Assembly: GCA_963753345.1 (NCBI GenBank)
Contig: CAVWBU010000049.1
Location: 1-64,000, forward strand
Direction: 5' to 3'
DNA: 64,000 nucleotides
DNA from: an uncultured Fibrobacterota bacterium
GTDB lineage: Bacteria; Fibrobacterota; Chitinivibrionia; Chitinivibrionales; FEN-1185
The notes beneath the pieces were generated by a model. It did no database searches and was not told the origin of the DNA. It saw only the letters and a list, made by a program, of their open reading frames with translations. Of this stretch, positions 1-64,000 are shown one piece after another; position 1 is the stretch's first letter, and each line of letters opens with the position of its first letter. Made by a program: the position numbers and the translations under genes.

Positions 1-752
1 TGTGAACGGCAAGGGCGGTAACTTTCCCTCCCAGGCCGCCCGGCCCCACGCCGGTTGAATTCACTTTGTAAAGAATTTCCCGCTCGAGCGCTGCGAACCG
101 CCTGTCCGGGTTTCTGCGGCCCAGCGGCCGCAGGAGCGCTTTTTTCGACAGCAGCATTGCGGTTTCGGCGGTTCCGCCGATGCCGATGCCCACGATAACC
201 GGCGGACACGGGTTGCCGCCGGCATTCTTCACTGTCTGAACGGCGGCATCCACAACACCGTCTTCGCCGTCCGCCGGCTTGAGCATGAAGAGACGGCTCA
301 TGTTTTCCGATCCGCCGCCCTTGGGCGCGAGCGTGATGGTAAGCGACGTTCCCTTTGCCTGTGCGAGGTGGATCACCGCGGGCGTATTGGAAAAGGTGTT
401 TTTTCTCCGGTAAAGCGGATCGCTTACCATCGAAGGCCGCAGAAACCCCTCGGCATAGCCCTTCCGCGTTCCTTCGTTAATTGCGTCTGTCAATGTGCCG
501 CCCTTGATCCGCACATCGCAGCCCATGTCCACGAAGAATACGGCAATGCCCGTGTCCTGGCAGATCGGGACGCAGTCCCTGCGGGCGATGCGGGCGTTGT
601 CGCCGATGGCAGCAAGCAGGGCGCGTCCGGTAACGGATTTTTCCTTTTTTTTCGCGGCCGAAAGCGCCCGCACCGCGTCTTTGGGGAGGTCGAACGCCGC
701 GTCAAGGCACAGGCGCTTTACGCTTTCACGATCCGTTTGTACGGGATGATTC

Positions 753-756
<4 letters not shown>
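1..756 (-). CDS. Fe-S hydro-lyase, fumarate hydratase/tartrate dehydratase alpha subunit (3' end runs off window)
   Basis: Manual minus-strand translation gives the ICQDTG and [12 protein letters not shown] motifs and a GNPCPP motif; ATG at 756 overlaps the malic enzyme stop (ATGA). Confidence 0.9.
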
Positions 757-2039
<1,283 letters not shown>

Positions 2040-2171
2040 TGAAACGGGTTCCTTGGATGGACGATGAGATTTGTTGATGAAAGATTAATCAACAGTATCG
2101 TTTTGGTAGAGCAATAAAATAGATGAAATTGGGAGTGGTATGAAAGAGAAGTGAAGACAAGATTAAGATCT

Positions 2172-2308
2172 GGGCGCCCCGCCGAAGACGGCGGCGGCCC
2201 TCCCTCCGGTCTCGGCCGTTGGCCTCGGGCCGCCACGGCCCTATGGCCCATAGGGCCGGGTCCGGGCGGCATCCCGCTTTGGCGGGACCTCCGGTCCTGC
2301 CTGGCGCG
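2172..2308 (+). repeat. Structured intergenic repeat, module 1, copy A
   Basis: GGGCGCC...CTGGCGC ends, two CCTCCGGTC motifs and several hairpins; 8 other copies in the window. Confidence 0.85.
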
Positions 2309-2418
2309 TCGGCAAATTTATGGTTTGTCAATCAGGTTGTGTTGCTCCTGACGCAACCTCAGTGGCATCTAGCTTCACGATATGAATACAAAGTCAAACT
2401 TCTTGTTGACCCGTGTGG

Positions 2419-2446
2419 CCTGGATCTGTGATCCAGGTTCCTTTTT
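2419..2446 (+). terminator. Possible intrinsic terminator
   Basis: CCTGGATC-tgt-GATCCAGG followed by a T-rich tract. Confidence 0.4.
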
Positions 2447-2779
2447 GTTCCCCATACACCTCACAAAGAATCCTCCCGCATAATTCATTACAAAACAACC
2501 TCATACAATTTACAGACACAAAAATAGGATTTTTCTGGGGTTTGCCGCCCCCAGGAATAAGCAAAGGCAAATCAAATAACTCCTTGAAAAACAACCATGG
2601 CACGCTTTTTGAGAAAGTATTGGAGCAACAAACGGTTTTTCGCTCGGTCATTTGCAAACGTACTTGACAAAAGCGAGAAGGAGCTTCGAGCACAAATTAA
2701 GGGAAAGACGGCAGCCCGGGAAGAGGTGCAACCCAATCCAGTCCTCGCCTTTTATCCGGCGCCGTCTTTTTCTTTTTGG

Positions 2780-2806
2780 GGGAGAGATCGCATCTCTCCC
2801 TTTTTT
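2780..2806 (+). terminator. Intrinsic terminator
   Basis: GGGAGAGAT-cgc-ATCTCTCCC followed by TTTTTT. Confidence 0.7.
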
Positions 2807-3066
2807 ATTATGGGGTCTGGGTACCGCATATGCGCCGGTTGTCTCAAGCTATTACCACCTATGAGAATATAGGCGGAGTCGATTGCAAAGCAGATAATGT
2901 GGGGTCGACAAGCCACATACGTTTAACCGCCAACCATGCTGTTTTCCTTCTAAATCTTTGATATGAAAAGAAATATTTTTTAGGTATATTATTTGTTGGT
3001 AGTTTGAAGCATAGGCGGTGGTCTCATGAGGCGCACCGCTCTACGGGAACACCCAAAGGTCCGGTC

Positions 3067-3465
3067 ATGAAAACAATGAAACGTATTCTTCTGATCGCTC
3101 TCGTCTGCCTTTTGCCGGTGTCCGGCCAGACAACATCGTCCGGCAATTCAAAGGACACCGGCCGCAAACAGCACGAAACAGCGGCCATTTTCGACGAGAT
3201 CATGCAGACGCTCCCTTCGGACATGAAAGCCAAGGTTGATTCCGCTTCGGTCTGCGCAAGGAGCGACGCGAAGAAACCGGACAAGGGTTCTTCCGGCGCC
3301 TCTCAGGGTCTGCAGAAGCCTGCCGACAGGGACGGTGCGGTGCGGCAGCTGCCCGATGACGTGCGTGCCAAAGTGGAAAAAGCGATTTCCGACATAGATC
3401 TCATGAATCAGGACAGGCAGATTCAATTTAAGGATTACGAGAAGAAGCGCCCGGGCAGCAAGTAG
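3067..3465 (+). CDS. Secreted hypothetical protein
   Basis: Signal-peptide-like N-terminus MKTMKRILLIALVCLL; internal duplicated LPxDxxAKV motif. Confidence 0.7.
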   Translation: MKTMKRILLIALVCLLPVSGQTTSSGNSKDTGRKQHETAAIFDEIMQTLPSDMKAKVDSASVCARSDAKKPDKGSSGASQGLQKPADRDGAVRQLPDDVRAKVEKAISDIDLMNQDRQIQFKDYEKKRPGSK

Positions 3466-3535
3466 TTCGCTACAGCCGCACCAGCATACGGCCTGCACGA
3501 TATCCCATCCACCTTTCTCGGTAAGGACTGGACCG

Positions 3536-4252
3536 ATGATGAAGGTGTTCTGCGGGGGAGTGTTGTTTCTATTTGCATGCGCCGCCGCGCCGTCCGCCGA
3601 TACCACGTTCGTTGACAACCAACTTGACTTCAGGATGTACCTTCCGGCGAACTGGGTGTGTTATTTCCAGACCGACTCCGAGTGCCTCTTCGAAGATACG
3701 ACGTATTCCTACCCGGCCGTGCTCTCGATAAGTCGGTATGGCCTCGATTCCACTTTGTACAAAACCGCGGATGAATGGACCCAGGCCCATTTCCTCGGCT
3801 ACAAGCTGTCGGTGGAGTACTCGGTCGATCCCGCCGGCGTGGTCTTGTATTCCAATGCCGACTCCACGGTGAAGCAGGGCTCGCTGCAGGCGGCCGAGGC
3901 CTATTCGGATTTCTTCTCCTCGGACACCACCATCGGGTCGTGGGCCGAGTATGTCCGGTTTACGGCCGCCGGCCGATACGGGTACGAACTGTATGCCGTG
4001 TCCGACACCGCCGACATGTCCGCCAACATCGGGTACTATGTCGCGCTGCTTGAGGGAATCGTGATCGATCCGGCCGACCGGATCATGTCGCCGCATGAAT
4101 TTCGCCGTGCCGTGAGCGCGGCCGGGAAGCGGCTGTCGTCTTCCTGGTTCGATCCCCGTGGACGCGAAATACGAGGAAGCGGCCTTTCACGCAATTTCGC
4201 GAACGGGATATACCTCAGGCGGGCCGGGGCGCCGATGCTGTTCGTGCGGTAG
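3536..4252 (+). CDS. Secreted hypothetical protein with T9SS-like C-terminal tail
   Basis: Signal peptide; C-terminus FDPRGREI...NGIYLRR. Confidence 0.7.
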   Translation: MMKVFCGGVLFLFACAAAPSADTTFVDNQLDFRMYLPANWVCYFQTDSECLFEDTTYSYPAVLSISRYGLDSTLYKTADEWTQAHFLGYKLSVEYSVDPAGVVLYSNADSTVKQGSLQAAEAYSDFFSSDTTIGSWAEYVRFTAAGRYGYELYAVSDTADMSANIGYYVALLEGIVIDPADRIMSPHEFRRAVSAAGKRLSSSWFDPRGREIRGSGLSRNFANGIYLRRAGAPMLFVR

Positions 4253-4300
4253 CGCCCGGAAACGCCCGGAAATTCTTTGCCCTTTGCCGACATGCAACAG

Positions 4301-5953
4301 ATGCGAAAAACCTCTGTCCGCCTCATCCTGTGCTTCGCGGCCCTTGCGTTCGTCCCGCCCCGGGCGCATGCGGGGAACGACAGCCTGTCTGCGGTGTTTT
4401 ACCTGCGGCAGGGCCTCAAGCAGCTTGACAAACACAATTTCGACGAAGCGCTGAACAGCTTTACGCGAGCGGCGGACGCGGGCATGTCGAAAGACAGCGT
4501 ATGCTATTTCTATGCGGAGGCGTATGCGGCAAAAGGTGCGTTCGACACGGCGCTGGTGTTCAACTTCGGTGTCAAGGCGGCGGGGAATCCGGGGCTGGCA
4601 CTGCTCGCTCTCAAACAGAGGGCCGCTATTTACCTGGTGCTCAAATGGAAAAAAGACGCCGACCAGATCCTTGACTCGCTCTCAAACCTTCCTCGATATT
4701 CGCGCCGACCCTACCTGCCCGACGCCGGTTTCAGGATCGGCGCCGACTACACCGAGCGAAGGGAACTCGATCAGGTGTCTTTTCCTTTTGACGGTCCGCT
4801 GGAGGCGCAATATTACAATGGGCCGGGTTATGACGGTTACGGTTATGCACGCTGGGAGATTCCAATCGGGCGGCGGTTCCTGATCAAGCCCGGTCTGGAG
4901 GGCCTGGTGACAAGCAAGTACTACCAAACCATGACGTCTCGGGATTCTGTCAACCGCGCCCTTGGCGGATTTGTCTCCTTTGAGCACGCCCCGAGCGGGT
5001 TGTCGCTCGATTATGGACTCAGGCGGTTGATAGACTATGCCGGCGAGTACACGACCCAGAACAGCGTCAGCATCTCCCGCTCGAAAACCAAAGCCGGGTG
5101 GACGACCGTTGTTTTGGGCGGGTATGACCTGGAAACGGGGGCTGGTTTCGCAAAAGTAAACCAGCGATTCTGGGCCGTCGGGCATGCGGACCAGACGACC
5201 GTACGGCAGAAGGGTTGGACGTTCCAGCTCATGGCGTCGTATTTCGATGCCGCGCCGATCAGGCAGCTTTACGATACGTCGGTAATGCTGTACCCCGATT
5301 CCGTCAATGTGATGTATGTAAACGACGTGCACTCGTCGCACGTGATCCATTATCAGAATGCATCTTCAACAGACACCGTTCCGCGGAGTTTTCTGGGATA
5401 TGTTCTCAATAGTGCCGACAACGTGGCGGTGCTTGATTATCGCACCTATTCGCAGCGACAGATATCGGTGGAACCGTCGGCACAATACACGGCCCGGTTG
5501 CCCCTTGCTTTCCGCGCGTCATTATCGTGCGGAACGTCGCTCACCTATTTCACGGAACCGTATTCCTGGCTCACCACGGCGGACCCGGGCGGTGCCTACG
5601 CTTTTGCCGGCCGGCCGATTATCGTATTCAACGAAAAGGATCAGAATTATTACTGGTACCTGCAGCCGATTCAGCAGAATCCGGCGACCTTTACGGAGGT
5701 GTTTGGCAGTACGCCTGTCGATAAGCAGGCATATCGGACCGACCTTACCGTCGAATTGCTTCTGAACATTGCTCATCCCATAGGAATTCTCGGCACGCTT
5801 GCGTTGCGTGTGGAGGCTTCGAAAAACTACTCCACATTGAGAAAGCTGAAGCTGTTCTCATGGGAGATCTTCAGCCAGGATGCGCCGTTTGCCATTCCCG
5901 ACAGGTCCTGGTCTGCCGGAATTACATGGACTTATGATTTCCGGGCGAATTAG
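4301..5953 (+). CDS. TPR-containing, probable outer-membrane beta-barrel protein
   Basis: Signal peptide, TPR-like helices, amphipathic strands, C-terminal GITWTYDF. Confidence 0.65.
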   Translation: MRKTSVRLILCFAALAFVPPRAHAGNDSLSAVFYLRQGLKQLDKHNFDEALNSFTRAADAGMSKDSVCYFYAEAYAAKGAFDTALVFNFGVKAAGNPGLALLALKQRAAIYLVLKWKKDADQILDSLSNLPRYSRRPYLPDAGFRIGADYTERRELDQVSFPFDGPLEAQYYNGPGYDGYGYARWEIPIGRRFLIKPGLEGLVTSKYYQTMTSRDSVNRALGGFVSFEHAPSGLSLDYGLRRLIDYAGEYTTQNSVSISRSKTKAGWTTVVLGGYDLETGAGFAKVNQRFWAVGHADQTTVRQKGWTFQLMASYFDAAPIRQLYDTSVMLYPDSVNVMYVNDVHSSHVIHYQNASSTDTVPRSFLGYVLNSADNVAVLDYRTYSQRQISVEPSAQYTARLPLAFRASLSCGTSLTYFTEPYSWLTTADPGGAYAFAGRPIIVFNEKDQNYYWYLQPIQQNPATFTEVFGSTPVDKQAYRTDLTVELLLNIAHPIGILGTLALRVEASKNYSTLRKLKLFSWEIFSQDAPFAIPDRSWSAGITWTYDFRAN

Positions 5954-5985
5954 GTACTATTTTATTGATATCAGTAAGGATGTCC

Positions 5986-6655
5986 ATGAACAAATCTTGC
6001 ATGATTTTCCTCATACCGGCTATCGGGTTCCTTTTTCTTGCCGGCTGCAGAAACGCTAATATCGAGCGAGGCGACATGTGCCTGCGGCTCGGCGATTATC
6101 CCATGGCCATTTCATTCTATTCCGATGAAGTAAAGCGCCGTCCCGACAGCTTTCGAGCGCGTCTGGGACTGGGCAAGGCGCTCCTTCAGAAGGCATGCGA
6201 CGCCGACACCTCGGCGTGGAAAAGTGCGCTTATCCAGCTTGAGGCGGCGCAGACCCTGTCACCCGAAGCCGATCTTAAGGAGCTGCTTGCCGACGTGTAC
6301 CAGGAACGGGCGCATCAGCTGCTGGCGTCGCGCGACTCGGTCGCCGCGCTCGATGCGCTGTCGCGCGCCATCGAATGCGACAACAGGGCCATCGAGCCGG
6401 TGAACCTGGCGGGCATCATCTACTACCGCCTGGGTGAAGTGGACAAATCGGAAGCGCTGTTCAAGAAAGGCGGTGGCACTCGACAGCGGCAGCGCGTCGG
6501 CCCGGTTCAATCTCGGCATGGTGTACTGGCAGGGCGGCAGGCACAAAGAGGCCCGCAGCCAGTGGCTCGCAGCGCTCGCCGCGTCCCCGGGGGACAAGGA
6601 CATGGTGTACTGGTGCGCGCTCGCCGAGAAGAAGCTGCGGGAAGGCGGCCAATGA
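5986..6655 (+). CDS. TPR lipoprotein (apparent +1 frameshift near 6466-6469)
   Basis: Lipobox LAGC; TPR repeats continue in ORF 6434..6655 (ARFNLGMVYWQ); its TGA overlaps the kinase ATG. Confidence 0.7.
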
Positions 6656-8037
6656 TTCCCAAACTCCCCACAGGGTACTCTCATCCCATGCGCGTGGGCG
6701 AGGGAGCGTTCGCGTCCGTCTTTCGCGTGCGCCAGACCGCGCTCGACCGGCTGGTGGCCATCAAGGTGCTCCACGAAAAAGACCCCGCCAAGAAGCGCGA
6801 CATTATGAAGGAAGCCACCACGCAGGCGCGCATCCGGGCCGACTGCATCCCGCAGGTGTACCACGTGTTCGAGTGGCGCTCGCAGGTGTGCATCGTGATG
6901 GAATGGATCAAGGGCGTCTCTTTGTCGTCGCTCGTCGCGCATTTCCCCTCGACCGAGGAGCGGCTGTGGCTGGCCGACCACGTGATACGCTCGCTCGCAG
7001 CGCTGCACACGCTCGGGTTCGCGCACCGCGACCTCAAGCCCGAGAACATCCTTGTCTCGCCCGACAAGGGCGTGATGTTCGTCGACTTCGGGTTCACCAA
7101 GAACATCACTGACGGAAAGCAGTCGGTTTCCGGCATTGTCAAGGGAACGCCCGCCTACATGGCGCCCGAACTGTGGACCGGCGGGCAGGGCGTAGACCCC
7201 CTGCGCTGCGACGTGTTCGCGGCGGGCAGGATCTGCACGACATCGTTCCCGGCGAGCCGTACGCCGCGTTCCTCGGCCGAATGCACCCGCGACGACCCCT
7301 CGAAACGCCCGGCGTCCGGCTCTGAGATGCTTGCGTTATGGCAACGAACGGCGCCACATGTGGGTCAGCCCGACTGGCGTCGGCTTTCGCAGGCCCTGTC
7401 GTCGGAACAGCTTTCCGTCAAGCTTGGCGCGGCGGCGCGGCTCCTTCTGCACGGCGGCCGCGAGGACGAGGCGTACTGGCTGCTCGTGGAAAGCATCGAG
7501 GAGAACCCGAAGAACACCGAAGCCGTGGGCCTCATGAATTCGTTTCCGAAGTACGTTCAGCGTAAGCGGATCCGTCGGCGTATCGGCTACGCGGCCGTGG
7601 CCTCCGTATGCGCGTGCCTGCTGCTGTTCGCGTTTGCCGTGGGCCGGCGCAGCAGGGACTGGACCCCTGACAATGGCGTCGCCATGCTCCGCATGTCGTT
7701 CCACCACGATCGTACAAAGACCCTTGCCTCAATGCTTCGCACAGGCGGTTCCGCTGCCGCGAGCGCGTCCGTCGGCAATGTGCCGTTCCGTCTCGACTCG
7801 GCCGGATGCGGCCGTCTCTGCGGAACGCTGTATATCCCGGCCCGACCGTCTCACGGAAAGCTTCTTGTCAACGGTGCAGCCGTGGACAGGGTCACCGACT
7901 ACACCTCGGGCATCGCGCTTCCGCCCGGCAGGCACTCACTTGCCTGGACCGACGAGAGCGGCCGCCTGCTGTGGCGCGAAAAAATAACCATGCTTCCGTT
8001 TGAGTCAAGGTCCATTGCCATTGCCGAACTGCAGTAA
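6652..8037 (+). CDS. Membrane Ser/Thr protein kinase
   Basis: VGEGAFASV, VAIK, HRDLKPEN, DFG and GTPAYMAPE motifs; later TM helix; ATG at 6652. Confidence 0.9.
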   Translation: MIPKLPTGYSHPMRVGEGAFASVFRVRQTALDRLVAIKVLHEKDPAKKRDIMKEATTQARIRADCIPQVYHVFEWRSQVCIVMEWIKGVSLSSLVAHFPSTEERLWLADHVIRSLAALHTLGFAHRDLKPENILVSPDKGVMFVDFGFTKNITDGKQSVSGIVKGTPAYMAPELWTGGQGVDPLRCDVFAAGRICTTSFPASRTPRSSAECTRDDPSKRPASGSEMLALWQRTAPHVGQPDWRRLSQALSSEQLSVKLGAAARLLLHGGREDEAYWLLVESIEENPKNTEAVGLMNSFPKYVQRKRIRRRIGYAAVASVCACLLLFAFAVGRRSRDWTPDNGVAMLRMSFHHDRTKTLASMLRTGGSAAASASVGNVPFRLDSAGCGRLCGTLYIPARPSHGKLLVNGAAVDRVTDYTSGIALPPGRHSLAWTDESGRLLWREKITMLPFESRSIAIAELQ

Positions 8038-8054
8038 ATAAAACCGGGAGACCC

Positions 8055-9870
8055 ATGACGACCCAGCTTGTGCCGCGCCTTGTTGAAACAGCAACGAAAA
8101 AGGAATATCCGCTTTCGGGCCGCATCGTTACGGTGGGTTCGTCCGGCTCGTGCCAGATCTGCATTACCGACCGGTCGCTCCCTGCGATCGCCGCGCAATC
8201 TCGTATTTAAGTCCGGACGGTACAGCTTTTCCTCGCTTTCCTCTGATGTCAAGATCAGTGTGAACGGGAAGCCCGCACCGGGCGATTGTGTCCTGAGCAA
8301 CGGCGACGCGGTGGCCGTCGGGAAAGCCCAGTTCGTCTACCGCGAAGGCGCGATCGGTGAAGCTGGGGGATCGGAAATGATGACGGCCGCGCCGCTGTCC
8401 GATCTTGTTTCGGCGGTCGTATCGCTCCTGCGCAATAAAAACGAGGACGTGACCTCCGATCTTGTCGTGAGCGTGTCGCGGCTTGTCGGATGCGACGCAG
8501 CCCGCGTGGTGGGAGAAGATCGCGGAAACCGGCGAGCGAAGACCGTTGCGCGCTATCCGGTCGAGAGCGGGCTTGACCGTTTTTCAAACCGCGCCATAGA
8601 TTTTGCGAAGAACGCATCGCAGACCGTACTGGTGAACGACACGGACTGGAAGGACACGGTCGATCCGCAGAGTTCGCTTGAGCGGAACCTTATTGCATCG
8701 GTGCTCTGCGCGCCGCTTTCGGACTGCCGGACGGGTCCTCGGGATACCTCTATCTTGACAGGCTCCAGAACCAGCCGCCCCTTTACCGAGGAGGACAGGA
8801 GGTTCTGCGACCGCCTCCTGCCCCTCTTTTCGGAACTACTTGTCAACAGCGAACAGCGGCGCCGCCAGGCCGAGACCATTGCGCGGCTGCAGGCCGCGAC
8901 CATGGACACCGCGGGCGGCATGATCCACGAGAGCAGCGTGATGGCGAAAACGGTCGCGCTCTCGGCAAAGCTCGCCGCCACCGACTCGCCGGTGCTCGTT
9001 TACGGCGAGACCGGCACGGGCAAGGAGCTCATGGCGCGGTTTATCCACGAGCGGTCGCGGCGAAGCGCCAGGCCCTTCAAGGCAATCAACTGCGGCGCCA
9101 TCCCGGAGAACCTCATCGAGAGCGAGCTGTTCGGCCACGAAAAGGGCTCCTTTACAGGAGCGAGCCAGCGCGCCATCGGCCTGTTCGAGGCCGCGGCCGG
9201 CGGCACCGTGTTCCTCGACGAGGTGGGCGAGCTGCCGCTTTCGCTCCAGGTGAAGCTTCTGCGCGTGCTGCAGGACTCGGAGATCGTCCGCGTAGGCGGC
9301 AACGAAAACATAAAGACCGACGTGCGCATCGTGGCGGCCACCAACAAGAAGCTCGAAGACGAAGTGGCGCAGAACAAATTCAGGCAGGATCTGTTCTTCC
9401 GGCTCAACGTACTCACGGTGGTGATGCCGCCGCTGCGCGAGCGCGGCCAGGACACGGTGCTCCTTGCCGAGTTTTTTGTCAAGAAATACTGCCAGCAGTT
9501 CGGGCTTCCCCAGAAGTCCCTCATGGCTTCCGCGCAGAACGCGCTGCTCGCGCACAACTGGCCCGGCAACGTGCGCGAGCTCGAAAACGTTGTCCAGAAG
9601 GCCATTTTGCTCTCGTCCGACAACCGCATCGGTAAAGAGTCGATCCAGATAACCGCGTCGTCGGTGCTCCGGAGCGCGGGCGCCCAGCTTCCCACCGGAA
9701 CGCTCAAGGAGGCGCGCGCCATTGCGGAAAAGGAAATAATCTCCCAGACATTGGCGAGGACGAGAGGGAATGTGTCGCAGGCGTCAAAATTACTGGATAT
9801 TGACAGAAAGTGGCTGATGAAGTTGATGGAGGAGTTGGGGATAGAGGCGGATAGTTATAGAGGCAAATAG
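8055..9870 (+). CDS. FHA-GAF sigma54-dependent transcriptional activator (apparent frameshifts near 8200 and 8725-8780)
   Basis: GETGTGKE, ESELFGHEKGSFTGA, FLDEVGE, WPGNVRELEN and Fis-type HTH; ATG 8055 with GGAG RBS gives an FHA-like N-terminus; the GAF motif GYLYLDR lies in an alternative frame. Confidence 0.85.
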
Positions 9871-9892
9871 ATAGAATAGTTATAAAAGATCT

Positions 9893-10035
9893 GGGCGTTC
9901 CCCGGCGTGGCGCCGGGTCGGTTCTCCCTCCGGTCTCGGGCTCGCCCTCGGGCCGCCACGGCCCTATGCCGTGAGTACACGGCCGGGTCCGGGCGGCGCC
10001 GCTCTCCAGAGCAGCCTCCGGTCGCCCCTAACGCG
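9893..10035 (+). repeat. Structured intergenic repeat, module 1, copy B
   Basis: GGGCGTT...CTAACGC ends, same internal architecture as copy A. Confidence 0.85.
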
Positions 10036-10094
10036 CGGCAGAGGGAATCTATTGTGTCAAGATGAGATTTTGCGCAGCGCGGCTTGAGTACTTT

Positions 10095-11135
10095 CTATTT
10101 CCCATACTTCTTCGTCAATGTCCTTGCCACAACCCGCATTTCCCCTATAAGTTCCTTTGGTTCCACCACCTCCGCCTCGGGCCATGCAAGCACCCAGTTG
10201 ACGAGGTCCATGCCGATGGGAACATTCAGGGTGAGCAGGATGCCGTCTTTTTTTGCTTCAGTCATTTGCTGAGACGAATGGAATTTCTTTTCCGAAAAAA
10301 TGATCTTGTAATAGGGTGTGGAAGGGAAGCGGATTTTCACCTTAGATACTTTTGGTTCGACCCCGTCGAATATACCGAAACTTTTTACAAGCCGGTCTTC
10401 TATTCGTTTTATACGTTTGGGATCAGGCTCAAATGTTTCGTTCAAAAGCTCGGCTTTGGCAATCCTGCTTATCTTGATGAAAAAGTCTTTGTCATAATGT
10501 TCAGACATGCACACAAAGTAAAGTTCTCCGCAGTAAAGCAGCAGTTTGGCCGGGCAGATGATTTTCTCATACGGTTCCTCGCATTTCCCCGCATGGTAAA
10601 GGATTTTAAGTTTTTTCCGTTTTACAAGCGAGGTAAGGATGTTGTTGAAGTGTTCGCCGTCGAGCGTGAGCGTTGATTTCTCGCCGAGCAGGAACGTGGA
10701 CTCTTCGAGCTTCTGGTCAAGGTCTTCGAATAGTTCATCATAATCTTTCTCTGTGGCGCGGTCGAGCAGAGCCTCGGTAATATCATCCATGGACTTTGCG
10801 CCGGGCGCGAAAAAGGTTTGTAGCCTTTTAAGCAGGAAAAATGCTAAAAGGCCGTTTTTCCGTATGGGCAGGCTGAGCTTCGGCCGCATGTCCGGCTCAA
10901 GGGAATAGTGCTTTTTCCCGGCAATAGTTTCGCACCGTACCGGAATGCCCTGTATTTCAGTAAGAGCCTTCAGGTCTCGCTGAACATTGCGCAGGGTCAC
11001 GTTTTCGTCCTGGCTCAGGAACGTTATTATTTCCTGCACAGTGAATTTCCGCGTTTTGTTGCGCACGAGATGGCCGAAGATCTTTACCAGCCGCTCGCCG
11101 CGAGGAGTCTCAGTTTCTTTTCCCATTGGTTCCAT
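10095..11135 (-). CDS. HTH-WYL-WCX transcriptional regulator
   Basis: N-terminal wHTH (TLRNVQRDLKAL), WYL-like ICPAKLLLYCGELYF..KISRI, C-terminal LVNWVLAW.EAEVVEPKEL; start at 11135 or 11126. Confidence 0.85.
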   Translation of the reverse strand: MEPMGKETETPRGERLVKIFGHLVRNKTRKFTVQEIITFLSQDENVTLRNVQRDLKALTEIQGIPVRCETIAGKKHYSLEPDMRPKLSLPIRKNGLLAFFLLKRLQTFFAPGAKSMDDITEALLDRATEKDYDELFEDLDQKLEESTFLLGEKSTLTLDGEHFNNILTSLVKRKKLKILYHAGKCEEPYEKIICPAKLLLYCGELYFVCMSEHYDKDFFIKISRIAKAELLNETFEPDPKRIKRIEDRLVKSFGIFDGVEPKVSKVKIRFPSTPYYKIIFSEKKFHSSQQMTEAKKDGILLTLNVPIGMDLVNWVLAWPEAEVVEPKELIGEMRVVARTLTKKYGK

Positions 11136-11160
11136 GTCCTTTAATGATAACAAATGGGCG

Positions 11161-11175
11161 CGACAATATTTGTCG
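11161..11175. promoter_or_regulatory. Palindromic operator, candidate WYL regulator binding site
   Basis: Perfect CGACAA-tat-TTGTCG between divergent genes, just upstream of TATAAT at 11187-11192. Confidence 0.65.
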
Positions 11176-11284
11176 TTGATTGAAATTATAATATACATGA
11201 CAGAAGTAAAACAGATTAAGAAGAGAACCGGGAAAAGATTTTTCAACATAAAAATCCTTTGGAATTATAGAAGAGGAGAAAAGT

Positions 11285-12301
11285 ATGGGAACGAAGAAAG
11301 GAAATCGTATGGAAAATGGAAAACGCACTCCAAAGATGTCGGAAACGCAGCGCATGATTCGAAGCGCGGAGAAATTATTGGATGGCCCGTTAATTTCTTA
11401 TTGGAATTCCGCAACTACAGGCAGAATATTTTCATATTGTGCGGAGGCGTTACAAGTACTGCTTGGGGATTTGCCTTTTTCAAATAACCTTTATCTTTGC
11501 CTCACCTCAAACGGTGGTAACGGGCTGGCATCGCTTCGAATCGCCAATCTTCTCCGATGCAAATGCAAAAAGCTGATTGTTCTTGTCCCGATGAGGGCGC
11601 ACTCGGCGGCAACCATGCTTGCGCTTGCGGCTGATGAAATTCATCTTGCCCCGCATGCCAACCTAAGTCCAGTAGACACATCGATACAGCATTCACTTTG
11701 TCCGGTAAATCAATCGAACGATCAGGCGAATGTCGGTCAGGACGAACTTTCGCGGATCGTGGCATTATGGCGCAAGGAATCAAAATCAGAAGCAGTCAAT
11801 CCCTATGCTGAATTATGGCGATATATTCACCCGTTGGTCATCGGCGCGGTAGACAGGGCAAATTCTCTGTCCTTGAAATTGTGTGAAACGCTCTTGGCGT
11901 ATCATATGAAGAATCCGGCATTGCGGAGAAAAATCGCGACCGCTCTTACCAGCGCGTACCCGGCGCATGATTATCCTATCCTTTTTCCAGAAGCAAAAGA
12001 AATGGGCATTCCGGTTAAAAGAATGGAACAAGACCTTGAAAATATTCTCGCTTCTCTTCAGCAATATTATGTGGAAGCGGGCGAGTTAAAAAGAATAGAT
12101 AAGGACCAGGACCAACACCACGACCATGAAATCCCAACCCTGGCCGAACGAACTGGCCAAATGGTACTTTTCCGTTCCGATCACGACTGGTATTATCGAA
12201 GCCAAGAACGCAGATGGATGCAAATGCACCAGAGAGATAGCTGGTATACGGCGGAATTAAGAAAAGGAAAGACGGTTGAGAGGGCGCTGCATATTCAGTG
12301 A
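11285..12301 (+). CDS. Clp-fold serine protease (SDH_sah / ClpP-crotonase-like)
   Basis: LTSNGG, VPMRAHSAATMLALAADEI (catalytic Ser), LSPVD, YPAHDYPI. Confidence 0.85.
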   Translation: MGTKKGNRMENGKRTPKMSETQRMIRSAEKLLDGPLISYWNSATTGRIFSYCAEALQVLLGDLPFSNNLYLCLTSNGGNGLASLRIANLLRCKCKKLIVLVPMRAHSAATMLALAADEIHLAPHANLSPVDTSIQHSLCPVNQSNDQANVGQDELSRIVALWRKESKSEAVNPYAELWRYIHPLVIGAVDRANSLSLKLCETLLAYHMKNPALRRKIATALTSAYPAHDYPILFPEAKEMGIPVKRMEQDLENILASLQQYYVEAGELKRIDKDQDQHHDHEIPTLAERTGQMVLFRSDHDWYYRSQERRWMQMHQRDSWYTAELRKGKTVERALHIQ

Positions 12302-12435
12302 TTATTTAAGGAAATCCACGGTGGAACAAAACCGCGCTTTCAAAACGGCAAAACGCTGAAGAATGTGATGAATGAACGGATGCTGGGCGAATTCACTTTT
12401 TCGCCGAATTATCATGGGCGATGAACTTGGCGTGG

Positions 12436-13431
12436 TTAGGCTGCAAGTGGTGCATTCAGTCTGCCATAGAATTTATCCAATACGGAGAGCAGTCGCTGCT
12501 TAGTATCCTCTAGAGAATGTTTGTATTCGATAAAACCATCCTTGTCTAAGAGTCCAACATCGAAAGAGGCGATGGTTTTTGTGTCACCAATCTTGTTGAG
12601 GGCGTGAAAACTGGGGGCAATTCCAAAATCAACCTGTTTCCATTCATCAATCGCCTTTTGTACGATATCACGTTTTGTTTCCGCTGGTTCTTTATCAAAA
12701 GACATTTTCAGATTGAGCTTGCCGTTATAGTTAATCTCCATATAGAAAGGTTCCTGCCTCCGTCCGAAGTTCATAATAGTATCCGGCCTTGATCCATAAC
12801 AACCGCAAGTCATTTCAACGGCTGAATGATCTTTCCGTAATTGTGGCTCTATCATCTCCGCAAGATGCCCAAAGAGATAAATGTTCCAGTTCGTCTTTGG
12901 CCGATACTCTCCTATACGAGACTTGTCTATGCGAGCCGCTCTATCCTGTAAATCAATTTCTCTACGGATTTCGTCAAGCCAGTGTTCAATGATGCTATCT
13001 CGCGTCTTGATGACCTCTAGGGCTTTCTGAAATTTACGTATACGAACCCAAGAAAAACGATTGCTACGTGGAGCATGATAATACTCTCCAATTCCGAGAG
13101 TTACAAATAGGTAGGCATCACATGAGGGCCATTTGGAAGCATATCGAACCGTCTGGTAATTTTCCATCTTGAAGCCACCTTCGTGATCATGGACCTTAAT
13201 CTCAATGAGAATGCTCGGTTCAGCTCTGTCATGATCGAATATTGCAAGGTCAACAGATTTCCATTCCCTTTCAAGACGTGGACTAAATGGCACTCTAACA
13301 CCAAGGGCGCTTAGGAACGATTCTAATGGCTCGCGGTTCCCTTCCTGGTGCAGTACATAGAGGTAGTTGATCAGGCCACAGTGGACTTTCCCCAAAGAAT
13401 AGCCAAGCGAACGTACGATGTTGGCCATCAA
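12436..13431 (-). CDS. PD-(D/E)XK nuclease superfamily protein
   Basis: REWKSVDLAIF...ILIEIKV...NYQTVRY; AT-richer than the flanks. Confidence 0.7.
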   Translation of the reverse strand: MMANIVRSLGYSLGKVHCGLINYLYVLHQEGNREPLESFLSALGVRVPFSPRLEREWKSVDLAIFDHDRAEPSILIEIKVHDHEGGFKMENYQTVRYASKWPSCDAYLFVTLGIGEYYHAPRSNRFSWVRIRKFQKALEVIKTRDSIIEHWLDEIRREIDLQDRAARIDKSRIGEYRPKTNWNIYLFGHLAEMIEPQLRKDHSAVEMTCGCYGSRPDTIMNFGRRQEPFYMEINYNGKLNLKMSFDKEPAETKRDIVQKAIDEWKQVDFGIAPSFHALNKIGDTKTIASFDVGLLDKDGFIEYKHSLEDTKQRLLSVLDKFYGRLNAPLAA

Positions 13432-13644
13432 CTTCTCTCCTTTTCAGAGCTTAACATTTTGTGCTTCGCACGGGTGCCCTGTCTGACCCAAAATGACAAA
13501 GTGTGCCACTATCGTCACTCGATAGTGCTCTTGACCGTTGCTTAGAACTAATTGTCAACTATTCCACAAGTCAAGAATCCTCCACCTTAAACAATTCCAA
13601 TGGTCCGGGCGCCCGACGCATTGAAGGACAATAGGAATGTTCCC

Positions 13645-14826
13645 TTATTTCAGGGCAACGACCTTCTCTGCAAAATCCTTTTCATGGGCGGAAATTATTA
13701 AAATGTTTTTTTCAACGGAATAACTCTCTTTTCCTGCGTACACAAGAAAACCTCTTTCGGCTTTAATGTCGGCCATCACCTGCGTAAGGTCTTTGATCCA
13801 TTTCTTGTCAATTCTGCTGCCGAGTTTGATTTCTACGGCGGAACGAATCCCTGATTTTTCAAAAACAAGATCGGCTTCCAAACCAATCTGGGTCCGGTAA
13901 AAAAAGAAACCGCCGGGAACATACCGGGCATGTTCATGTCTGATAATTTCTTCAATGATAAAACCTTCCCAGCTGCTGCCGCAATAGGGAGAATTGCGCA
14001 AGGCTTCCATGGTTCCTATTCCTAAAAGGTAATGACGGAGTCCGCTGTCTCTAATAAATATCTTTGGAGATTTTGTCAAACGTTTGCCGATGTTCACAAA
14101 ATACGGCTGAATGATTCGGATAAGGAAAGCGCTTTCAAGAATCTCCAGATAGCGGTTGACCGTGTGGTAGCTCACGCCCGTCGAAGAGGCGATCTGCGAG
14201 GCGTTCCAAAGCCCTCCATGGACATGAGAGATCATTACAAGAATTTTTCTCATCAACGAAGATTGAATGTCCATGTGGAACCGGGGCAAGTCTCGCTCAA
14301 TAAAAGTCCTTATATATGCTTCAAGCCATGCAAAACGTTTTTCGTGATTATGCACCCGTGCGGCAGGTGCGTATCCGCCCCTCACCCACAAATCATTCAT
14401 CGCCAATGGGGGAGCCCCATAGCGGCACTCCCGGGTTGTAAGCGGATCAAGATCTAAAAATCCGATCCTTCCCGCAAGGGATTCGGAAGCGTTCTTTAGT
14501 AATGAAGGATTTGCCGATCCGAGGATAAGAAACCGGCCATTCTTTTTTCTGTTTTCATCAATGACCACTTTGAGGGCAGGCATCAGCTCGGGAACGGACT
14601 GTATTTCATCCAGAATGAGAAGTTTTTCCGACTGTACCAGGAACAGCTCCGGATCGAGGCGTACACGGTCCTGAACAGCAGGGCTTTCAAGATCATAATA
14701 CTGCGCGCCGGGAAAGCTCATGCGCGTGAGGGTTGTCTTTCCAACCTGACGTGACCCGAGGATGCAGACGCAGGGGAAATTGTCCAGGAGTTTCTTTAGC
14801 TTGGGGGTTGCTGCTCTTGTCCACAT
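13645..14826 (-). CDS. AAA ATPase (AAA_14 + DUF4143 type)
   Basis: GSRQVGKTT Walker A, LILDEIQ Walker B, ESLAGR, KSPKIFIRDSG, EADLV..AVEIK. Confidence 0.9.
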   Translation of the reverse strand: MWTRAATPKLKKLLDNFPCVCILGSRQVGKTTLTRMSFPGAQYYDLESPAVQDRVRLDPELFLVQSEKLLILDEIQSVPELMPALKVVIDENRKKNGRFLILGSANPSLLKNASESLAGRIGFLDLDPLTTRECRYGAPPLAMNDLWVRGGYAPAARVHNHEKRFAWLEAYIRTFIERDLPRFHMDIQSSLMRKILVMISHVHGGLWNASQIASSTGVSYHTVNRYLEILESAFLIRIIQPYFVNIGKRLTKSPKIFIRDSGLRHYLLGIGTMEALRNSPYCGSSWEGFIIEEIIRHEHARYVPGGFFFYRTQIGLEADLVFEKSGIRSAVEIKLGSRIDKKWIKDLTQVMADIKAERGFLVYAGKESYSVEKNILIISAHEKDFAEKVVALK

Positions 14827-14966
14827 GCTTGAAATATAGAAGTTCCACTTCTAATTTGCAAGATATAAGCAACACGTTATTTCACCAAGAACGCCCTCTC
14901 TTCTTGATGGTAGTCTGGGCACCCGTGCGTTCCCCTCGCCTTCGTCAAGACAAACAAAGAATACTT

Positions 14967-15408
14967 GGGCGCCCCGCGGCTTCGCCGCGGCGGCCCTCCT
15001 TCCAGTCCACCCCTTCGGGTGCTTCGAGGCGTCGTCGGCCGCAGGCCTCGGGCGGCCTGTCACAAAGGCCCTAGGGGCCGTGGTCAGGCGGCAATTCGCT
15101 TCAGCTCACCTTCCAGTCCGGCCTGGCGCGCGGCAGAGGAAGTCTCGTCAGTCAACTACTCCGTCTCACGCCAATCAGTGTCCAAAACAACCATACGAAA
15201 CCGCGTTAACGCCTCTGTATGTCAATTTCTAAACCTCTTAACTCCTCCACTATTAAACTGCTCCACGTGGGTGCCGCCACAACAATGCATGGTCTAGCAT
15301 CTGCTTTATCAAGGCGGCCACCCTGGAGGGGGTAGCGGAGGACCGGCGCAACGTACGGTGATCGAATTATAGGCGCGCCGGGTCGGAGCGAGGGGGAGCC
15401 TTCCCCCA
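14967..15408 (+). repeat. Composite structured repeat (module 1 + linker + module 2), copy C
   Basis: Module 1 14967-15130; module 2 GGTGCCGCCACAACAATG...GGGGGAGCCTTCCCCCA 15270-15408; a truncated module-1 start at about 14927-14946. Confidence 0.85.
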
Positions 15409-15545
15409 CATGAAAACTCTTTCATATAGTAATTAAAAAAGCACAGGGAAAATCGGCACAATATCCCTTAACCCTCCTCCATCCCCACATCATATTTTTC
15501 CCAGATCAATCAAGCAAAATCTTCTTTTTCAATAGCGAGTCTCCC

Positions 15546-18489
15546 ATGCCCCGTCTCTTCGACCTGCTTTCCGAAAACACCAGCGACAAAACCATTTCCT
15601 CGCTCCGGAAGATCGCGGGAAAAGGGGACACAGAGGGACCGGGACAGAGGCAGGCGCAGATGGCGGCGGCAGCCGGCCAGGCGGGCGGACAGGCCGTTCA
15701 AGAAGCACGATCTGTACAACAAGCTCGATTTCGTGGCGCTCGACCTGGAGACCACCGGGCTCGATTCAAAGACCGACCGTATCATCGAGATCGGGGCGGT
15801 GAGGTTTGCAAACGGGAAAGCGGGCGAGGAGTACAGCACGTTTGTAAATCCCGGGATGCCGGTGCCGGAGCACATCACCCGGCTCACGGGCATCACCAGC
15901 GAGCAGGTCGCGCCCGCGCCCGCGTTCAGGGACATTGCGGGAAAGCTTATCGAGTTTATTGCAGACATGCCGCTGTGCGGCCACCAGATCGATTTCGACA
16001 TCAACTTCCTCAACGAGGAGTTCAAGCGGATTTCGCTTCCCAAGGTGTTTCTGCAGCAGATCGACACCGCGCTCATTTCCCGCATTGTAAACCTGCCCGT
16101 CACGCGCTACACGCTCGGGAGCGTGGCGCGGGCGCTCGGCGTGCCGCTCGAAAACGCGCACCGCGCGCTCGACGACGCGCGCGCCTCGGGCATGGCCGCG
16201 CTCGCGCTTCTGCCCAAACTGGCGCAGATCCCGGTCGCGACGCGGGCGGTGATGGCGCACGCGGCCCCGCCCTCGGTGGTCAAACATTTTCTGGTCAAGT
16301 CGCTCGAGAAGGAATCGTATTCGCTCGACCTCACGCCGCCCGTGCTGCCGCGCGCCCCCAAGAAACTGTCGCCCGAGGACCCGCCCCGCCCGGTGGACGC
16401 GGCTGCTGTCACAGCCGCCTTTGAAGCCGGCGGCAGCCTTTCGCAGGCGATGAAGGGGTTTGCCGCGAGGCCTTCACAAACGCGAATGGCCGCCGCCGTT
16501 GCCGTCGGCGTTCAACGACAACACCTGCCTCGTGGCCGAAGCAGGCACCGGCACGGGAAAGTCGCTGGCCTATTTAGTGCCTGCCGCCCTGTACGCGCTC
16601 GCCAACAACTGCCGTGTTCTGGTGTCCACCCACACGCGCAACCTGCAGGACCAGCTCATTTCCAAGGACCTGCCTCTTGTCAAGAAGGTCGCGGGGGGCG
16701 ACCTGCGGTATTCGGTGCTCAAGGGACGGGCCAATTACCTGTGCCAGAACCGGTACCGCCGCCTCATTTCCGGCGAGCTCGGCGATTTTTCGTACCGCGA
16801 ACGCATGGGCATGCTGCCGCTTATAAGGTGGGCGCAGGAGACCCAGACCGGCGACATCGAGGAGCAGAACGAATTCAACATCGGTGGTATTCGCGCGTGT
16901 GGCGCTCGATATCATCCGAGGCGCATTTCTGCGAGGGACGCCGCTGCAAAGAATATGCATGCTGCTTTCTCCAGCAGGCGCGGCAGCGGGCGCTGGGCTC
17001 GCACATCGTGGTGATCAACCACGCGCTGTTCTACTCGGAGATCTGCGCGGAATCCTCCTTTCTCGGGAAAATCGGCCCCATTGTTTTCGACGAGGCGCAC
17101 CATATCGAGGAGTGCGGTCATCGCTTCCTGCGCACCGAAGCCGACAGCAACCGGCTGGGGGCGTTTCTCGACACCATCACGAATCTCGAAAAGGAGATCG
17201 CCAAGGCCGGGGAAGGCAGGGACGCTCCGTTTACAGAAAAGGAATTCAAGCCGCTTGTAAAGCGGCTACGCGCCGAGGTGAAAGCATTTCTCGACTTCGG
17301 CCTGGCCTGGGCCCGATCGAAAACGCCGCCGTCGCCCGAGTTCCAGCTCGACATGGGCCCGGACGTGTTTTCCCAGAGCGGTGCCGCGGCATCGCTTGAC
17401 AGCGCGCTTGCCGACCTGCAGGACTGCCTGCGGCGGTACGGCCAGCTGTGCGAGACCGAGGCCTGTTCCGAATTAGTCAAGTCGCTGCACGGCGAGATCC
17501 TTTCTGCGGGCGACACGGCGTCGCAATTGCGCGCCGACCTTTCGTATCTGTGCGCTGCCGGAACCGACGACCACGTGTTCTGGGCCGAGGGGAACCTTGC
17601 CAAGGGGTGGATCAAACTTCTCGGCGTGCCGCTGGATATCGGCGCGATCCTCGCCTCAATTTGGGAAAAGAACGCCGCCGGCATGGTATTCACGTCCGCG
17701 ACGCTTTCGGTGTGCGGCTCCATGGAATATTTCGAGCGCAAGGCCGGCCTTCTGGCGAACCCCGCGGTGAAAACGGCGGCAGAAGTGTTCGAAAGCCCGT
17801 TTGTGGCCTCGCAGGCGGTCCGCTGCGGAGTGCGGTCGGCGCCCGCGGTCGAATCGCCCGACTACCCGGCCTACGCCGCCGGCGCGATCACGGAGATGCT
17901 TGCCGCATTTGACAAGAACATCCTCGCGCTCTTCACGTCCAACGCCATGCTCGCCGCGGTGTACGAGCGGCTCAGGCAGCAGGTGTCGAAGAACGATTGC
18001 ACGATCCTCGCGCAGGGATTTTCGGGCAACCGCCAGGCCATCCTCGACGAATTCAGGCACACGCGGCGCGCGGTGCTGCTCGGCGCGGACAGCTTCTGGG
18101 AAGGCATCGACGTGCCCGGTAAGGCGTGCGAAATCGTGGTGATCGCGCGGCTGCCCTTCCCGGTTCCGACGCACCCGCTCACCCGGGCGCTGTGCCGAAA
18201 ATGCGAAGAGGAAACGGGCGAATCGTTCATGGCGTATTCGGTGCCCGAGGCGATCATCAGGTTCAGGCAGGGCACGGGCAGGCTCATACGGTCGCACAGC
18301 GACCGGGGAGCGCTGGTGGTGCTTGACAACAGGATGTTCACCAAGGGGTACGGAGCGCGGTTCGCCTCCTGCCTCGACGGCGGGTTCGAGCAGTGCGCCG
18401 ACCTGCCCGATCTTCTGCGCCGGATGAGGGCATTCTTTGCAAACGAGACTGCCCCGGCGCTCACCTACGTGCCTTACGAGGACGCATGA
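15546..18489 (+). CDS. dinG: DnaQ-type exonuclease / DinG-family helicase fusion (apparent frameshifts)
   Basis: ALDLETTG and HRALDDA exonuclease motifs; Walker A EAGTGTGKS in alternative-frame ORF 16460..17014; DEAHH, TSATL, FWEGID, RQGTGRLIR; the 15546 start requires a further shift. Confidence 0.85.
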
Positions 18490-18983
18490 AAACAATCGCA
18501 ACGGTCCTTTCGCTCTGCGCCGCGCTCGCATGCGGGTGCGGCGTGTATACGTTCAACGGCTCCACGCTTCCCGCGCATCTGAAAACCGTCGACATACCGC
18601 TGTTCGGCAACCAGTCGCTCCAGCCAGGCGTGGCCGACGACATCACGGCGCAGCTTGCCACCAAGATCGTCTCGATGAACCTGCTTCGCGTTGCGTCAAG
18701 CGGCGGCGACGCGACCCTGCGGGGCAAGGTGGTCGATTACAGCAACACGCCGCTCACCTACGGCACCACGGGCGCGCGCCAGGTGACGATAAGCCAGTAC
18801 GTAGTGCATATTACCGTAGAGGTGGAATTCCTCGACAACAAGGCGAATTCGCCTTTGTTCAAGGGAACGGTGACCGGGGAAGGCGTGTATAATTTTCAGA
18901 CCCAGACCGAGGCGAACGGCCGTACGACCGCCGAGGCCGACGTGGTGCAGCAAATCCTGCAGAAATCGGTGCAGAGCTGGTAG
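18486..18983 (+). CDS. LptE-family lipoprotein
   Basis: Lipobox followed by GVYTFNGSTLPAHLKTVDIPLF; ends in SW; ATGA-coupled to dinG. Confidence 0.75.
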   Translation: MKTIATVLSLCAALACGCGVYTFNGSTLPAHLKTVDIPLFGNQSLQPGVADDITAQLATKIVSMNLLRVASSGGDATLRGKVVDYSNTPLTYGTTGARQVTISQYVVHITVEVEFLDNKANSPLFKGTVTGEGVYNFQTQTEANGRTTAEADVVQQILQKSVQSW

Positions 18984-19045
18984 GGGTGGGCCGACGACGA
19001 GGTCTCTGGATATTTAACAGGCTAGCAGGTTGTTGGGGAACTAAA

Positions 19046-19138
19046 CGTTCACCCTTCGACAGGCTCAGGGCGAACGGAAAAGAGCTGAAACATGCACGGA
19101 ATCGCCGTTCGTGGTGAGCGTGTCGAACCATGAACGGC
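19046..19138. repeat. REP-like inverted doublet (TTCGAC...GCTCA family)
   Basis: CGTTCACCCTTCGACAGGCTCAGGGCGAACGG and an inverted CCGTTCGTGGTGAGCGTGTCGAACCATGAACGG between convergent genes. Confidence 0.75.
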
Positions 19139-19166
19139 ACAAAAGGGAGCTTCTCAGCGACCTGCT

Positions 19167-19484
19167 CTAGTACCGCCGCTCTCTTCTTCCGCCGCCCCTG
19201 CCCTCACGGTCGCGTTCGCGGTGAGGACGGCCGCTGGGAAGCGCCTCGCGGTCCCAGGCCTTGTTCACGCGAAGCGGCCGGCCGCCGAATTCCTTGCCGT
19301 TGAGTTCCGCAATCGCGTTCTCCGCGTTTTCCATGTCGACGAAACCGAAACAGCGGGAGCGGTGACGCTTGCCGTGGGTGATGATTTTTGCGGACCGCAC
19401 GGCGCCATGCTGCTGGAAATGCTCCTTGAGCTGTTCCTCGGTGGCGTCATGCGGAAGATTGCTTACGAAGATCTTTTCTATCAA
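19167..19484 (-). CDS. RRM RNA-binding protein
   Basis: RNP2 IFVSNL and RNP1 RCFGFVDM; AGGAGG RBS before the TTG start. Confidence 0.9.
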   Translation of the reverse strand: MIEKIFVSNLPHDATEEQLKEHFQQHGAVRSAKIITHGKRHRSRCFGFVDMENAENAIAELNGKEFGGRPLRVNKAWDREALPSGRPHRERDREGRGGGRRERRY

Positions 19485-19610
19485 GATTTCCTCCTGTTGT
19501 GGTTGACAAAAGACCGCCCGAATGGGCGGCGGACTTCCCCGATGCAAAAAAGCCCGTTCACAAAAGGTGGGCAGGCAGGCCCGCTTATGTCAGGCGCCTT
19601 CCACGGTATG

Positions 19611-19904
19611 CTACCAGGACCGCTGGCCCCCGAACTGGCCTCTGTTGCCGCCGCGGCCGCGGTCCTCGCGCTCGCGCGCCTCGTTGACCGTGAGCGCCCG
19701 GCCGCCGAGATCTTTCCCGTTGGTGCCGGCGATTGCCGCCTCCGCGTTTTCCATCTCCACAAAGCCGAACCCGCGCGATCTGCCGGTGTCGCGGTCTTTG
19801 ATGATGGTGACGGACTTCACTTCTCCAAACTGCGCGAACAGGGTCCTAAGTTCCTCTTCGGTCGTGGTGAAACTCAGGTTACCCACATAGAGCTTCTTGG
19901 ACAC
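19611..19904 (-). CDS. RRM RNA-binding protein
   Basis: KKLYVGNL, RSRGFGFVEM, Gly/Arg-rich tail; GGAGG RBS before the GTG start. Confidence 0.93.
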   Translation of the reverse strand: MSKKLYVGNLSFTTTEEELRTLFAQFGEVKSVTIIKDRDTGRSRGFGFVEMENAEAAIAGTNGKDLGGRALTVNEAREREDRGRGGNRGQFGGQRSW

Positions 19905-20002
19905 AACTTCCTCCCGTGACAAAAAGTGGACGGTACGTTACAATCCCGCGCGGCACGGGGCGCAACGCCGCATGCCCGACAGGAATGACAATTTCTATGC
20001 TG

Positions 20003-20332
20003 CTAGGCGCCTTCGTCGGCTGGGACTGGTTCAGAACCTTCCGGCTGGATTTGACTGATCCACACTTGAAGCGTGCCTATGATCTTCTTTGCCTGTTCCG
20101 CGCTGGAAATGTTGAACTTGGACTGCTGGCGGTAGTCGTCGTTGCGTTTGCGGTATCTGCGAATGGTAAAGAGGACGGGGCCGTAGCGCTGATTCGCGGC
20201 TTCCCACTGCTGATACTTGAACAGGATCGTCGCCCATGAGCCTTTGGAAAGGATGACTTTGTCAAGCTCCTTGACCAGAAGAACGCCGTTTTCCTCGTAA
20301 TTGATGGTGATTTCTTTTACATCGGACGGCAT
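20003..20332 (-). CDS. Conserved hypothetical protein
   Basis: 109-aa ORF with protein-like composition and a plausible RBS. Confidence 0.75.
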   Translation of the reverse strand: MPSDVKEITINYEENGVLLVKELDKVILSKGSWATILFKYQQWEAANQRYGPVLFTIRRYRKRNDDYRQQSKFNISSAEQAKKIIGTLQVWISQIQPEGSEPVPADEGA

Positions 20333-20569
20333 GCTGCGGTACCTTTGCCCGCGGGACCTACTCTATTTTGTCAAAGCCCAGGCCGCGTTTTGCCGCGGCA
20401 ATCGCCATGAGGCGCGGTTAGAAAGATACAATGGAATATAGCTCAAAGCAAGATTTTCCTTACTGGTTCGGGCGCCTGTTGCCCGTGGGCAGACCGAAAA
20501 CGTAGTTTACAATACCCTGCAATTTTAGATAACACGGATCGCATTCATGGCGTGAGTCCGGAGGGACAG

Positions 20570-21400
20570 ATGAAATTCGCAAAAGTTGAAGGCCTGGCAA
20601 ACGATTTTATCATTACCGGCGACACACTTTCCGATGCCGGGTTGCTTCCCGCGGTGAAACAAGCGGCGAGAGCATTGTGCGACCGGAGGCGCGGCATCGG
20701 CGCCGACGGCGTGCTGTGCGTTGTTCCGTCGTCGGCCGCGGATTTCGGCATGCGTGTGTTCAACGCGGACGGCAGCGAGGCGGAAATGTGCGGCAATGGC
20801 GTGCGGTGCTTTGCGCTGTACCTTAAAAACACGAAATTGTGGGACGGGCCGCGGCTTACGGTTGAGACCGCGGCAGGCATCATACGGACCTCGTTTGAAG
20901 GCAGCCAGGTCCGCGTCGACATGGGGCCGCCCGTTCTGGACGCGGCACGGATCCCGGTTGCCAGGAACTCGGGCGAGGCGATAGGGGAGATATTGTCTGT
21001 TGACAAAAAGGAGTTCACGGTCACTGCGGTGTCCATGGGAAATCCCCACGCCGTTGTCTACGCCGACGAACTCACCGATGAGCTGGTGCTCACGTACGGA
21101 AAGAGGCTCGAGTCGCATCCGTTCTTTCCGAAGAGGGTGAATGTAGAGTTCGTAAAAGTCCTTTCGAAGAGCGAAATCCGGATGCGGGTGTACGAGCGCG
21201 GGTGCGGGGAGACCATGGCCTGCGGCACCGGCGCCTGCGCGAGCGTGGTGTCGGGCGTGCTCAACGGTCTCCACGGAACAATGGTCACTGTGCATCTGCT
21301 CGGCGGCGACCTTCTCGTCGAATGGAGCGGCGACCGGAAAAGTCCTGTATATTTGACCGGTCCGGCGCGATGGGTGTATTCGGGTGAAATTGCGCTGTAA
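20570..21400 (+). CDS. dapF: Diaminopimelate epimerase
   Basis: NADGSEAEMCGNGVRC, SMGNPHAV, VYERGCGETMACGTG. Confidence 0.96.
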   Translation: MKFAKVEGLANDFIITGDTLSDAGLLPAVKQAARALCDRRRGIGADGVLCVVPSSAADFGMRVFNADGSEAEMCGNGVRCFALYLKNTKLWDGPRLTVETAAGIIRTSFEGSQVRVDMGPPVLDAARIPVARNSGEAIGEILSVDKKEFTVTAVSMGNPHAVVYADELTDELVLTYGKRLESHPFFPKRVNVEFVKVLSKSEIRMRVYERGCGETMACGTGACASVVSGVLNGLHGTMVTVHLLGGDLLVEWSGDRKSPVYLTGPARWVYSGEIAL

Positions 21401-21585
21401 GGGTCTGCGAAGTGGCCAAGCCGCAATAAATCCTCAGTGTCTTCGGATTGTCTGGCAAGCGCCTCGGATCGGCAGACAGGAAACCCCGCAAGCTTTTGTT
21501 CTGGCCGGAGAGGCGACCATTTTATATATTGGAAACCCGGCTTACGCCGTCATTTGCATTGGATCGGGTGGCGGTCGCTGCATTT

Positions 21586-21601
21586 TGGCCCCTTTCTTGC
21601 A
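21586..21601 (+). promoter_or_regulatory. Candidate sigma54 (-24/-12) promoter
   Basis: TGGCCCCTTTCTTGCA with exact GG-N10-GC spacing, about 210 bp upstream of the sigma factor gene. Confidence 0.4.
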
Positions 21602-21811
21602 GAGGAGAGATAGTGTCCGAAGTCGGTCACGGTATCGCGAAAAGGGATATTTCCGACAATAAAACGCAATGCCGGCTCGTAGTCGCCGTGAATCGAAATT
21701 GTGGGCTTTTTCATGCAAATATGGTACAATTGAACGGGCATTTATGGTCAAATCATACCCGTCCGCAGCGTTGAACCAGGGCCGGGCAACCCGATCGAAA
21801 GCTGATAAAAG

Positions 21812-22657
21812 ATGAGAACTGCTACGTTACTTTCGGAAAAAGATTCTCTCGATCTTTATCTGGAAGAAATAAAGAACAACCGCACTCTCACGGCGCAGGA
21901 AGAGGCCGAGCTTGCCGTGCGTATCCGCAGGGGCGAAAAAAAGGCTCTTGAGCGGCTGGTAAAGGCAAACCTGCGGTTCGTGGTGAGCGTTGCGCGCAAC
22001 TATCAGAACCAGGGATTGCCGCTCAACGACCTCATCAACGAGGGCAATCTCGGACTCATCAAAGCGGCGCGGAAGTTCGATGAGAAGAAAAACTTCAAGT
22101 TCATTTCCTATGCCGTGTGGTGGATCCGGCAGGCGATTCTCAAGTCCCTCGCCGAGCAGTCGCGCATCATCAACGTGCCGCTCCACCGTGTGGGGACCAT
22201 TTCCGACATCGGCAAGGCGCAGAACAAGCTTGAGCAGGAACTGGAACGGGTGCCCACGGCCGAGGAGATCGCGCGCGAGATGGGAGTGGAGGAGCGTGAA
22301 GTGAACGACATCCTGCGTATCGGCAACCGGCATGTCTCCCTAGACAAACCCATGCAGAACGACGAGGACTTCCGTCTCATCGACTCGCTGCACAACCACG
22401 ACCAGGAGCTTCCGGACTCAGGCGCGATAAAGGTGTCGCTGTCCGGCGAGATAGAGAAACTGCTCGACACGCTATCTTCAGCCGAAAAGGAAGTCATCAA
22501 GCTGTACTTCGGCATCGGCCAGGACACCGCCCATACGCTCGAGGAGATCGGCAAGCGCGTGCACCTCACACGGGAGCGCGTGCGCCAGATCAAGCAGAAA
22601 GGGCTCAGACGGCTCCGCAACTCCTACCGGAGCAAGAAGCTCAGAAGCTTCATGTGA
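21812..22657 (+). CDS. RpoD/SigA-family sigma-70 factor (short, no region 1.1)
   Basis: ANLRFVVSVA, DLINEGNLGL, FISYAVWWIRQAI, TRERVRQI. Confidence 0.95.
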   Translation: MRTATLLSEKDSLDLYLEEIKNNRTLTAQEEAELAVRIRRGEKKALERLVKANLRFVVSVARNYQNQGLPLNDLINEGNLGLIKAARKFDEKKNFKFISYAVWWIRQAILKSLAEQSRIINVPLHRVGTISDIGKAQNKLEQELERVPTAEEIAREMGVEEREVNDILRIGNRHVSLDKPMQNDEDFRLIDSLHNHDQELPDSGAIKVSLSGEIEKLLDTLSSAEKEVIKLYFGIGQDTAHTLEEIGKRVHLTRERVRQIKQKGLRRLRNSYRSKKLRSFM

Positions 22658-22676
22658 TCCGCGTCGGCATTTCATG

Positions 22677-22712
22677 AAAAAGGGGCGTTCGATCGAACGC
22701 CCCTTTCTTTTT
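22677..22712. terminator. Bidirectional intrinsic terminator
   Basis: AAAGGGGCGTTCG-at-CGAACGCCCCTTT with A/T tracts on both sides, between convergent genes. Confidence 0.85.
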
Positions 22713-22740
22713 CTGCAAAACTTCGGCGGTAGCCGAAAAT

Positions 22741-23907
22741 TTACTTGGCCAGTTCCTTGATCTTGCGTATCACGAGGAGCGCCTCAGGGCCGCTCACGCT
22801 CTTTTCGAGCCCGAACTCGCCGTTGAGCTCGGCGTTCATTACTCCTTTGTCAACTGCATTGCAGATGGCGTTGTAGGCCGGGTGCGAAGCGTTGACGTCG
22901 GGGAACCTGCTCTGCGAGCCGATGTGCTTGGTGGCGAGACTCGGGTCGTGAAGGATCGCGATGATCGCGTCTTCGACCACCAGCGCGTATTCGCCGCGGT
23001 TCACGAGCTGGTCGGGATGGAAGGTGTGGTCCGGATACGGCTCCAGCCCGCGGATCTTGAGATCGACGATATCGGAAATAAAGTTCTTTGCCCAGTGGCC
23101 GCCGATATCGGTGATGTCGGCCATCTTCACCGCGCTGTCAACCTTCATTTCCCGCTTGTCGGCGGGCGCCTGGTACGAATTGTCGTAGTTCTTGGGGCGC
23201 TTCTTCTCAACGAGCTTGTCGATCTGGAGCTCCGAGACGAAGAGGGCGGCGATGTCGGCGCGGGATATTTTCTCAACGAGCGCGATGCGTTTTCCCACGT
23301 CGGTGCCGGGAGCGGCGCGCTCGATCATCTGCACCGCCTGCCATTCGTCGTCGGCTTCCTTGGTGAAGTCTTTCTTGAGTTCGAGGACCTTCTTGAAATC
23401 GTCGGCGGCTTTGCCGAATTCGTACGCCTTCTTGTAGCATTCGCCGCGACGGAAATACACCTCGGAATTCTGCGGGTCGATCTTGAGCGCCTTTTCGTAC
23501 TCGTTTTCCACGTCCTTGAGCCATTCCTTGGCCGGCTTTCCCTCGTTCTCCATGGTGATCACGTTGCCCTTGGCCACGAAGCCGTCCGGAATCTTGTTGT
23601 CGAGCGACTGGCATTTCTCCGCGAGCTTGATCGCTTCCTTGAAATCGCCTTTCTTTGCGGTGACCAGCGCGAGTCCCGCGTATGCCTGCGCGAATTTCGC
23701 GTCGAGCGACGTGGAGAGATTGAACTCCTCCTGGGCCTTGTCGTACTTGCCGTCGTAGTAGTATTTCATCCCCTCTTTGTAGTGGGATAGTGGCGTGTCC
23801 ATGTAGCCGCCGGCCTTGCGCGCCTTCGGGGCGCAGCCGACCGCGATCGCGAGCGCGATGCTCAGGGAAAGAGTTGCAAAGGTCCTTAACGAATGTCTCT
23901 TTTGCAT
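22741..23907 (-). CDS. TPR + S-layer homology (SLH) domain lipoprotein
   Basis: Lipobox AVGC, TPR repeats, SLH-like DIGGHWA, YPDHTFHPDQLVNRGE and FPDVNASHPAY. Confidence 0.85.
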   Translation of the reverse strand: MQKRHSLRTFATLSLSIALAIAVGCAPKARKAGGYMDTPLSHYKEGMKYYYDGKYDKAQEEFNLSTSLDAKFAQAYAGLALVTAKKGDFKEAIKLAEKCQSLDNKIPDGFVAKGNVITMENEGKPAKEWLKDVENEYEKALKIDPQNSEVYFRRGECYKKAYEFGKAADDFKKVLELKKDFTKEADDEWQAVQMIERAAPGTDVGKRIALVEKISRADIAALFVSELQIDKLVEKKRPKNYDNSYQAPADKREMKVDSAVKMADITDIGGHWAKNFISDIVDLKIRGLEPYPDHTFHPDQLVNRGEYALVVEDAIIAILHDPSLATKHIGSQSRFPDVNASHPAYNAICNAVDKGVMNAELNGEFGLEKSVSGPEALLVIRKIKELAK

Positions 23908-23948
23908 AAGCTGTTTCTCCTTGCGTTGGGTTTCTCCGGATATTCCTA

Positions 23949-24797
23949 TCAGTCAACAACCAGGATCACGCGGCACTCGGACAGGAATTTGAGGTTCTGT
24001 GCCGCGCTCCGCACGTCGGCCGCGTCGGTGTCGGAGATGATGATGTCGGTCGCGTTGTCGCCGAGGGCCTTGAGCGCCTTGATTTGTCCCGGCGTCTTCC
24101 CCACGCGGTCGAGCTTGGACGCGGCCTTGACGTCCTTTGCGTATCCGACGATGCCGTATTTGATGGCCCATTCCCGAGACACGTATGCGCTGCCGTACAC
24201 TTCCTTTCCGGATTCGTCGAGGATTTTCGGGGCGAGGGCGGGTTTTACGTTGAGGCCGTGGCAGTCAATGATGAGCCCGGTAAAGATCATGGCCTTTTTC
24301 GCCTTTGCCCCCTCGAATGCCGTCATGGAGGGTTTTTCTCCGACCGTGGTTCCGAGGAGCATGTCGTCGATGCCGCCCACGCCGTCGAGCGGGATGGCCA
24401 TTACGAGCTCGACCGAGCCGTCGCTCATGTACTTTTCCTTGCCTTTCTGTTCAAACCCGCGCACGAACCCGCTCACCCTGCTGGTGATCACGTCGCTTTT
24501 TACCATGAAGTTTTCAACGGTCGTGCTCGAATTCAGGAAAATCCCCTTGAGGGTTTCAAGCGCGTTGCGAAGGGCGATCTGCTGCGCCGCGCGGATCGCG
24601 CCGGCCCGCTGGGCCGCTTCCGGGTGGTCGGGGTTGGGCGCGCCGATGCCCTTGGCGAAGATGATGCGGTTTGTCCAGTCGATGCATCCGTCTCCCTGCT
24701 TGTCGGTGACAACGGTGTCCAGAACCGGCTGCATCTGGGCCATTGCCATCGTCGCGGAAAACAGGCCCGCGAGAAAAGCGGTTAAAACTCTTTTCAT
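23949..24797 (-). CDS. LPP20-like secreted protein
   Basis: IDWTNRIIFAKGIG, AIRAAQQIALRNALE, TGLIID..PALAPKILDE. Confidence 0.75.
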   Translation of the reverse strand: MKRVLTAFLAGLFSATMAMAQMQPVLDTVVTDKQGDGCIDWTNRIIFAKGIGAPNPDHPEAAQRAGAIRAAQQIALRNALETLKGIFLNSSTTVENFMVKSDVITSRVSGFVRGFEQKGKEKYMSDGSVELVMAIPLDGVGGIDDMLLGTTVGEKPSMTAFEGAKAKKAMIFTGLIIDCHGLNVKPALAPKILDESGKEVYGSAYVSREWAIKYGIVGYAKDVKAASKLDRVGKTPGQIKALKALGDNATDIIISDTDAADVRSAAQNLKFLSECRVILVVD

Positions 24798-24975
24798 ACA
24801 TCCTCCTTATAGGAATTATTGGTGAAATGATGGTTATCGGAATTTGTCCGCCGCTCTGAGACTATTGCCTACTTTGCCGTGCCGAGCCTGCACCAAAAAT
24901 ATACGATTCCCGCACGCAAAGGTCTGTGATTGTGGTCACACGGGCTTGCGGTATGCATTACACCCGTGCGGGGTG

Positions 24976-25697
24976 TCACCGGACCTTCCTTGCGATGCAG
25001 AACAGGTATCCCACGTACCTGAAGCCTTCCATCCTGTAAAAAACATCAATTTCCTTGTGGAAAGCAAGCTTGATCCGCTTGCTGGCGAAAAACCCCTTGT
25101 CGTCATCGAGCCTGCGCGCCATGTGCGCGTAGTAGTTGTCCCATCCGCTCTGGGGAACAAGGCCCATGAACTGCGGCTCGAATCCGGCGGCGGCAGTTTT
25201 GGCGCGGTAGGAGGCTTCGGTCTCGTAGCGGTACGTTTCGTCCTCGAAAATCCGTTTCACCTCCGCGGGCACCTTCTCGGTGAGCATCACAAGGTCCGAG
25301 AACGCAAACCATCCGCGCGGCGCGGTCCATTGGTGCGCAAGCGCCAGCCCCTTGTCCCGTGACAGAAACGACAGCACGCCGCCCTCGGCAAGGACCAGGT
25401 CGAACGGCTCTTTTGAGAAATCGGCGGCAAGCAGCGTCGCCCGCCGTGAAGGTGATAAGGTGGCTCACCGAGTTCTTAACCGCGCGTTCCCGCGCCGCCT
25501 CGATGTTCTCTTCGCTGATATCAAGTGCGGTGACCTTGCACCGGAACTCCCGCGCCAGAGTTGCATGCGCCGGCGCCGAGTCCGCAGCCGACGTCCAGCA
25601 CCCTGCTTGACGGCGTGAGCAGCGCGAACCTTCCGGCGGCGAGGGTGCATTCGCGTCCCGCCGGGGACGAATAGTCGGAGTGAGGGTCGGTTACCAT
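24976..25697 (-). pseudogene. Class I SAM-dependent methyltransferase, frameshifted (about 25558 and 25440); may be intact if these are assembly indels
   Basis: VLDVGCGLG motif I, ALDISEENI and FDLVLAEG are found across different frames. Confidence 0.7.
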
Positions 25698-25738
25698 TGT
25701 TCCCCGCGAGGTGCGCGCCGCCGCACGAAGGCGGATTC

Positions 25739-26875
25739 TCACCGCACTTTGAGAAAGATGATAAGACTGAGGACGAGTAGGATCACCGAAATGATATGGA
25801 AACGCCAGGTGATTTTCGAGCGGATGTAGAATTCTTGCGCGTAAAAGGGGTTCTTTCGCATGACAAACTGGAAATGGTGGTGGATCGGCGCGCGGAGGAA
25901 AATGCGTTTGCCCGTCGACTTGAATGAGGCGATCTGGAGCACCACCGAGCAGAACTCGAGCAGAAAAATGAACCCCACGAGCGGGAGAAAGAACGCCGCC
26001 TTGATGAAGATGAACATGATGCCGATGGTTCCGCCCAGCCCCACGGCGCCGGAATCGCCCATGATGATGGACGACGGCGGCGCGTTGAACCACAGAAACG
26101 CCAGGAGCGTGCCCACGGCGGCGCCGATGAGCGGCAGGATTTCGTCGACGCCGGCAATGTAGGGAATGAGCAGGTACCTGCTCCATACCGCATGGCTTGA
26201 CACATAGGCAATGACGCCGACGAACAGGAAACAGGTGATGAGCGGCACCGCGGCCAGCGTGTCGAAGCCGTCGGTGAAGTTCACGCCGTTTGCCATCACG
26301 GCGATAACGAGCGTCATAAACGGGACAAAGAGCCACGACGGCATGTAGGGAAAATGGCGCGAGACGCTCAGAAACGGGAGATCGATGTACCCGTTGATGT
26401 TCGGAATGTACTTGTAGGCGGCAATGGCGACAAGAAAGGATATGACGATGTACAGAATCAGCCGCACGTTGGCCGAAATGCCGTCTGCCTTGTACTGGTA
26501 ATCCTGTTTGGTGATCGCCCCCTTGGACACGCGGACCTTGTTCGCCACCTTTGCGATGTCGTCAACCGCGCCGATCACGCTGAAGAAGACGTAAATCGCG
26601 AGGGCCGATACGACGTACGAATTGAAGCGCGCCGTGATAAGGCTCGTTGCCAGGATTATGAACAGAAACAACAGGCCGGCCGGCATCACCGGATCGGTTC
26701 TTCCTTTGACGGTCTCGAATTCGGTGTTGACGTTGAGTCTCTTGAGAAACGCGATATACGGCGGGAACAGGGCCATTGCGCACACAAACGAAAACACCGT
26801 CGCCACGCTGGTGCTGAAAAGACGGCTGTTGAGAAGATAGAGGTGGGTTTTCTGATAGATGAGTTCTATGAGCAT
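25739..26875 (-). CDS. mraY: Phospho-N-acetylmuramoyl-pentapeptide transferase (MraY family)
   Basis: GAVDD, NGVNFTDGFD, FLWFN, MGDSG, RAPIHHHF; multiple TM helices. Confidence 0.8.
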   Translation of the reverse strand: MLIELIYQKTHLYLLNSRLFSTSVATVFSFVCAMALFPPYIAFLKRLNVNTEFETVKGRTDPVMPAGLLFLFIILATSLITARFNSYVVSALAIYVFFSVIGAVDDIAKVANKVRVSKGAITKQDYQYKADGISANVRLILYIVISFLVAIAAYKYIPNINGYIDLPFLSVSRHFPYMPSWLFVPFMTLVIAVMANGVNFTDGFDTLAAVPLITCFLFVGVIAYVSSHAVWSRYLLIPYIAGVDEILPLIGAAVGTLLAFLWFNAPPSSIIMGDSGAVGLGGTIGIMFIFIKAAFFLPLVGFIFLLEFCSVVLQIASFKSTGKRIFLRAPIHHHFQFVMRKNPFYAQEFYIRSKITWRFHIISVILLVLSLIIFLKVR

Positions 26876-27025
26876 GCGCGGTCCGGCTGGAAACCCGTGA
26901 CGACGTTTGTGTAGGATCAAAGTTATTGATTAAATATATTTTAGGACGAAACGGCTTCGCAAAAATGTTGCCGTGGGTAACGATAGCGCACCATCATTTG
27001 AAAATCACTGCATTGGAGGACACCC

Positions 27026-27775
27026 ATGAACATTGACAATCACACACATGCGGGCGACGCGGGGCATGGCGGCGGCGAGCTTGAGCCGGAAAAGCTCAAC
27101 GTGGCGAACGGCGCGCTCTTCGCCGGTGCACGCGGCGTCGGCGTGGGCACAACGGACCCGAAATCGGCCCTCGACGTGACGACCGCCGCGGGAAACAACA
27201 GCCCGGTGGCGAACGTCGTGTACGCTGGCGAGGATGCACTTGACAAGATCGCAATACAGGGCGTGTCGACGCCCCGGCCCGATTTCGGCACGGGCGGCTC
27301 GTTCCGCGGCGGCTGCGCGGGGATCATCGCGCGCGCAGAGGCGAGGGGCGGAACGGGCGAGCGGGTGGGAGGCGAGTTCTGGGCCCAGTGCGGCAGGACC
27401 ACCTACGGCATCAAGGCTTCGACGTTCGGATCCCCGGACCCTGAGTCGGGCATTCACATCGCCGGATTTTTCCACGCCGACCACGAGCAGAACCACGGCG
27501 AATTCTGGGCAGGGTTCTTTCTGGGCCGCATTTTCATCAGCGAAAACACGGGCATCGGCACCAGGGAGCCTTCCGAGAGGCTCGAGGTGAACGGCAACGT
27601 GCGCGTTTCGGGAACGGGCCATTCGCTTATCGTGAGCGATCCCGCGGTGCCGGCGAATTCAAAAGACCCCATGGGCGCAAAGGGCCAGATCGCCTGGGAC
27701 GAGAAGTTCCTTTATGTAAAGACCGAGGCGGGGGAGAAGAATGTGTGGAAGAGGGTGGAGATGAAGGAGTGGTGA
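27026..27775 (+). CDS. Hypothetical protein with GIGTT-type repeats (fibre/adhesin-like)
   Basis: GVGTTDPKSALDV and GIGTREPSERLEVNGNV repeats; C-terminal GQIAWDEKFLYV..WKR; GGAGG RBS. Confidence 0.7.
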   Translation: MNIDNHTHAGDAGHGGGELEPEKLNVANGALFAGARGVGVGTTDPKSALDVTTAAGNNSPVANVVYAGEDALDKIAIQGVSTPRPDFGTGGSFRGGCAGIIARAEARGGTGERVGGEFWAQCGRTTYGIKASTFGSPDPESGIHIAGFFHADHEQNHGEFWAGFFLGRIFISENTGIGTREPSERLEVNGNVRVSGTGHSLIVSDPAVPANSKDPMGAKGQIAWDEKFLYVKTEAGEKNVWKRVEMKEW

Positions 27776-27822
27776 GGGTCGATAAAAACGCCGAACGGTG
27801 CAGGCGGTACGAAATCAAGAAA

Positions 27823-30543
27823 TCAAGGATTCTTGATACATCGGACACTGAAACCGGAACTATTATTGCCGCCAGCACTGCCTACACTCGCGTTAGCGGA
27901 GCTCATGTCACGCTCCCACAAACCTCCTATATTGTACGCCGTAGACGACCACCAGCAACCGTAGTCGCCAATACCTTGGAACTCACCACCGGGTCGGCCA
28001 CCACCCGGAAGCGCCGAAAATCCAGTTTCATTTGTTGCACCGGTGTTAGGAGCACTCCAATGTGCCGTTCCGGCCTCTTTCAGTTTTCCACCTGCCACAG
28101 TATCACCGCCAAGGTACGTTGTGAGCACAGTCCATTCGGAGTCTGTTGGTACGTGCCAGCCCACTGGGGCCAGTTTGCCGGTGTTGACGGCATACCAATT
28201 GTATAATGCTCCATAAGGATTTTTATATGTGGCTGAATCGTTATTATACCAGCAGTACCCCTGTGCCGTATGATACCCCGGTGTCGTATCATCACCCCAT
28301 GCACTATCACCCGTTACCAACCGTATTGCAGTGCCATCGTTATATCGAATTGTTTTCAAGTTCTCCACCATCCAGACTTGTGCCCCTATTGTAACTGTCT
28401 CATAGCCATTCCCGTCGATATCCCGGATCAATTTTCTAATGCTGCAATTTCTTTCACCCGACCAACCACTGCTATCGCCCAAGGTATCGTATGCGATCAC
28501 TTTGAATTTCAGTGACAACAATGAATCATAACCCATTAATCGAACGAAAGTGTCCGTCAGGGCAGCAGCAAACTGCGTATAACCGGTGTTGTTGTAATTG
28601 ACAAGTACCCGGTAGCGCACCCCATTTCCGTTCGGGTCAATGCCTCTACTCCATCGGATGGTTGCATCAGACCATATTGAATCCCCATCCTTTGCTGGAT
28701 AAGTAATCACGGGTGATGTTGGCGGGCTATTGACGATACACCCGTATCCCACATTACTTCCCGTGCTCCACACTCCTTCGGTGTCTATCTGGAAAACCCT
28801 ATAATATCGCGGCTGCCATGCATAACTTGGCGTAGGCGTGGTATAGCTCACCGTGCCGATCGCCGTAATCGTCGCCCATAATTCGCTGGTGGTATCAACG
28901 GCATTCGTCGTGTTTCTGTAAATTCGATACTGTGTAAAATCCGTCTCAAGTGATTGGCTGTAATGCACTGTTATGGTACTTACCGTGCTGTCAATCGAAC
29001 TAATTGTCAATGGCCTTGGTCTGACGCGCACCCTAAATCCCCTTACCACCACATTCCCTTTGCTGTCCGTGATCCGAATCTTTACACTGTCCCACGAACA
29101 AACGCTGCCTGTTGAGAATGAGTATTCCTCACATCCGGACAAACCGAGGCCGCCGAGGTTCTTGTAATTGCCGCTGTTTGCAGTGTCTATTCCAACAGTC
29201 ATAGCTCCAAACTCTTGCCGCACGTAAACCGAACAGCGGACCGTGCCGCCATGATTGACTGATGTATCTGCCGAAAGAAAGGCGATCACCGGGGCATCCT
29301 GAATAATGATTACGCTCACGCTGTCTGTCCAAACCGTACCTGCTCCGTCAGTCGCTCTTGCGAATATCTTCTTGTTCCCCGCTTGCTTCCACCAGTAAGC
29401 CAGCGTGTCGTTTCCTGTCAGCGAAGAATCGGATTTTTGCCTGACAACGGGCGAATTCAAACTGTCGGCATACCAGACGATCTTTACTAGTTTTCTGGTT
29501 GGATTGGCATAAGTAAGGCAGACTCTTACGGTATCGTTAATGCTGGCCGTATCACTTATCGTATTATTCAAATTCCAACTGAATGTTGTCGTCACAAGCG
29601 ATGAGGAAACCACATCCATCGTGTCTGCCGGAATAGCTGCCTTCGGGCTTTCCTGTCCAGCCCTGAACGAAACGACCGTGTATGCGTACGTGTTGCCGAC
29701 TGAAACGGTTGAATCACGATAAGTCGTCACCGTATCCGGCAACGGCGATTGCGTTATAAGACTGAGATTCTGTCCCTTGACTGCCCGATACACATTGTAT
29801 CCGGCAATCAACGACGTATCTGCGCCAGTCCACGCCAAGTTCACCGTTTGCCTCAGTGTGTCATATGAAACTGTCAAACCCGTTGGCCCAGGAATCCCCG
29901 TATATTCCATCACAATATCATGTCCCACCGAATCCATCTTTCCCGCCGTCACACTCAGCACCGTATCCTTCGGCACATACGCATCCAGCGTCGTTAAGAA
30001 CCTCACTCTGTACGTTCCTTCGGCCATATTTGCAACGGTAAATTTGCCCGTCGAATCATCCGGCGCTCCCCAGGTGTTTGTCCCAAAGAAAAGGATAAGT
30101 ACGGTTCTCGCATCGTCCCCGGGCTGCAAACGAACTCTTCCCCGAATTCCTCCCGGCGTTTTGAGCGTGTCCGCTGGCGGGTGAATAGTTGAATCCTTAA
30201 TCACGGTTATCGAGTCCTGGTACACCACGCCGCTGTCGCCTGAGGCCAGCACATTGTAGGTTCCGGTGTCGAGCTTCGCCGCGTAATTGCCATTAGCATC
30301 CGTCGTTGTCGAGTCCGCAAGAGCAGCCAGCGCTTTTGCCAAGCCGCCGGTGCGCGGATTGTAGTTGACAGGGTAGAACCTGACTTTTGCGTGAGCGGCA
30401 GGCGATCCGCCCGGGTTGTAAAGCATTGCAGACACACTCGGGTTTCCCACCTCGGTCCCGCCCGCGATATTCTTCACGCAGTTCATGGAAAGCAGGCATG
30501 CGAGAACGAGGATGATCGAGGAATAGGCAAGCAGCTTCTTCAT
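27823..30543 (-). CDS. Large lipoprotein with FN3-like repeats and C-terminal FISUMP (Fibrobacter major paralogous) domain
   Basis: DIDGNGYETVTIGAQVWMVENL, YGALYNWYAV, GWHVPTDSEW, GFSALPGG, GFSVRCIK; N-terminal C..AGGTEVGNP. Confidence 0.9.
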   Translation of the reverse strand: MKKLLAYSSIILVLACLLSMNCVKNIAGGTEVGNPSVSAMLYNPGGSPAAHAKVRFYPVNYNPRTGGLAKALAALADSTTTDANGNYAAKLDTGTYNVLASGDSGVVYQDSITVIKDSTIHPPADTLKTPGGIRGRVRLQPGDDARTVLILFFGTNTWGAPDDSTGKFTVANMAEGTYRVRFLTTLDAYVPKDTVLSVTAGKMDSVGHDIVMEYTGIPGPTGLTVSYDTLRQTVNLAWTGADTSLIAGYNVYRAVKGQNLSLITQSPLPDTVTTYRDSTVSVGNTYAYTVVSFRAGQESPKAAIPADTMDVVSSSLVTTTFSWNLNNTISDTASINDTVRVCLTYANPTRKLVKIVWYADSLNSPVVRQKSDSSLTGNDTLAYWWKQAGNKKIFARATDGAGTVWTDSVSVIIIQDAPVIAFLSADTSVNHGGTVRCSVYVRQEFGAMTVGIDTANSGNYKNLGGLGLSGCEEYSFSTGSVCSWDSVKIRITDSKGNVVVRGFRVRVRPRPLTISSIDSTVSTITVHYSQSLETDFTQYRIYRNTTNAVDTTSELWATITAIGTVSYTTPTPSYAWQPRYYRVFQIDTEGVWSTGSNVGYGCIVNSPPTSPVITYPAKDGDSIWSDATIRWSRGIDPNGNGVRYRVLVNYNNTGYTQFAAALTDTFVRLMGYDSLLSLKFKVIAYDTLGDSSGWSGERNCSIRKLIRDIDGNGYETVTIGAQVWMVENLKTIRYNDGTAIRLVTGDSAWGDDTTPGYHTAQGYCWYNNDSATYKNPYGALYNWYAVNTGKLAPVGWHVPTDSEWTVLTTYLGGDTVAGGKLKEAGTAHWSAPNTGATNETGFSALPGGGRPGGEFQGIGDYGCWWSSTAYNIGGLWERDMSSANASVGSAGGNNSSGFSVRCIKNP

Positions 30544-30555
30544 AGGTGTTGTTCC

Positions 30556-31383
30556 TTATCTTTCTTCAGTTGACACAGGAAAACACTGGAAATTCACGGC
30601 AAACACACGGGTTGGGTCGTTCTCGGCCTCGGCAAGTGCGAGCAGCCTACTCCTGCAGTCGGCAATCGCCTCTATGGCCTGTTTATAGGATTCCTTTGAA
30701 AGCCCGACCATGCAGGCCGTTATATTTCTTTCGTCCTTGCTCAGCGAGTCAAGAGATTCAATTGCCAGCTGCCCCATGGTACGGTGGAAGTTTGTTGCCG
30801 CGACTGAGGAGACTTCCGGGCCGGTGCTGAGGATCGGATCGGTTTGTACGAACCGGCCATTTTTTTCCTTTATAAGACCCAATTGCAGGAGAAGCTCGAA
30901 CGATTTTCTTGCCTGGGATTCGGTGATCCGGGGCCGCAGGCGCCTGGCTAAAGCCGCAAAGTCCTTTTTGAATCCCTTATGCGTCACAAGTTCCCTGACT
31001 ACCGCGTTGTACCAGTTGCTCAGATACGAATACAGGCGCTCGTCTATTTTGCCGGCGCTCGAGTTCTTTCTCATTGACATCATCCTTGAAAAATAGCGGT
31101 CCTTTTCCCTGTGTGATTTCGCCTGGGTGAGACTCACAAGGTTCTCAAAGTAGTCGGATTCTTTGGGAGTGTGCTTGAAAAGTTCTGAAAGCTTGAAGCA
31201 CAGTGCAGGGTTGAGGTTTCTCTTGCCTTGCATCACGAGCCACAGGAAGTTCGACGTTGAAAGCCCGAGTCTCGCCGCCGCATACCGGTGAGAAAACGAA
31301 GCGTTCAACTTCTTTTGTTCTTTGAACACGTCTTTCAGGTAGTTCCTGAAATCGGAATAATCGAAAATGTTCGTTGTTACCAT
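30556..31383 (-). CDS. TIGR02147-family protein
   Basis: IFDYSDFRNYL, FSHR, GKRNL, WYNAVVRE, C-terminal NFQCFP; typical position upstream of a lipoprotein. Confidence 0.9.
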   Translation of the reverse strand: MVTTNIFDYSDFRNYLKDVFKEQKKLNASFSHRYAAARLGLSTSNFLWLVMQGKRNLNPALCFKLSELFKHTPKESDYFENLVSLTQAKSHREKDRYFSRMMSMRKNSSAGKIDERLYSYLSNWYNAVVRELVTHKGFKKDFAALARRLRPRITESQARKSFELLLQLGLIKEKNGRFVQTDPILSTGPEVSSVAATNFHRTMGQLAIESLDSLSKDERNITACMVGLSKESYKQAIEAIADCRSRLLALAEAENDPTRVFAVNFQCFPVSTEER

Positions 31384-31646
31384 AGGTGATACCTCGTAAC
31401 TAGAACATACACCAAGAAAAGGGAAAAGTCAATAGTCTATTATACAAATGGTGTTCATTTAGAACACGAATCACTATCGGACCAATGGTGTTTTGTACAG
31501 TGCAGGACGGCATATCCGTCACTTATTTTACTTGTTCACAACTGTCAAAGGTACTTGGGCAAACGGAAGGCTCCCATCATTTGCCCAAACGAAGTTTCGT
31601 CTTCGCGCTAAGATCAAGCTGATGATGGTGAGACGATCTTGTTTTT

Positions 31647-31786
31647 CGCGCCAGGCAGGACCGGAGTTGGTCCCGCCATAGCGGGATTGCCGGCCGACCC
31701 CTCGCCGAAGGCGACTAGGGGCGGACCGGCAACGAGGCGAACAGCCGAGCCCGAGAGGGAGGGCCGCCGCCGAAGGCGGGGCGCCC
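31647..31786 (-). repeat. Structured intergenic repeat, module 1, copy D
   Basis: Reverse complement reads GGGCGCC...CTGGCGCG. Confidence 0.85.
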
Positions 31787-31860
31787 AAGAGCTTTATTCT
31801 TCACAAAGGGACTATTTAACACGGAATCAACATATTATTTATAATACTTGTGGAGCACTC

Positions 31861-32709
31861 ATGTCCCCTCTCATTCTCGATGGAACCTCCCTCTCGAAAT
31901 CGATTGAAGAATCCCTGCGCCCCCGGGTCGAAGCGGTGCAGAGGAAAACCGGCTCAACACCCATCCTTGCAACCATTCTGGTGGGCGGCGATCCTTCGAG
32001 CGCCACCTATGTAAAGATGAAGGGCAATGCCTGCTCGCGCGTGGGCATGCAGTCGAAAAAAGTGGAGCTTCCGGATTCAACGACCACGGAACAGCTGATT
32101 GCCGCGATAGACGCGCTCAACAGGGACAAGAAGGTTCACGGCATCCTCCTGCAGCATCCGGTGCCCCGGCACATTGACGAACGGAAATGCTTTGAGGCCA
32201 TTGCGCTTTCCAAGGATGTTGACGGCGTGACGTGCCTCGGGTTCGGCCGCATGGCCATGGGCGAGGCTGCGTACGGCTCCTGCACACCCGGGGGAATCAT
32301 GTCACTGCTCGACCACTATAAAATCCCCCTGGCCGGCGCGCATGCCGTGGTGGTGGGCCGCAGCCCCATTCTGGGCAAGCCCATGGCGTTAATGCTCCTT
32401 AACAAACACGCAACAGTCACTATTTGTCATTCGAGAACAAAGGACTTGCCCGCCATCGTGCATACCGCCGACATCGTGGTCGGCGCCGTGGGAAAACCCG
32501 AATTCATCCGGGCCGAATGGATACGGCCGGGCGCGGTTATCGTTGACGCAGGATATCATCCCGGCAAGGTGGGCGACGTCGACCTCAAGAACGCCGCCGC
32601 GCTCTCCAGCGCCTACACGCCCGTGCCCGGCGGCGTGGGCCCGATGACCATAGCAACACTTATGAGGCAGACCGTTGAGGCGGCGGAAAAAGCGGCGGGA
32701 ATTTCTTGA
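31861..32709 (+). CDS. folD: Methylenetetrahydrofolate dehydrogenase/cyclohydrolase
   Basis: [30 protein letters not shown]. Confidence 0.96.
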
Positions 32710-32739
32710 ATCGATAGCAATTGAAAAATATCTATCTGG

Positions 32740-33138
32740 TGGGGGAGGTTTCCCCCTCGCTCCGGCCTCCTCGGCCTTTGGCCTGCGGTGTCCTTCGCTA
32801 CCCCCTCCTGGGTAGCCGCCTTGATAAAGCAGTTGCAAGACCAGGCATTGTTGTGGCGGCACCCACGAGCGATATCCAAGAAAAGTTGAAAGTTGACAGT
32901 TGGCAGTTGACAGCAGGACTGGGAAAAGAAAATCCGAGTTTGTTTTGAGTGTTCCGATTGGCGCAATAATAAAGCTAGACTGAATAGACTTCTTCTGCCG
33001 CGCGTTAGGTGGACCGGAGGGTGCGCCAGAGCGCATTGTCGCCTGATCCCCAGCCGAAGGCGATAGGGACAGGCGGCAACGAGGCCGAAGGGACGAGCCC
33101 GGAGGGAGACCGGCCCGAACGTAGCGAGGGCAACGCCC
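32740..33138 (-). repeat. Composite structured repeat, copy E
   Basis: Module 1 33001-33138, heptamer linker, module 2 32740-32863. Confidence 0.88.
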
Positions 33139-33192
33139 TGCTTTTATCTCGCTTTGTAAAGCGGTGCCCCCACCAGGATTTGATCTTCTTCT

Positions 33193-33927
33193 TTATATCC
33201 GCACCATCATCGCCAGCCCAATCGCCTTATAGAGCGCCTTCACAAGCGGGGGCGCCCAGAAGCGTTTGGCGTACTTTACGATGTCCTTGTCCGGGTGTTT
33301 CTCTTTCTTGAAAAGCGAATACAAAAACGGCCGGTCGGTGTTGCTTTTCCCCGTTCGTTCGTACACGAGCCGTCCGGTCCTGTCCCAGACCTGCACGTGG
33401 AAGCTCGTCTTTGCGGTGCAGGTAACGGGCCGTTCGTACCCCGGGCCGAACCTGTCGTTGCGCCATCCCGCCGGCTTGATCGTGACCTGCCGTATGGTGA
33501 GGGAATACGGAATCACAACAAGGTCCGCGTTGTATTTGTCGGCGAGCTGATGCACGCGTCCTGAGACACGCTGCAGGAAAGCAGTGTCGCGGTCGAGCCG
33601 CGAGTACCCTGTCCGCGGGAATAGGGCGAGCGAGTCGGATTCGTCGCGCTTGGGTGCGCTGCAGGTCCTGAAATTCTTCGAGACTTCGTAGGCGAGCAGG
33701 CGGTTGGCCGCTTCAACGAAGAATGAATCGGGAAACAACGTGTCGGGCGACGAGGTTGTGTTGTCAACGTACGTCACGCGCAGGCTGTCGAGCGGGATGC
33801 ACAGGGCCGTCTTGCCCCGGTCGAGAAGCATGTTCGAAGGATCGCTTGTGTAAGTTGCCATGCGGCCGGCGCAGCCGGATAGAACCAGCGCGGCGGCAAG
33901 GATAACGGAGAGGGAAATTTGTTTCAT
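33193..33927 (-). CDS. Hypothetical lipoprotein
   Basis: Lipobox LSGC after MKQISLSVILAAA. Confidence 0.7.
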   Translation of the reverse strand: MKQISLSVILAAALVLSGCAGRMATYTSDPSNMLLDRGKTALCIPLDSLRVTYVDNTTSSPDTLFPDSFFVEAANRLLAYEVSKNFRTCSAPKRDESDSLALFPRTGYSRLDRDTAFLQRVSGRVHQLADKYNADLVVIPYSLTIRQVTIKPAGWRNDRFGPGYERPVTCTAKTSFHVQVWDRTGRLVYERTGKSNTDRPFLYSLFKKEKHPDKDIVKYAKRFWAPPLVKALYKAIGLAMMVRI

Positions 33928-34166
33928 ACTTGTCCGGTTTGCAGTGGGTGAGGGCCGAATATGTATTTTCCTAACGTATGCCATCAATGGAAAGATAGAT
34001 GATCGGCCAGGGTTGCCGGTATCGGGGACTTACGAGCATGGGTTTTCGGAATCTCTGCGTATGAGCCATCCATGCGGCGCCTTTGTTTCGCCAACCCATC
34101 AATCAATCAACTCATGAATCCATCAACCCATTCACGCTGGCTTTCCTTTAGAGAAAGGAGTGGCCT

Positions 34167-34940
34167 ATGAACAAACAAATGGTGACGCTGTTTTCGGTTG
34201 TGTGTGCCGCAATTGTCGTCGCGGTGATCGTTTTCGCCGTGGTGCCGAAGAAGGCCGCCCAGTCGGGCGCCAAGTCGGGACAGACCCTGGAGCAATCGGG
34301 CCAGTTCGATGCCGCGATGTCGGCCTATGCGTCCGCGCTTGTAAAGCTTTCGGAAGGCCGCCGCTTTACCGGCATTCCCGACAATACCACTGCCGCCAAC
34401 CTCAAGCCTCAAACCTGGGAAAAGCCCATTGCCGATTTCGTGGACTGGCTCAACGCAGGCGGAAAGGCCACCCCGGAGGTTGCAGATCTTATCGGGGGGC
34501 TTGAACGCTGCATGCCGAAGGTGAAATACGAGAATTTCGTTTTCGATTTTAAGATGAAGAAGGCCTCGGCGGCCGATTATGCCGCTGTGTGGCGCCAGGT
34601 GTTTTGTCCCGAGGGAACGTGTCCGCCCGCCGTGATCGAAAAGGCGTTTGCCCAGAGCGACGTTATCGTCACGCTGCGGGGCAACAACATATATTCGTAT
34701 TTGGTAAGCCTTGTCAACGGCGAATCCGGCAAGCGCACCGATGTCCCCGTCGAGCAGGACATGACCCCTTCGTTTCTCGCAAAGCCGGGCAAGTACTGCC
34801 TTGTCATCAAAAGCACCACCATGTTCAAGGACAAACGCGAGTGGGTCTCCGGCCAGGAGGCCGTGACGTTTGTTGTGCCCGATTCCGTTACCGTGATGTC
34901 GGCGCTCTTGAGGACCGAGGTGGGCAGGGTGGCAAGGTAA
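34167..34940 (+). CDS. Hypothetical membrane-anchored protein
   Basis: AGGAG RBS, N-terminal TM helix. Confidence 0.75.
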   Translation: MNKQMVTLFSVVCAAIVVAVIVFAVVPKKAAQSGAKSGQTLEQSGQFDAAMSAYASALVKLSEGRRFTGIPDNTTAANLKPQTWEKPIADFVDWLNAGGKATPEVADLIGGLERCMPKVKYENFVFDFKMKKASAADYAAVWRQVFCPEGTCPPAVIEKAFAQSDVIVTLRGNNIYSYLVSLVNGESGKRTDVPVEQDMTPSFLAKPGKYCLVIKSTTMFKDKREWVSGQEAVTFVVPDSVTVMSALLRTEVGRVAR

Positions 34941-35292
34941 TTATCAAAGTTGAAAGTTTAAAGTTTAAAGTTGAAAGGAGATCGCGTAAGTATCCCTGTG
35001 CCGCGACTCTCCCGTGTCAGGCCATCACCCTTGGACACGCTCAGGGTGAGCGATATTTCAGAATCTATCTGAGGATTGTAACCGCCTTTCAACCAAGATA
35101 TCTCCATCAATTCCTCACAATACAAATCTTTCTCCCGCCCCTAGCGGAATTTATTTTGTTAGGCCGTTTGATCATGGTTCTTGCGCACCCCGCGGATAGG
35201 CCCTATGGCAGTACTCATTGCAGTCCCCCGAATCATTACCTCCGATCACATTTTCGCGTTTTATATTCACACTCAACTGAGGAGAGGCTAGA

Positions 35293-37338
35293 ATGAATCA
35301 CATCACCTTGTTTGCTCTCGGGGCGGGCGTCCTGGGAGTACTGTATGCCCTCATTACCGCCGGATGGATCATGAAGCAGCCGAGCGGTTCCGACCGCATG
35401 AGGCAGATTTCCGACGCTGTCCGCGAAGGAGCCTCCGCGTTTCTCAACCGTGAATACCGTACCGTTGCAATGGTCGCGGTGGTCATGGTCATCCTTCTGT
35501 ATTTTCTCGGACTGTGGACCGCGGTTGGTTTCATCATCGGCACGGTCGGATCTGCCCTTGCCGGATACATCGGCATGATGGTGACGGTCCGCTCAAACGT
35601 GAGGACCGCGGAAGCCGCGAAAGGCGGGCTGCAAAAGGCCCTCACCCTGGCGTTTAAAGGCGGATCCGTAACAGGTCTCATGGTTGTCGGTCTCGGGCTT
35701 CTTGGCGTTACCGGTTACTATCTCCTTATGAAGCACATTCCCGGCATCACCGTTGACGACAGGTTCCACGCGCTTGTCGGGCTCGGGTTCGGCTGTTCGC
35801 TCATGAGCGTGTTCGCGCGTATCGCGGGCGGCATCTACACCAAGGCCGCCGACGTGGGCGCAGACCTTGTCGGAAAAGTCGAAGCCGGAATTCCCGAAGA
35901 CGATCCCCGCAATCCCGCGGTGATCGCGGACAACGTGGGCGACAACGTGGGCGACTGCGCGGGAATGGCCGCCGATCTGTACGAAACCTACACGGTGACC
36001 ATCGTTGCCGCGATCCTTCTTGCAAAAACGGTGTTCGGCGCGGACAGCATGTGGGTTGAATTCCCGCTGCTCATCGGCGGCATCTCCATCATCGCATCGA
36101 TCATCGGCACCTTCTTTGTCAAGATGGGGAAGAAGCAGTACATCATGGGCGCGCTGTACAAGGGACTGGCGGTTTCCGGCGTGCTTGCCGCGGTCGCCTT
36201 TTACTTTGTTTCCGACATTTTCATAAAGCAACTTCCCGCGGACCAGCAGGTCTTCTCGGCAATGAACGTGTTCTGCATGGCGATTATCGGCCTTGTTCTC
36301 ACGGGCCTCATCGTGATGATCACCGAATACTTCACCTCCACGAGTTTCAGTCCCGTCAAGCATATCGCGGCCGCAAGCCAGACAGGCCACGCCACGAATA
36401 TCATCGCAGGTCTTGCGGTGTCCATGAAGTCAACCGCGCTTCCGGCCCTGGTCATCAGCGCCGCGATCCTTGGAGCTTTTGCTCTTGGAAACGGGTTCCA
36501 GAACGCGGCAGCAGGCCTTTTCGCCATTGCGCTTTCCGCGGTTGCAATGCTGTCAATGACCGGCATCATCGTCGCCATCGACTCCTACGGCCCGATCACC
36601 GACAACGCGGGCGGCATTGCGGAGATGGCCGAGCTGCCCGAGGCGGTGCGGAACATCACCGACCCGCTCGACGCGGTGGGCAACACCACCAAGGCGGTGA
36701 CAAAAGGGTATGCGATCGGTTCGGCGGCCCTTGCGGCGCTCGTGCTGTTCGCGGAATTCTCGCGCTCGTTCGGCGGCGTCATCGCGTTTGACCTGTCCGA
36801 CCCGAGGGTGCTGGTGGGCCTGTTCATCGGCGGGCTTCTGCCCTTCTACTTCGGTTCGCTCCTCATGGAAGCCGTGGGCACGGCAGCCGGCGGCGTCGTC
36901 GAGGAAGTGCGGCGCCAGTTCAAGGCGTTCCCGGGCATCATGAAAGGCACCCAGAAGCCGCAGTACGGCACCTGCGTTGACATTGTGACAAAAGGCGCGA
37001 TCAAGCAGATGATGCTGCCAGCGCTCATTCCCGTTGCGGCGCCCATCCTTGTCGGGTTTGTCCTCGGCAAAGAAGCGCTCGGCGGCGTGCTCATCGGCGC
37101 GATCGTGACCGGCCTGTTCCAGGCAATCGCCATGACCAGCGGCGGCGGCGCATGGGACAATGCAAAGAAGTTCATCGAGAACGGCGCGTTCGGCGGCAAA
37201 GGCTCGGATGCGCACAAAGCTGCGGTCACCGGCGACACCGTGGGCGACCCCTACAAAGACACGGCAGGCCCGGCCATCAACCCGATGATCAAGGTGGTCA
37301 ACATCGTCGCGCTGCTTATTGTCCCGCTTATCAAGTAG
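35293..37338 (+). CDS. hppA: Membrane proton-pumping pyrophosphatase (likely K+-independent)
   Basis: [50 protein letters not shown]. Confidence 0.96.
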
Positions 37339-37363
37339 GCCCTTTTTTCGGAATGTAGGAAGC

Positions 37364-37393
37364 AAAGGCAGGGAGCGCGTGTCCCTGCCTTTT
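37364..37393 (+). terminator. Intrinsic terminator after hppA
   Basis: AAAGGCAGGGA...TCCCTGCCTTTT. Confidence 0.7.
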
Positions 37394-37413
37394 GTCATTC
37401 GGCGGCCCGGAGA

Positions 37414-37902
37414 ATGCACATGAGGCTTGAGACGAAAACGGTGTCGATTTCGAGGCAGGATTTCTTCCGCATTCTGATGCGGAGAGCCTATGCGGGCAGG
37501 TGGTCGCTGTGGATAATACTCACGGTCCTTGCGGGAGTCGGTATTTCCACGGCCATCTCAAAGGGAGACTTTTTGATTCTGGTGCTGGTGATTATTCTCG
37601 TCGCCGCATTCTTCGCGTACACGCCCATCTCGATTGTGCGGTATGTCAACTCTCCGGAGACGGCAAACTTCTACGCGAAACGCAAGTACATCATCACCGA
37701 CGACACGCTCACCGTGGTGCTCGAAAGCGGCACGGCCACCGAATTCGCCCTTTCGAAAATCACCAAGGCCGTGCGGTACGGCAGGTACTACCTTCTGTTT
37801 CTGTCCCCCCAGCAGTACTTCTACATTCCCGCAGATTGTTTCGCAAGCACGGAGGATACGGAGCAATTCAGCGAATTGCTGATTGAACGTGAGCTTTTGT
37901 AA
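37414..37902 (+). CDS. YcxB-family membrane protein
   Basis: Two TM helices followed by a C-terminal YFYIPADCF..EQF motif. Confidence 0.7.
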   Translation: MHMRLETKTVSISRQDFFRILMRRAYAGRWSLWIILTVLAGVGISTAISKGDFLILVLVIILVAAFFAYTPISIVRYVNSPETANFYAKRKYIITDDTLTVVLESGTATEFALSKITKAVRYGRYYLLFLSPQQYFYIPADCFASTEDTEQFSELLIERELL

Positions 37903-37928
37903 ATAGCGAGAGCGATGAAAGAAGAGTT

Positions 37929-38343
37929 GGGCGTTCCCCTCGCCTTCGCTCGGGTTGGCCCTCCTTACGGTCTCGGCCGCCGGCCTCGGGCTGCCACGGC
38001 CCCTAGGCCGGAGTACCGGCGGGGTCCGGGCAGCATCCCGCTTTGGCGGGACCTCCAGTCCGGCCTAACGCAGCGGCAGAAGAAATCTCATTAGTCAATC
38101 TTATTTCTCCGCCATCCAGAATCCCACATTATCCGACAAAGATTCTTCTTGCTTTCAACTGTCAACCGACAACTGCCAACTTTCAACTCTGTTTCTCGGT
38201 GCCGCCACAACAATGTAGGGTTTTGCAGCTGCTTTGTCAAGGCGGCCACCCAGGAGGGGGTAGCGGAGGACCGGCCGCGCACTCCAGAATACCTGTTTAT
38301 CAATGAGCGCAACCGGGCCGTAGCGAGGGGGAAACCTCCCCCA
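37929..38343 (+). repeat. Composite structured repeat, copy F
   Basis: Module 1 37929-38071, heptamer linker, module 2 38198-38343. Confidence 0.88.
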
Positions 38344-38375
38344 CCCAGATCATTTTAGAAACTCACTATTTATCG

Positions 38376-39941
38376 CTATTCCTGCTTCTCCTTGTCTCTT
38401 TTCTCCTCCGCCTCGTGCCGTTTTTGTTCCTCGTCCGATTCGCCGGAGACAGTGGAACCGGAATGATTGTTCTTGTCGATGCGCTCATGATGCCCCTCCT
38501 CACCCTGCTGAGCGCTTTCGTGCCCGGGACGACCCGGGTGCGCGGGGGATTGTTCCGGCGGCGGAGTCCACTTCTCCACCTTCTCCGCGTGCTGCCTCGA
38601 CTGCTGCGCCTTGACACCCGCCGCGGCAGCCTCCGCCCTGAGCGATTCGCGTTTGTTCTGGTCTTTTTCCAGCATCGCGGCCTGTTCGAGCTGCTTGCGG
38701 CGGTTGTCCTGCGCCTCGGCTTCCTGGCGCGATTTACGGGCCACGGAGGCCGCGGCATCCGCCTGGCGCTTCTGCATCGCCTGGAACCGTGCCTCCTGCG
38801 GCTGCGGCGGAGCGGGCGTCCTCAGGTGCGGCGTCCGTTCAATCCGTTGCTTTACAACAAGCGGAGATTCGGGCGCGCCCGGGGCGATGGGCGGCTTGAA
38901 GAGGATGAGTCCCCTGGCGCTCACGCCGCCGGCGGGCACGGGCTGGCCTGGCCTGATGTCGGCCGCAACAATCGGAACGGGCCGCACAGCGGTATTCGTC
39001 ACCCGGGCCACGAACTCCGGCGCAGGTCCCTTATTGACAATCCGGTTTTCCACCGTAACGTAGTTGCTCTTGACAACGGCGGAGGCGCCGAACACCCGGG
39101 GCAAAAGCGGCGGCGGCACCGCATGGCGCTGCGGCTCAGCATCGCAGAAGTGCCTGTTGTCGACAAAGCAGTAATCGTTGAGGGAGAGTTCGAACTCGAA
39201 GCCCGCCGAAACCTGCCTTTCCCCATAGAAGAATCCCTGGTTGCGGACAAACCGCGCCCTGGGCGGCAGCGGCGCCCAGCCGAAATACTGCGGGCTGGTG
39301 CGCCACGACACCCACGCCGGCCCCCACTCGTTGTCCGGCACCCAGAGCCAGCCGCGCTCGCGGTTGCGAAACCATCGGCCGTAATGGAACGGCGCCCATC
39401 CCCACGCATAATCCGAGACCCATGTCCATCCCCAGTCGGTGTACACCCAGTGACCGTGACTGCAATACGGGGTCCAGTCCGGTTCAACATCGGCCGCGCT
39501 CGGGCGCCAGCACCAGGTGCCGTCGACATTGAGCCACGTGCCGTAGGGATACATCGCTTCATAGAAGGAGGATACATTCATGTCCTTTTGCGGAGGCGCC
39601 ATTGCCTCGGGCGGGGGCGATTCCTGAGCGGATTCCACGCGGCCGTTGCCGCGGTTGTGGTGCATGGCCTCGGTGATCACCTGCGGCGAAACGCCGAGAT
39701 TCTTGAGGGTGACGATGTCGTCGGCCGTAAGGTCGAATTCGTCGGGCGACTGGTCGATGAAGGTGATCATTACCTCTTCGTCAACGCCCGACTGGGCGAG
39801 CCTGATGAGCTCGTCGGTCTCGTCTGCAGAGGCTCGTGCGGCAAAGAGAAGAAGCGCGCCGATTGCAGCCGCGGCGAGAAAGAGATTTCTAGGGATGATT
39901 GAATAAAAAGCATGATTCGAACAGGGACGCTTGATAGGCAT
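38376..39941 (-). CDS. Secreted Trp/Pro-rich protein (DUF6600-like)
   Basis: FYEAMYPYGTW, WTPY..GHWVYTDWGWTWVSD, WAPFHYGRW, WGPAWVSW. Confidence 0.8.
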   Translation of the reverse strand: MPIKRPCSNHAFYSIIPRNLFLAAAAIGALLLFAARASADETDELIRLAQSGVDEEVMITFIDQSPDEFDLTADDIVTLKNLGVSPQVITEAMHHNRGNGRVESAQESPPPEAMAPPQKDMNVSSFYEAMYPYGTWLNVDGTWCWRPSAADVEPDWTPYCSHGHWVYTDWGWTWVSDYAWGWAPFHYGRWFRNRERGWLWVPDNEWGPAWVSWRTSPQYFGWAPLPPRARFVRNQGFFYGERQVSAGFEFELSLNDYCFVDNRHFCDAEPQRHAVPPPLLPRVFGASAVVKSNYVTVENRIVNKGPAPEFVARVTNTAVRPVPIVAADIRPGQPVPAGGVSARGLILFKPPIAPGAPESPLVVKQRIERTPHLRTPAPPQPQEARFQAMQKRQADAAASVARKSRQEAEAQDNRRKQLEQAAMLEKDQNKRESLRAEAAAAGVKAQQSRQHAEKVEKWTPPPEQSPAHPGRPGHESAQQGEEGHHERIDKNNHSGSTVSGESDEEQKRHEAEEKRDKEKQE

Positions 39942-40185
39942 AAAAGAACCTCCGTGTTTGGATCGGGATCGGGCCGTTGTCTTAAAATATAGTACGCTTG
40001 GGGAAGAGGAAATGGGGTGATGAAAATTTCGGGTGCAGGATGATGTTTGATGATGAACGGTGTCGCGAGGGGAATCAACAATTACTCGATAATGGTGCCT
40101 GCGAAGAGTTGCGGATTCAAACATGTATTTTATCTATTATTCCTAATCTTCTTGGTGTCCTCCGTGTCCCCGTGGTGAGTTTTCT

Positions 40186-41886
40186 TCAGTCCGTCATTAC
40201 AATTTTTTGCTGCCACGTTTTCCCTCCGCATACCCCGCGGATCACATGGATCCCCGGCGGAAATTCGTTATTGGCAATAAACCCGCCCGACCCGTGCACC
40301 TCCCTGCGCGCAAGCACCCGGCCGCGCAGGTCAAGGACCTCGAGCGAAAACCCCTTGGCCCACGGAGCCGAGACCGCGAACCCGCCGTGCACCTGCCGTA
40401 TCGAGATTGCCCTCGACGGATTGTCCGGGGACGCAAGCGGCACTCTCGCTGCGGTCGACGGCGTCCATTGGAACGTGATGCTCGCCTTGGAAGGCACGGT
40501 GTAGGAAAACGCCTGGCCGGCCCACACCACCTTGATCTGCCTGTCGGCGAGCGTGTCGTTGAACACGAGAAGCGCGATGGACTTGTCGGGATTGACAAAT
40601 GCAACGTTGAGGAGCTGCGTGTAATAGGTGGAGAAGATCCGCCAGGCGCCGTTGGCCACGAACTTGGTGATGTGGCCGAGGTCGTAGTAATCGATCCGGA
40701 AATCGACCGTGCCGCGCTTCTGCGCGTCGTAGCGCCACACTTTGATGAGGCCGCGGCACCCGTCGCAGCCGCCCACGTGCGGGCCGAAGTCTTCGTCGGT
40801 GGCCACCGGCCACTTTACAAAGGATTTTGCATAGTTGCGGATGACCGAAACGATCTTCTGCATGTCGGCTTCCTGCTGCGCCTGGCCTTCGGTGAACCCC
40901 GACCATTCGGTGAAAAAGATGTTGTAATGGTACTGGTCGTAAACGTCGGTCTGGACCGTGGTGCTCCCGCCGTACCCGTGAAACGCCACTCCTCCGATGT
41001 ACGGGCTGTTCTGGATCTGCGGGTCGGGCAGGAACGGCTCGACCAGGCTGACGTGATCGGGGTTGAAATCCAGCAGAAGAATCTTGGTGGTGAGGCTCTC
41101 GCGCGCGAACGCGGGGAGCCAGAAGCCGGTGAGCATGGTGTGCATCGCATCGGCGCCCATCACCGACACCGACGGGTAGTCGATAGAGTCGCAGCACGAC
41201 GGCTCGTTGTTGAGCGTCACGTAATTGACATGCACGCTTTCGGCCTCGTAGGCCCTGATCGTCTTGACGTAGTAGTTTGCGTGGTGGCCGTAGTACGCGG
41301 GAAGGATTTCGCCCATCACGAGACTGTTGTTCGATTTCATCCAGGCAGGCGGGCTCCAGGCGTTCATCTGCAGCGTGAGCGCAGGGTTGAGGCGCCGCGC
41401 CTGCTTGGTGAGCGGCAGCACGTCGGCGCGGTCGTGGTCGATGGAAAAATGGGGGAGCGTGGAGTCGTCCCGGTCGGCGGGGTTGTCGTCGTACGTGTAG
41501 CGCGCGACCGTGAGATCCGACGATCCCATGGGGTTGCGGAGGTAGCTCACGCCGATTCCTTTGTCGCGATCGAAGAGCGCGGTCATCACGCTGTCGCGCA
41601 ATTCCGGTTTGACAACGCTGTCGATGAGCCATGCCGCCGCGTCGGTGAGCGACGCGCCGGCGCCTTCCCATTGCTGGTAGCATAGTTTGTCGTTCACGAC
41701 GATGGGCGTGAGCGGGGCCGACGTGTCGGAAGAGAAGACGGCCGAATCGGCGGGCGCAAGGCCCTGCACCACCGAGGATGCGGTGGTGGTGGTGATCCAG
41801 GCGCGGACGGTCTCGTCGGCCGAATTAACAGATGAGAAAATGGCGCACACAAGGACGAATGCGGAAACGGGTGCGGTCAGGCGCAT
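40186..41886 (-). CDS. GH30 glycoside hydrolase (beta-1,6-glucanase/glucosylceramidase-like) with T9SS-like tail
   Basis: GAGASLTD, RNPMGSSD, WSPPAWMK, NNEP acid/base, FTE nucleophile, NVAFVNPD. Confidence 0.9.
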   Translation of the reverse strand: MRLTAPVSAFVLVCAIFSSVNSADETVRAWITTTTASSVVQGLAPADSAVFSSDTSAPLTPIVVNDKLCYQQWEGAGASLTDAAAWLIDSVVKPELRDSVMTALFDRDKGIGVSYLRNPMGSSDLTVARYTYDDNPADRDDSTLPHFSIDHDRADVLPLTKQARRLNPALTLQMNAWSPPAWMKSNNSLVMGEILPAYYGHHANYYVKTIRAYEAESVHVNYVTLNNEPSCCDSIDYPSVSVMGADAMHTMLTGFWLPAFARESLTTKILLLDFNPDHVSLVEPFLPDPQIQNSPYIGGVAFHGYGGSTTVQTDVYDQYHYNIFFTEWSGFTEGQAQQEADMQKIVSVIRNYAKSFVKWPVATDEDFGPHVGGCDGCRGLIKVWRYDAQKRGTVDFRIDYYDLGHITKFVANGAWRIFSTYYTQLLNVAFVNPDKSIALLVFNDTLADRQIKVVWAGQAFSYTVPSKASITFQWTPSTAARVPLASPDNPSRAISIRQVHGGFAVSAPWAKGFSLEVLDLRGRVLARREVHGSGGFIANNEFPPGIHVIRGVCGGKTWQQKIVMTD

Positions 41887-41981
41887 GGATGCGGCATAAC
41901 TCCCGGCTGCGGTGGCGAAAGGCTTTTCCGGCCTATTGAAAATAGTGCACGGCGGGCGGCATCGGACAGCGGGAAGCGTTG

Positions 41982-43022
41982 CTACTGCCGCACGACGATG
42001 CGGCGGCCCGCCTCGCCGAAGACGCCGCGCACGGACGCGAGGTAAACGCCGGGCGCAAGCGACCGCAGGTCGAGCGAAAAAGACCGCGCAACGCCGCGGC
42101 TGGAAAGCACGCGCCGGCCATCGATGCACACGACCTCTGCCGCATAGGCCTGCTCGGACGGAAGCTCGACCGAAAGCCGCGAGCCGAGATTCGTGACGCC
42201 GGCCGCGGGCGCGCTTCGGCGTGCCGCCGCAGGCACGCCGACGTTTATGGTGGGGTCCCAATTGTAAACACGGACGTAATCCACGACAAGGCTTTCCGGA
42301 AAGATGGTGGAGTTGTCGATGTTGCCGTCGAAGTTACCGCCCACCGCAAGGTTCAGAATAAAGTAATATTGTTTGTCGAACGGGACGTTGGGGTGGGCGT
42401 CTTTGGTGAGAGTCCCGAAATACACGCTGTCGCAAAACCAGCGTATCGAATCGGTGCTCCATTCGACGCCGTAAAGGTGAAAGCTGTCGTGGACGTTCCC
42501 CTTCGGCAGCGTGTACTGGTTAAAGAGGTCGTAATTGGTGCAATGATACGATCCAGACGTCCAGTTCGGCAGACGGCCCTTGCCTTCCATTATGTCAATT
42601 TCTCCGCAGGCCGGCCATCCGCCGCCCACGCCGAGCATCCAGAACGCGGGCCACATGCCCTGGGTGATAGGCAGGCGCATGCGCGCTTCCATGCGTCCGT
42701 ACATGAATGTTTGCTTCCCCGAACTTTGAATCTTGCCGGAGGTAATTTCCCCGGAGTTTGTTGTCTCGAGGATCAAGCAGCCGTTCTTGACGAACACGTT
42801 CGATCCTGCCTTGTCGTGTCCGGCGGTGTAATGTTCCTGTTCGGCATTAGGAGGATTGTCCGTTTGCTGCACCGTCCAGTTTGCCTCGTTGAGCGCGGTA
42901 CTGTCGAATTCGTCGGACCAGAAAAGCTTCCAGCCGCCGGCAATAGCGTTTGTCAAGATGACAGCCACCAGGAGCGCTGCGGTGCGCAACGCTTCAGTTT
43001 TCAAAGATGTCCCACGGAACAT
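41982..43022 (-). CDS. GH16 beta-1,3-glucanase (laminarinase-like) with T9SS-like tail
   Basis: WSDEFD, WPAFWML, GEIDIME, ILNLAVGG, VDYVRVY. Confidence 0.92.
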   Translation of the reverse strand: MFRGTSLKTEALRTAALLVAVILTNAIAGGWKLFWSDEFDSTALNEANWTVQQTDNPPNAEQEHYTAGHDKAGSNVFVKNGCLILETTNSGEITSGKIQSSGKQTFMYGRMEARMRLPITQGMWPAFWMLGVGGGWPACGEIDIMEGKGRLPNWTSGSYHCTNYDLFNQYTLPKGNVHDSFHLYGVEWSTDSIRWFCDSVYFGTLTKDAHPNVPFDKQYYFILNLAVGGNFDGNIDNSTIFPESLVVDYVRVYNWDPTINVGVPAAARRSAPAAGVTNLGSRLSVELPSEQAYAAEVVCIDGRRVLSSRGVARSFSLDLRSLAPGVYLASVRGVFGEAGRRIVVRQ

Positions 43023-43230
43023 TTCAACCGCCTGTTCTACTCCCCAGATGAGTTGTTAAACGCTTAGAATTCGAAAACGGTCAATACCCTCTAATAATAA
43101 GGATAATCGTCGTTGTTTGCCCTAAGAATCTGATCGGCGCGCAAGAATACTCCGTGAAATGCTGCACAGATAGTTAGTGCATAATGGACTTGAGTTGAAA
43201 CTAGGGATACATGTCTTAGAAGAGTCTTTA

Positions 43231-43634
43231 TGGGGGGAGGTATCCCCCTCGCTTCGGCCTCCTCGGCCTTTGGCCTGCGGTATCCTACGCTACCCCCTCG
43301 TGGGTAGCCCCCAAGAAAGTTGATTTGCGAGAAAGAAACTTCGGCTGCGGGGGCACCGAGAAGAATAGTTGAAAGTTGACAGTTGGCAGTTGACAGCAGG
43401 ATTGGGGAAAAGTTCCTGGTTTGTATTGAGTATTCCGATTGGCGCAATAAAAAACCAGCCTGAATAGACTTCTTCTGCCGCGCGTTAGGTGGACCGGAGT
43501 GGTCCCGTCATAGCGGGATTGCCGGCCGACCCCCGGCCGAAGGCCATCGGGGCGGTCCGGCAACGAGGCGAATAGCCGAGCCCGGAGGGAGACCGACCCT
43601 TGCCTTCGTTTTAACGAAGGCAAGGGGAACGCCC
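43231..43634 (-). repeat. Composite structured repeat, copy G
   Basis: Module 1 43481-43634, heptamer linker, module 2 43231-43357 with a covarying GCCCCC/GGGGGC stem. Confidence 0.88.
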
Positions 43635-43662
43635 AAGATCTCTCGTTATCTCAAGAGAAAGT

Positions 43663-43944
43663 CTATCTCTCATCCCTTCTCGCCCGGTAAGCCATGGCCT
43701 TCTCCAGTTGCGCAATCGCCTTGCGCGAAGCAGCTATGGCCGCAGCCTTGTGACCGCCGAAATTGTGCGGGGCCGCTTCCATATAGGCAATGGCGTCCTC
43801 AAGGTCCCGGATTGCGGTTGCGATGCGGGGATGGTCGGCCAGCTCGGAGCCGACCGCAGCGCGAGGCGCCGGCTGCGCCTGCACCTGAGAGCAGGGAAGG
43901 ACCAGAACCGCAGAACACAGCGCGAACAGGAGAGCTTTCTTCAT
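43663..43944 (-). CDS. Small secreted helical protein
   Basis: Signal peptide; HPRI..A...L..A...FGGHKAAAI; AGGAG RBS. Confidence 0.8.
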   Translation of the reverse strand: MKKALLFALCSAVLVLPCSQVQAQPAPRAAVGSELADHPRIATAIRDLEDAIAYMEAAPHNFGGHKAAAIAASRKAIAQLEKAMAYRARRDER

Positions 43945-44050
43945 ACCATAACTCCTTTGGTTTGGGCATGTGGCAGAACGAGCATTCGTCGCCTGCAGTA
44001 ACGCGGGCGACGAATGCGTGGGTATCCGAAATAAGGCCTCAGCAGACGGG

Positions 44051-44320
44051 CTATCTTTTCTTGCTTGACAGGATCCTGTACGTTTGCGAAACCGACAATC
44101 CGAACTTCTTGGCGATTTCGATGCCGGTTGTGTCGCCCTTGTACATGGCGATCACTTTCTTGTCGCGGGCGGGATTGAGCGCCCTTCGCGAGGGGATACT
44201 GTATTTTGCCCGCAACTGGTGGATGGCCTGACGGGTCACTCCGAATTTCTTGGCGATCGCCTGGTCGGTCCTGAGGGTCTTCTGCAGGCGGACAAGGTCA
44301 CTCTTGCTTGTAAGAGCCAT
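44051..44320 (-). CDS. Small basic protein with two HTH motifs
   Basis: QAIAKKFGVTRQAIHQL and IEIAKKFGLSVSQTYRIL; AAGGAG RBS. Confidence 0.8.
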   Translation of the reverse strand: MALTSKSDLVRLQKTLRTDQAIAKKFGVTRQAIHQLRAKYSIPSRRALNPARDKKVIAMYKGDTTGIEIAKKFGLSVSQTYRILSSKKR

Positions 44321-44471
44321 ACACTCTCCTTTGGTAATAAGTGGTTCGGTTGTTCATCTCCCGCTCCGGGGACTCTCGCGCCCGGATGGGCGTTTGTTTG
44401 AGTATTAGACTGCATAACGGGAAAAATGTTTCCGATTTTGTTTCGGCGCTGCAGACATGCAGTTTCTAAAC

Positions 44472-44486
44472 GCAAGGATTGTGCCA
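44472..44486 (-). promoter_or_regulatory. Sigma54 (-24/-12) promoter
   Basis: Minus strand reads TGGCACAATCCTTGC, matching the TGGCAC-N5-TTGC consensus, about 150 bp upstream of the double-HTH gene. Confidence 0.75.
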
Positions 44487-44517
44487 TTTGTCCTGAGGGG
44501 GGAACGGCGGCGACGTT

Positions 44518-44640
44518 GTCAATCCCACAGCGAGCGGATTCCTCGGAGCTTGCTCCGGGGTTAGCGAGCGACTAACAGCCTGTTCTTTTTCTATAGGGAT
44601 GGAAGATTCCTCGTCCCGCGGGACTGCGGGGTTCTTCAAT
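44518..44640. mobile_element. Possible non-autonomous IS200/IS605-type end pair (MITE-like)
   Basis: Starts GTCAA, has hairpin CCTCGGAGC-tt-GCTCCGGGG, then a second imperfect hairpin ending TTCAA; no ORF. Confidence 0.35.
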
Positions 44641-44857
44641 TCCGGGAAGACAATTGGGAAAAGGAGAATGCTGGAAGAGGTCTTGCAGCATGACTCTTGC
44701 AGAGCGACACGCGCCGAACCGCTTCCGAAAGGGCTTTTAATGCCGCTGGATATTATTTTGTTGGCTGGTGATAAGGATCGGTTTCCTGCAAGAGCTCACC
44801 ATGGCCGGGTGCAAGCCTGCCGATCGATCGCAACGTGCTGTTTGCCAGAGGAACGTC

Positions 44858-45793
44858 ATGAACCCGGTTCGCAGCGTCCTTGTTGTCGTGCTTGCCTTTG
44901 CCTCGTTCTCCTATGCCTCCTCCGCCGATTCCCTGTCCGGTGCACCCGGCCCGTCCCTCGTGCTTCTGCCCGATTACTATCTGTGCTTCGACATGTCAAC
45001 GTTCGCGCTCTACCGTGACGCGTTTTTCAAGCGGGAGTACCTGGCCGAGCAGCATCCGCAGTTCGAATTCTGCCTCTTGTCATACAAAAACCTTCTCGCG
45101 TTTACGTGGGACGTTGATTTCCAGGTGGGGCTCGGCGAGGTGCCGGGGAACAACGTTTTTACGGTGCTCAGCATTGCGTTCGGCTACAGTCCCGCTCTGG
45201 AAGTGCGGCTCCGCGATGTGTGGATATCGGGCGGCCTGGAACACCGGTGCCTTCACGATGTTGACAGAAGCGATTTTCCCGTCGCCTACTGGAACAGGGG
45301 GGTTCTTAATTGCTCCTCCCCGAACGCACGTCTCGGCGCCTACTGGCACGCGCTCGCGGCCGACAAGGACTTTTCGCAGAAGAGCCGCGTTGCCTGGCAG
45401 GCGCAGTCGGCCTATTGCATCAAGGACTTTTTCGGCCTTGTCTCCCCTGGAAAGCTCGACGGGTACGATCCCTTTGTGTGGGAGGTGAACGGCGTGTGCC
45501 GCTATGCCTTCTTCAAACGCGGAAGCTGGATTCTCGACCTGCGGGGTGAGAGTATCGCGGGCAATTTCAGCAGAGCGCACGGCTATCATGTGTCAAGCGG
45601 CACCAACTGGTACTGGCGCGAGACTGCCGGGATCGAGGCGTTCTTTACCCGAGGGGTACGCGGCGCAAGCCTGTACGTTCTTTATAACCTCGACGACATG
45701 CCGGCCGATCCCAACGGTCCGTCGTTCACGCTGGGCGATTCGCGGTTCTCGAAAGACGAACTGCTCCAGATCGGGGTGACGTTTTTCAATTAG
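44858..45793 (+). CDS. Secreted, probable outer-membrane hypothetical protein
   Basis: Signal peptide; aromatic-rich strands; C-terminal QIGVTFFN. Confidence 0.65.
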   Translation: MNPVRSVLVVVLAFASFSYASSADSLSGAPGPSLVLLPDYYLCFDMSTFALYRDAFFKREYLAEQHPQFEFCLLSYKNLLAFTWDVDFQVGLGEVPGNNVFTVLSIAFGYSPALEVRLRDVWISGGLEHRCLHDVDRSDFPVAYWNRGVLNCSSPNARLGAYWHALAADKDFSQKSRVAWQAQSAYCIKDFFGLVSPGKLDGYDPFVWEVNGVCRYAFFKRGSWILDLRGESIAGNFSRAHGYHVSSGTNWYWRETAGIEAFFTRGVRGASLYVLYNLDDMPADPNGPSFTLGDSRFSKDELLQIGVTFFN

Positions 45794-45852
45794 GGGTAAG
45801 AGGGAACCTCACGGCGAGAGACACGCCCCCGACCTTGAGGCAACATTAACCC

Positions 45853-46494
45853 ATGACGCATCTTCATCCTCACATCATCCTGGAGACTCTTTCCGCCGCG
45901 ATTGTCTTCGGTTTTGCCGCCGGATTCTCGCCCGGTCCGCTCCTTGCGCTCACCATTTCCCAATCGGTGAGGCACGGCGCCCGCGAAGGCGTTAAGGTCG
46001 CCTTTGCGCCGTTTTTTACCGACGCGCCGATAATCGCCGCGTCCCTTGCGGCCCTCGCGCGGCTGGAACACCTCAAGCCCGTGCTGGGCGCCATAACCAT
46101 TGCCGGCAGCCTGTTCGTGTGCTGGCTTGGATACGACAGCATCCGCACTTCAACGCTTCGGGTTGATGGCAAGAGCGAAGGCGCGGGATCGCTGGGCAAA
46201 GGAATTGTTGCCAACTTTCTGAGCCCGCATCCTTATATTTTCTGGATGGCGGTAGGCTCGCCGTTCGTGCTCAGGGCCTGGACAGCGTCGCATGCTGCGG
46301 CGGTCCTTTTCCCCGTGTGTTTTCTTTCGAGCCTTGCCGCCGCCAAGGTGCTGGTGGCGATTGCCGCCGGACAATCGAGAAGGTTCCTGAGCGACAGGGC
46401 ATATTCGGCGATCATGAAGACGCTCGGGGTTGCGCTCTTTGCGTTTGCAATACTGCTTGCGCGGGAAGGCGCGGCGTTGTTGACATCCCGGTAG
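45853..46494 (+). CDS. LysE-family translocator
   Basis: GFSPGP, NFLSPHPYIFW, hydrophobic. Confidence 0.9.
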   Translation: MTHLHPHIILETLSAAIVFGFAAGFSPGPLLALTISQSVRHGAREGVKVAFAPFFTDAPIIAASLAALARLEHLKPVLGAITIAGSLFVCWLGYDSIRTSTLRVDGKSEGAGSLGKGIVANFLSPHPYIFWMAVGSPFVLRAWTASHAAAVLFPVCFLSSLAAAKVLVAIAAGQSRRFLSDRAYSAIMKTLGVALFAFAILLAREGAALLTSR

Positions 46495-46527
46495 GAAGGT
46501 CCGCATCACCTGCTCAGAAAGGCGCGT

Positions 46528-47475
46528 ATGAAAACGAAGTCGATGGCCGTGATGCTTCTCTGCTGTCTGCTCGCGATTACCTGCTGTATCAATCCGATCC
46601 AGAAGGTGATTGACCAATTCAACAAGCCGCCCGACATCGCCGCGTTCACCAGGGCGGTGAAGGTGAACCTGCCCCTGGCCTATGCCGCGTCCATTGCCAT
46701 GGAGGTGATGAACAAATCCGCTGTTGCGGGCGTTACCCTGGCGCGCACGAACGATTCGTTCCCGTGCAACGCGATCGTCACCATCCCGGTCAACCGCAGC
46801 AATCCGCTTCCCGTGGGCAGCGACACGGTGACTGGCTCGATGATGGTGGCCGGACTCTGGGCCGACTCGAACACCGCGGTCGCGTCGGTGTTCTTTACGC
46901 ATACGAACATCAGGGACGGCACGTTTGAGCTTCGCGACGTCGCCTTCGTGCCCATCACCCGCGACTCCTCGGGCACCATGGTGGTGTTCGCGAGCGAAGA
47001 CGTGAACGCCGATTCGAGCGTGGTGATGACCACGACCATCACCGATTCGCTCTTTAATGTCAAGTTCCAGGGCGTTCCGGACTCGCTTCCGACCGACAGT
47101 TCTCTCGCCGTGCATCAAAATGCATGGATCACCATCGCGCAGCGGCCCGCCGGAGCAGCCATCGGCCGGGAAACGTACACGCTCTACGGCGCGAGCCAGT
47201 ATCTGGGCGTTTCGTCTTCAACCACCGAGGTTATTGAGGCGGTGATGGTGGGGGTGAAAATGACGCCGTTTGCCTGCCGCGCAAACCCAGACAGCGGATA
47301 TGCCATGGTCCGCGACATCAAGATCCAGGACGCGAACCATTCGTCGGACATCGACCTCGGGACCACGGTGTTGACATTTAAGACCGCGTGCACGGGGCAG
47401 GCGACCATCCTGCTCGCAACGGGCGAATACCTGGCGCGGACCGGCTCGACCATTGCGCTCAACCTCGACCAATAA
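46528..47475 (+). CDS. Hypothetical lipoprotein
   Basis: Signal peptide ending in Cys; 315 aa. Confidence 0.7.
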   Translation: MKTKSMAVMLLCCLLAITCCINPIQKVIDQFNKPPDIAAFTRAVKVNLPLAYAASIAMEVMNKSAVAGVTLARTNDSFPCNAIVTIPVNRSNPLPVGSDTVTGSMMVAGLWADSNTAVASVFFTHTNIRDGTFELRDVAFVPITRDSSGTMVVFASEDVNADSSVVMTTTITDSLFNVKFQGVPDSLPTDSSLAVHQNAWITIAQRPAGAAIGRETYTLYGASQYLGVSSSTTEVIEAVMVGVKMTPFACRANPDSGYAMVRDIKIQDANHSSDIDLGTTVLTFKTACTGQATILLATGEYLARTGSTIALNLDQ

Positions 47476-47491
47476 CAAAAGGGGAAACTGC

Positions 47492-48397
47492 GTGAAATTG
47501 CGGGACGTTCCCTTGGTGATCGCGGCAGCCGCTTGCTGCGCATTCTGCCAGCCGGACAGCGGCAACATCGTGCACACCGGCCAGGCTACCTACTACAGTG
47601 CGACCGGCGACGGTGCGTGCATGTTCGGCCCGTCTCCCGGCGACCTCATGGTGTGCGCGATGAACGCCGCCGAATACGACACCGCAGCCGTATGCGGAGC
47701 GTCGATTCACATCGTCGGGCCTTCGGGGGAGGTCACGGTGCGCGTCGTTGATTTGTGCCCGGAATGCCCCAGGGGCAATGTTGACTTGAGCAAACAGGCG
47801 TTCGCGAAAATCGCCGACACCATCCTGGGGCGGGTCTCAATTACCTGGCGGTATGTGGAAACAAGCGTTTCCGGCCCGATCGACTACCGGATAAAAACAG
47901 GGAGCAATCCCTGGTGGATCGGCATTCAGATTCTTAACCATCGCAACCCGGTTGCCAGGCTCGAGGCGGACAGCGCGGGGAAATGGATTACCGTGCCGCG
48001 CATGAGCTACAATTACTTTGTGGATTCTTCGGGGCTTGGCCCCGGACCCTATAGCTTCAGGGTGACGGACCTTTACGGCCAGCAGTTGACGGACGCAAAT
48101 ATTCCGCTCGCGCCGGATGCCATCACCCCGGGCGCGGCGAATTTCGCAAGCCATGCGGCAACGGTAAGGCAGGGCATCGCCTCGCACGACCTTAGGGGCA
48201 GTATACACATGATCTTGAGGGCGGTGATGGGCCGGGGGAGATTGCTGGGACCGACCGAAAAGGGGCCGTTTGATGTTTATAGGATAGACGGAGCCTTTGT
48301 CGGCCATGTCACTAATTCCGTCGGCGGCGAAAACAGGATCGCCGTCGGCGTCTATCTTCTAAAACCGGCGGGTGGCACAAATCAAGGAGAGCAATAG
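47492..48397 (+). CDS. Bacterial expansin (EXLX1-like; DPBB + CBM63) with T9SS-like tail
   Basis: GQATYY..GAC, VVDLCPEC, DLSKQAF, KTGSNPWW, RMSYNYF, RVTDLYG. Confidence 0.9.
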   Translation: MKLRDVPLVIAAAACCAFCQPDSGNIVHTGQATYYSATGDGACMFGPSPGDLMVCAMNAAEYDTAAVCGASIHIVGPSGEVTVRVVDLCPECPRGNVDLSKQAFAKIADTILGRVSITWRYVETSVSGPIDYRIKTGSNPWWIGIQILNHRNPVARLEADSAGKWITVPRMSYNYFVDSSGLGPGPYSFRVTDLYGQQLTDANIPLAPDAITPGAANFASHAATVRQGIASHDLRGSIHMILRAVMGRGRLLGPTEKGPFDVYRIDGAFVGHVTNSVGGENRIAVGVYLLKPAGGTNQGEQ

Positions 48398-48477
48398 AGG
48401 GCTGATCTCTATGTGGATATGCGCGCCGGCGTATCCGCCAACGGTGAACGCCAACCAATTCGCTATTCACTATTCAA

Positions 48478-50724
48478 TTACAACCGCGCAAACGTCTGCG
48501 GGGCGCTCGTGGCCCCGTTGTGCTTCACCCGCACGATGATGCATCCCCTGGCCGCGGCATCGGGGATCGCAACGGGCCTGCTTCCGACAACGGCAAGCGC
48601 GGCGAGTTGACGGCCGCGCATATCGAAAATCTGAACGAGCGCCCGTTCGCCCGCCGCAATGCCGCGCACCGAAATACGATTTCTGCCGCTTATCACCGCG
48701 CACACCGGCGCTGCGGCGGCACGGACGCCTGCGCCATGCAACGTGGACACGGGAACGCCCAACGCGACCATGGCGGCCAGGGCGTCCACCTTGCCCGCGC
48801 CCCAGCGCACGTCGGGTGTCGTTATCGGGCCGGTATACTGGTCCTTGATCGCCGTCTGTTGCAGGATGGTGGTGACGCTTTCCGGTGTGAGCGTCGGATC
48901 GGCCTGGAGCATGAGCGCCACGATGCCCGCCACGATGGGCGCGGAAAGCGATGTGCCCTGGCTCCAGGCATACCGGCCGGCAAGACTTGCCTGCGTAGGC
49001 CACGCGACGGTTCGGCTGTTGTCGGGTGCGTTTCTCGGGATTGCCCCCACCACCATGCGGCCCGGCGCGCAGATCTCCGGCTTTATCCTTCCGTCAACCG
49101 TTGGCCCGATGCTCGACCACGTTGTCCACTCGTACAGCGCAGAGTCCGGATGGCCCGTTGTCGATCCGTCGTACAGGAATGTCGACGACTTGCTGTAATA
49201 GCTGCCCACGGAAATGATCCGCTTGGCCGTGCTGCCGATTTCGTTCACCGTGATGAGCGTGTCGCCGTCGTAGAAGCCGGGAGAGCCCTGGCCCCACATG
49301 TTGTGCTTGTAGCAGTTCCATGCGTGAATGGTGCAGGCAGAGCTTGACGTGACGCGAATGCCGGGGATAACGCTCCAGTTGCTGGAATAGACGTAGATTT
49401 CGGTGTGCGGCTTCTGGTTGGTGGCGTTGGCCTTCTCCACAAAGGTCTCAACGATAAGCGTGTCCGGTCCTTTTGTGGCGTTGGGCCAGAGAAACTTGTC
49501 CGCCGATTGGCTGTTCCTGTTTGTCGTGAGTGCGATGCTGCTTTTTCCGAATGCGCCGGTCGAATCCTGCAAAACGTACAGTGTGGTGGAAAAGGGCTTG
49601 TTCGGCTCGCCCCATATGTCAACGAGGGAATAGGCGATATATTTCTGGTTTGTGGGACTCACGGAATCCCAAACATCCTCGGACCAGACCCATGTTCCCA
49701 TGGTGTCGTTGGCGGCGAGCGGAAACGCGATGTGCACCTTTGTCGCGCCGTCGTTGCCCGCGGCCCCGACCACGATGCGGCTGAGGCCCGTTGTTGCGCT
49801 CACGCCCGACAGGGCATCAACGGCCTGGTCGACGAGCGAGGTGCCGTCGTGAGGGCCTTCCTGTATGCCGATGCTCATGTTCACGACGCACGGCATCTTG
49901 AGCGAGTCCGCAATCGAAAAGATCCAATTGAGGCCGTTGACGATATCTGCGGTGGTGCCGCTGTCGCTGCCGTACATCACACCGATGATCGAAGCGTCGG
50001 GTGCCGCGCCCGTATACGCGAATTGCCGGTCCCGTCCGGCGCCCATGCTGGCGGTCATGGTTCCGTGGGTTTCGGGGCCCAGGCCGAACAGGGTGTCTTT
50101 GTCAATTTCCTGCTGCATCCGTATGAGTCCGTAGCCGAAACGGTTGGCTCGAATCTTTGATGTGTCGGTCTGGTTCCAGATGCCGACAAATCTTGAATGG
50201 CCGAGCGAATCAAGGAAGGCCGGGTGATGCGTATCGAATTCGGTGTCGAGGAATCCAATGAGCACGCCCTTGCCGGTGAAATGCTTGGTGAGGCCGCTTG
50301 GCGCGGTGCCCTGAACTTCGTTGATGTGCGTTTCGCGCCGCACCGAATCCATGTTTGAGAAAATATGCTTCCGGTGTTCAATGGAGAGAATACCCGGGAT
50401 CGCCGTGAGGTAGGGCGCAGTATGCTCGCATCCTTCGAGGGATGCGATATCGTTTATCCGTGTAACGAGGCGCCATCCTGCCGGCGCCAGCGAGGACGAA
50501 GAAAACGTTTTATCCACAAGCGCGAGCACGCGTATGGTCTTTTTGCAGCCCGAGCGTTGTATTTCCGCTGAGGCCGCCAGAAGGTTTTCACGAGTGGGAA
50601 GCATCGGGTGTTTGTTTATTTCAAAGGTCCCCACGTAGTGGACCGGCTTGCCGACATTCGCACCGCTGAGTGTTGCAATCCCGGCAAGCATCAGCAATGC
50701 AAGGCTTCGGATCAAAGACATCAT
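48478..50724 (-). CDS. S8 subtilisin-like serine peptidase with T9SS-like tail
   Basis: GFLDT (Asp), HGT (His), AAGND, GTSLSAP (Ser). Confidence 0.9.
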   Translation of the reverse strand: MMSLIRSLALLMLAGIATLSGANVGKPVHYVGTFEINKHPMLPTRENLLAASAEIQRSGCKKTIRVLALVDKTFSSSSLAPAGWRLVTRINDIASLEGCEHTAPYLTAIPGILSIEHRKHIFSNMDSVRRETHINEVQGTAPSGLTKHFTGKGVLIGFLDTEFDTHHPAFLDSLGHSRFVGIWNQTDTSKIRANRFGYGLIRMQQEIDKDTLFGLGPETHGTMTASMGAGRDRQFAYTGAAPDASIIGVMYGSDSGTTADIVNGLNWIFSIADSLKMPCVVNMSIGIQEGPHDGTSLVDQAVDALSGVSATTGLSRIVVGAAGNDGATKVHIAFPLAANDTMGTWVWSEDVWDSVSPTNQKYIAYSLVDIWGEPNKPFSTTLYVLQDSTGAFGKSSIALTTNRNSQSADKFLWPNATKGPDTLIVETFVEKANATNQKPHTEIYVYSSNWSVIPGIRVTSSSACTIHAWNCYKHNMWGQGSPGFYDGDTLITVNEIGSTAKRIISVGSYYSKSSTFLYDGSTTGHPDSALYEWTTWSSIGPTVDGRIKPEICAPGRMVVGAIPRNAPDNSRTVAWPTQASLAGRYAWSQGTSLSAPIVAGIVALMLQADPTLTPESVTTILQQTAIKDQYTGPITTPDVRWGAGKVDALAAMVALGVPVSTLHGAGVRAAAAPVCAVISGRNRISVRGIAAGERALVQIFDMRGRQLAALAVVGSRPVAIPDAAARGCIIVRVKHNGATSAPQTFARL

Positions 50725-50839
50725 ACAGGAGCTCCCTATCGCAGTCCTACCACATAGTATAGCACGGGATTGAGGGGTTTGCCAGATTTTGTTGGGGAGA
50801 CTAGGGGAATCCAATTCATTAGAATACATGAGAAGAGAT

Positions 50840-50976
50840 GGGCGCCCCGCCGCTTCGCGGCGGCGGCCCTCCTTCCAGGCTCGGCCTTTGGCCTCGTTGC
50901 CGCCTGTCCCGACCGCCTTCGGCGAGGGATCAGGCGGCAATGCGCTCTAGCGCACCTTCCAGTCCGGCCTGGCGCG
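50840..50976 (+). repeat. Structured repeat, copy H (module 1; linker split by the IS, heptamers resume at 51987-52014)
   Basis: GGGCGCC...CTGGCGCG followed by GGCAGAAGAAGTCTATTC as in copies E and G. Confidence 0.85.
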
Positions 50977-51031
50977 CGGCAGAAGAAGTCTATTCTGTCA
51001 AGTTTGATTTCTGCGCTGGCTGGAATACTAA

Positions 51032-51953
51032 GAGCTTATCCATAAATAAGAATTGTGGTTAATGTCGGCATATATGATATTATTTCCATGGAAGAACCAA
51101 AAAAACGCAGGCTCTATTCATGGGAGATATCGGACGAGTTCTGGGCGAAAGTTGAACCGTTAATACCGAAAAAGAAGCGTGATCGCCGTCAGAAGTTCGT
51201 TCGTGAATCAGGAGGTGGACGGAAACCCATATCACCTCGTCTTGTTTTGGCTGGGATAGTTTTTGTTCTTCGGACGGGAATTCAATGGAAAGCGCTTCCG
51301 AAGACTCAATTTGGCAGTCCAAGTGCAATCCATCGCTATTTTCTTGAGTGGCAAAAGGCCAGATTCTTCGAGAAATTGTGGAAAGCAGGGATTGCCGAAT
51401 ACGACGATATGGAAGGCATAGCCTGGCAATGGCAAAGTATTGATGGTGGGATGAACAAAGCCCCACTTGCACTTGAAAATGTCGGCCACAACCCAACTGA
51501 TCGGGGAAAAAAATGGCAGCAAGCGAAGCATACTCGTCGACGGTCGTGGCATCCCGCTGTCGCTCGTCGTGAGCGGAGCACAGAAGCACGACGTGAAGTT
51601 GCTGCCTGATACACTTGACAACATTATGATAGAACGTCCAACAACAAAAGCTCGTCGGAGACAGCATTTGTGTGCTGATAAAGGGTATACAGGAGAGCCC
51701 GCGTTCAACCAGTGTGTCGAGCGGCGATATATCCCTTGCATTCGGCAACGAGGAGAAGAAATTGAAATGAAGCGCAGGAACCCAAGGTTCAAGGCGCAAA
51801 GATGGGTTGTGGAGCGATGCTTGTCGTGGCTCAACCGCTTCAGAAAATTGCTGGTTCGTTTTGAAAAACTTGCTCGTAGTCATACAGGTTTACTACAGTT
51901 GGCTTGTGCAATAATATGTTTCAGACAATCAACTTTTATTTATGGATAAGCTC
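51032..51953 (+). mobile_element. IS5-family insertion sequence (922 bp)
   Basis: Perfect 18-bp terminal inverted repeats GAGCTTATCCATAAATAA / TTATTTATGGATAAGCTC; TAA target duplication at 51029-51031 and 51954-51956. Confidence 0.93.
51088..51949 (+). CDS. IS5-family transposase in two ORFs joined by a frameshift at an A7 run (51507-51513)
   Basis: VLRTGIQWKALP, SIDG, NPTDRGK | GSKRSILVDGRGIPL, ADKGY, RWVVERCLSWLNRFRKL. Confidence 0.9.
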
Positions 51954-52023
51954 TAAGATCAAACCGCCAATGTTGATTCTTTAAGCTGTCAACTGTCAAC
52001 CGCCAACTGTCAACTCTCTCTAG

Positions 52024-52788
52024 CTATTCAACAAGCTTTCTAATCTCCGCAATCGCCTGCTTGATCGCCACAACCTCATCCGCCAGCATGTCCACCTTCT
52101 TTTCGAGTACTGCGAACCGGTCGTTGACCGAGCCTGTTATCGCCGGCGCGGGCGAAGCGCCTTCCGGCGGGGGAACTTGTTGTGCCGGGACATCGCCGAA
52201 AAAGCAGTGCGCGTAACGCTGTTCCTTTTTTCCCGGCTGCTTTGGCAGTTTTGCAACAAGCGGCCCGAGAGAAGGCGACATCAGCTTGAGCACGCAGGTT
52301 TCCACTTCGTCAATGGCGGGAAAGGCGTGCATGCGTGTGCATACGGTGCGCAGTTCCCCGGCCGTGAGCGGGCCGCGCAGGAGCAGCTCGGTGAGGATGG
52401 CCAGTTCGGGTCGAACAAGGTTCGCGGCGACCGAACGGCTTGCCGGTGCGTTTTCCGCTGACGGGTCCGCGTTTGCCTGCGCGCCCGCCGCGTCGGCGGG
52501 CGCGTCCTGCGCCGCAACCGCGAGCCGCGCGGGAAGGTTGTGCTCGAACTTGGGAACCCTGCCGCCGGCCGTGGAAAGCTGCCACGCCAGGTTCTTGCCG
52601 CGCAGGGATTCGAGCGCCATGGTCACGTCGTCGGCGGTGAGCGTCATCACGGGATCGCGGTTGTTTTTCTGGTTGCACGCGGCTACGAGCGCGTTGAGCG
52701 AGAGCGGGTAGTATTCGGGCGTGGTGAGTTCCTTTTCGACAAGCGACCCGAGGACGCGTGCCTCAACAAGAGAAAGGATGATGTCCAT
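52024..52788 (-). CDS. YceH/DUF480-family protein
   Basis: EARVLGSLVEKELTTPEYYPLSLNALVAACNQKNNRDPV, LLLRGPLTAGEL. Confidence 0.92.
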   Translation of the reverse strand: MDIILSLVEARVLGSLVEKELTTPEYYPLSLNALVAACNQKNNRDPVMTLTADDVTMALESLRGKNLAWQLSTAGGRVPKFEHNLPARLAVAAQDAPADAAGAQANADPSAENAPASRSVAANLVRPELAILTELLLRGPLTAGELRTVCTRMHAFPAIDEVETCVLKLMSPSLGPLVAKLPKQPGKKEQRYAHCFFGDVPAQQVPPPEGASPAPAITGSVNDRFAVLEKKVDMLADEVVAIKQAIAEIRKLVE

Positions 52789-52886
52789 GCGAAAGATCCT
52801 TTAAGGGTAGTATTGTTTGGCCAGGGACCAGTTTCATGATATCAAAATACTACTATTGCAATGTTAATGTTTTTTCAAGTTCTTGG

Positions 52887-53225
52887 TGGGGGCACCGCTT
52901 CGCGTTTCCCCCTCGCTGCGGCCTCCTCGGCCTTCGGCCTGCGGTGTCCTCCGCTTCCCCCTCCAGCAAAGGGGCGCGCCGAAGTCGCTCGCTTGACGCT
53001 CGCGAGGCGTCGCCCCTTCGCAACGCAACCGCTGTGGTATGCCGCTACGCGGCGATAGTATATGAGGATGCAAGCAATTGCCTGTTGCGCTTGCGCCAGG
53101 CCGGACTGGAGGCCGCGCTGGAGCGCGGTGCCGCCAGGACCCGCCGCAACGCGGCATTGGGCCGTGGCGGCCCGAGGCCTGTGGCCGAGACCGGAAGGAG
53201 GGCCGCCGCCGAAGGCGGGGCGCCC
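52887..53225 (-). repeat. Composite structured repeat, copy I (divergent linker, partial module 2)
   Basis: Module 1 53093-53225; module 2 3' part GGAGGGGGAAGCGGAGGACACCGCAGGCC...CCCCCA. Confidence 0.82.
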
Positions 53226-53316
53226 ATTTTTTATGTATGGATTTATTTCAAGGGAAAGTTGTTTGTTGGGTTTAGTATATTATTATAGCCATCACCCCCA
53301 ACCCAAAGGACTGGAA

Positions 53317-54126
53317 ATGAAAAAGACAACCGCACTCTCTGTCATTGCCATCATTGCAATCACGGCACTCTCCGCATTTGCAAAAGACAAGCCCACGTCC
53401 GACGGCGTGATGCTCAAGGCGGACTACGGCGCACAGAAGCAGTGGACCTATGCCGTAACGTATACCTCGCAGGGCAACTTCAGGCAGAAAGCCACGAACT
53501 CGGCCAAGGCTTCCGAAATCCAGTGCATCCTGACCGTCACCAAGAACAACGCAAAGAAACTCGCGGTCAAGGCGGACAGCGTTTCGATAAAGTCGGACAT
53601 TTACAAAGAAGACCTGCAGAAGGAAATCAAGGAGAAGCTGCTCAAGGCGGACTATGCGCTGTCGCTTACCAACGGGTTCCCCTCCATCGACACGTCGCTC
53701 GAAATCCCGGCAAGCAGCGTTCTTGAATGGGACCTGTACCGCCAGATGGCAAAGCTGCTGCCGGCCCTCCCCGCAAAGCCGGTCAAGCCGGGTTTTACGT
53801 GGGAGCGCACCGACGCTTTTCCCATGAACACGCCCCGCGGCAAGGTATTGTGCGAAGTGTACCGCAATTACACCTTCGGCGTGCTCGCGGGCGACTCCGC
53901 CATGATAAGCTGGAAATTCCGCTATTCCGGCACCGGCAAACCCGACTCCTCGGCTTTAAGCGACGTGCCCGTGTTCGGTACGGGCAACGGCACCGCGGTG
54001 CTCGATGTCAAGCGCGGCTGCATTTTAAACGCCGAGATGAATTTCACCACGCCGGTGGCCGTGGTGGGCGACGTGAGCATCGTGTGGCATGAGAAGGCGG
54101 AGATGAAATTGGCGGAGGGGAAGTAG
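53317..54126 (+). CDS. Secreted hypothetical protein
   Basis: Signal peptide MKKTTALSVIAII..AFA; AAGGA RBS. Confidence 0.75.
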   Translation: MKKTTALSVIAIIAITALSAFAKDKPTSDGVMLKADYGAQKQWTYAVTYTSQGNFRQKATNSAKASEIQCILTVTKNNAKKLAVKADSVSIKSDIYKEDLQKEIKEKLLKADYALSLTNGFPSIDTSLEIPASSVLEWDLYRQMAKLLPALPAKPVKPGFTWERTDAFPMNTPRGKVLCEVYRNYTFGVLAGDSAMISWKFRYSGTGKPDSSALSDVPVFGTGNGTAVLDVKRGCILNAEMNFTTPVAVVGDVSIVWHEKAEMKLAEGK

Positions 54127-54151
54127 GGGAGAGGCGCGGGGATATTGTTGG

Positions 54152-55096
54152 ATGAAAGAAAGGAAGAAGATGAACAAAAAGGAACGTCTAGCGGAAAAGG
54201 AATTGTTTTCGACCGCTTTGACTGCTTTCGTTAGAGGACTTGGCGGGTATGTCTCTGCAGAAGATGGACAGTGGACGGTGAAGGGATTCATCGACATCTT
54301 TAAAAACATCTATACAATCAGCTCCGACACGAAAATCATCTCCAAAATACTTGAGATACACCTCTTTCCAAAGATTCTTCAGTTCGCCCAAGACAACGGA
54401 TATTCAATCGTCTTGGCTGAGCACCAGAACTGGTATCCTGACCTGAGCTTTGTGAAGCAGAGCAATCAAGCCGTAAAGTTTGCAGTTGACCTTAAGACCA
54501 CCTACCGCGATCTAGACTTTCCTGGTCACGTAAACGGGTTCACGCTCGGCAGTCACGGTGCGTACTTCAAGGAGCGGACATCTACTAAGAATATCCAATT
54601 TCCATATGCTGAGTATTTTGGTCATTTTTGTTTGGGAATCATCTATACTAGAACCGACGCAAAGGATTTCAACGAGACAGAAGTGGTTCGCGTCAAGGAA
54701 CTGGACGACGGCACAACGAGGGAATCGACTTCCCGTTACCGTGTTACTTCCGTCGACAACCTTCGGTCAATTGCTTCCGTGGTTCGTGACTTCCAGTTTT
54801 TTGTTTGCGAGAAATGGCGTCTTGCGAGCGACAAACAAGGTTCAGGCAACACAGCAAACATCGGGTCGATCACTTGTATTGAAGACATATTGGCCGGAAA
54901 CGGCGTCTTTGCGAGACTTGGAGAGGAGTGGTTCGACGAGTACTGGATGAATTATGGCCTCACCACGCGCATGAAAAAAGGCAAGGCCACTCCTATCAGG
55001 TCAATTAAAGACTTTCTGGATTTCAAACGTGGCGACAAAAGGAGAATCGTACGCATGAATACGAAGAAGAAGGTTAAGACGGACAAACAAGAATGA
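54152..55096 (+). CDS. EcoRV-like type II restriction endonuclease
   Basis: SDTKIISKILE, QNWYPD, AVDLKTTY, FTLG and GSGNTANIGS resemble the EcoRV catalytic and recognition loops. Confidence 0.9.
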   Translation: MKERKKMNKKERLAEKELFSTALTAFVRGLGGYVSAEDGQWTVKGFIDIFKNIYTISSDTKIISKILEIHLFPKILQFAQDNGYSIVLAEHQNWYPDLSFVKQSNQAVKFAVDLKTTYRDLDFPGHVNGFTLGSHGAYFKERTSTKNIQFPYAEYFGHFCLGIIYTRTDAKDFNETEVVRVKELDDGTTRESTSRYRVTSVDNLRSIASVVRDFQFFVCEKWRLASDKQGSGNTANIGSITCIEDILAGNGVFARLGEEWFDEYWMNYGLTTRMKKGKATPIRSIKDFLDFKRGDKRRIVRMNTKKKVKTDKQE

Positions 55097-56064
55097 GAGT
55101 GATCATCCCACCGATCAAGAGCCAAGGAATTAAGACCAAATTAGTACCGTGGATTCTAGCGCTTGTTCCGAAAGTAAAGGGCCGTTGGATTGAGCCATTT
55201 TTAGGCACCGGTGTTGTTGCATTTAATTCAGGATTTCCCAAGGCAGTCTTGGCGGACATCAACCCCCACATCATTACGTTTTACCAAGCAATAAGAGAGG
55301 GAAGCATTACGCCAGCATCCGTAAGACTGTTTCTCGAAACCGAGGGCGATCTTCTATCCAAGGCAGATGATTCTGGATATGCGCATTTTAGAGCCATAAA
55401 AGATCGGTTCAACCGCAATTTTGACCCTCTCGACTTTCTCTTTCTCTCACGTGCAGGCTTCAACGGCATGATGCGCTTTAACAGGAAGGGAGAATGGAAC
55501 ATCCCATTTTGCAAGAAGCCGGAACGGTTTGCGCGAGCGTACATCACTAAAATAGTAAACCAAGTCCATGACATTGTTCGTGTGATAACCCCAGATTGGT
55601 CTTTCAAGGTAGCCTCTTTTGAGGAGACTATTAACCAAGCGACAAAAGATGACATTATTTATTGCGATCCTCCATATATAGGGAGATATGTTGACTACTA
55701 TAGTGGCTGGACAGAAGAGAACGAACGCAAGTTATACGATCTACTGTTATCCACACCTGCTCAGTTTATTTTGTCAACCTGGCACCATAACGACTACCGT
55801 GCAAATGAGTTTATTACGGAACTATGGGGCAACTTCAGTGTAGTGACGCGTGATCACTTCTATCATTCAGGGGGAAAACTAGAGAATCGCAGATCGGTTG
55901 TTGAAGCACTAATCTACAACTTTTCATCGAATTTACAAAAACACAACCACGGGATAGAACCAAAGGCTGAGCAGTTGGTATTGTTTGAGAAGAAGGCCAA
56001 GTACAAAACCCACCAATTAAGTCGAGTTCACAGCGGCACGGGTGCCTCGTCCAAAGGTATTTAA
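55093..56064 (+). CDS. Dam-family N6-adenine methyltransferase (M.EcoRV-like)
   Basis: PPIKSQGIKTKLVPWI, EPFLGTGVV, DPPY; ATGA-coupled to the REase. Confidence 0.92.
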   Translation: MRVIIPPIKSQGIKTKLVPWILALVPKVKGRWIEPFLGTGVVAFNSGFPKAVLADINPHIITFYQAIREGSITPASVRLFLETEGDLLSKADDSGYAHFRAIKDRFNRNFDPLDFLFLSRAGFNGMMRFNRKGEWNIPFCKKPERFARAYITKIVNQVHDIVRVITPDWSFKVASFEETINQATKDDIIYCDPPYIGRYVDYYSGWTEENERKLYDLLLSTPAQFILSTWHHNDYRANEFITELWGNFSVVTRDHFYHSGGKLENRRSVVEALIYNFSSNLQKHNHGIEPKAEQLVLFEKKAKYKTHQLSRVHSGTGASSKGI

Positions 56065-56094
56065 GTATAGCCTGTAAACTAAGGATCAAGATGT

Positions 56095-56250
56095 ATGAAG
56101 AACAAAACAACCTACACAAATGAACCAATCGGAAAAATTGAAATTGTCAAGGACTTTCTGCCGTCTCCTGAACGTCTGGTCCATCGGAAAAAGAAAATCA
56201 GGGTCACTGGTAAGTCAAAAAGAACGAGTTCGTATTTTGGTAGGATATAA
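56095..56250 (+). pseudogene. Truncated CopG/BrnA-like antitoxin remnant
   Basis: Manual translation MKNKTTYTNEPIGKIEIVKDFLPSPERL..IRVT; similarity is then lost and an early stop follows. Confidence 0.55.
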
Positions 56251-56428
56251 GTTCACTGGAAGGAAAATTTTGGTCGCGATTCGCAAGCTTAATTTCCAAT
56301 ATACACAAACAATTCTTCTCATCTGACAACGCACCCCGTCCTCACCATCCCGCAGCTTTTCAATCAAACGAAATCCCGAAGTCCCTGCAACGATCTACCG
56401 TTAGTACCCGACAAAACCGAAAAAAGTC

Positions 56429-56479
56429 TTGCAATATAGTACGAAATAGTGTATAATAATTAGTACACAATAACGTACT
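56429..56479 (+). promoter_or_regulatory. Sigma70 promoter and operator of the TA operon
   Basis: TTGCAA-N17-TATAAT; inverted repeat AGTAC-N8-GTACT at 56462-56479. Confidence 0.75.
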
Positions 56480-56494
56480 TCTTAAGGAGTTCAT

Positions 56495-56779
56495 ATGACA
56501 AAAGGAATTATGTTTGCTGAAGATGTGCATCCTGTTTCGGAATTCAGGTCCAAAGCGGCTGGATTCATTACACAGGTTCATAACACTAAAAGACCTTTGG
56601 TAATAACTCAAAATGGCAAGAGTGCGGCCGTTTTGCTTGATGTCACTATATATGATTCAATGGTAGAAAAATTGGAGTTGCTTCAGGATGTTGAACTTGG
56701 CTTAAAACAAATCGATGAAGGGAAGGGGATTACTCATTCGGAAGCCCATAAAACCATCAGGTCAAAATATACAAAATGA
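56495..56779 (+). CDS. Phd/YefM-family antitoxin
   Basis: PVSEFR, PLVITQNGKSAAVLLD. Confidence 0.92.
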   Translation: MTKGIMFAEDVHPVSEFRSKAAGFITQVHNTKRPLVITQNGKSAAVLLDVTIYDSMVEKLELLQDVELGLKQIDEGKGITHSEAHKTIRSKYTK

Positions 56780-57072
56780 AGATTTCCTGGTCTCCTTTAG
56801 CGCTTCAACGTATTAAAGAAATAGCTGATTATATTGCTCTAGACAGCAAGAAAGCAGCATTAAAATGGGTCGATACAATATTCGGGAAAGTTGAAATATT
56901 GGAAACAGAGCCGCACATTGGAAGGAAGGTTCCCGAGCTAAACCTGCCAGACATACGAGAACTTATCTTCGGAAATCATAGGGTAATTTACAGAGTATTG
57001 AAAAATCAAATTGCCATATTGACTGTAAGACATTTTAAGCAAATCCTCCCAACAGAAGAAATCGGGTTCTAA
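56776..57072 (+). CDS. RelE/ParE-family toxin
   Basis: ISWSPLA..I.DYIA.DS, GRKVPE, RELIFGNHRVIYR. Confidence 0.92.
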   Translation: MKISWSPLALQRIKEIADYIALDSKKAALKWVDTIFGKVEILETEPHIGRKVPELNLPDIRELIFGNHRVIYRVLKNQIAILTVRHFKQILPTEEIGF

Positions 57073-57222
57073 CGCGCTAAATCATGACCTTCCGCATTTG
57101 CAAACACCCTGGGCTCGTAGGCGGTTGGTTCTTCAAGAAAGATTTGTGGTTTGCGGAGAGTAAATGCGGTCGTAGTCCGCATATTTACGCCACGTTGGTT
57201 GCAATTTAATACATGCAACAAT

Positions 57223-58272
57223 CTACCGCCGCACCACAATCCTGTCTTTTGTCTGCCATAACGTCCCGCGCACATTGACAAAATAAACTCCTGGCGCCAG
57301 CGCGCCCGTCGGTACGGTCGCGGTCCGGCCGAAGCCTTCCCTGAGAAGCACCGTTTTGCCGTTGACCGCCGCAATTTCCACCATAAAGGCCTGCTCTGCC
57401 GGAAAGTCAAGGGCAATCCGTGAGCCGAGAATGGTGATTGCGGCCCCAGGCGCGGTGCGGTGCACACGTGCCGTCACCGAACTGATGGAAGAGTCCCAAT
57501 GGAATACCCGGACATAGTCGACCAGAAGGCTTTCCGGAAAAACGGTGGTGCTGTCGATGTTGCCGTCGAAATTGCCGCCTACGGCAAGATTCAGGATAAT
57601 AAAGCAGGGCTTGTCCCAGGGGAAATTCGGGTGAGCGCTCCTGTAGAGGGTCGCCATTTTCGCACTGTCGCACCACCAGCTCATTGAGTCGGCAAACCAC
57701 TCGTAGGCGAAAACATGAAAGGACTGGTGGAAATCGGGCCCCGGCGGCTCCATATACCAACTGGTGGTGTCGTATCCGGAGAAATGATACGATCCGGTGG
57801 TCCAGTTTGGCAACCTGCCTCTTTCTTCCATGATATCGACTTCACCGCATGCCGGCCATCCGACCGAATTGATATTTGCGCCGAGCATCCAGAACGCGGG
57901 CCACATTCCCTTGGTTACGGGCAGCCGCATGCGCGCCTCCATGCGGCCGTAGGTGAAGTTTTTAAGATTGCCCACGATTTTTCCCGACGTGATTTCCGTT
58001 GTCCTTCGCGCCTCGATGATCAGAGTGCCTTTCGTAACAAAAATATTGGATCCCGCTATATCGTGACCCGCGGTATAGCGCTGCTGTTCGCCGTTGACCG
58101 CTCCGGGATTTGCCGTCTGAACAGTCCAATTCTGTTCACTGAGCGCCGTGGAATCAAACTCGTCGGACCAGAACAGCTTCCACCCGCCGGCCATGGCGTT
58201 TGTCAGAATTACCGCCACCAAAAAGCAAGTCGTGCGCAATGATGCAGTCCTCAACGATGCCGGAAAAATCAT
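57223..58272 (-). CDS. GH16 beta-1,3-glucanase, paralog of 41982..43022
   Basis: WSDEFD, WPAFWML, GEVDIME, ILNLAVGG. Confidence 0.92.
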   Translation of the reverse strand: MIFPASLRTASLRTTCFLVAVILTNAMAGGWKLFWSDEFDSTALSEQNWTVQTANPGAVNGEQQRYTAGHDIAGSNIFVTKGTLIIEARRTTEITSGKIVGNLKNFTYGRMEARMRLPVTKGMWPAFWMLGANINSVGWPACGEVDIMEERGRLPNWTTGSYHFSGYDTTSWYMEPPGPDFHQSFHVFAYEWFADSMSWWCDSAKMATLYRSAHPNFPWDKPCFIILNLAVGGNFDGNIDSTTVFPESLLVDYVRVFHWDSSISSVTARVHRTAPGAAITILGSRIALDFPAEQAFMVEIAAVNGKTVLLREGFGRTATVPTGALAPGVYFVNVRGTLWQTKDRIVVRR

Positions 58273-58577
58273 TTCAACCGCCTTTCCTACCTCATCTAAG
58301 AAGTTAACCGCTTGAATCCCCGATCAAAATTATATGCCATAATTATAAGGTTAATCGCCCTTCTTTGCCCGGACAATCTTGCTGCGGCCATGCATTTTTA
58401 TCGAAAGCGCTCCTCTCCATCACTGTCGGAACATCATGGGAAACTCAATCAATTGTCGCACAGGTGCCCGGTCCAAAGATGTTTAACCCTTGGGCAGCCC
58501 GTGTGTCACGATCATCACTTCGACTTTGCTCGGTGCAGGCCTTGATCGTTTTTCGCAATCAATAGAGTCAATCCTTC

Positions 58578-59801
58578 TCATCTGACAACACATCCAGTCC
58601 TCATCTTCCCGCCGTTTCCAATCACGCGGAATCCAGAATTCATCCCAACCACCTGCCTTCCCAACAGATCGTAAATAGGAGCTGGGGCTCTGGTTCGTGG
58701 GATCATGGGAGAACGTCCCGGGTTCGATGGTTCCTTTACTGACAAGTCCATGCACGATTCCGTCATCGGATACCCCGCGAATGCATCCAGCGCAGGCTGC
58801 GTCACCGTGACGCCCAGTTCGGTCCACGCTTGTTCAATGAGGCTGCTGTTCAACGCAGTCGTATAGTCGACAAATTCTTTGGTAACATCAGCGGAATCCG
58901 TAGTATTGACTTCAAGGACTTTTATCGGGGTCTGGCATGACATGGAAAATGAGGCAAGGTTGAAATAGCAGATTTTCCGGTTGGTGTGGGTCCGGAACAA
59001 AACATACAGGTTCTTTGGGTCGAATTCGATATTGTATTTCGTCGACCCCTGTGCCACGCTGTCAAGGATCGCAAACCCGTAGGTCCCGATACTCCAGGAT
59101 GTGTCGTATGCATTGACCATGGTTGCGGCCCGGCAAAACCTGTCGAGCGAATTGACGCTGCCCTTTACATACGATCCAGCCCTGAGATATGCCAGCGAAT
59201 TATCGTAGGTGTCGTTGGTGATGGCCGCATACGGCAGGTCCGCGCCGGTATGATACGCCAGATACGAATTGTTGTTGCCGTCATTCAGGAAATCGAGCAC
59301 CGCGGAGGCGCCGGAGCGGTCGGAGACAAAAAAATGCACCCGCGAAAAATTGCTCGAGGGCTCCCGGATCCGTATAACGGCGTTGCTGGCTATCACCTGA
59401 GAAACCGTGCTGTAATTGTCGAGCTGATATTGGACCCATTGGTCCATCGACACCGACGGCCGGCTGTCGGGCGCAGGGAAGAAGCCTTCGCTAAGGTACA
59501 GCTGGTGCACCACGAGTCCCGCTTCGTTCATCCCCACAAAGCCGTTTTCGCAGCCGTACTGGGCAAAGGTCACGCTGCCGTATTTCGAGGTCCATGCGGC
59601 CGGGTTGTCGACCGGATCGCCGTAGTAGGTGAATGCCGTTTTGGAAACGTTCCGTTTATTGACAAATGCAAGACAGCGGTCGAACGACCAGTCGTAGTCT
59701 CTTCCGACCAGCGGCTGGTCGCCTTTGCGCAGGCAGAAGGCAGAGCAGCAGAAACTTTCGGTGACTGCCGCAAACACCACCATCATTGTTATAATTGGCA
59801 T
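58578..59801 (-). CDS. Secreted Ntn hydrolase (choloylglycine hydrolase/penicillin V acylase family)
   Basis: Signal peptide then CSAF nucleophile, GRDYDW, SKYGSVTF, GMNEAGL, SLDRF; start uncertain. Confidence 0.85.
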   Translation of the reverse strand: MPIITMMVVFAAVTESFCCSAFCLRKGDQPLVGRDYDWSFDRCLAFVNKRNVSKTAFTYYGDPVDNPAAWTSKYGSVTFAQYGCENGFVGMNEAGLVVHQLYLSEGFFPAPDSRPSVSMDQWVQYQLDNYSTVSQVIASNAVIRIREPSSNFSRVHFFVSDRSGASAVLDFLNDGNNNSYLAYHTGADLPYAAITNDTYDNSLAYLRAGSYVKGSVNSLDRFCRAATMVNAYDTSWSIGTYGFAILDSVAQGSTKYNIEFDPKNLYVLFRTHTNRKICYFNLASFSMSCQTPIKVLEVNTTDSADVTKEFVDYTTALNSSLIEQAWTELGVTVTQPALDAFAGYPMTESCMDLSVKEPSNPGRSPMIPRTRAPAPIYDLLGRQVVGMNSGFRVIGNGGKMRTGCVVR

Positions 59802-60089
59802 GTTTTTTATATGCAGGTGAGGCTCCTTTTTCAGCCACCGGCTATAAGGGAGAATATAGCCGATCTCGCGCGTTTTCGCCAGATTTGCCGATGGAGGTTT
59901 TTTCTCCTTAAAGTCGCTCATCTTCAAGCCCACCGTTCACTCAATTAGTCCAATAATTAACAAATAAACCTCCTGCAAAAATTCCCCAAATACGCTATGT
60001 TAATATAATAGGAAAGACGTTTGGTGATTGCCGAGGCTCATATTTGACTTATTTTCGACCAAAAGGACCTTTCTTCCAAGGAGGCGGTC

Positions 60090-61565
60090 ATGCGCTCCAC
60101 GATCATCCGTCCCTTCCTCATGCTGTCATGTCTCTTGAGCATTTTCCCCCTTACAGGTTCCGGCGCCACAATGACCATCGGGCCCAACAAGGAAGTCCTG
60201 CTCAATGGTTCGCCTTTTTTCCCCATCCTCACGTGGCTGCAGAACGCCTCGCTCATCGCGACGGAAAAAACTTACGGCATCAACACGTTCGTGGGGCAGG
60301 GTGACAACTCGACCGCGCTTGACTACTGCAACACGGCCCAGGCGCAGGGCGTGTACGCCGTGCCGTCGTGGGACTCGGGCGAGGCGGCGTCGGTGAAGAC
60401 GCACCCGGCAATGCTCGGCTGGGTGTTCGGCGACGAGCCGGACCTGCAGGGAAATGATGTAACGCCCTCTGCGATCCGGACGCAGTACAACGCCATCAAG
60501 GCGGCAGACCCCAATCACATCACCTTTCTCACCATCACGTCGGGGTTTTACAGCGGCGACGCCCTGCCGGCCTGGATGAATGGCAGCGACTCCATGTATT
60601 ACAGCTACCCCAAGTACACCGATCTCATCGGGTTCGACTATTACCCGGTGTACGGCTGGTGCAGGCCCGACTGGATCTACAAGGTGCCGGGCAGCCAGGA
60701 CGAGCTTGTCAACAAGTACTGCGCGGGAACAAAGAGCACCTACCAGTGGATCGAGTGCGTCAAGACGTCGGGCCAATGGTGCTCGATCCCTTCGCGGGGC
60801 ACGAACGACGGGCCGTACCCGAACGAAATCACCGACGAGGTCTGGCTCGCCATCATCAAGGGTGCGAACGCCATCGGCTACTTCACCCATTCGTGGAAAT
60901 GTCCGGGCTATTCCCAGTGCTGCCTTTCCGATTCGCAGATAGCAATGCTCAAGAAGGTGAATGGCCGCATCACGGCGCTCACCGGGGCGCTCTGCGGGCC
61001 CGATTCCAAGATCGCAGTGACGGTGCAGTCGAACGACACAAAGGGAGAAATCGAGTTCCGCGCAAAGGAATACAACGGCAGCCTGTATATAATTGCGGCC
61101 CAGGTGATCAACCTGAGCGGCAGCAAGGACACGCAGCAGGCCACAATAACAGTGTCCGGCCTTCAGGGGAACGTCACGGTCTACGATGAGAACCGCACCA
61201 TTACTCCGTCAAGCACCTCGTTTACCGACAGGTTCATCGCCACGGATCCAGCCCACATATACATGATGAAGTCGTCCCTGCTTGCGGTGAGGGGCGCCGA
61301 AGGGACTCCGCCGCTTTTCTTGTCGCATGCGACCTGCATGGGCCATGGTCCGCTCGTGACCTTTAGGCTCCCGGAGATCGCGCAAAGCATTATAAGGATT
61401 TATTCGTGCTCGGGCACGTTGCTCCGCACGCTTGCAGGAACAAGCAGGACGCCAACCTGGAATTGCGCTGATGAATCGGGGAAACAGCTTGCCCGCGGAG
61501 TGTACTATGCCGCAATTTCGGGCGGGCCAGGCACGTCCGTGCTTCCGGTATTATTGCAGTATTGA
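60090..61565 (+). CDS. Secreted putative glycoside hydrolase (TIM-barrel-like) with T9SS/FlgD-like tail
   Basis: LNGSPFFP, GWVFGDEPD, DLIGFDYYP, GANAIGYF; C-terminal RIYSCSG.LLRTL..W...GVYY. Confidence 0.65.
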   Translation: MRSTIIRPFLMLSCLLSIFPLTGSGATMTIGPNKEVLLNGSPFFPILTWLQNASLIATEKTYGINTFVGQGDNSTALDYCNTAQAQGVYAVPSWDSGEAASVKTHPAMLGWVFGDEPDLQGNDVTPSAIRTQYNAIKAADPNHITFLTITSGFYSGDALPAWMNGSDSMYYSYPKYTDLIGFDYYPVYGWCRPDWIYKVPGSQDELVNKYCAGTKSTYQWIECVKTSGQWCSIPSRGTNDGPYPNEITDEVWLAIIKGANAIGYFTHSWKCPGYSQCCLSDSQIAMLKKVNGRITALTGALCGPDSKIAVTVQSNDTKGEIEFRAKEYNGSLYIIAAQVINLSGSKDTQQATITVSGLQGNVTVYDENRTITPSSTSFTDRFIATDPAHIYMMKSSLLAVRGAEGTPPLFLSHATCMGHGPLVTFRLPEIAQSIIRIYSCSGTLLRTLAGTSRTPTWNCADESGKQLARGVYYAAISGGPGTSVLPVLLQY

Positions 61566-61592
61566 AACGATAGGAAAGGAAGAAGGCTCGCC

Positions 61593-62645
61593 TTACATTC
61601 CGACCGCGCTGCGCGCAAGTCGGTAGCGGTCGGGATAGGTCTTCTTGAACTCCCGCAGTTTTCCCGCCTTTTTCCATAACGCAAGCTCCGCAACCGCGAT
61701 GCGCGGCTCCGCCTTGAGCGCATCGTCTTCGCCGGCCTTCTTGAACAGGTCGAAGGCGTCCGGCGAGGGAACCGACACGCGCGGCAGCACGAGCGTCACG
61801 AGCTTTTTCTGCTGCCAGTATTTTTTGCACACTTCCACGAGGAAGGCGTCCCTGTTCCTGCCCACAAACGCGCTCAAGGGCAAAACGAGGCTCCGGTCGT
61901 ACGCGGCAAGCCGCTCCGCGTCCGATTTTTGCTGGCCGCAGGCGCCGGCCTCGGTGATTGCGGTCGCGGGTATCTCGCGGATGGCCGCAAGCGCGGTCTC
62001 GAGCGCGGCTTTCGATTTGCCCTGCGATTTCGCTTTTGTCAAAAAGAACGCGGCGTATTCGCGGTAGATTCTGCACGCGGGTTCGTCGAGCCCCTCCTTG
62101 ATCCCGCTCCGCTCGGCAAACTTGCGCACAATGCCGAGCCCCTTGTCTGCGTCGCAACCGTTTCTCGCGGCCGTGGCGCAGTCGCCTGCTATCCGGGAAA
62201 GCCAGTCCTTCCTGAGCGAGTCCGGGCAGACAAGCTTTTCCGCGAGAAGCCGCGCCTTTGCCGTGTAGTACCGCATGCGGTCGGCGGCGCACAGCAGGTC
62301 GGCCCCGGCATTCAGGTCGTCGAGCGACTTGTACAGCCGGTCGTCCTTTTTTGCCGCGTACACGCACAGCCGCGAAAGGTCGGAGCACACGTAAATGTCG
62401 TTGAAAATGCCGTTTTCAAGGGGGCAGATGTCGCGCGCCATGGCGGCAATGTCGGCGGCGAACGGTTCGCTTTTGTCAAACTGGTCGTTGACGCGGCGCA
62501 GCCATTTTTCGGTGACGGGCACGACCCGCGCGATCATGGCCGATTCCTGCGCCTTGGTGGAGACGAGCTTTGCCTCGGCCGTGCCGATAAAGGAAACCAC
62601 GGCGGCCATGGCAACGGCGAACGTAAATGTATTCCTTGCAGTCAT
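61593..62645 (-). CDS. Secreted hypothetical helical protein
   Basis: Signal peptide; AAGGAG RBS. Confidence 0.7.
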   Translation of the reverse strand: MTARNTFTFAVAMAAVVSFIGTAEAKLVSTKAQESAMIARVVPVTEKWLRRVNDQFDKSEPFAADIAAMARDICPLENGIFNDIYVCSDLSRLCVYAAKKDDRLYKSLDDLNAGADLLCAADRMRYYTAKARLLAEKLVCPDSLRKDWLSRIAGDCATAARNGCDADKGLGIVRKFAERSGIKEGLDEPACRIYREYAAFFLTKAKSQGKSKAALETALAAIREIPATAITEAGACGQQKSDAERLAAYDRSLVLPLSAFVGRNRDAFLVEVCKKYWQQKKLVTLVLPRVSVPSPDAFDLFKKAGEDDALKAEPRIAVAELALWKKAGKLREFKKTYPDRYRLARSAVGM

Positions 62646-62680
62646 GGCACAGCTCCTTCCCCAGCATGCCGGCCCTTGTA

Positions 62681-64000
62681 TCAGCTGTCAAGCTTTACCG
62701 GCGTCGGCTTGACGTCCCAGATGTCTTCGGCATACTGCCGTATGGTGCGGTCGGACGAAAACCTACCCATGTTCGCAACGTTGAGAATGGACATTTTTGT
62801 CCAGCGTTCCGTGTCGACATAGGCCTGCGCAAGGGTCTTCTGGCACTGGACGTAGGAATCGAAATCGGCCATCACCATGTAACGGTCCCCGCCGTTGAGC
62901 AGCGAATCGAAAATGGGACGGAAGAGCTGCGGCTCCTCGGGGCTGAAGAACCCGAGCGAGATGAGGTCCATCACCTTCCGGAGTTTTTCGTTCTTGTGGT
63001 AGTAGTCCCACGGGTTGTACGATTTTGCGCGAAGCTCGTTCACCTCGTGCGCGCGCAGCCCGAAAATAAAGATGTTCTCGTCGCCCACTTCCTCCCACAT
63101 TTCGATGTTCGCGCCGTCCATGGTGCCGATGGTGATGGCGCCGTTGAGCCCGAACTTCATATTGCCGGTGCCCGATGCCTCGGTGCCGGCCGTCGAAATC
63201 TGCTCCGAGACCTCGGCCGCTGGCATGATGTATTCGGCGAGCGTCACACGGTAGTTGGGGATGAAATGGACCTCGAGCAGGCCGCGGGTGTCCGGGTCGC
63301 CGTTGATCACGCCCGCCACGTTGTTGATGAACTTGATGAGGAGCTTCGCCATGTAGTAGCCGGGAGCGGCCTTGCCGGCAAAGAGCACGGCGCGCGGCAC
63401 GAACTCTTTTTTCTTTCCCGCCTTGATCTCGTTGTACATGGCGATGCAATGGAGGATGTTGAGCGTCTGGCGCTTGTATTCGTGAATGCGCTTCACCTGG
63501 GCGTCGAACATGAGGTCCGGGTTGATGCGCATGTTTTCCCATTTCTTGAGGATGCCGGCGAGGCGTTTCTTGTTGGAAAGCTTCGCCTCGCGCCAGCGCT
63601 TCCCGAATTCCCGGTCGTCGGCAAGGGGGACAAGTTTTTTGAGCTGGGAAAGGTCCTTGATCCAGCCGTCGCCGATGCTTTCGGTGACCAGCGACGACAG
63701 GGGCTGGTTCGCCGCGTACAGCCACCGCCGCTGGGTGATGCCGTTGGTCTTGTTGTTGAACTTTTCCGGCCACATGTCGTGGAAGTTCCTCACCAGGCCG
63801 TCTTCGAGCAGCTTGGTGTGCAGCTCCGACACGCCGTTTACCGAATGCGAACCGACGATGGCGAGGTACGCCATGCGCACCTTGGGGTCGGGGCCTTCCT
63901 CGATGAGCGACATGTCGCGCAGCTTGTCGACCTGGCCGGGGTACTTGTACGACACCTGGCGCAGGAACTTGCTGTTGATTTCGTAGATGATCTCCATATG
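62681..64000 (-). CDS. glgP: Glycogen/starch phosphorylase (C-terminal part)
   Basis: NGVSELH, NKTNGIT.RRW, QVKRIHEYKRQ, GKAAPGY, EASGTGNMK, FSSDRTI. Confidence 0.97.
   Translation of the reverse strand, partial: HMEIIYEINSKFLRQVSYKYPGQVDKLRDMSLIEEGPDPKVRMAYLAIVGSHSVNGVSELHTKLLEDGLVRNFHDMWPEKFNNKTNGITQRRWLYAANQPLSSLVTESIGDGWIKDLSQLKKLVPLADDREFGKRWREAKLSNKKRLAGILKKWENMRINPDLMFDAQVKRIHEYKRQTLNILHCIAMYNEIKAGKKKEFVPRAVLFAGKAAPGYYMAKLLIKFINNVAGVINGDPDTRGLLEVHFIPNYRVTLAEYIMPAAEVSEQISTAGTEASGTGNMKFGLNGAITIGTMDGANIEMWEEVGDENIFIFGLRAHEVNELRAKSYNPWDYYHKNEKLRKVMDLISLGFFSPEEPQLFRPIFDSLLNGGDRYMVMADFDSYVQCQKTLAQAYVDTERWTKMSILNVANMGRFSSDRTIRQYAEDIWDVKPTPVKLDS

Follow-up and report, generated by a model that had tools for sequence, protein, structure and literature searches.

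Module 1 (M1), a dispersed repeat of about 150 nt (range 135-230 nt) in the genome of an uncultured Fibrobacterota bacterium, probably represents a new family of selfish, non-autonomous DNA repeats, in which new copies arise only when the single strand folds correctly. The best reading is a REP/BIME-like lifestyle of unusually elaborate structured repeats, confined to one bacterial order save one genome. Bacterial dispersed repeats are usually simple hairpins with known partner enzymes (RAYT, IS200/IS605 TnpA, Ssn). M1 stands out by its ribozyme-like complexity, about 400 copies per genome, clear evidence for selection of its fold at copying, and the absence of the known partner enzymes.

Copies of module 1 in the window and in the genome

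The window, the whole stretch of 64,000 nucleotides that was analysed, was searched using cmsearch with a covariance model (R1) built from its nine M1 copies. The search returned exactly nine matches, with scores of 116-149 bits and E-values of 6e-22 to 8e-29. The nine coordinates of the original prediction agree with these matches within about 12 nt, and all nine copies lie between called genes, as had been claimed. Their strand order along the window is + + + - - + - + -. The copies, and the modules found behind them, are the following.

2168-2320, + strand: M1 copy A; cmsearch R1 149.3 bits, E 8.1e-29; closing stem GCGCC/GGCGC; without linker behind it
9889-10047, + strand: M1 copy B; R1 116.4 bits; closing stem GCGTT/AACGC; partial linker at 10036-10065
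14963-15142, + strand: M1 copy C; R1 121.0 bits; an additional hairpin is inserted behind the first CYTCCRG strand
15131-15408, + strand: after copy C, linker hairpin (15131-15189), degenerate TCAAC-type tract and M2 (15270-15408), located with nhmmer profiles
31635-31790, - strand: M1 copy D; R1 124.7 bits; closing stem GCGCC/GGCGC; without linker
32989-33142, - strand: M1 copy E; R1 118.9 bits; closing stem GCGTT/AACGC
32740-33000, - strand: after copy E, linker (32942-33000), TCAACT 8-mer repeats between 32864 and 32941, and M2 (32740-32863)
37925-38085, + strand: M1 copy F; R1 129.0 bits; closing stem GCGTT/AACGC
38074-38343, + strand: after copy F, linker (38074-38125), TCAACT repeats and M2 (38198-38343)
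43469-43638, - strand: M1 copy G; R1 120.4 bits; closing stem GCGTT/AACGC; long P2 hairpin
43233-43480, - strand: after copy G, linker (43422-43480), TCAACT repeats and M2 (43233-43357)
50836-50988, + strand: M1 copy H; R1 149.4 bits; closing stem GCGCC/GGCGC; linker at 50977-51016
53080-53229, - strand: M1 copy I; R1 130.0 bits; closing stem GCGCC/GGCGC; followed by a middle module of another kind and an incomplete M2 (52904-52966)

Copy B starts 19 nt downstream of the stop codon of a sigma-54 activator gene, and an IS5-like insertion sequence starts at about 51028, beyond the linker of copy H. A plain MAFFT alignment of the nine copies contains 53 invariant columns, with a mean column identity of 61%. 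The variants described for the closing stem are confirmed (C:G/C:G in five copies and U:A/U:A in four, columns 10:192 and 11:191), and the nine copies also show those described for the central stem and the last hairpin.

The host genome (hereafter G000), from peat and sediment, is 94% complete. A genome-wide count, proposed as a check of the original prediction, gave 412 M1 matches within 4,516,072 bases (nhmmer, E<=1e-3), or about one per 11 kb. Of these, 343 are full length, and 330 are distinct when flanks are included. Genes were called with the author's codon-usage caller, which is crude (3054 genes, 75.7% coding); 339 of the 343 full-length copies overlap called genes by at most 40 nt and are thus intergenic. 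With about 400 copies, almost all intergenic, and a patchy presence across relatives, the suggestion of a REP/MITE-like dispersed repeat holds. Around M1 the modules form a polar mosaic in the fixed order M1, linker, TCAACT repeats and M2. M1 and M2 do not travel together, and M1 is independent of M2. At the orthologous site of copy E in the relative G001, M2 is absent.

Structure and covariation of module 1

M1 folds into about eight helices with a multi-way junction. The long outer rod consists of P1a (GCGYY/RRCGC), P1b (GGY/RCC) and two CYTCCRG strands spaced about 85 nt apart, which anneal as C:G, Y:R, three pyrimidine-pyrimidine mismatches, R:Y and G:C to give a near-symmetric rod. The duplicated motif reported earlier does occur in nine of nine copies; however, it represents the two strands of one helix rather than two separate sites. 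P2 is a hairpin off the rod, and three hairpins emerge from the junction at its tip, namely P3 (GGCC-TTC-GGCC), the long P4/P5 arm and P6.

Both this fold and the covariation within it are real. Among 113 copies, 92.6% of 4224 cells are paired, compared with 80.0 +/- 0.3% in shuffles, and 31 of the 39 base pairs vary on both sides. The covariation score is 0.338 versus 0.137 for shuffled data, a value reached by none of 500 shuffles, and shifting the 3' partners by 1-3 columns as a control lowers the paired fraction to 38-45%. A mutual-information scan blind to structure, run on 330 copies aligned with MAFFT, recovered the same pairs. Pair 51:140 is TA in 177 copies and CG in 135 (Watson-Crick in 313/330), pair 55:136 is GC in 287 and AT in 32 (319/329), and the mismatches between them are conserved (T.C in 323/330 and C.T in 327/330).

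Genome-wide, the closing stem reads CC/GG in roughly 100 copies and TT/AA in roughly 221. The states of different helices are assorted nearly freely (P1a versus P1c, for example, gives 78/15/98/116), and partners up to 130 nt apart remain complementary. This speaks for selection on pairing and against simple subfamily descent. These tests on 113 and 330 copies, together with the assortment of helix states, bear out the original proposal of selection on a multi-branch fold. Its remark on frequent triloops also stands as a count: on perfect 4-bp stems of the sense strand, 192 of 854 triloops are TTC and three are GAA, a polarity between the strands, and the closing pair of the TTC triloops is C:G in 191 of 192.

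Relatives, turnover and the search for a partner enzyme

The expansion of M1 is lineage-specific. Four of the five other species of the genus are rich in M1, whereas no match was found in the fifth (G003, 99% complete) nor in two sister genera. M1 was detected in 12 of the 41 genomes searched, with few and weak matches in other families of the order, and phylum-wide in 15 of 151 genomes, all but one from the same order. In the distant relatives from other families, the rod is retained along with P2, P3 and P6, but P4/P5 may be missing.

The suggested comparison of filled and empty sites revealed turnover at orthologous sites. At the orthologous site of copy A, M1 is absent from G005, G004 and G003, but no clean filled/empty pair at near-identity was found among the relatives and strain-variant contigs compared. 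At sites E and G, G000 and G001 carry different M1 subtypes between flanks that are 87-93% identical. A 5-kb block (window positions 10062-15500), flanked by two M1 copies of the same orientation, is missing from G005, which has a single M1 there. Between strain-variant contigs entire intergenic blocks are swapped; M1 marks sites of intergenic-block exchange and possibly of gene-block exchange. Public contigs end at every M1 copy, and in practice M1 fragments assemblies of these peat and sediment bacteria.

Single M1 copies drift in place at the neutral intergenic rate, which argues against their conservation in place, as would be expected of a structured non-coding RNA gene. Divergence between strain-variant contigs is 4.1% in M1 (130/3163 sites), 3.5% in other intergenic DNA and 2.5% in genes. 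Among rare variants seen in single copies, those that break a pair are as frequent as those that preserve it (about 64 G.T versus 81 A.C). Neutral drift in place and the indifference of rare variants to pairing thus point to selection at copying and not on resident copies. Copies at different loci are never identical (median identity to the nearest neighbour 92%, maximum 98.5%), and recent movement is thus no more than a possibility. Gene conversion among old M1 copies could be the source of part of this pattern.

No match to Y1_Tnp (PF01797), RVT_1 or TnpB was found in G000, and PF01797 had no match in G001 either. Reverse transcriptase matches were absent from the M1-rich genomes G000, G001 and G005, and matches to the TnpB domain PF07282 from G000, G002, G004 and G005. 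G004 possesses a Y1 gene, which lies inside its own array of different hairpins, with the nearest M1 2.2 kb off. The search for M1 copies flanking an HUH/RAYT gene was therefore negative, since G000 has no detectable Y1 transposase and the repeats around the Y1 gene of G004 are of another kind.

Other candidates were rejected as well. The presence of IS110 genes does not track M1. Of the 41 genomes searched, 40 have small GIY-YIG genes, M1-free genomes among them, and neither of the two such genes in G000 has M1 on both flanks. G000 encodes a true integron integrase (430.6 bits versus a cut-off of 265), with no M1 on the expected cassette side of intI; the integrase was not found in M1-rich G002 and is present in M1-free G003, G006 and G007. 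An IS200/IS605-derived element (PATE) or a TnpB/IscB guide RNA was discarded in the absence of Y1_Tnp, PF07282 or Rfam matches, such as to the HEARO or IS605-orfB RNA families.

Explanations and comparison with known systems

We infer that M1 moves via a folded single strand, of DNA rather than RNA, with a dimeric protein as partner. The rod, nearly two-fold symmetric and with invariant unpaired bases, would be where a structure-specific and probably dimeric protein docks to copy or move M1. After insertion a copy drifts neutrally and decays by small deletions, and copies exchange segments among themselves. Such a partner, if found, could represent a novel enzyme that reads the structure of single-stranded nucleic acid. 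More boldly, and with a low probability, M1 may be the substrate of an undescribed structure-specific single-stranded DNA mobility or recombination system, with a dimeric enzyme outside the known transposase families acting on the CYTCCRG rod and copying from the folded antisense strand. That fold would carry GGA x GGA loops and C(GAA)G triloops, and the polarity toward M2 would reflect oriented, repeat-targeted insertion.

A rather unlikely alternative is that M1 acts as RNA in ordinary transcripts, the antisense M2-(AGTTGA)n-linker-M1 forming part of the 3' UTR of the upstream gene with a U-rich end, kept by the host in the role of a terminator, an insulator or a barrier to exonucleases. The median distance from a stop codon to the start of M1 is 24 nt, and the M2-side gene reads into the composite along its antisense strand in 206 of the 330 copies; however, 124 copies are reversed, and gene orientation at the M1 end shows no preference (159 versus 171). 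In tandem gene pairs the antisense strand is co-directional with the genes in 111 copies and opposite in 64, a weak preference. On the antisense strand, the A-rich tract that lies upstream of M1 on the sense strand becomes a T-rich tract downstream of it, but this begins 7-9 nt past the closing helix and not immediately behind it. The antisense strand is predicted to be slightly more stable (238/330 copies with RNA parameters, 250/330 with DNA parameters), and on it the internal loops become GGA x GGA purine loops; an argument about the folding strand from G.T pairs rests on the choice of alignment. Neutral drift in place also speaks against a transcript role, G003 and two sister genera manage without M1, and a covarying fold of eight helices far exceeds the needs of a terminator. 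A mobile RNA, either a self-cleaving ribozyme or a retro-element spreading via an RNA copy, is highly improbable. The ribozyme-like complexity and the multi-branch fold with invariant unpaired bases would suit it, but the M1-rich genomes G000, G001 and G005 yielded no reverse transcriptase, the region upstream of M1 holds an A-rich tract and no conserved promoter-like motif, and no Rfam ribozyme family matches.

E. coli BIMEs are binding platforms for gyrase and IHF. That M1 is a domesticated DNA platform for a nucleoid or topology protein, with copies kept alike by gene conversion, is improbable. The invariant loop bases, the near two-fold symmetry, the BIME-like mosaic grammar with other modules and the mixing of helix states among copies, as conversion would produce, are consistent with it; nevertheless, covariation at 51:140 and 55:136 indicates intrastrand pairing, which binding of duplex DNA does not need, and in-place neutral drift and the lack of M1 in close relatives also argue against it. 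It is very doubtful that M1 serves a tyrosine recombinase as a folded single-strand site, in the manner of attC or CTX-phage attP, and borders exchangeable gene blocks. The near-symmetric annealing of distant CYTCCRG strands around an unpaired centre, below a variable top, resembles such sites, and the swapped intergenic blocks, the true integrase of G000 and the 5-kb block between copies B and C would fit as well; however, this block is a single anecdote, the integrase does not follow M1 among genomes or adjoin it on the cassette side in G000, M1 does not form one-directional arrays, and the closing stem varies freely between C and T whereas attC has an invariant GTT/AAC.

Considering the selfish repeat in relation to known families, no Rfam match at gathering score was found in the window, and none at E<=10 on M1, as expected from the claim of novelty. 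A permissive scan of a whole composite against all 4227 Rfam families, presumably including Flavo-1, gave only two chance-level matches (E = 2.2 and 9.8), neither on M1, so the earlier likening to Flavo-1 is not supported. Flavo-1 RNA is a structured motif found in multiple copies in the Fibrobacterota-Chlorobiota-Bacteroidota group, with no known role, and M1 is similar in being structured and multi-copy.

The bcr1 elements, among other structured interspersed repeats of the Bacillus cereus group, are intergenic repeats about 150 nt long whose predicted fold is conserved and shows compensatory changes, and pneumococcal BOX elements are built from A-B-C modules. M1, likened to them by description only, is similarly a structured intergenic repeat of about 150 nt with a modular build. 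It differs in its high density of about one per 11 kb and in having no evident terminal inverted repeats beyond the closing stem. As for MITEs of DDE transposons, which have terminal inverted repeats and a target-site duplication, the ends of M1 pair over 5-6 bp only (P1a), and no clean empty site from which a duplication might be read was found among the sites compared. Both attC and CTX-phage attP need a folded single strand, in which distant half-sites anneal, leaving unpaired bases and a variable terminal structure; M1 shares these features, with sequence free and structure kept. However, attC possesses R''/R' boxes (RYYYAAC / GTTRRRY) and one-directional arrays next to intI, whereas M1 has GCGYY/RRCGC without R-box consensus and occurs in mixed orientation.

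Ssn GIY-YIG single-strand nucleases are small proteins that recognise SRM/NTS hairpins of 20-50 nt, which flank the ssn gene, the SRMs being hundreds of dispersed hairpins that act as single-stranded DNA (PMC11893778). M1 is alike in its hundreds of dispersed self-pairing copies. Nonetheless, M1 was rejected as an SRM: the published degenerate SRM pattern is not enriched in G000, with 17 matches, one of them inside M1, versus 50 in a shuffled genome.

REPs are described as single hairpins of 20-40 nt in Enterobacteria and Pseudomonas, and RAYTs as Y1 HUH transposases (PMC3116915, PMC3733652). M1 differs from such short imperfect palindromes in its multi-helix fold of 135-230 nt, and no cognate repeat-flanked RAYT was found in G000 or G001. 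Unlike in REPINs, the mobile unit is not an inverted doublet of alike repeats, as the 330 copies include 19 convergent (inverted) pairs, with arms 64% identical compared with 70% for random pairs. Similar to BIMEs, M1 is combined with other modules by a fixed grammar. Similar to REPs, BIMEs and REPINs, it occurs as hundreds of intergenic, GC-rich and self-pairing copies, patchy among relatives, which persist as a sequence population within the genome.

Copies in the window and in the source genome

Module 1 (M1) is a folded intergenic repeat of about 150 nt. R1, a covariance model built from the nine window copies and the sole covariance model used throughout, gave exactly nine matches in the window (116-149 bits, E 6e-22 to 8e-29, n = 9), at the predicted places to within about 12 nt. 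All nine copies lie between genes called by codon usage, in agreement with the original prediction. Alignment of these copies also reproduced the predicted closing stem (GCGCC/GGCGC in five copies, GCGTT/AACGC in four) and the remaining stem variants that had been listed. The genes beside the copies are ordinary and mutually unrelated, including malic enzyme, a sigma-54 activator, FolD, H+-pyrophosphatase, GH16 glycosidase, subtilase and a DUF480 protein. Fib_succ_major and DUF4423 domains are also encoded in the window. Among public records, the H+-pyrophosphatase is nearest to those of Fibrobacterota MAGs (97% and 91% identity) and then to those of Chitinispirillaceae MAGs (80-83%). The metagenomes containing window DNA come from peat, freshwater sediment and soil, and a look-up of RNA runs for positions 31000-40999 gave no match. 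An IS5-like insertion sequence (51028-51967, with a DUF4096 ORF at 51055-51609) lies directly behind the linker of copy H, and at least four near-identical copies of it occur elsewhere in the source genome (contigs C18, C32 and C35).

A genome-wide count had been proposed, and the profile of the nine copies gave 412 matches at E<=1e-3 in the source genome, G000 (4.52 Mb, 55 contigs, 55.9% G+C), 343 of them full length and 330 distinct with flanks. Full-length copies are mostly 140-190 nt, at a density of about one per 11 kb. The M1 5' end adjoins a gene and shows no preference for its orientation: in 159 copies it follows a stop codon, at a median of 24 nt, and in 171 it precedes a start codon, at a median of 100 nt. 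The other end faces a gene 3' end in 206 copies and a gene 5' end in 124, and between tandem genes M1 is antisense in 111 cases and sense in 64; as the gene caller is crude, these distances and orientation counts are approximate.

Fold, covariation and strand

A structure-blind mutual-information scan on a MAFFT alignment of 330 copies recovered the following helices.

Helices of M1 found by the mutual-information scan
P1a: GCGYY/RRCGC
P2: hairpin, variable in length
P1b: GGY/RCC
P3: GGCC-TTC-GGCC
P4/P5: long arm with one bulged T
P6: hairpin

The conserved fold that had been predicted held in a larger alignment. Among 113 R1-aligned copies, taken from the window and 20 of many possible dense regions of the source genome, 92.6% of 4224 cells are paired, compared with 80.0 +/- 0.3% in 500 shuffles, and both-sided changes occur in 31 of the 39 pairs. 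Covariation scores 0.338, compared with 0.137 for shuffled alignments, and none of the 500 shuffles reached this value; sliding the 3' partners by 1-3 columns leaves only 38-45% paired. As this alignment was fitted to the structure it is biased towards the fold, and the MAFFT-based scan serves as the independent check.

The motif reported to occur twice per copy, CYTCCRG, is indeed present twice, but the two occurrences are not separate sites, as their strands pair with each other. Annealing gives C:G and Y:R, then T.C, C.C and C.T, then R:Y and G:C. The flanking pairs covary (alignment columns 51:140, T:A 177 and C:G 135, Watson-Crick in 313 of 330 copies; 55:136, G:C 287 and A:T 32, in 319 of 329), and the mismatched bases are near-invariant (T.C in 323 and C.T in 327 of 330). 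A second 3x3 pyrimidine loop, CTC versus TCC, lies between the CYTCCRG segment and P1b, which makes the rod close to two-fold symmetric around the central C.C.

The fold has polarity, since sense-strand triloops are TTC, in the form C(TTC)G, in 192 cases and GAA in 3. In the antisense reading the internal loops are GGA x GGA and the triloops become C(GAA)G, a hairpin that, like tandem G.A pairs, is notably stable in DNA. Folding predictions slightly favour the antisense strand, which comes out as the more stable one in 238 of 330 copies under RNA parameters and in 250 of 330 under DNA parameters. G.T pairs do not identify the sense strand as the folding one, as the 103 apparent G.T cells at 85:108 are equally readable as G:C if the bulged T is moved by a single position. 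A weak replication-strand bias, confounded with gene orientation, places the M1 sense strand on the G-rich strand in 41% of copies (Fisher p = 0.008).

Composite arrangement and orthologous sites

The order and orientation of elements 3' of M1 are fixed: a linker hairpin, often a run of TCAACT-type 8-mers, then a second structured module, M2. Genome-wide, we found 253 matches to the linker hairpin, 283 to M2, and at least 131 TCAACT-type arrays with a strict pattern that misses some. M2 is about 130 nt, with its own covarying stems (e.g. 31:70, CG 176 and GC 59; 95:127, GC 180 and AT 43), and carries purine-rich AGGAGGGGG tracts. The 8-mer arrays of the window, of the type NNTCAACT / NGCCAACT, have 3-6 units and always stand immediately upstream of M2.

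M2 and 8-mer arrays in the window
15270-15408, plus strand: M2
32740-32863, minus strand: M2
32864-32941, minus strand: 8-mer array between linker and M2
38126-38197, plus strand: 8-mer array between linker and M2
38198-38343, plus strand: M2
43233-43357, minus strand: M2
43358-43421, minus strand: 8-mer array between linker and M2
52904-52966, minus strand: partial M2

Clusters by composition
M1-linker-M2: 99
M1-linker-TCAACT repeats-M2: 61
M1 alone: 98
M2 alone: 71
Linker without M1: 8

Movement of the composite as a single unit was nevertheless rejected, as relatedness of M1 and of M2 is uncorrelated across 148 composites (rho 0.026). Composites that are nearest neighbours in M1 have M2 modules 69.7% identical, compared with 69.4% for random composites, and no M1-M2 column pair covaries. 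At the locus of copy E, M2 is present in G000 and absent in the M1-rich congener G001. We also found 19 tail-to-tail M1 pairs, tightly constrained in spacing at about 100-110 nt; random copies resemble each other more than the two arms of these pairs do.

M1 matches were present in 12 of 41 related genomes. Within the genus, four of the other five species are copy-rich; no match was found in the fifth, G003 (99% complete), nor in two sister genera. In a sample of the phylum, 15 of 151 genomes match at E<=1e-5, all within this order except for one weak match; going by these genome searches, M1 appears restricted to one order of Fibrobacterota, that match apart. In distant copies from other families, the rod and its pyrimidine loops are retained along with P2, P3 and P6, and P4/P5 is shortened or lost in some.

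At site A, M1 is absent from three congeners. At sites E and G it occurs in both G000 and G001 as differing subtypes, between flanks 87-93% identical, and the relatives' loci for site F (L080 and L117) stop short of it. Intergenic DNA of congeners is about 70-80% identical and thus too diverged to give exact M1 ends at empty sites. The assembled contigs of four public DNA runs over 31000-50999 break at each M1 copy, joining different copies, and gave no filled or empty alleles. Within the G000 assembly, strain-variant contig pairs (e.g. C16/C4, C2/C26 and C10/C3) are 93-99.9% identical, and whole intergenic blocks are replaced between them, with breakpoints at gene ends or M2. Three such differences involve M1, all whole-block swaps and none a single insertion.

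Between the same-orientation copies B and C, window positions 10062-15500 hold four accessory genes, encoding a WYL/WCX protein, an SDH/ClpP-like protease, a protein of no recognised family and an AAA_14/DUF4143 ATPase. No counterpart of this block stands at that place in the congeners G002, G004 and G005, the last of which carries a single M1 at the locus.

Descent, partner candidates and known families

Helices vary in state almost independently of one another, and for most helix pairs all combinations of common states are frequent (P1a versus P1c, 78/15/98/116; P1a versus 87:106, 66/26/162/50). The two sides of each helix remain complementary even 85-130 nt apart. Descent from a few subfamilies therefore cannot explain the pattern, which needs selection on pairing. 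The sole tight linkage between helices is that of P1a with P2 (88/1/0/212), and the outer type tracks the linker behind M1, which is present in 161 of 214 TT-type and 33 of 99 CC-type copies.

Between strain-variant contigs M1 diverges at 4.1% of sites (130/3163), other intergenic DNA at 3.5% and genes at 2.5%. Among rare variants seen in single copies, those that break a pair and those that keep it are about equally frequent (about 64 G.T versus 81 A.C cells). Deletion between short direct repeats inside the element accounts for the short forms, and one 49-nt solo form was also seen. Forms with the outer scaffold and no interior were considered and rejected, as only deletion decay products and the solo form were seen. 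Divergence near the intergenic rate, pair-breaking variants and deletions together argue that copies, once in place, undergo drift and decay and that the fold is selected at copying. No identical copies were found at different loci (nearest-neighbour identity, median 92%, maximum 98.5%; all pairs, median 70%), and these identities point to an old and diverse family. M1 is most likely a non-autonomous element propagating through a folded single strand, with the fold selected when new copies are made and the copies in place then left to drift and decay.

As partner enzyme, none of PF01797, PF00078, PF07282, PF01548, PF01541 and TIGR02249 tracks M1 by phyletic pattern. Y1 (HUH) transposases (PF01797) had no match in G000 or G001, reverse transcriptase (PF00078) none in G000, G001 or G005, TnpB (PF07282) none in G000, G002, G004 or G005, and IS110 (PF01548) none in G001 or G004. 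Small GIY-YIG genes (PF01541) were found in 40 of 41 searched genomes, including ones without M1, and the published Ssn SRM pattern (PMC11893778) is not enriched in G000 (17 matches versus 50 in a shuffled genome). G002 has IS200-like Y1 copies. In G004 a Y1 gene lies within its own array of different hairpins, 2.2 kb from the nearest M1. This locus (L160, contig C33, 3370-4700) has a 152-aa RAYT-like gene amid repeats about 110 nt long, each with several short hairpins, and is a REP/RAYT system of G004 separate from M1. True integron integrases (TIGR02249) are present in G000 and many relatives; as M1 partner they were rejected, being not found in M1-rich G002 and present in the M1-free G003, G006 and G007. 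If the M1 family is no longer active, its partner enzyme may have been lost.

The integron integrase gene of G000 lies outside the window (C18, 30734-32029; 430.6 bits, cut-off 265), with M1 composites immediately downstream. About 15 kb upstream of it carry no called gene and no M1, so a cassette array may be present; a simple R-box search there gave no attC site.

A likeness to Flavo-1 had been suggested. No Rfam family reached its gathering score in the window and none matched M1 at E<=10, so membership of Flavo-1 was not borne out. None of the papers found on repeats in Chitinivibrionales describes such an element in its title or abstract opening. M1 resembles attC and CTX attP sites in fold logic, but fails those of their defining features that were tested. 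REP, BIME and REPIN repeats are the closest to M1 in lifestyle, but M1 likewise fails their tested defining features; Bacillus cereus bcr1 and the BOX elements, which are modular, are presumably also close in lifestyle. M1 is a new, unusually elaborate family of structured dispersed repeats.
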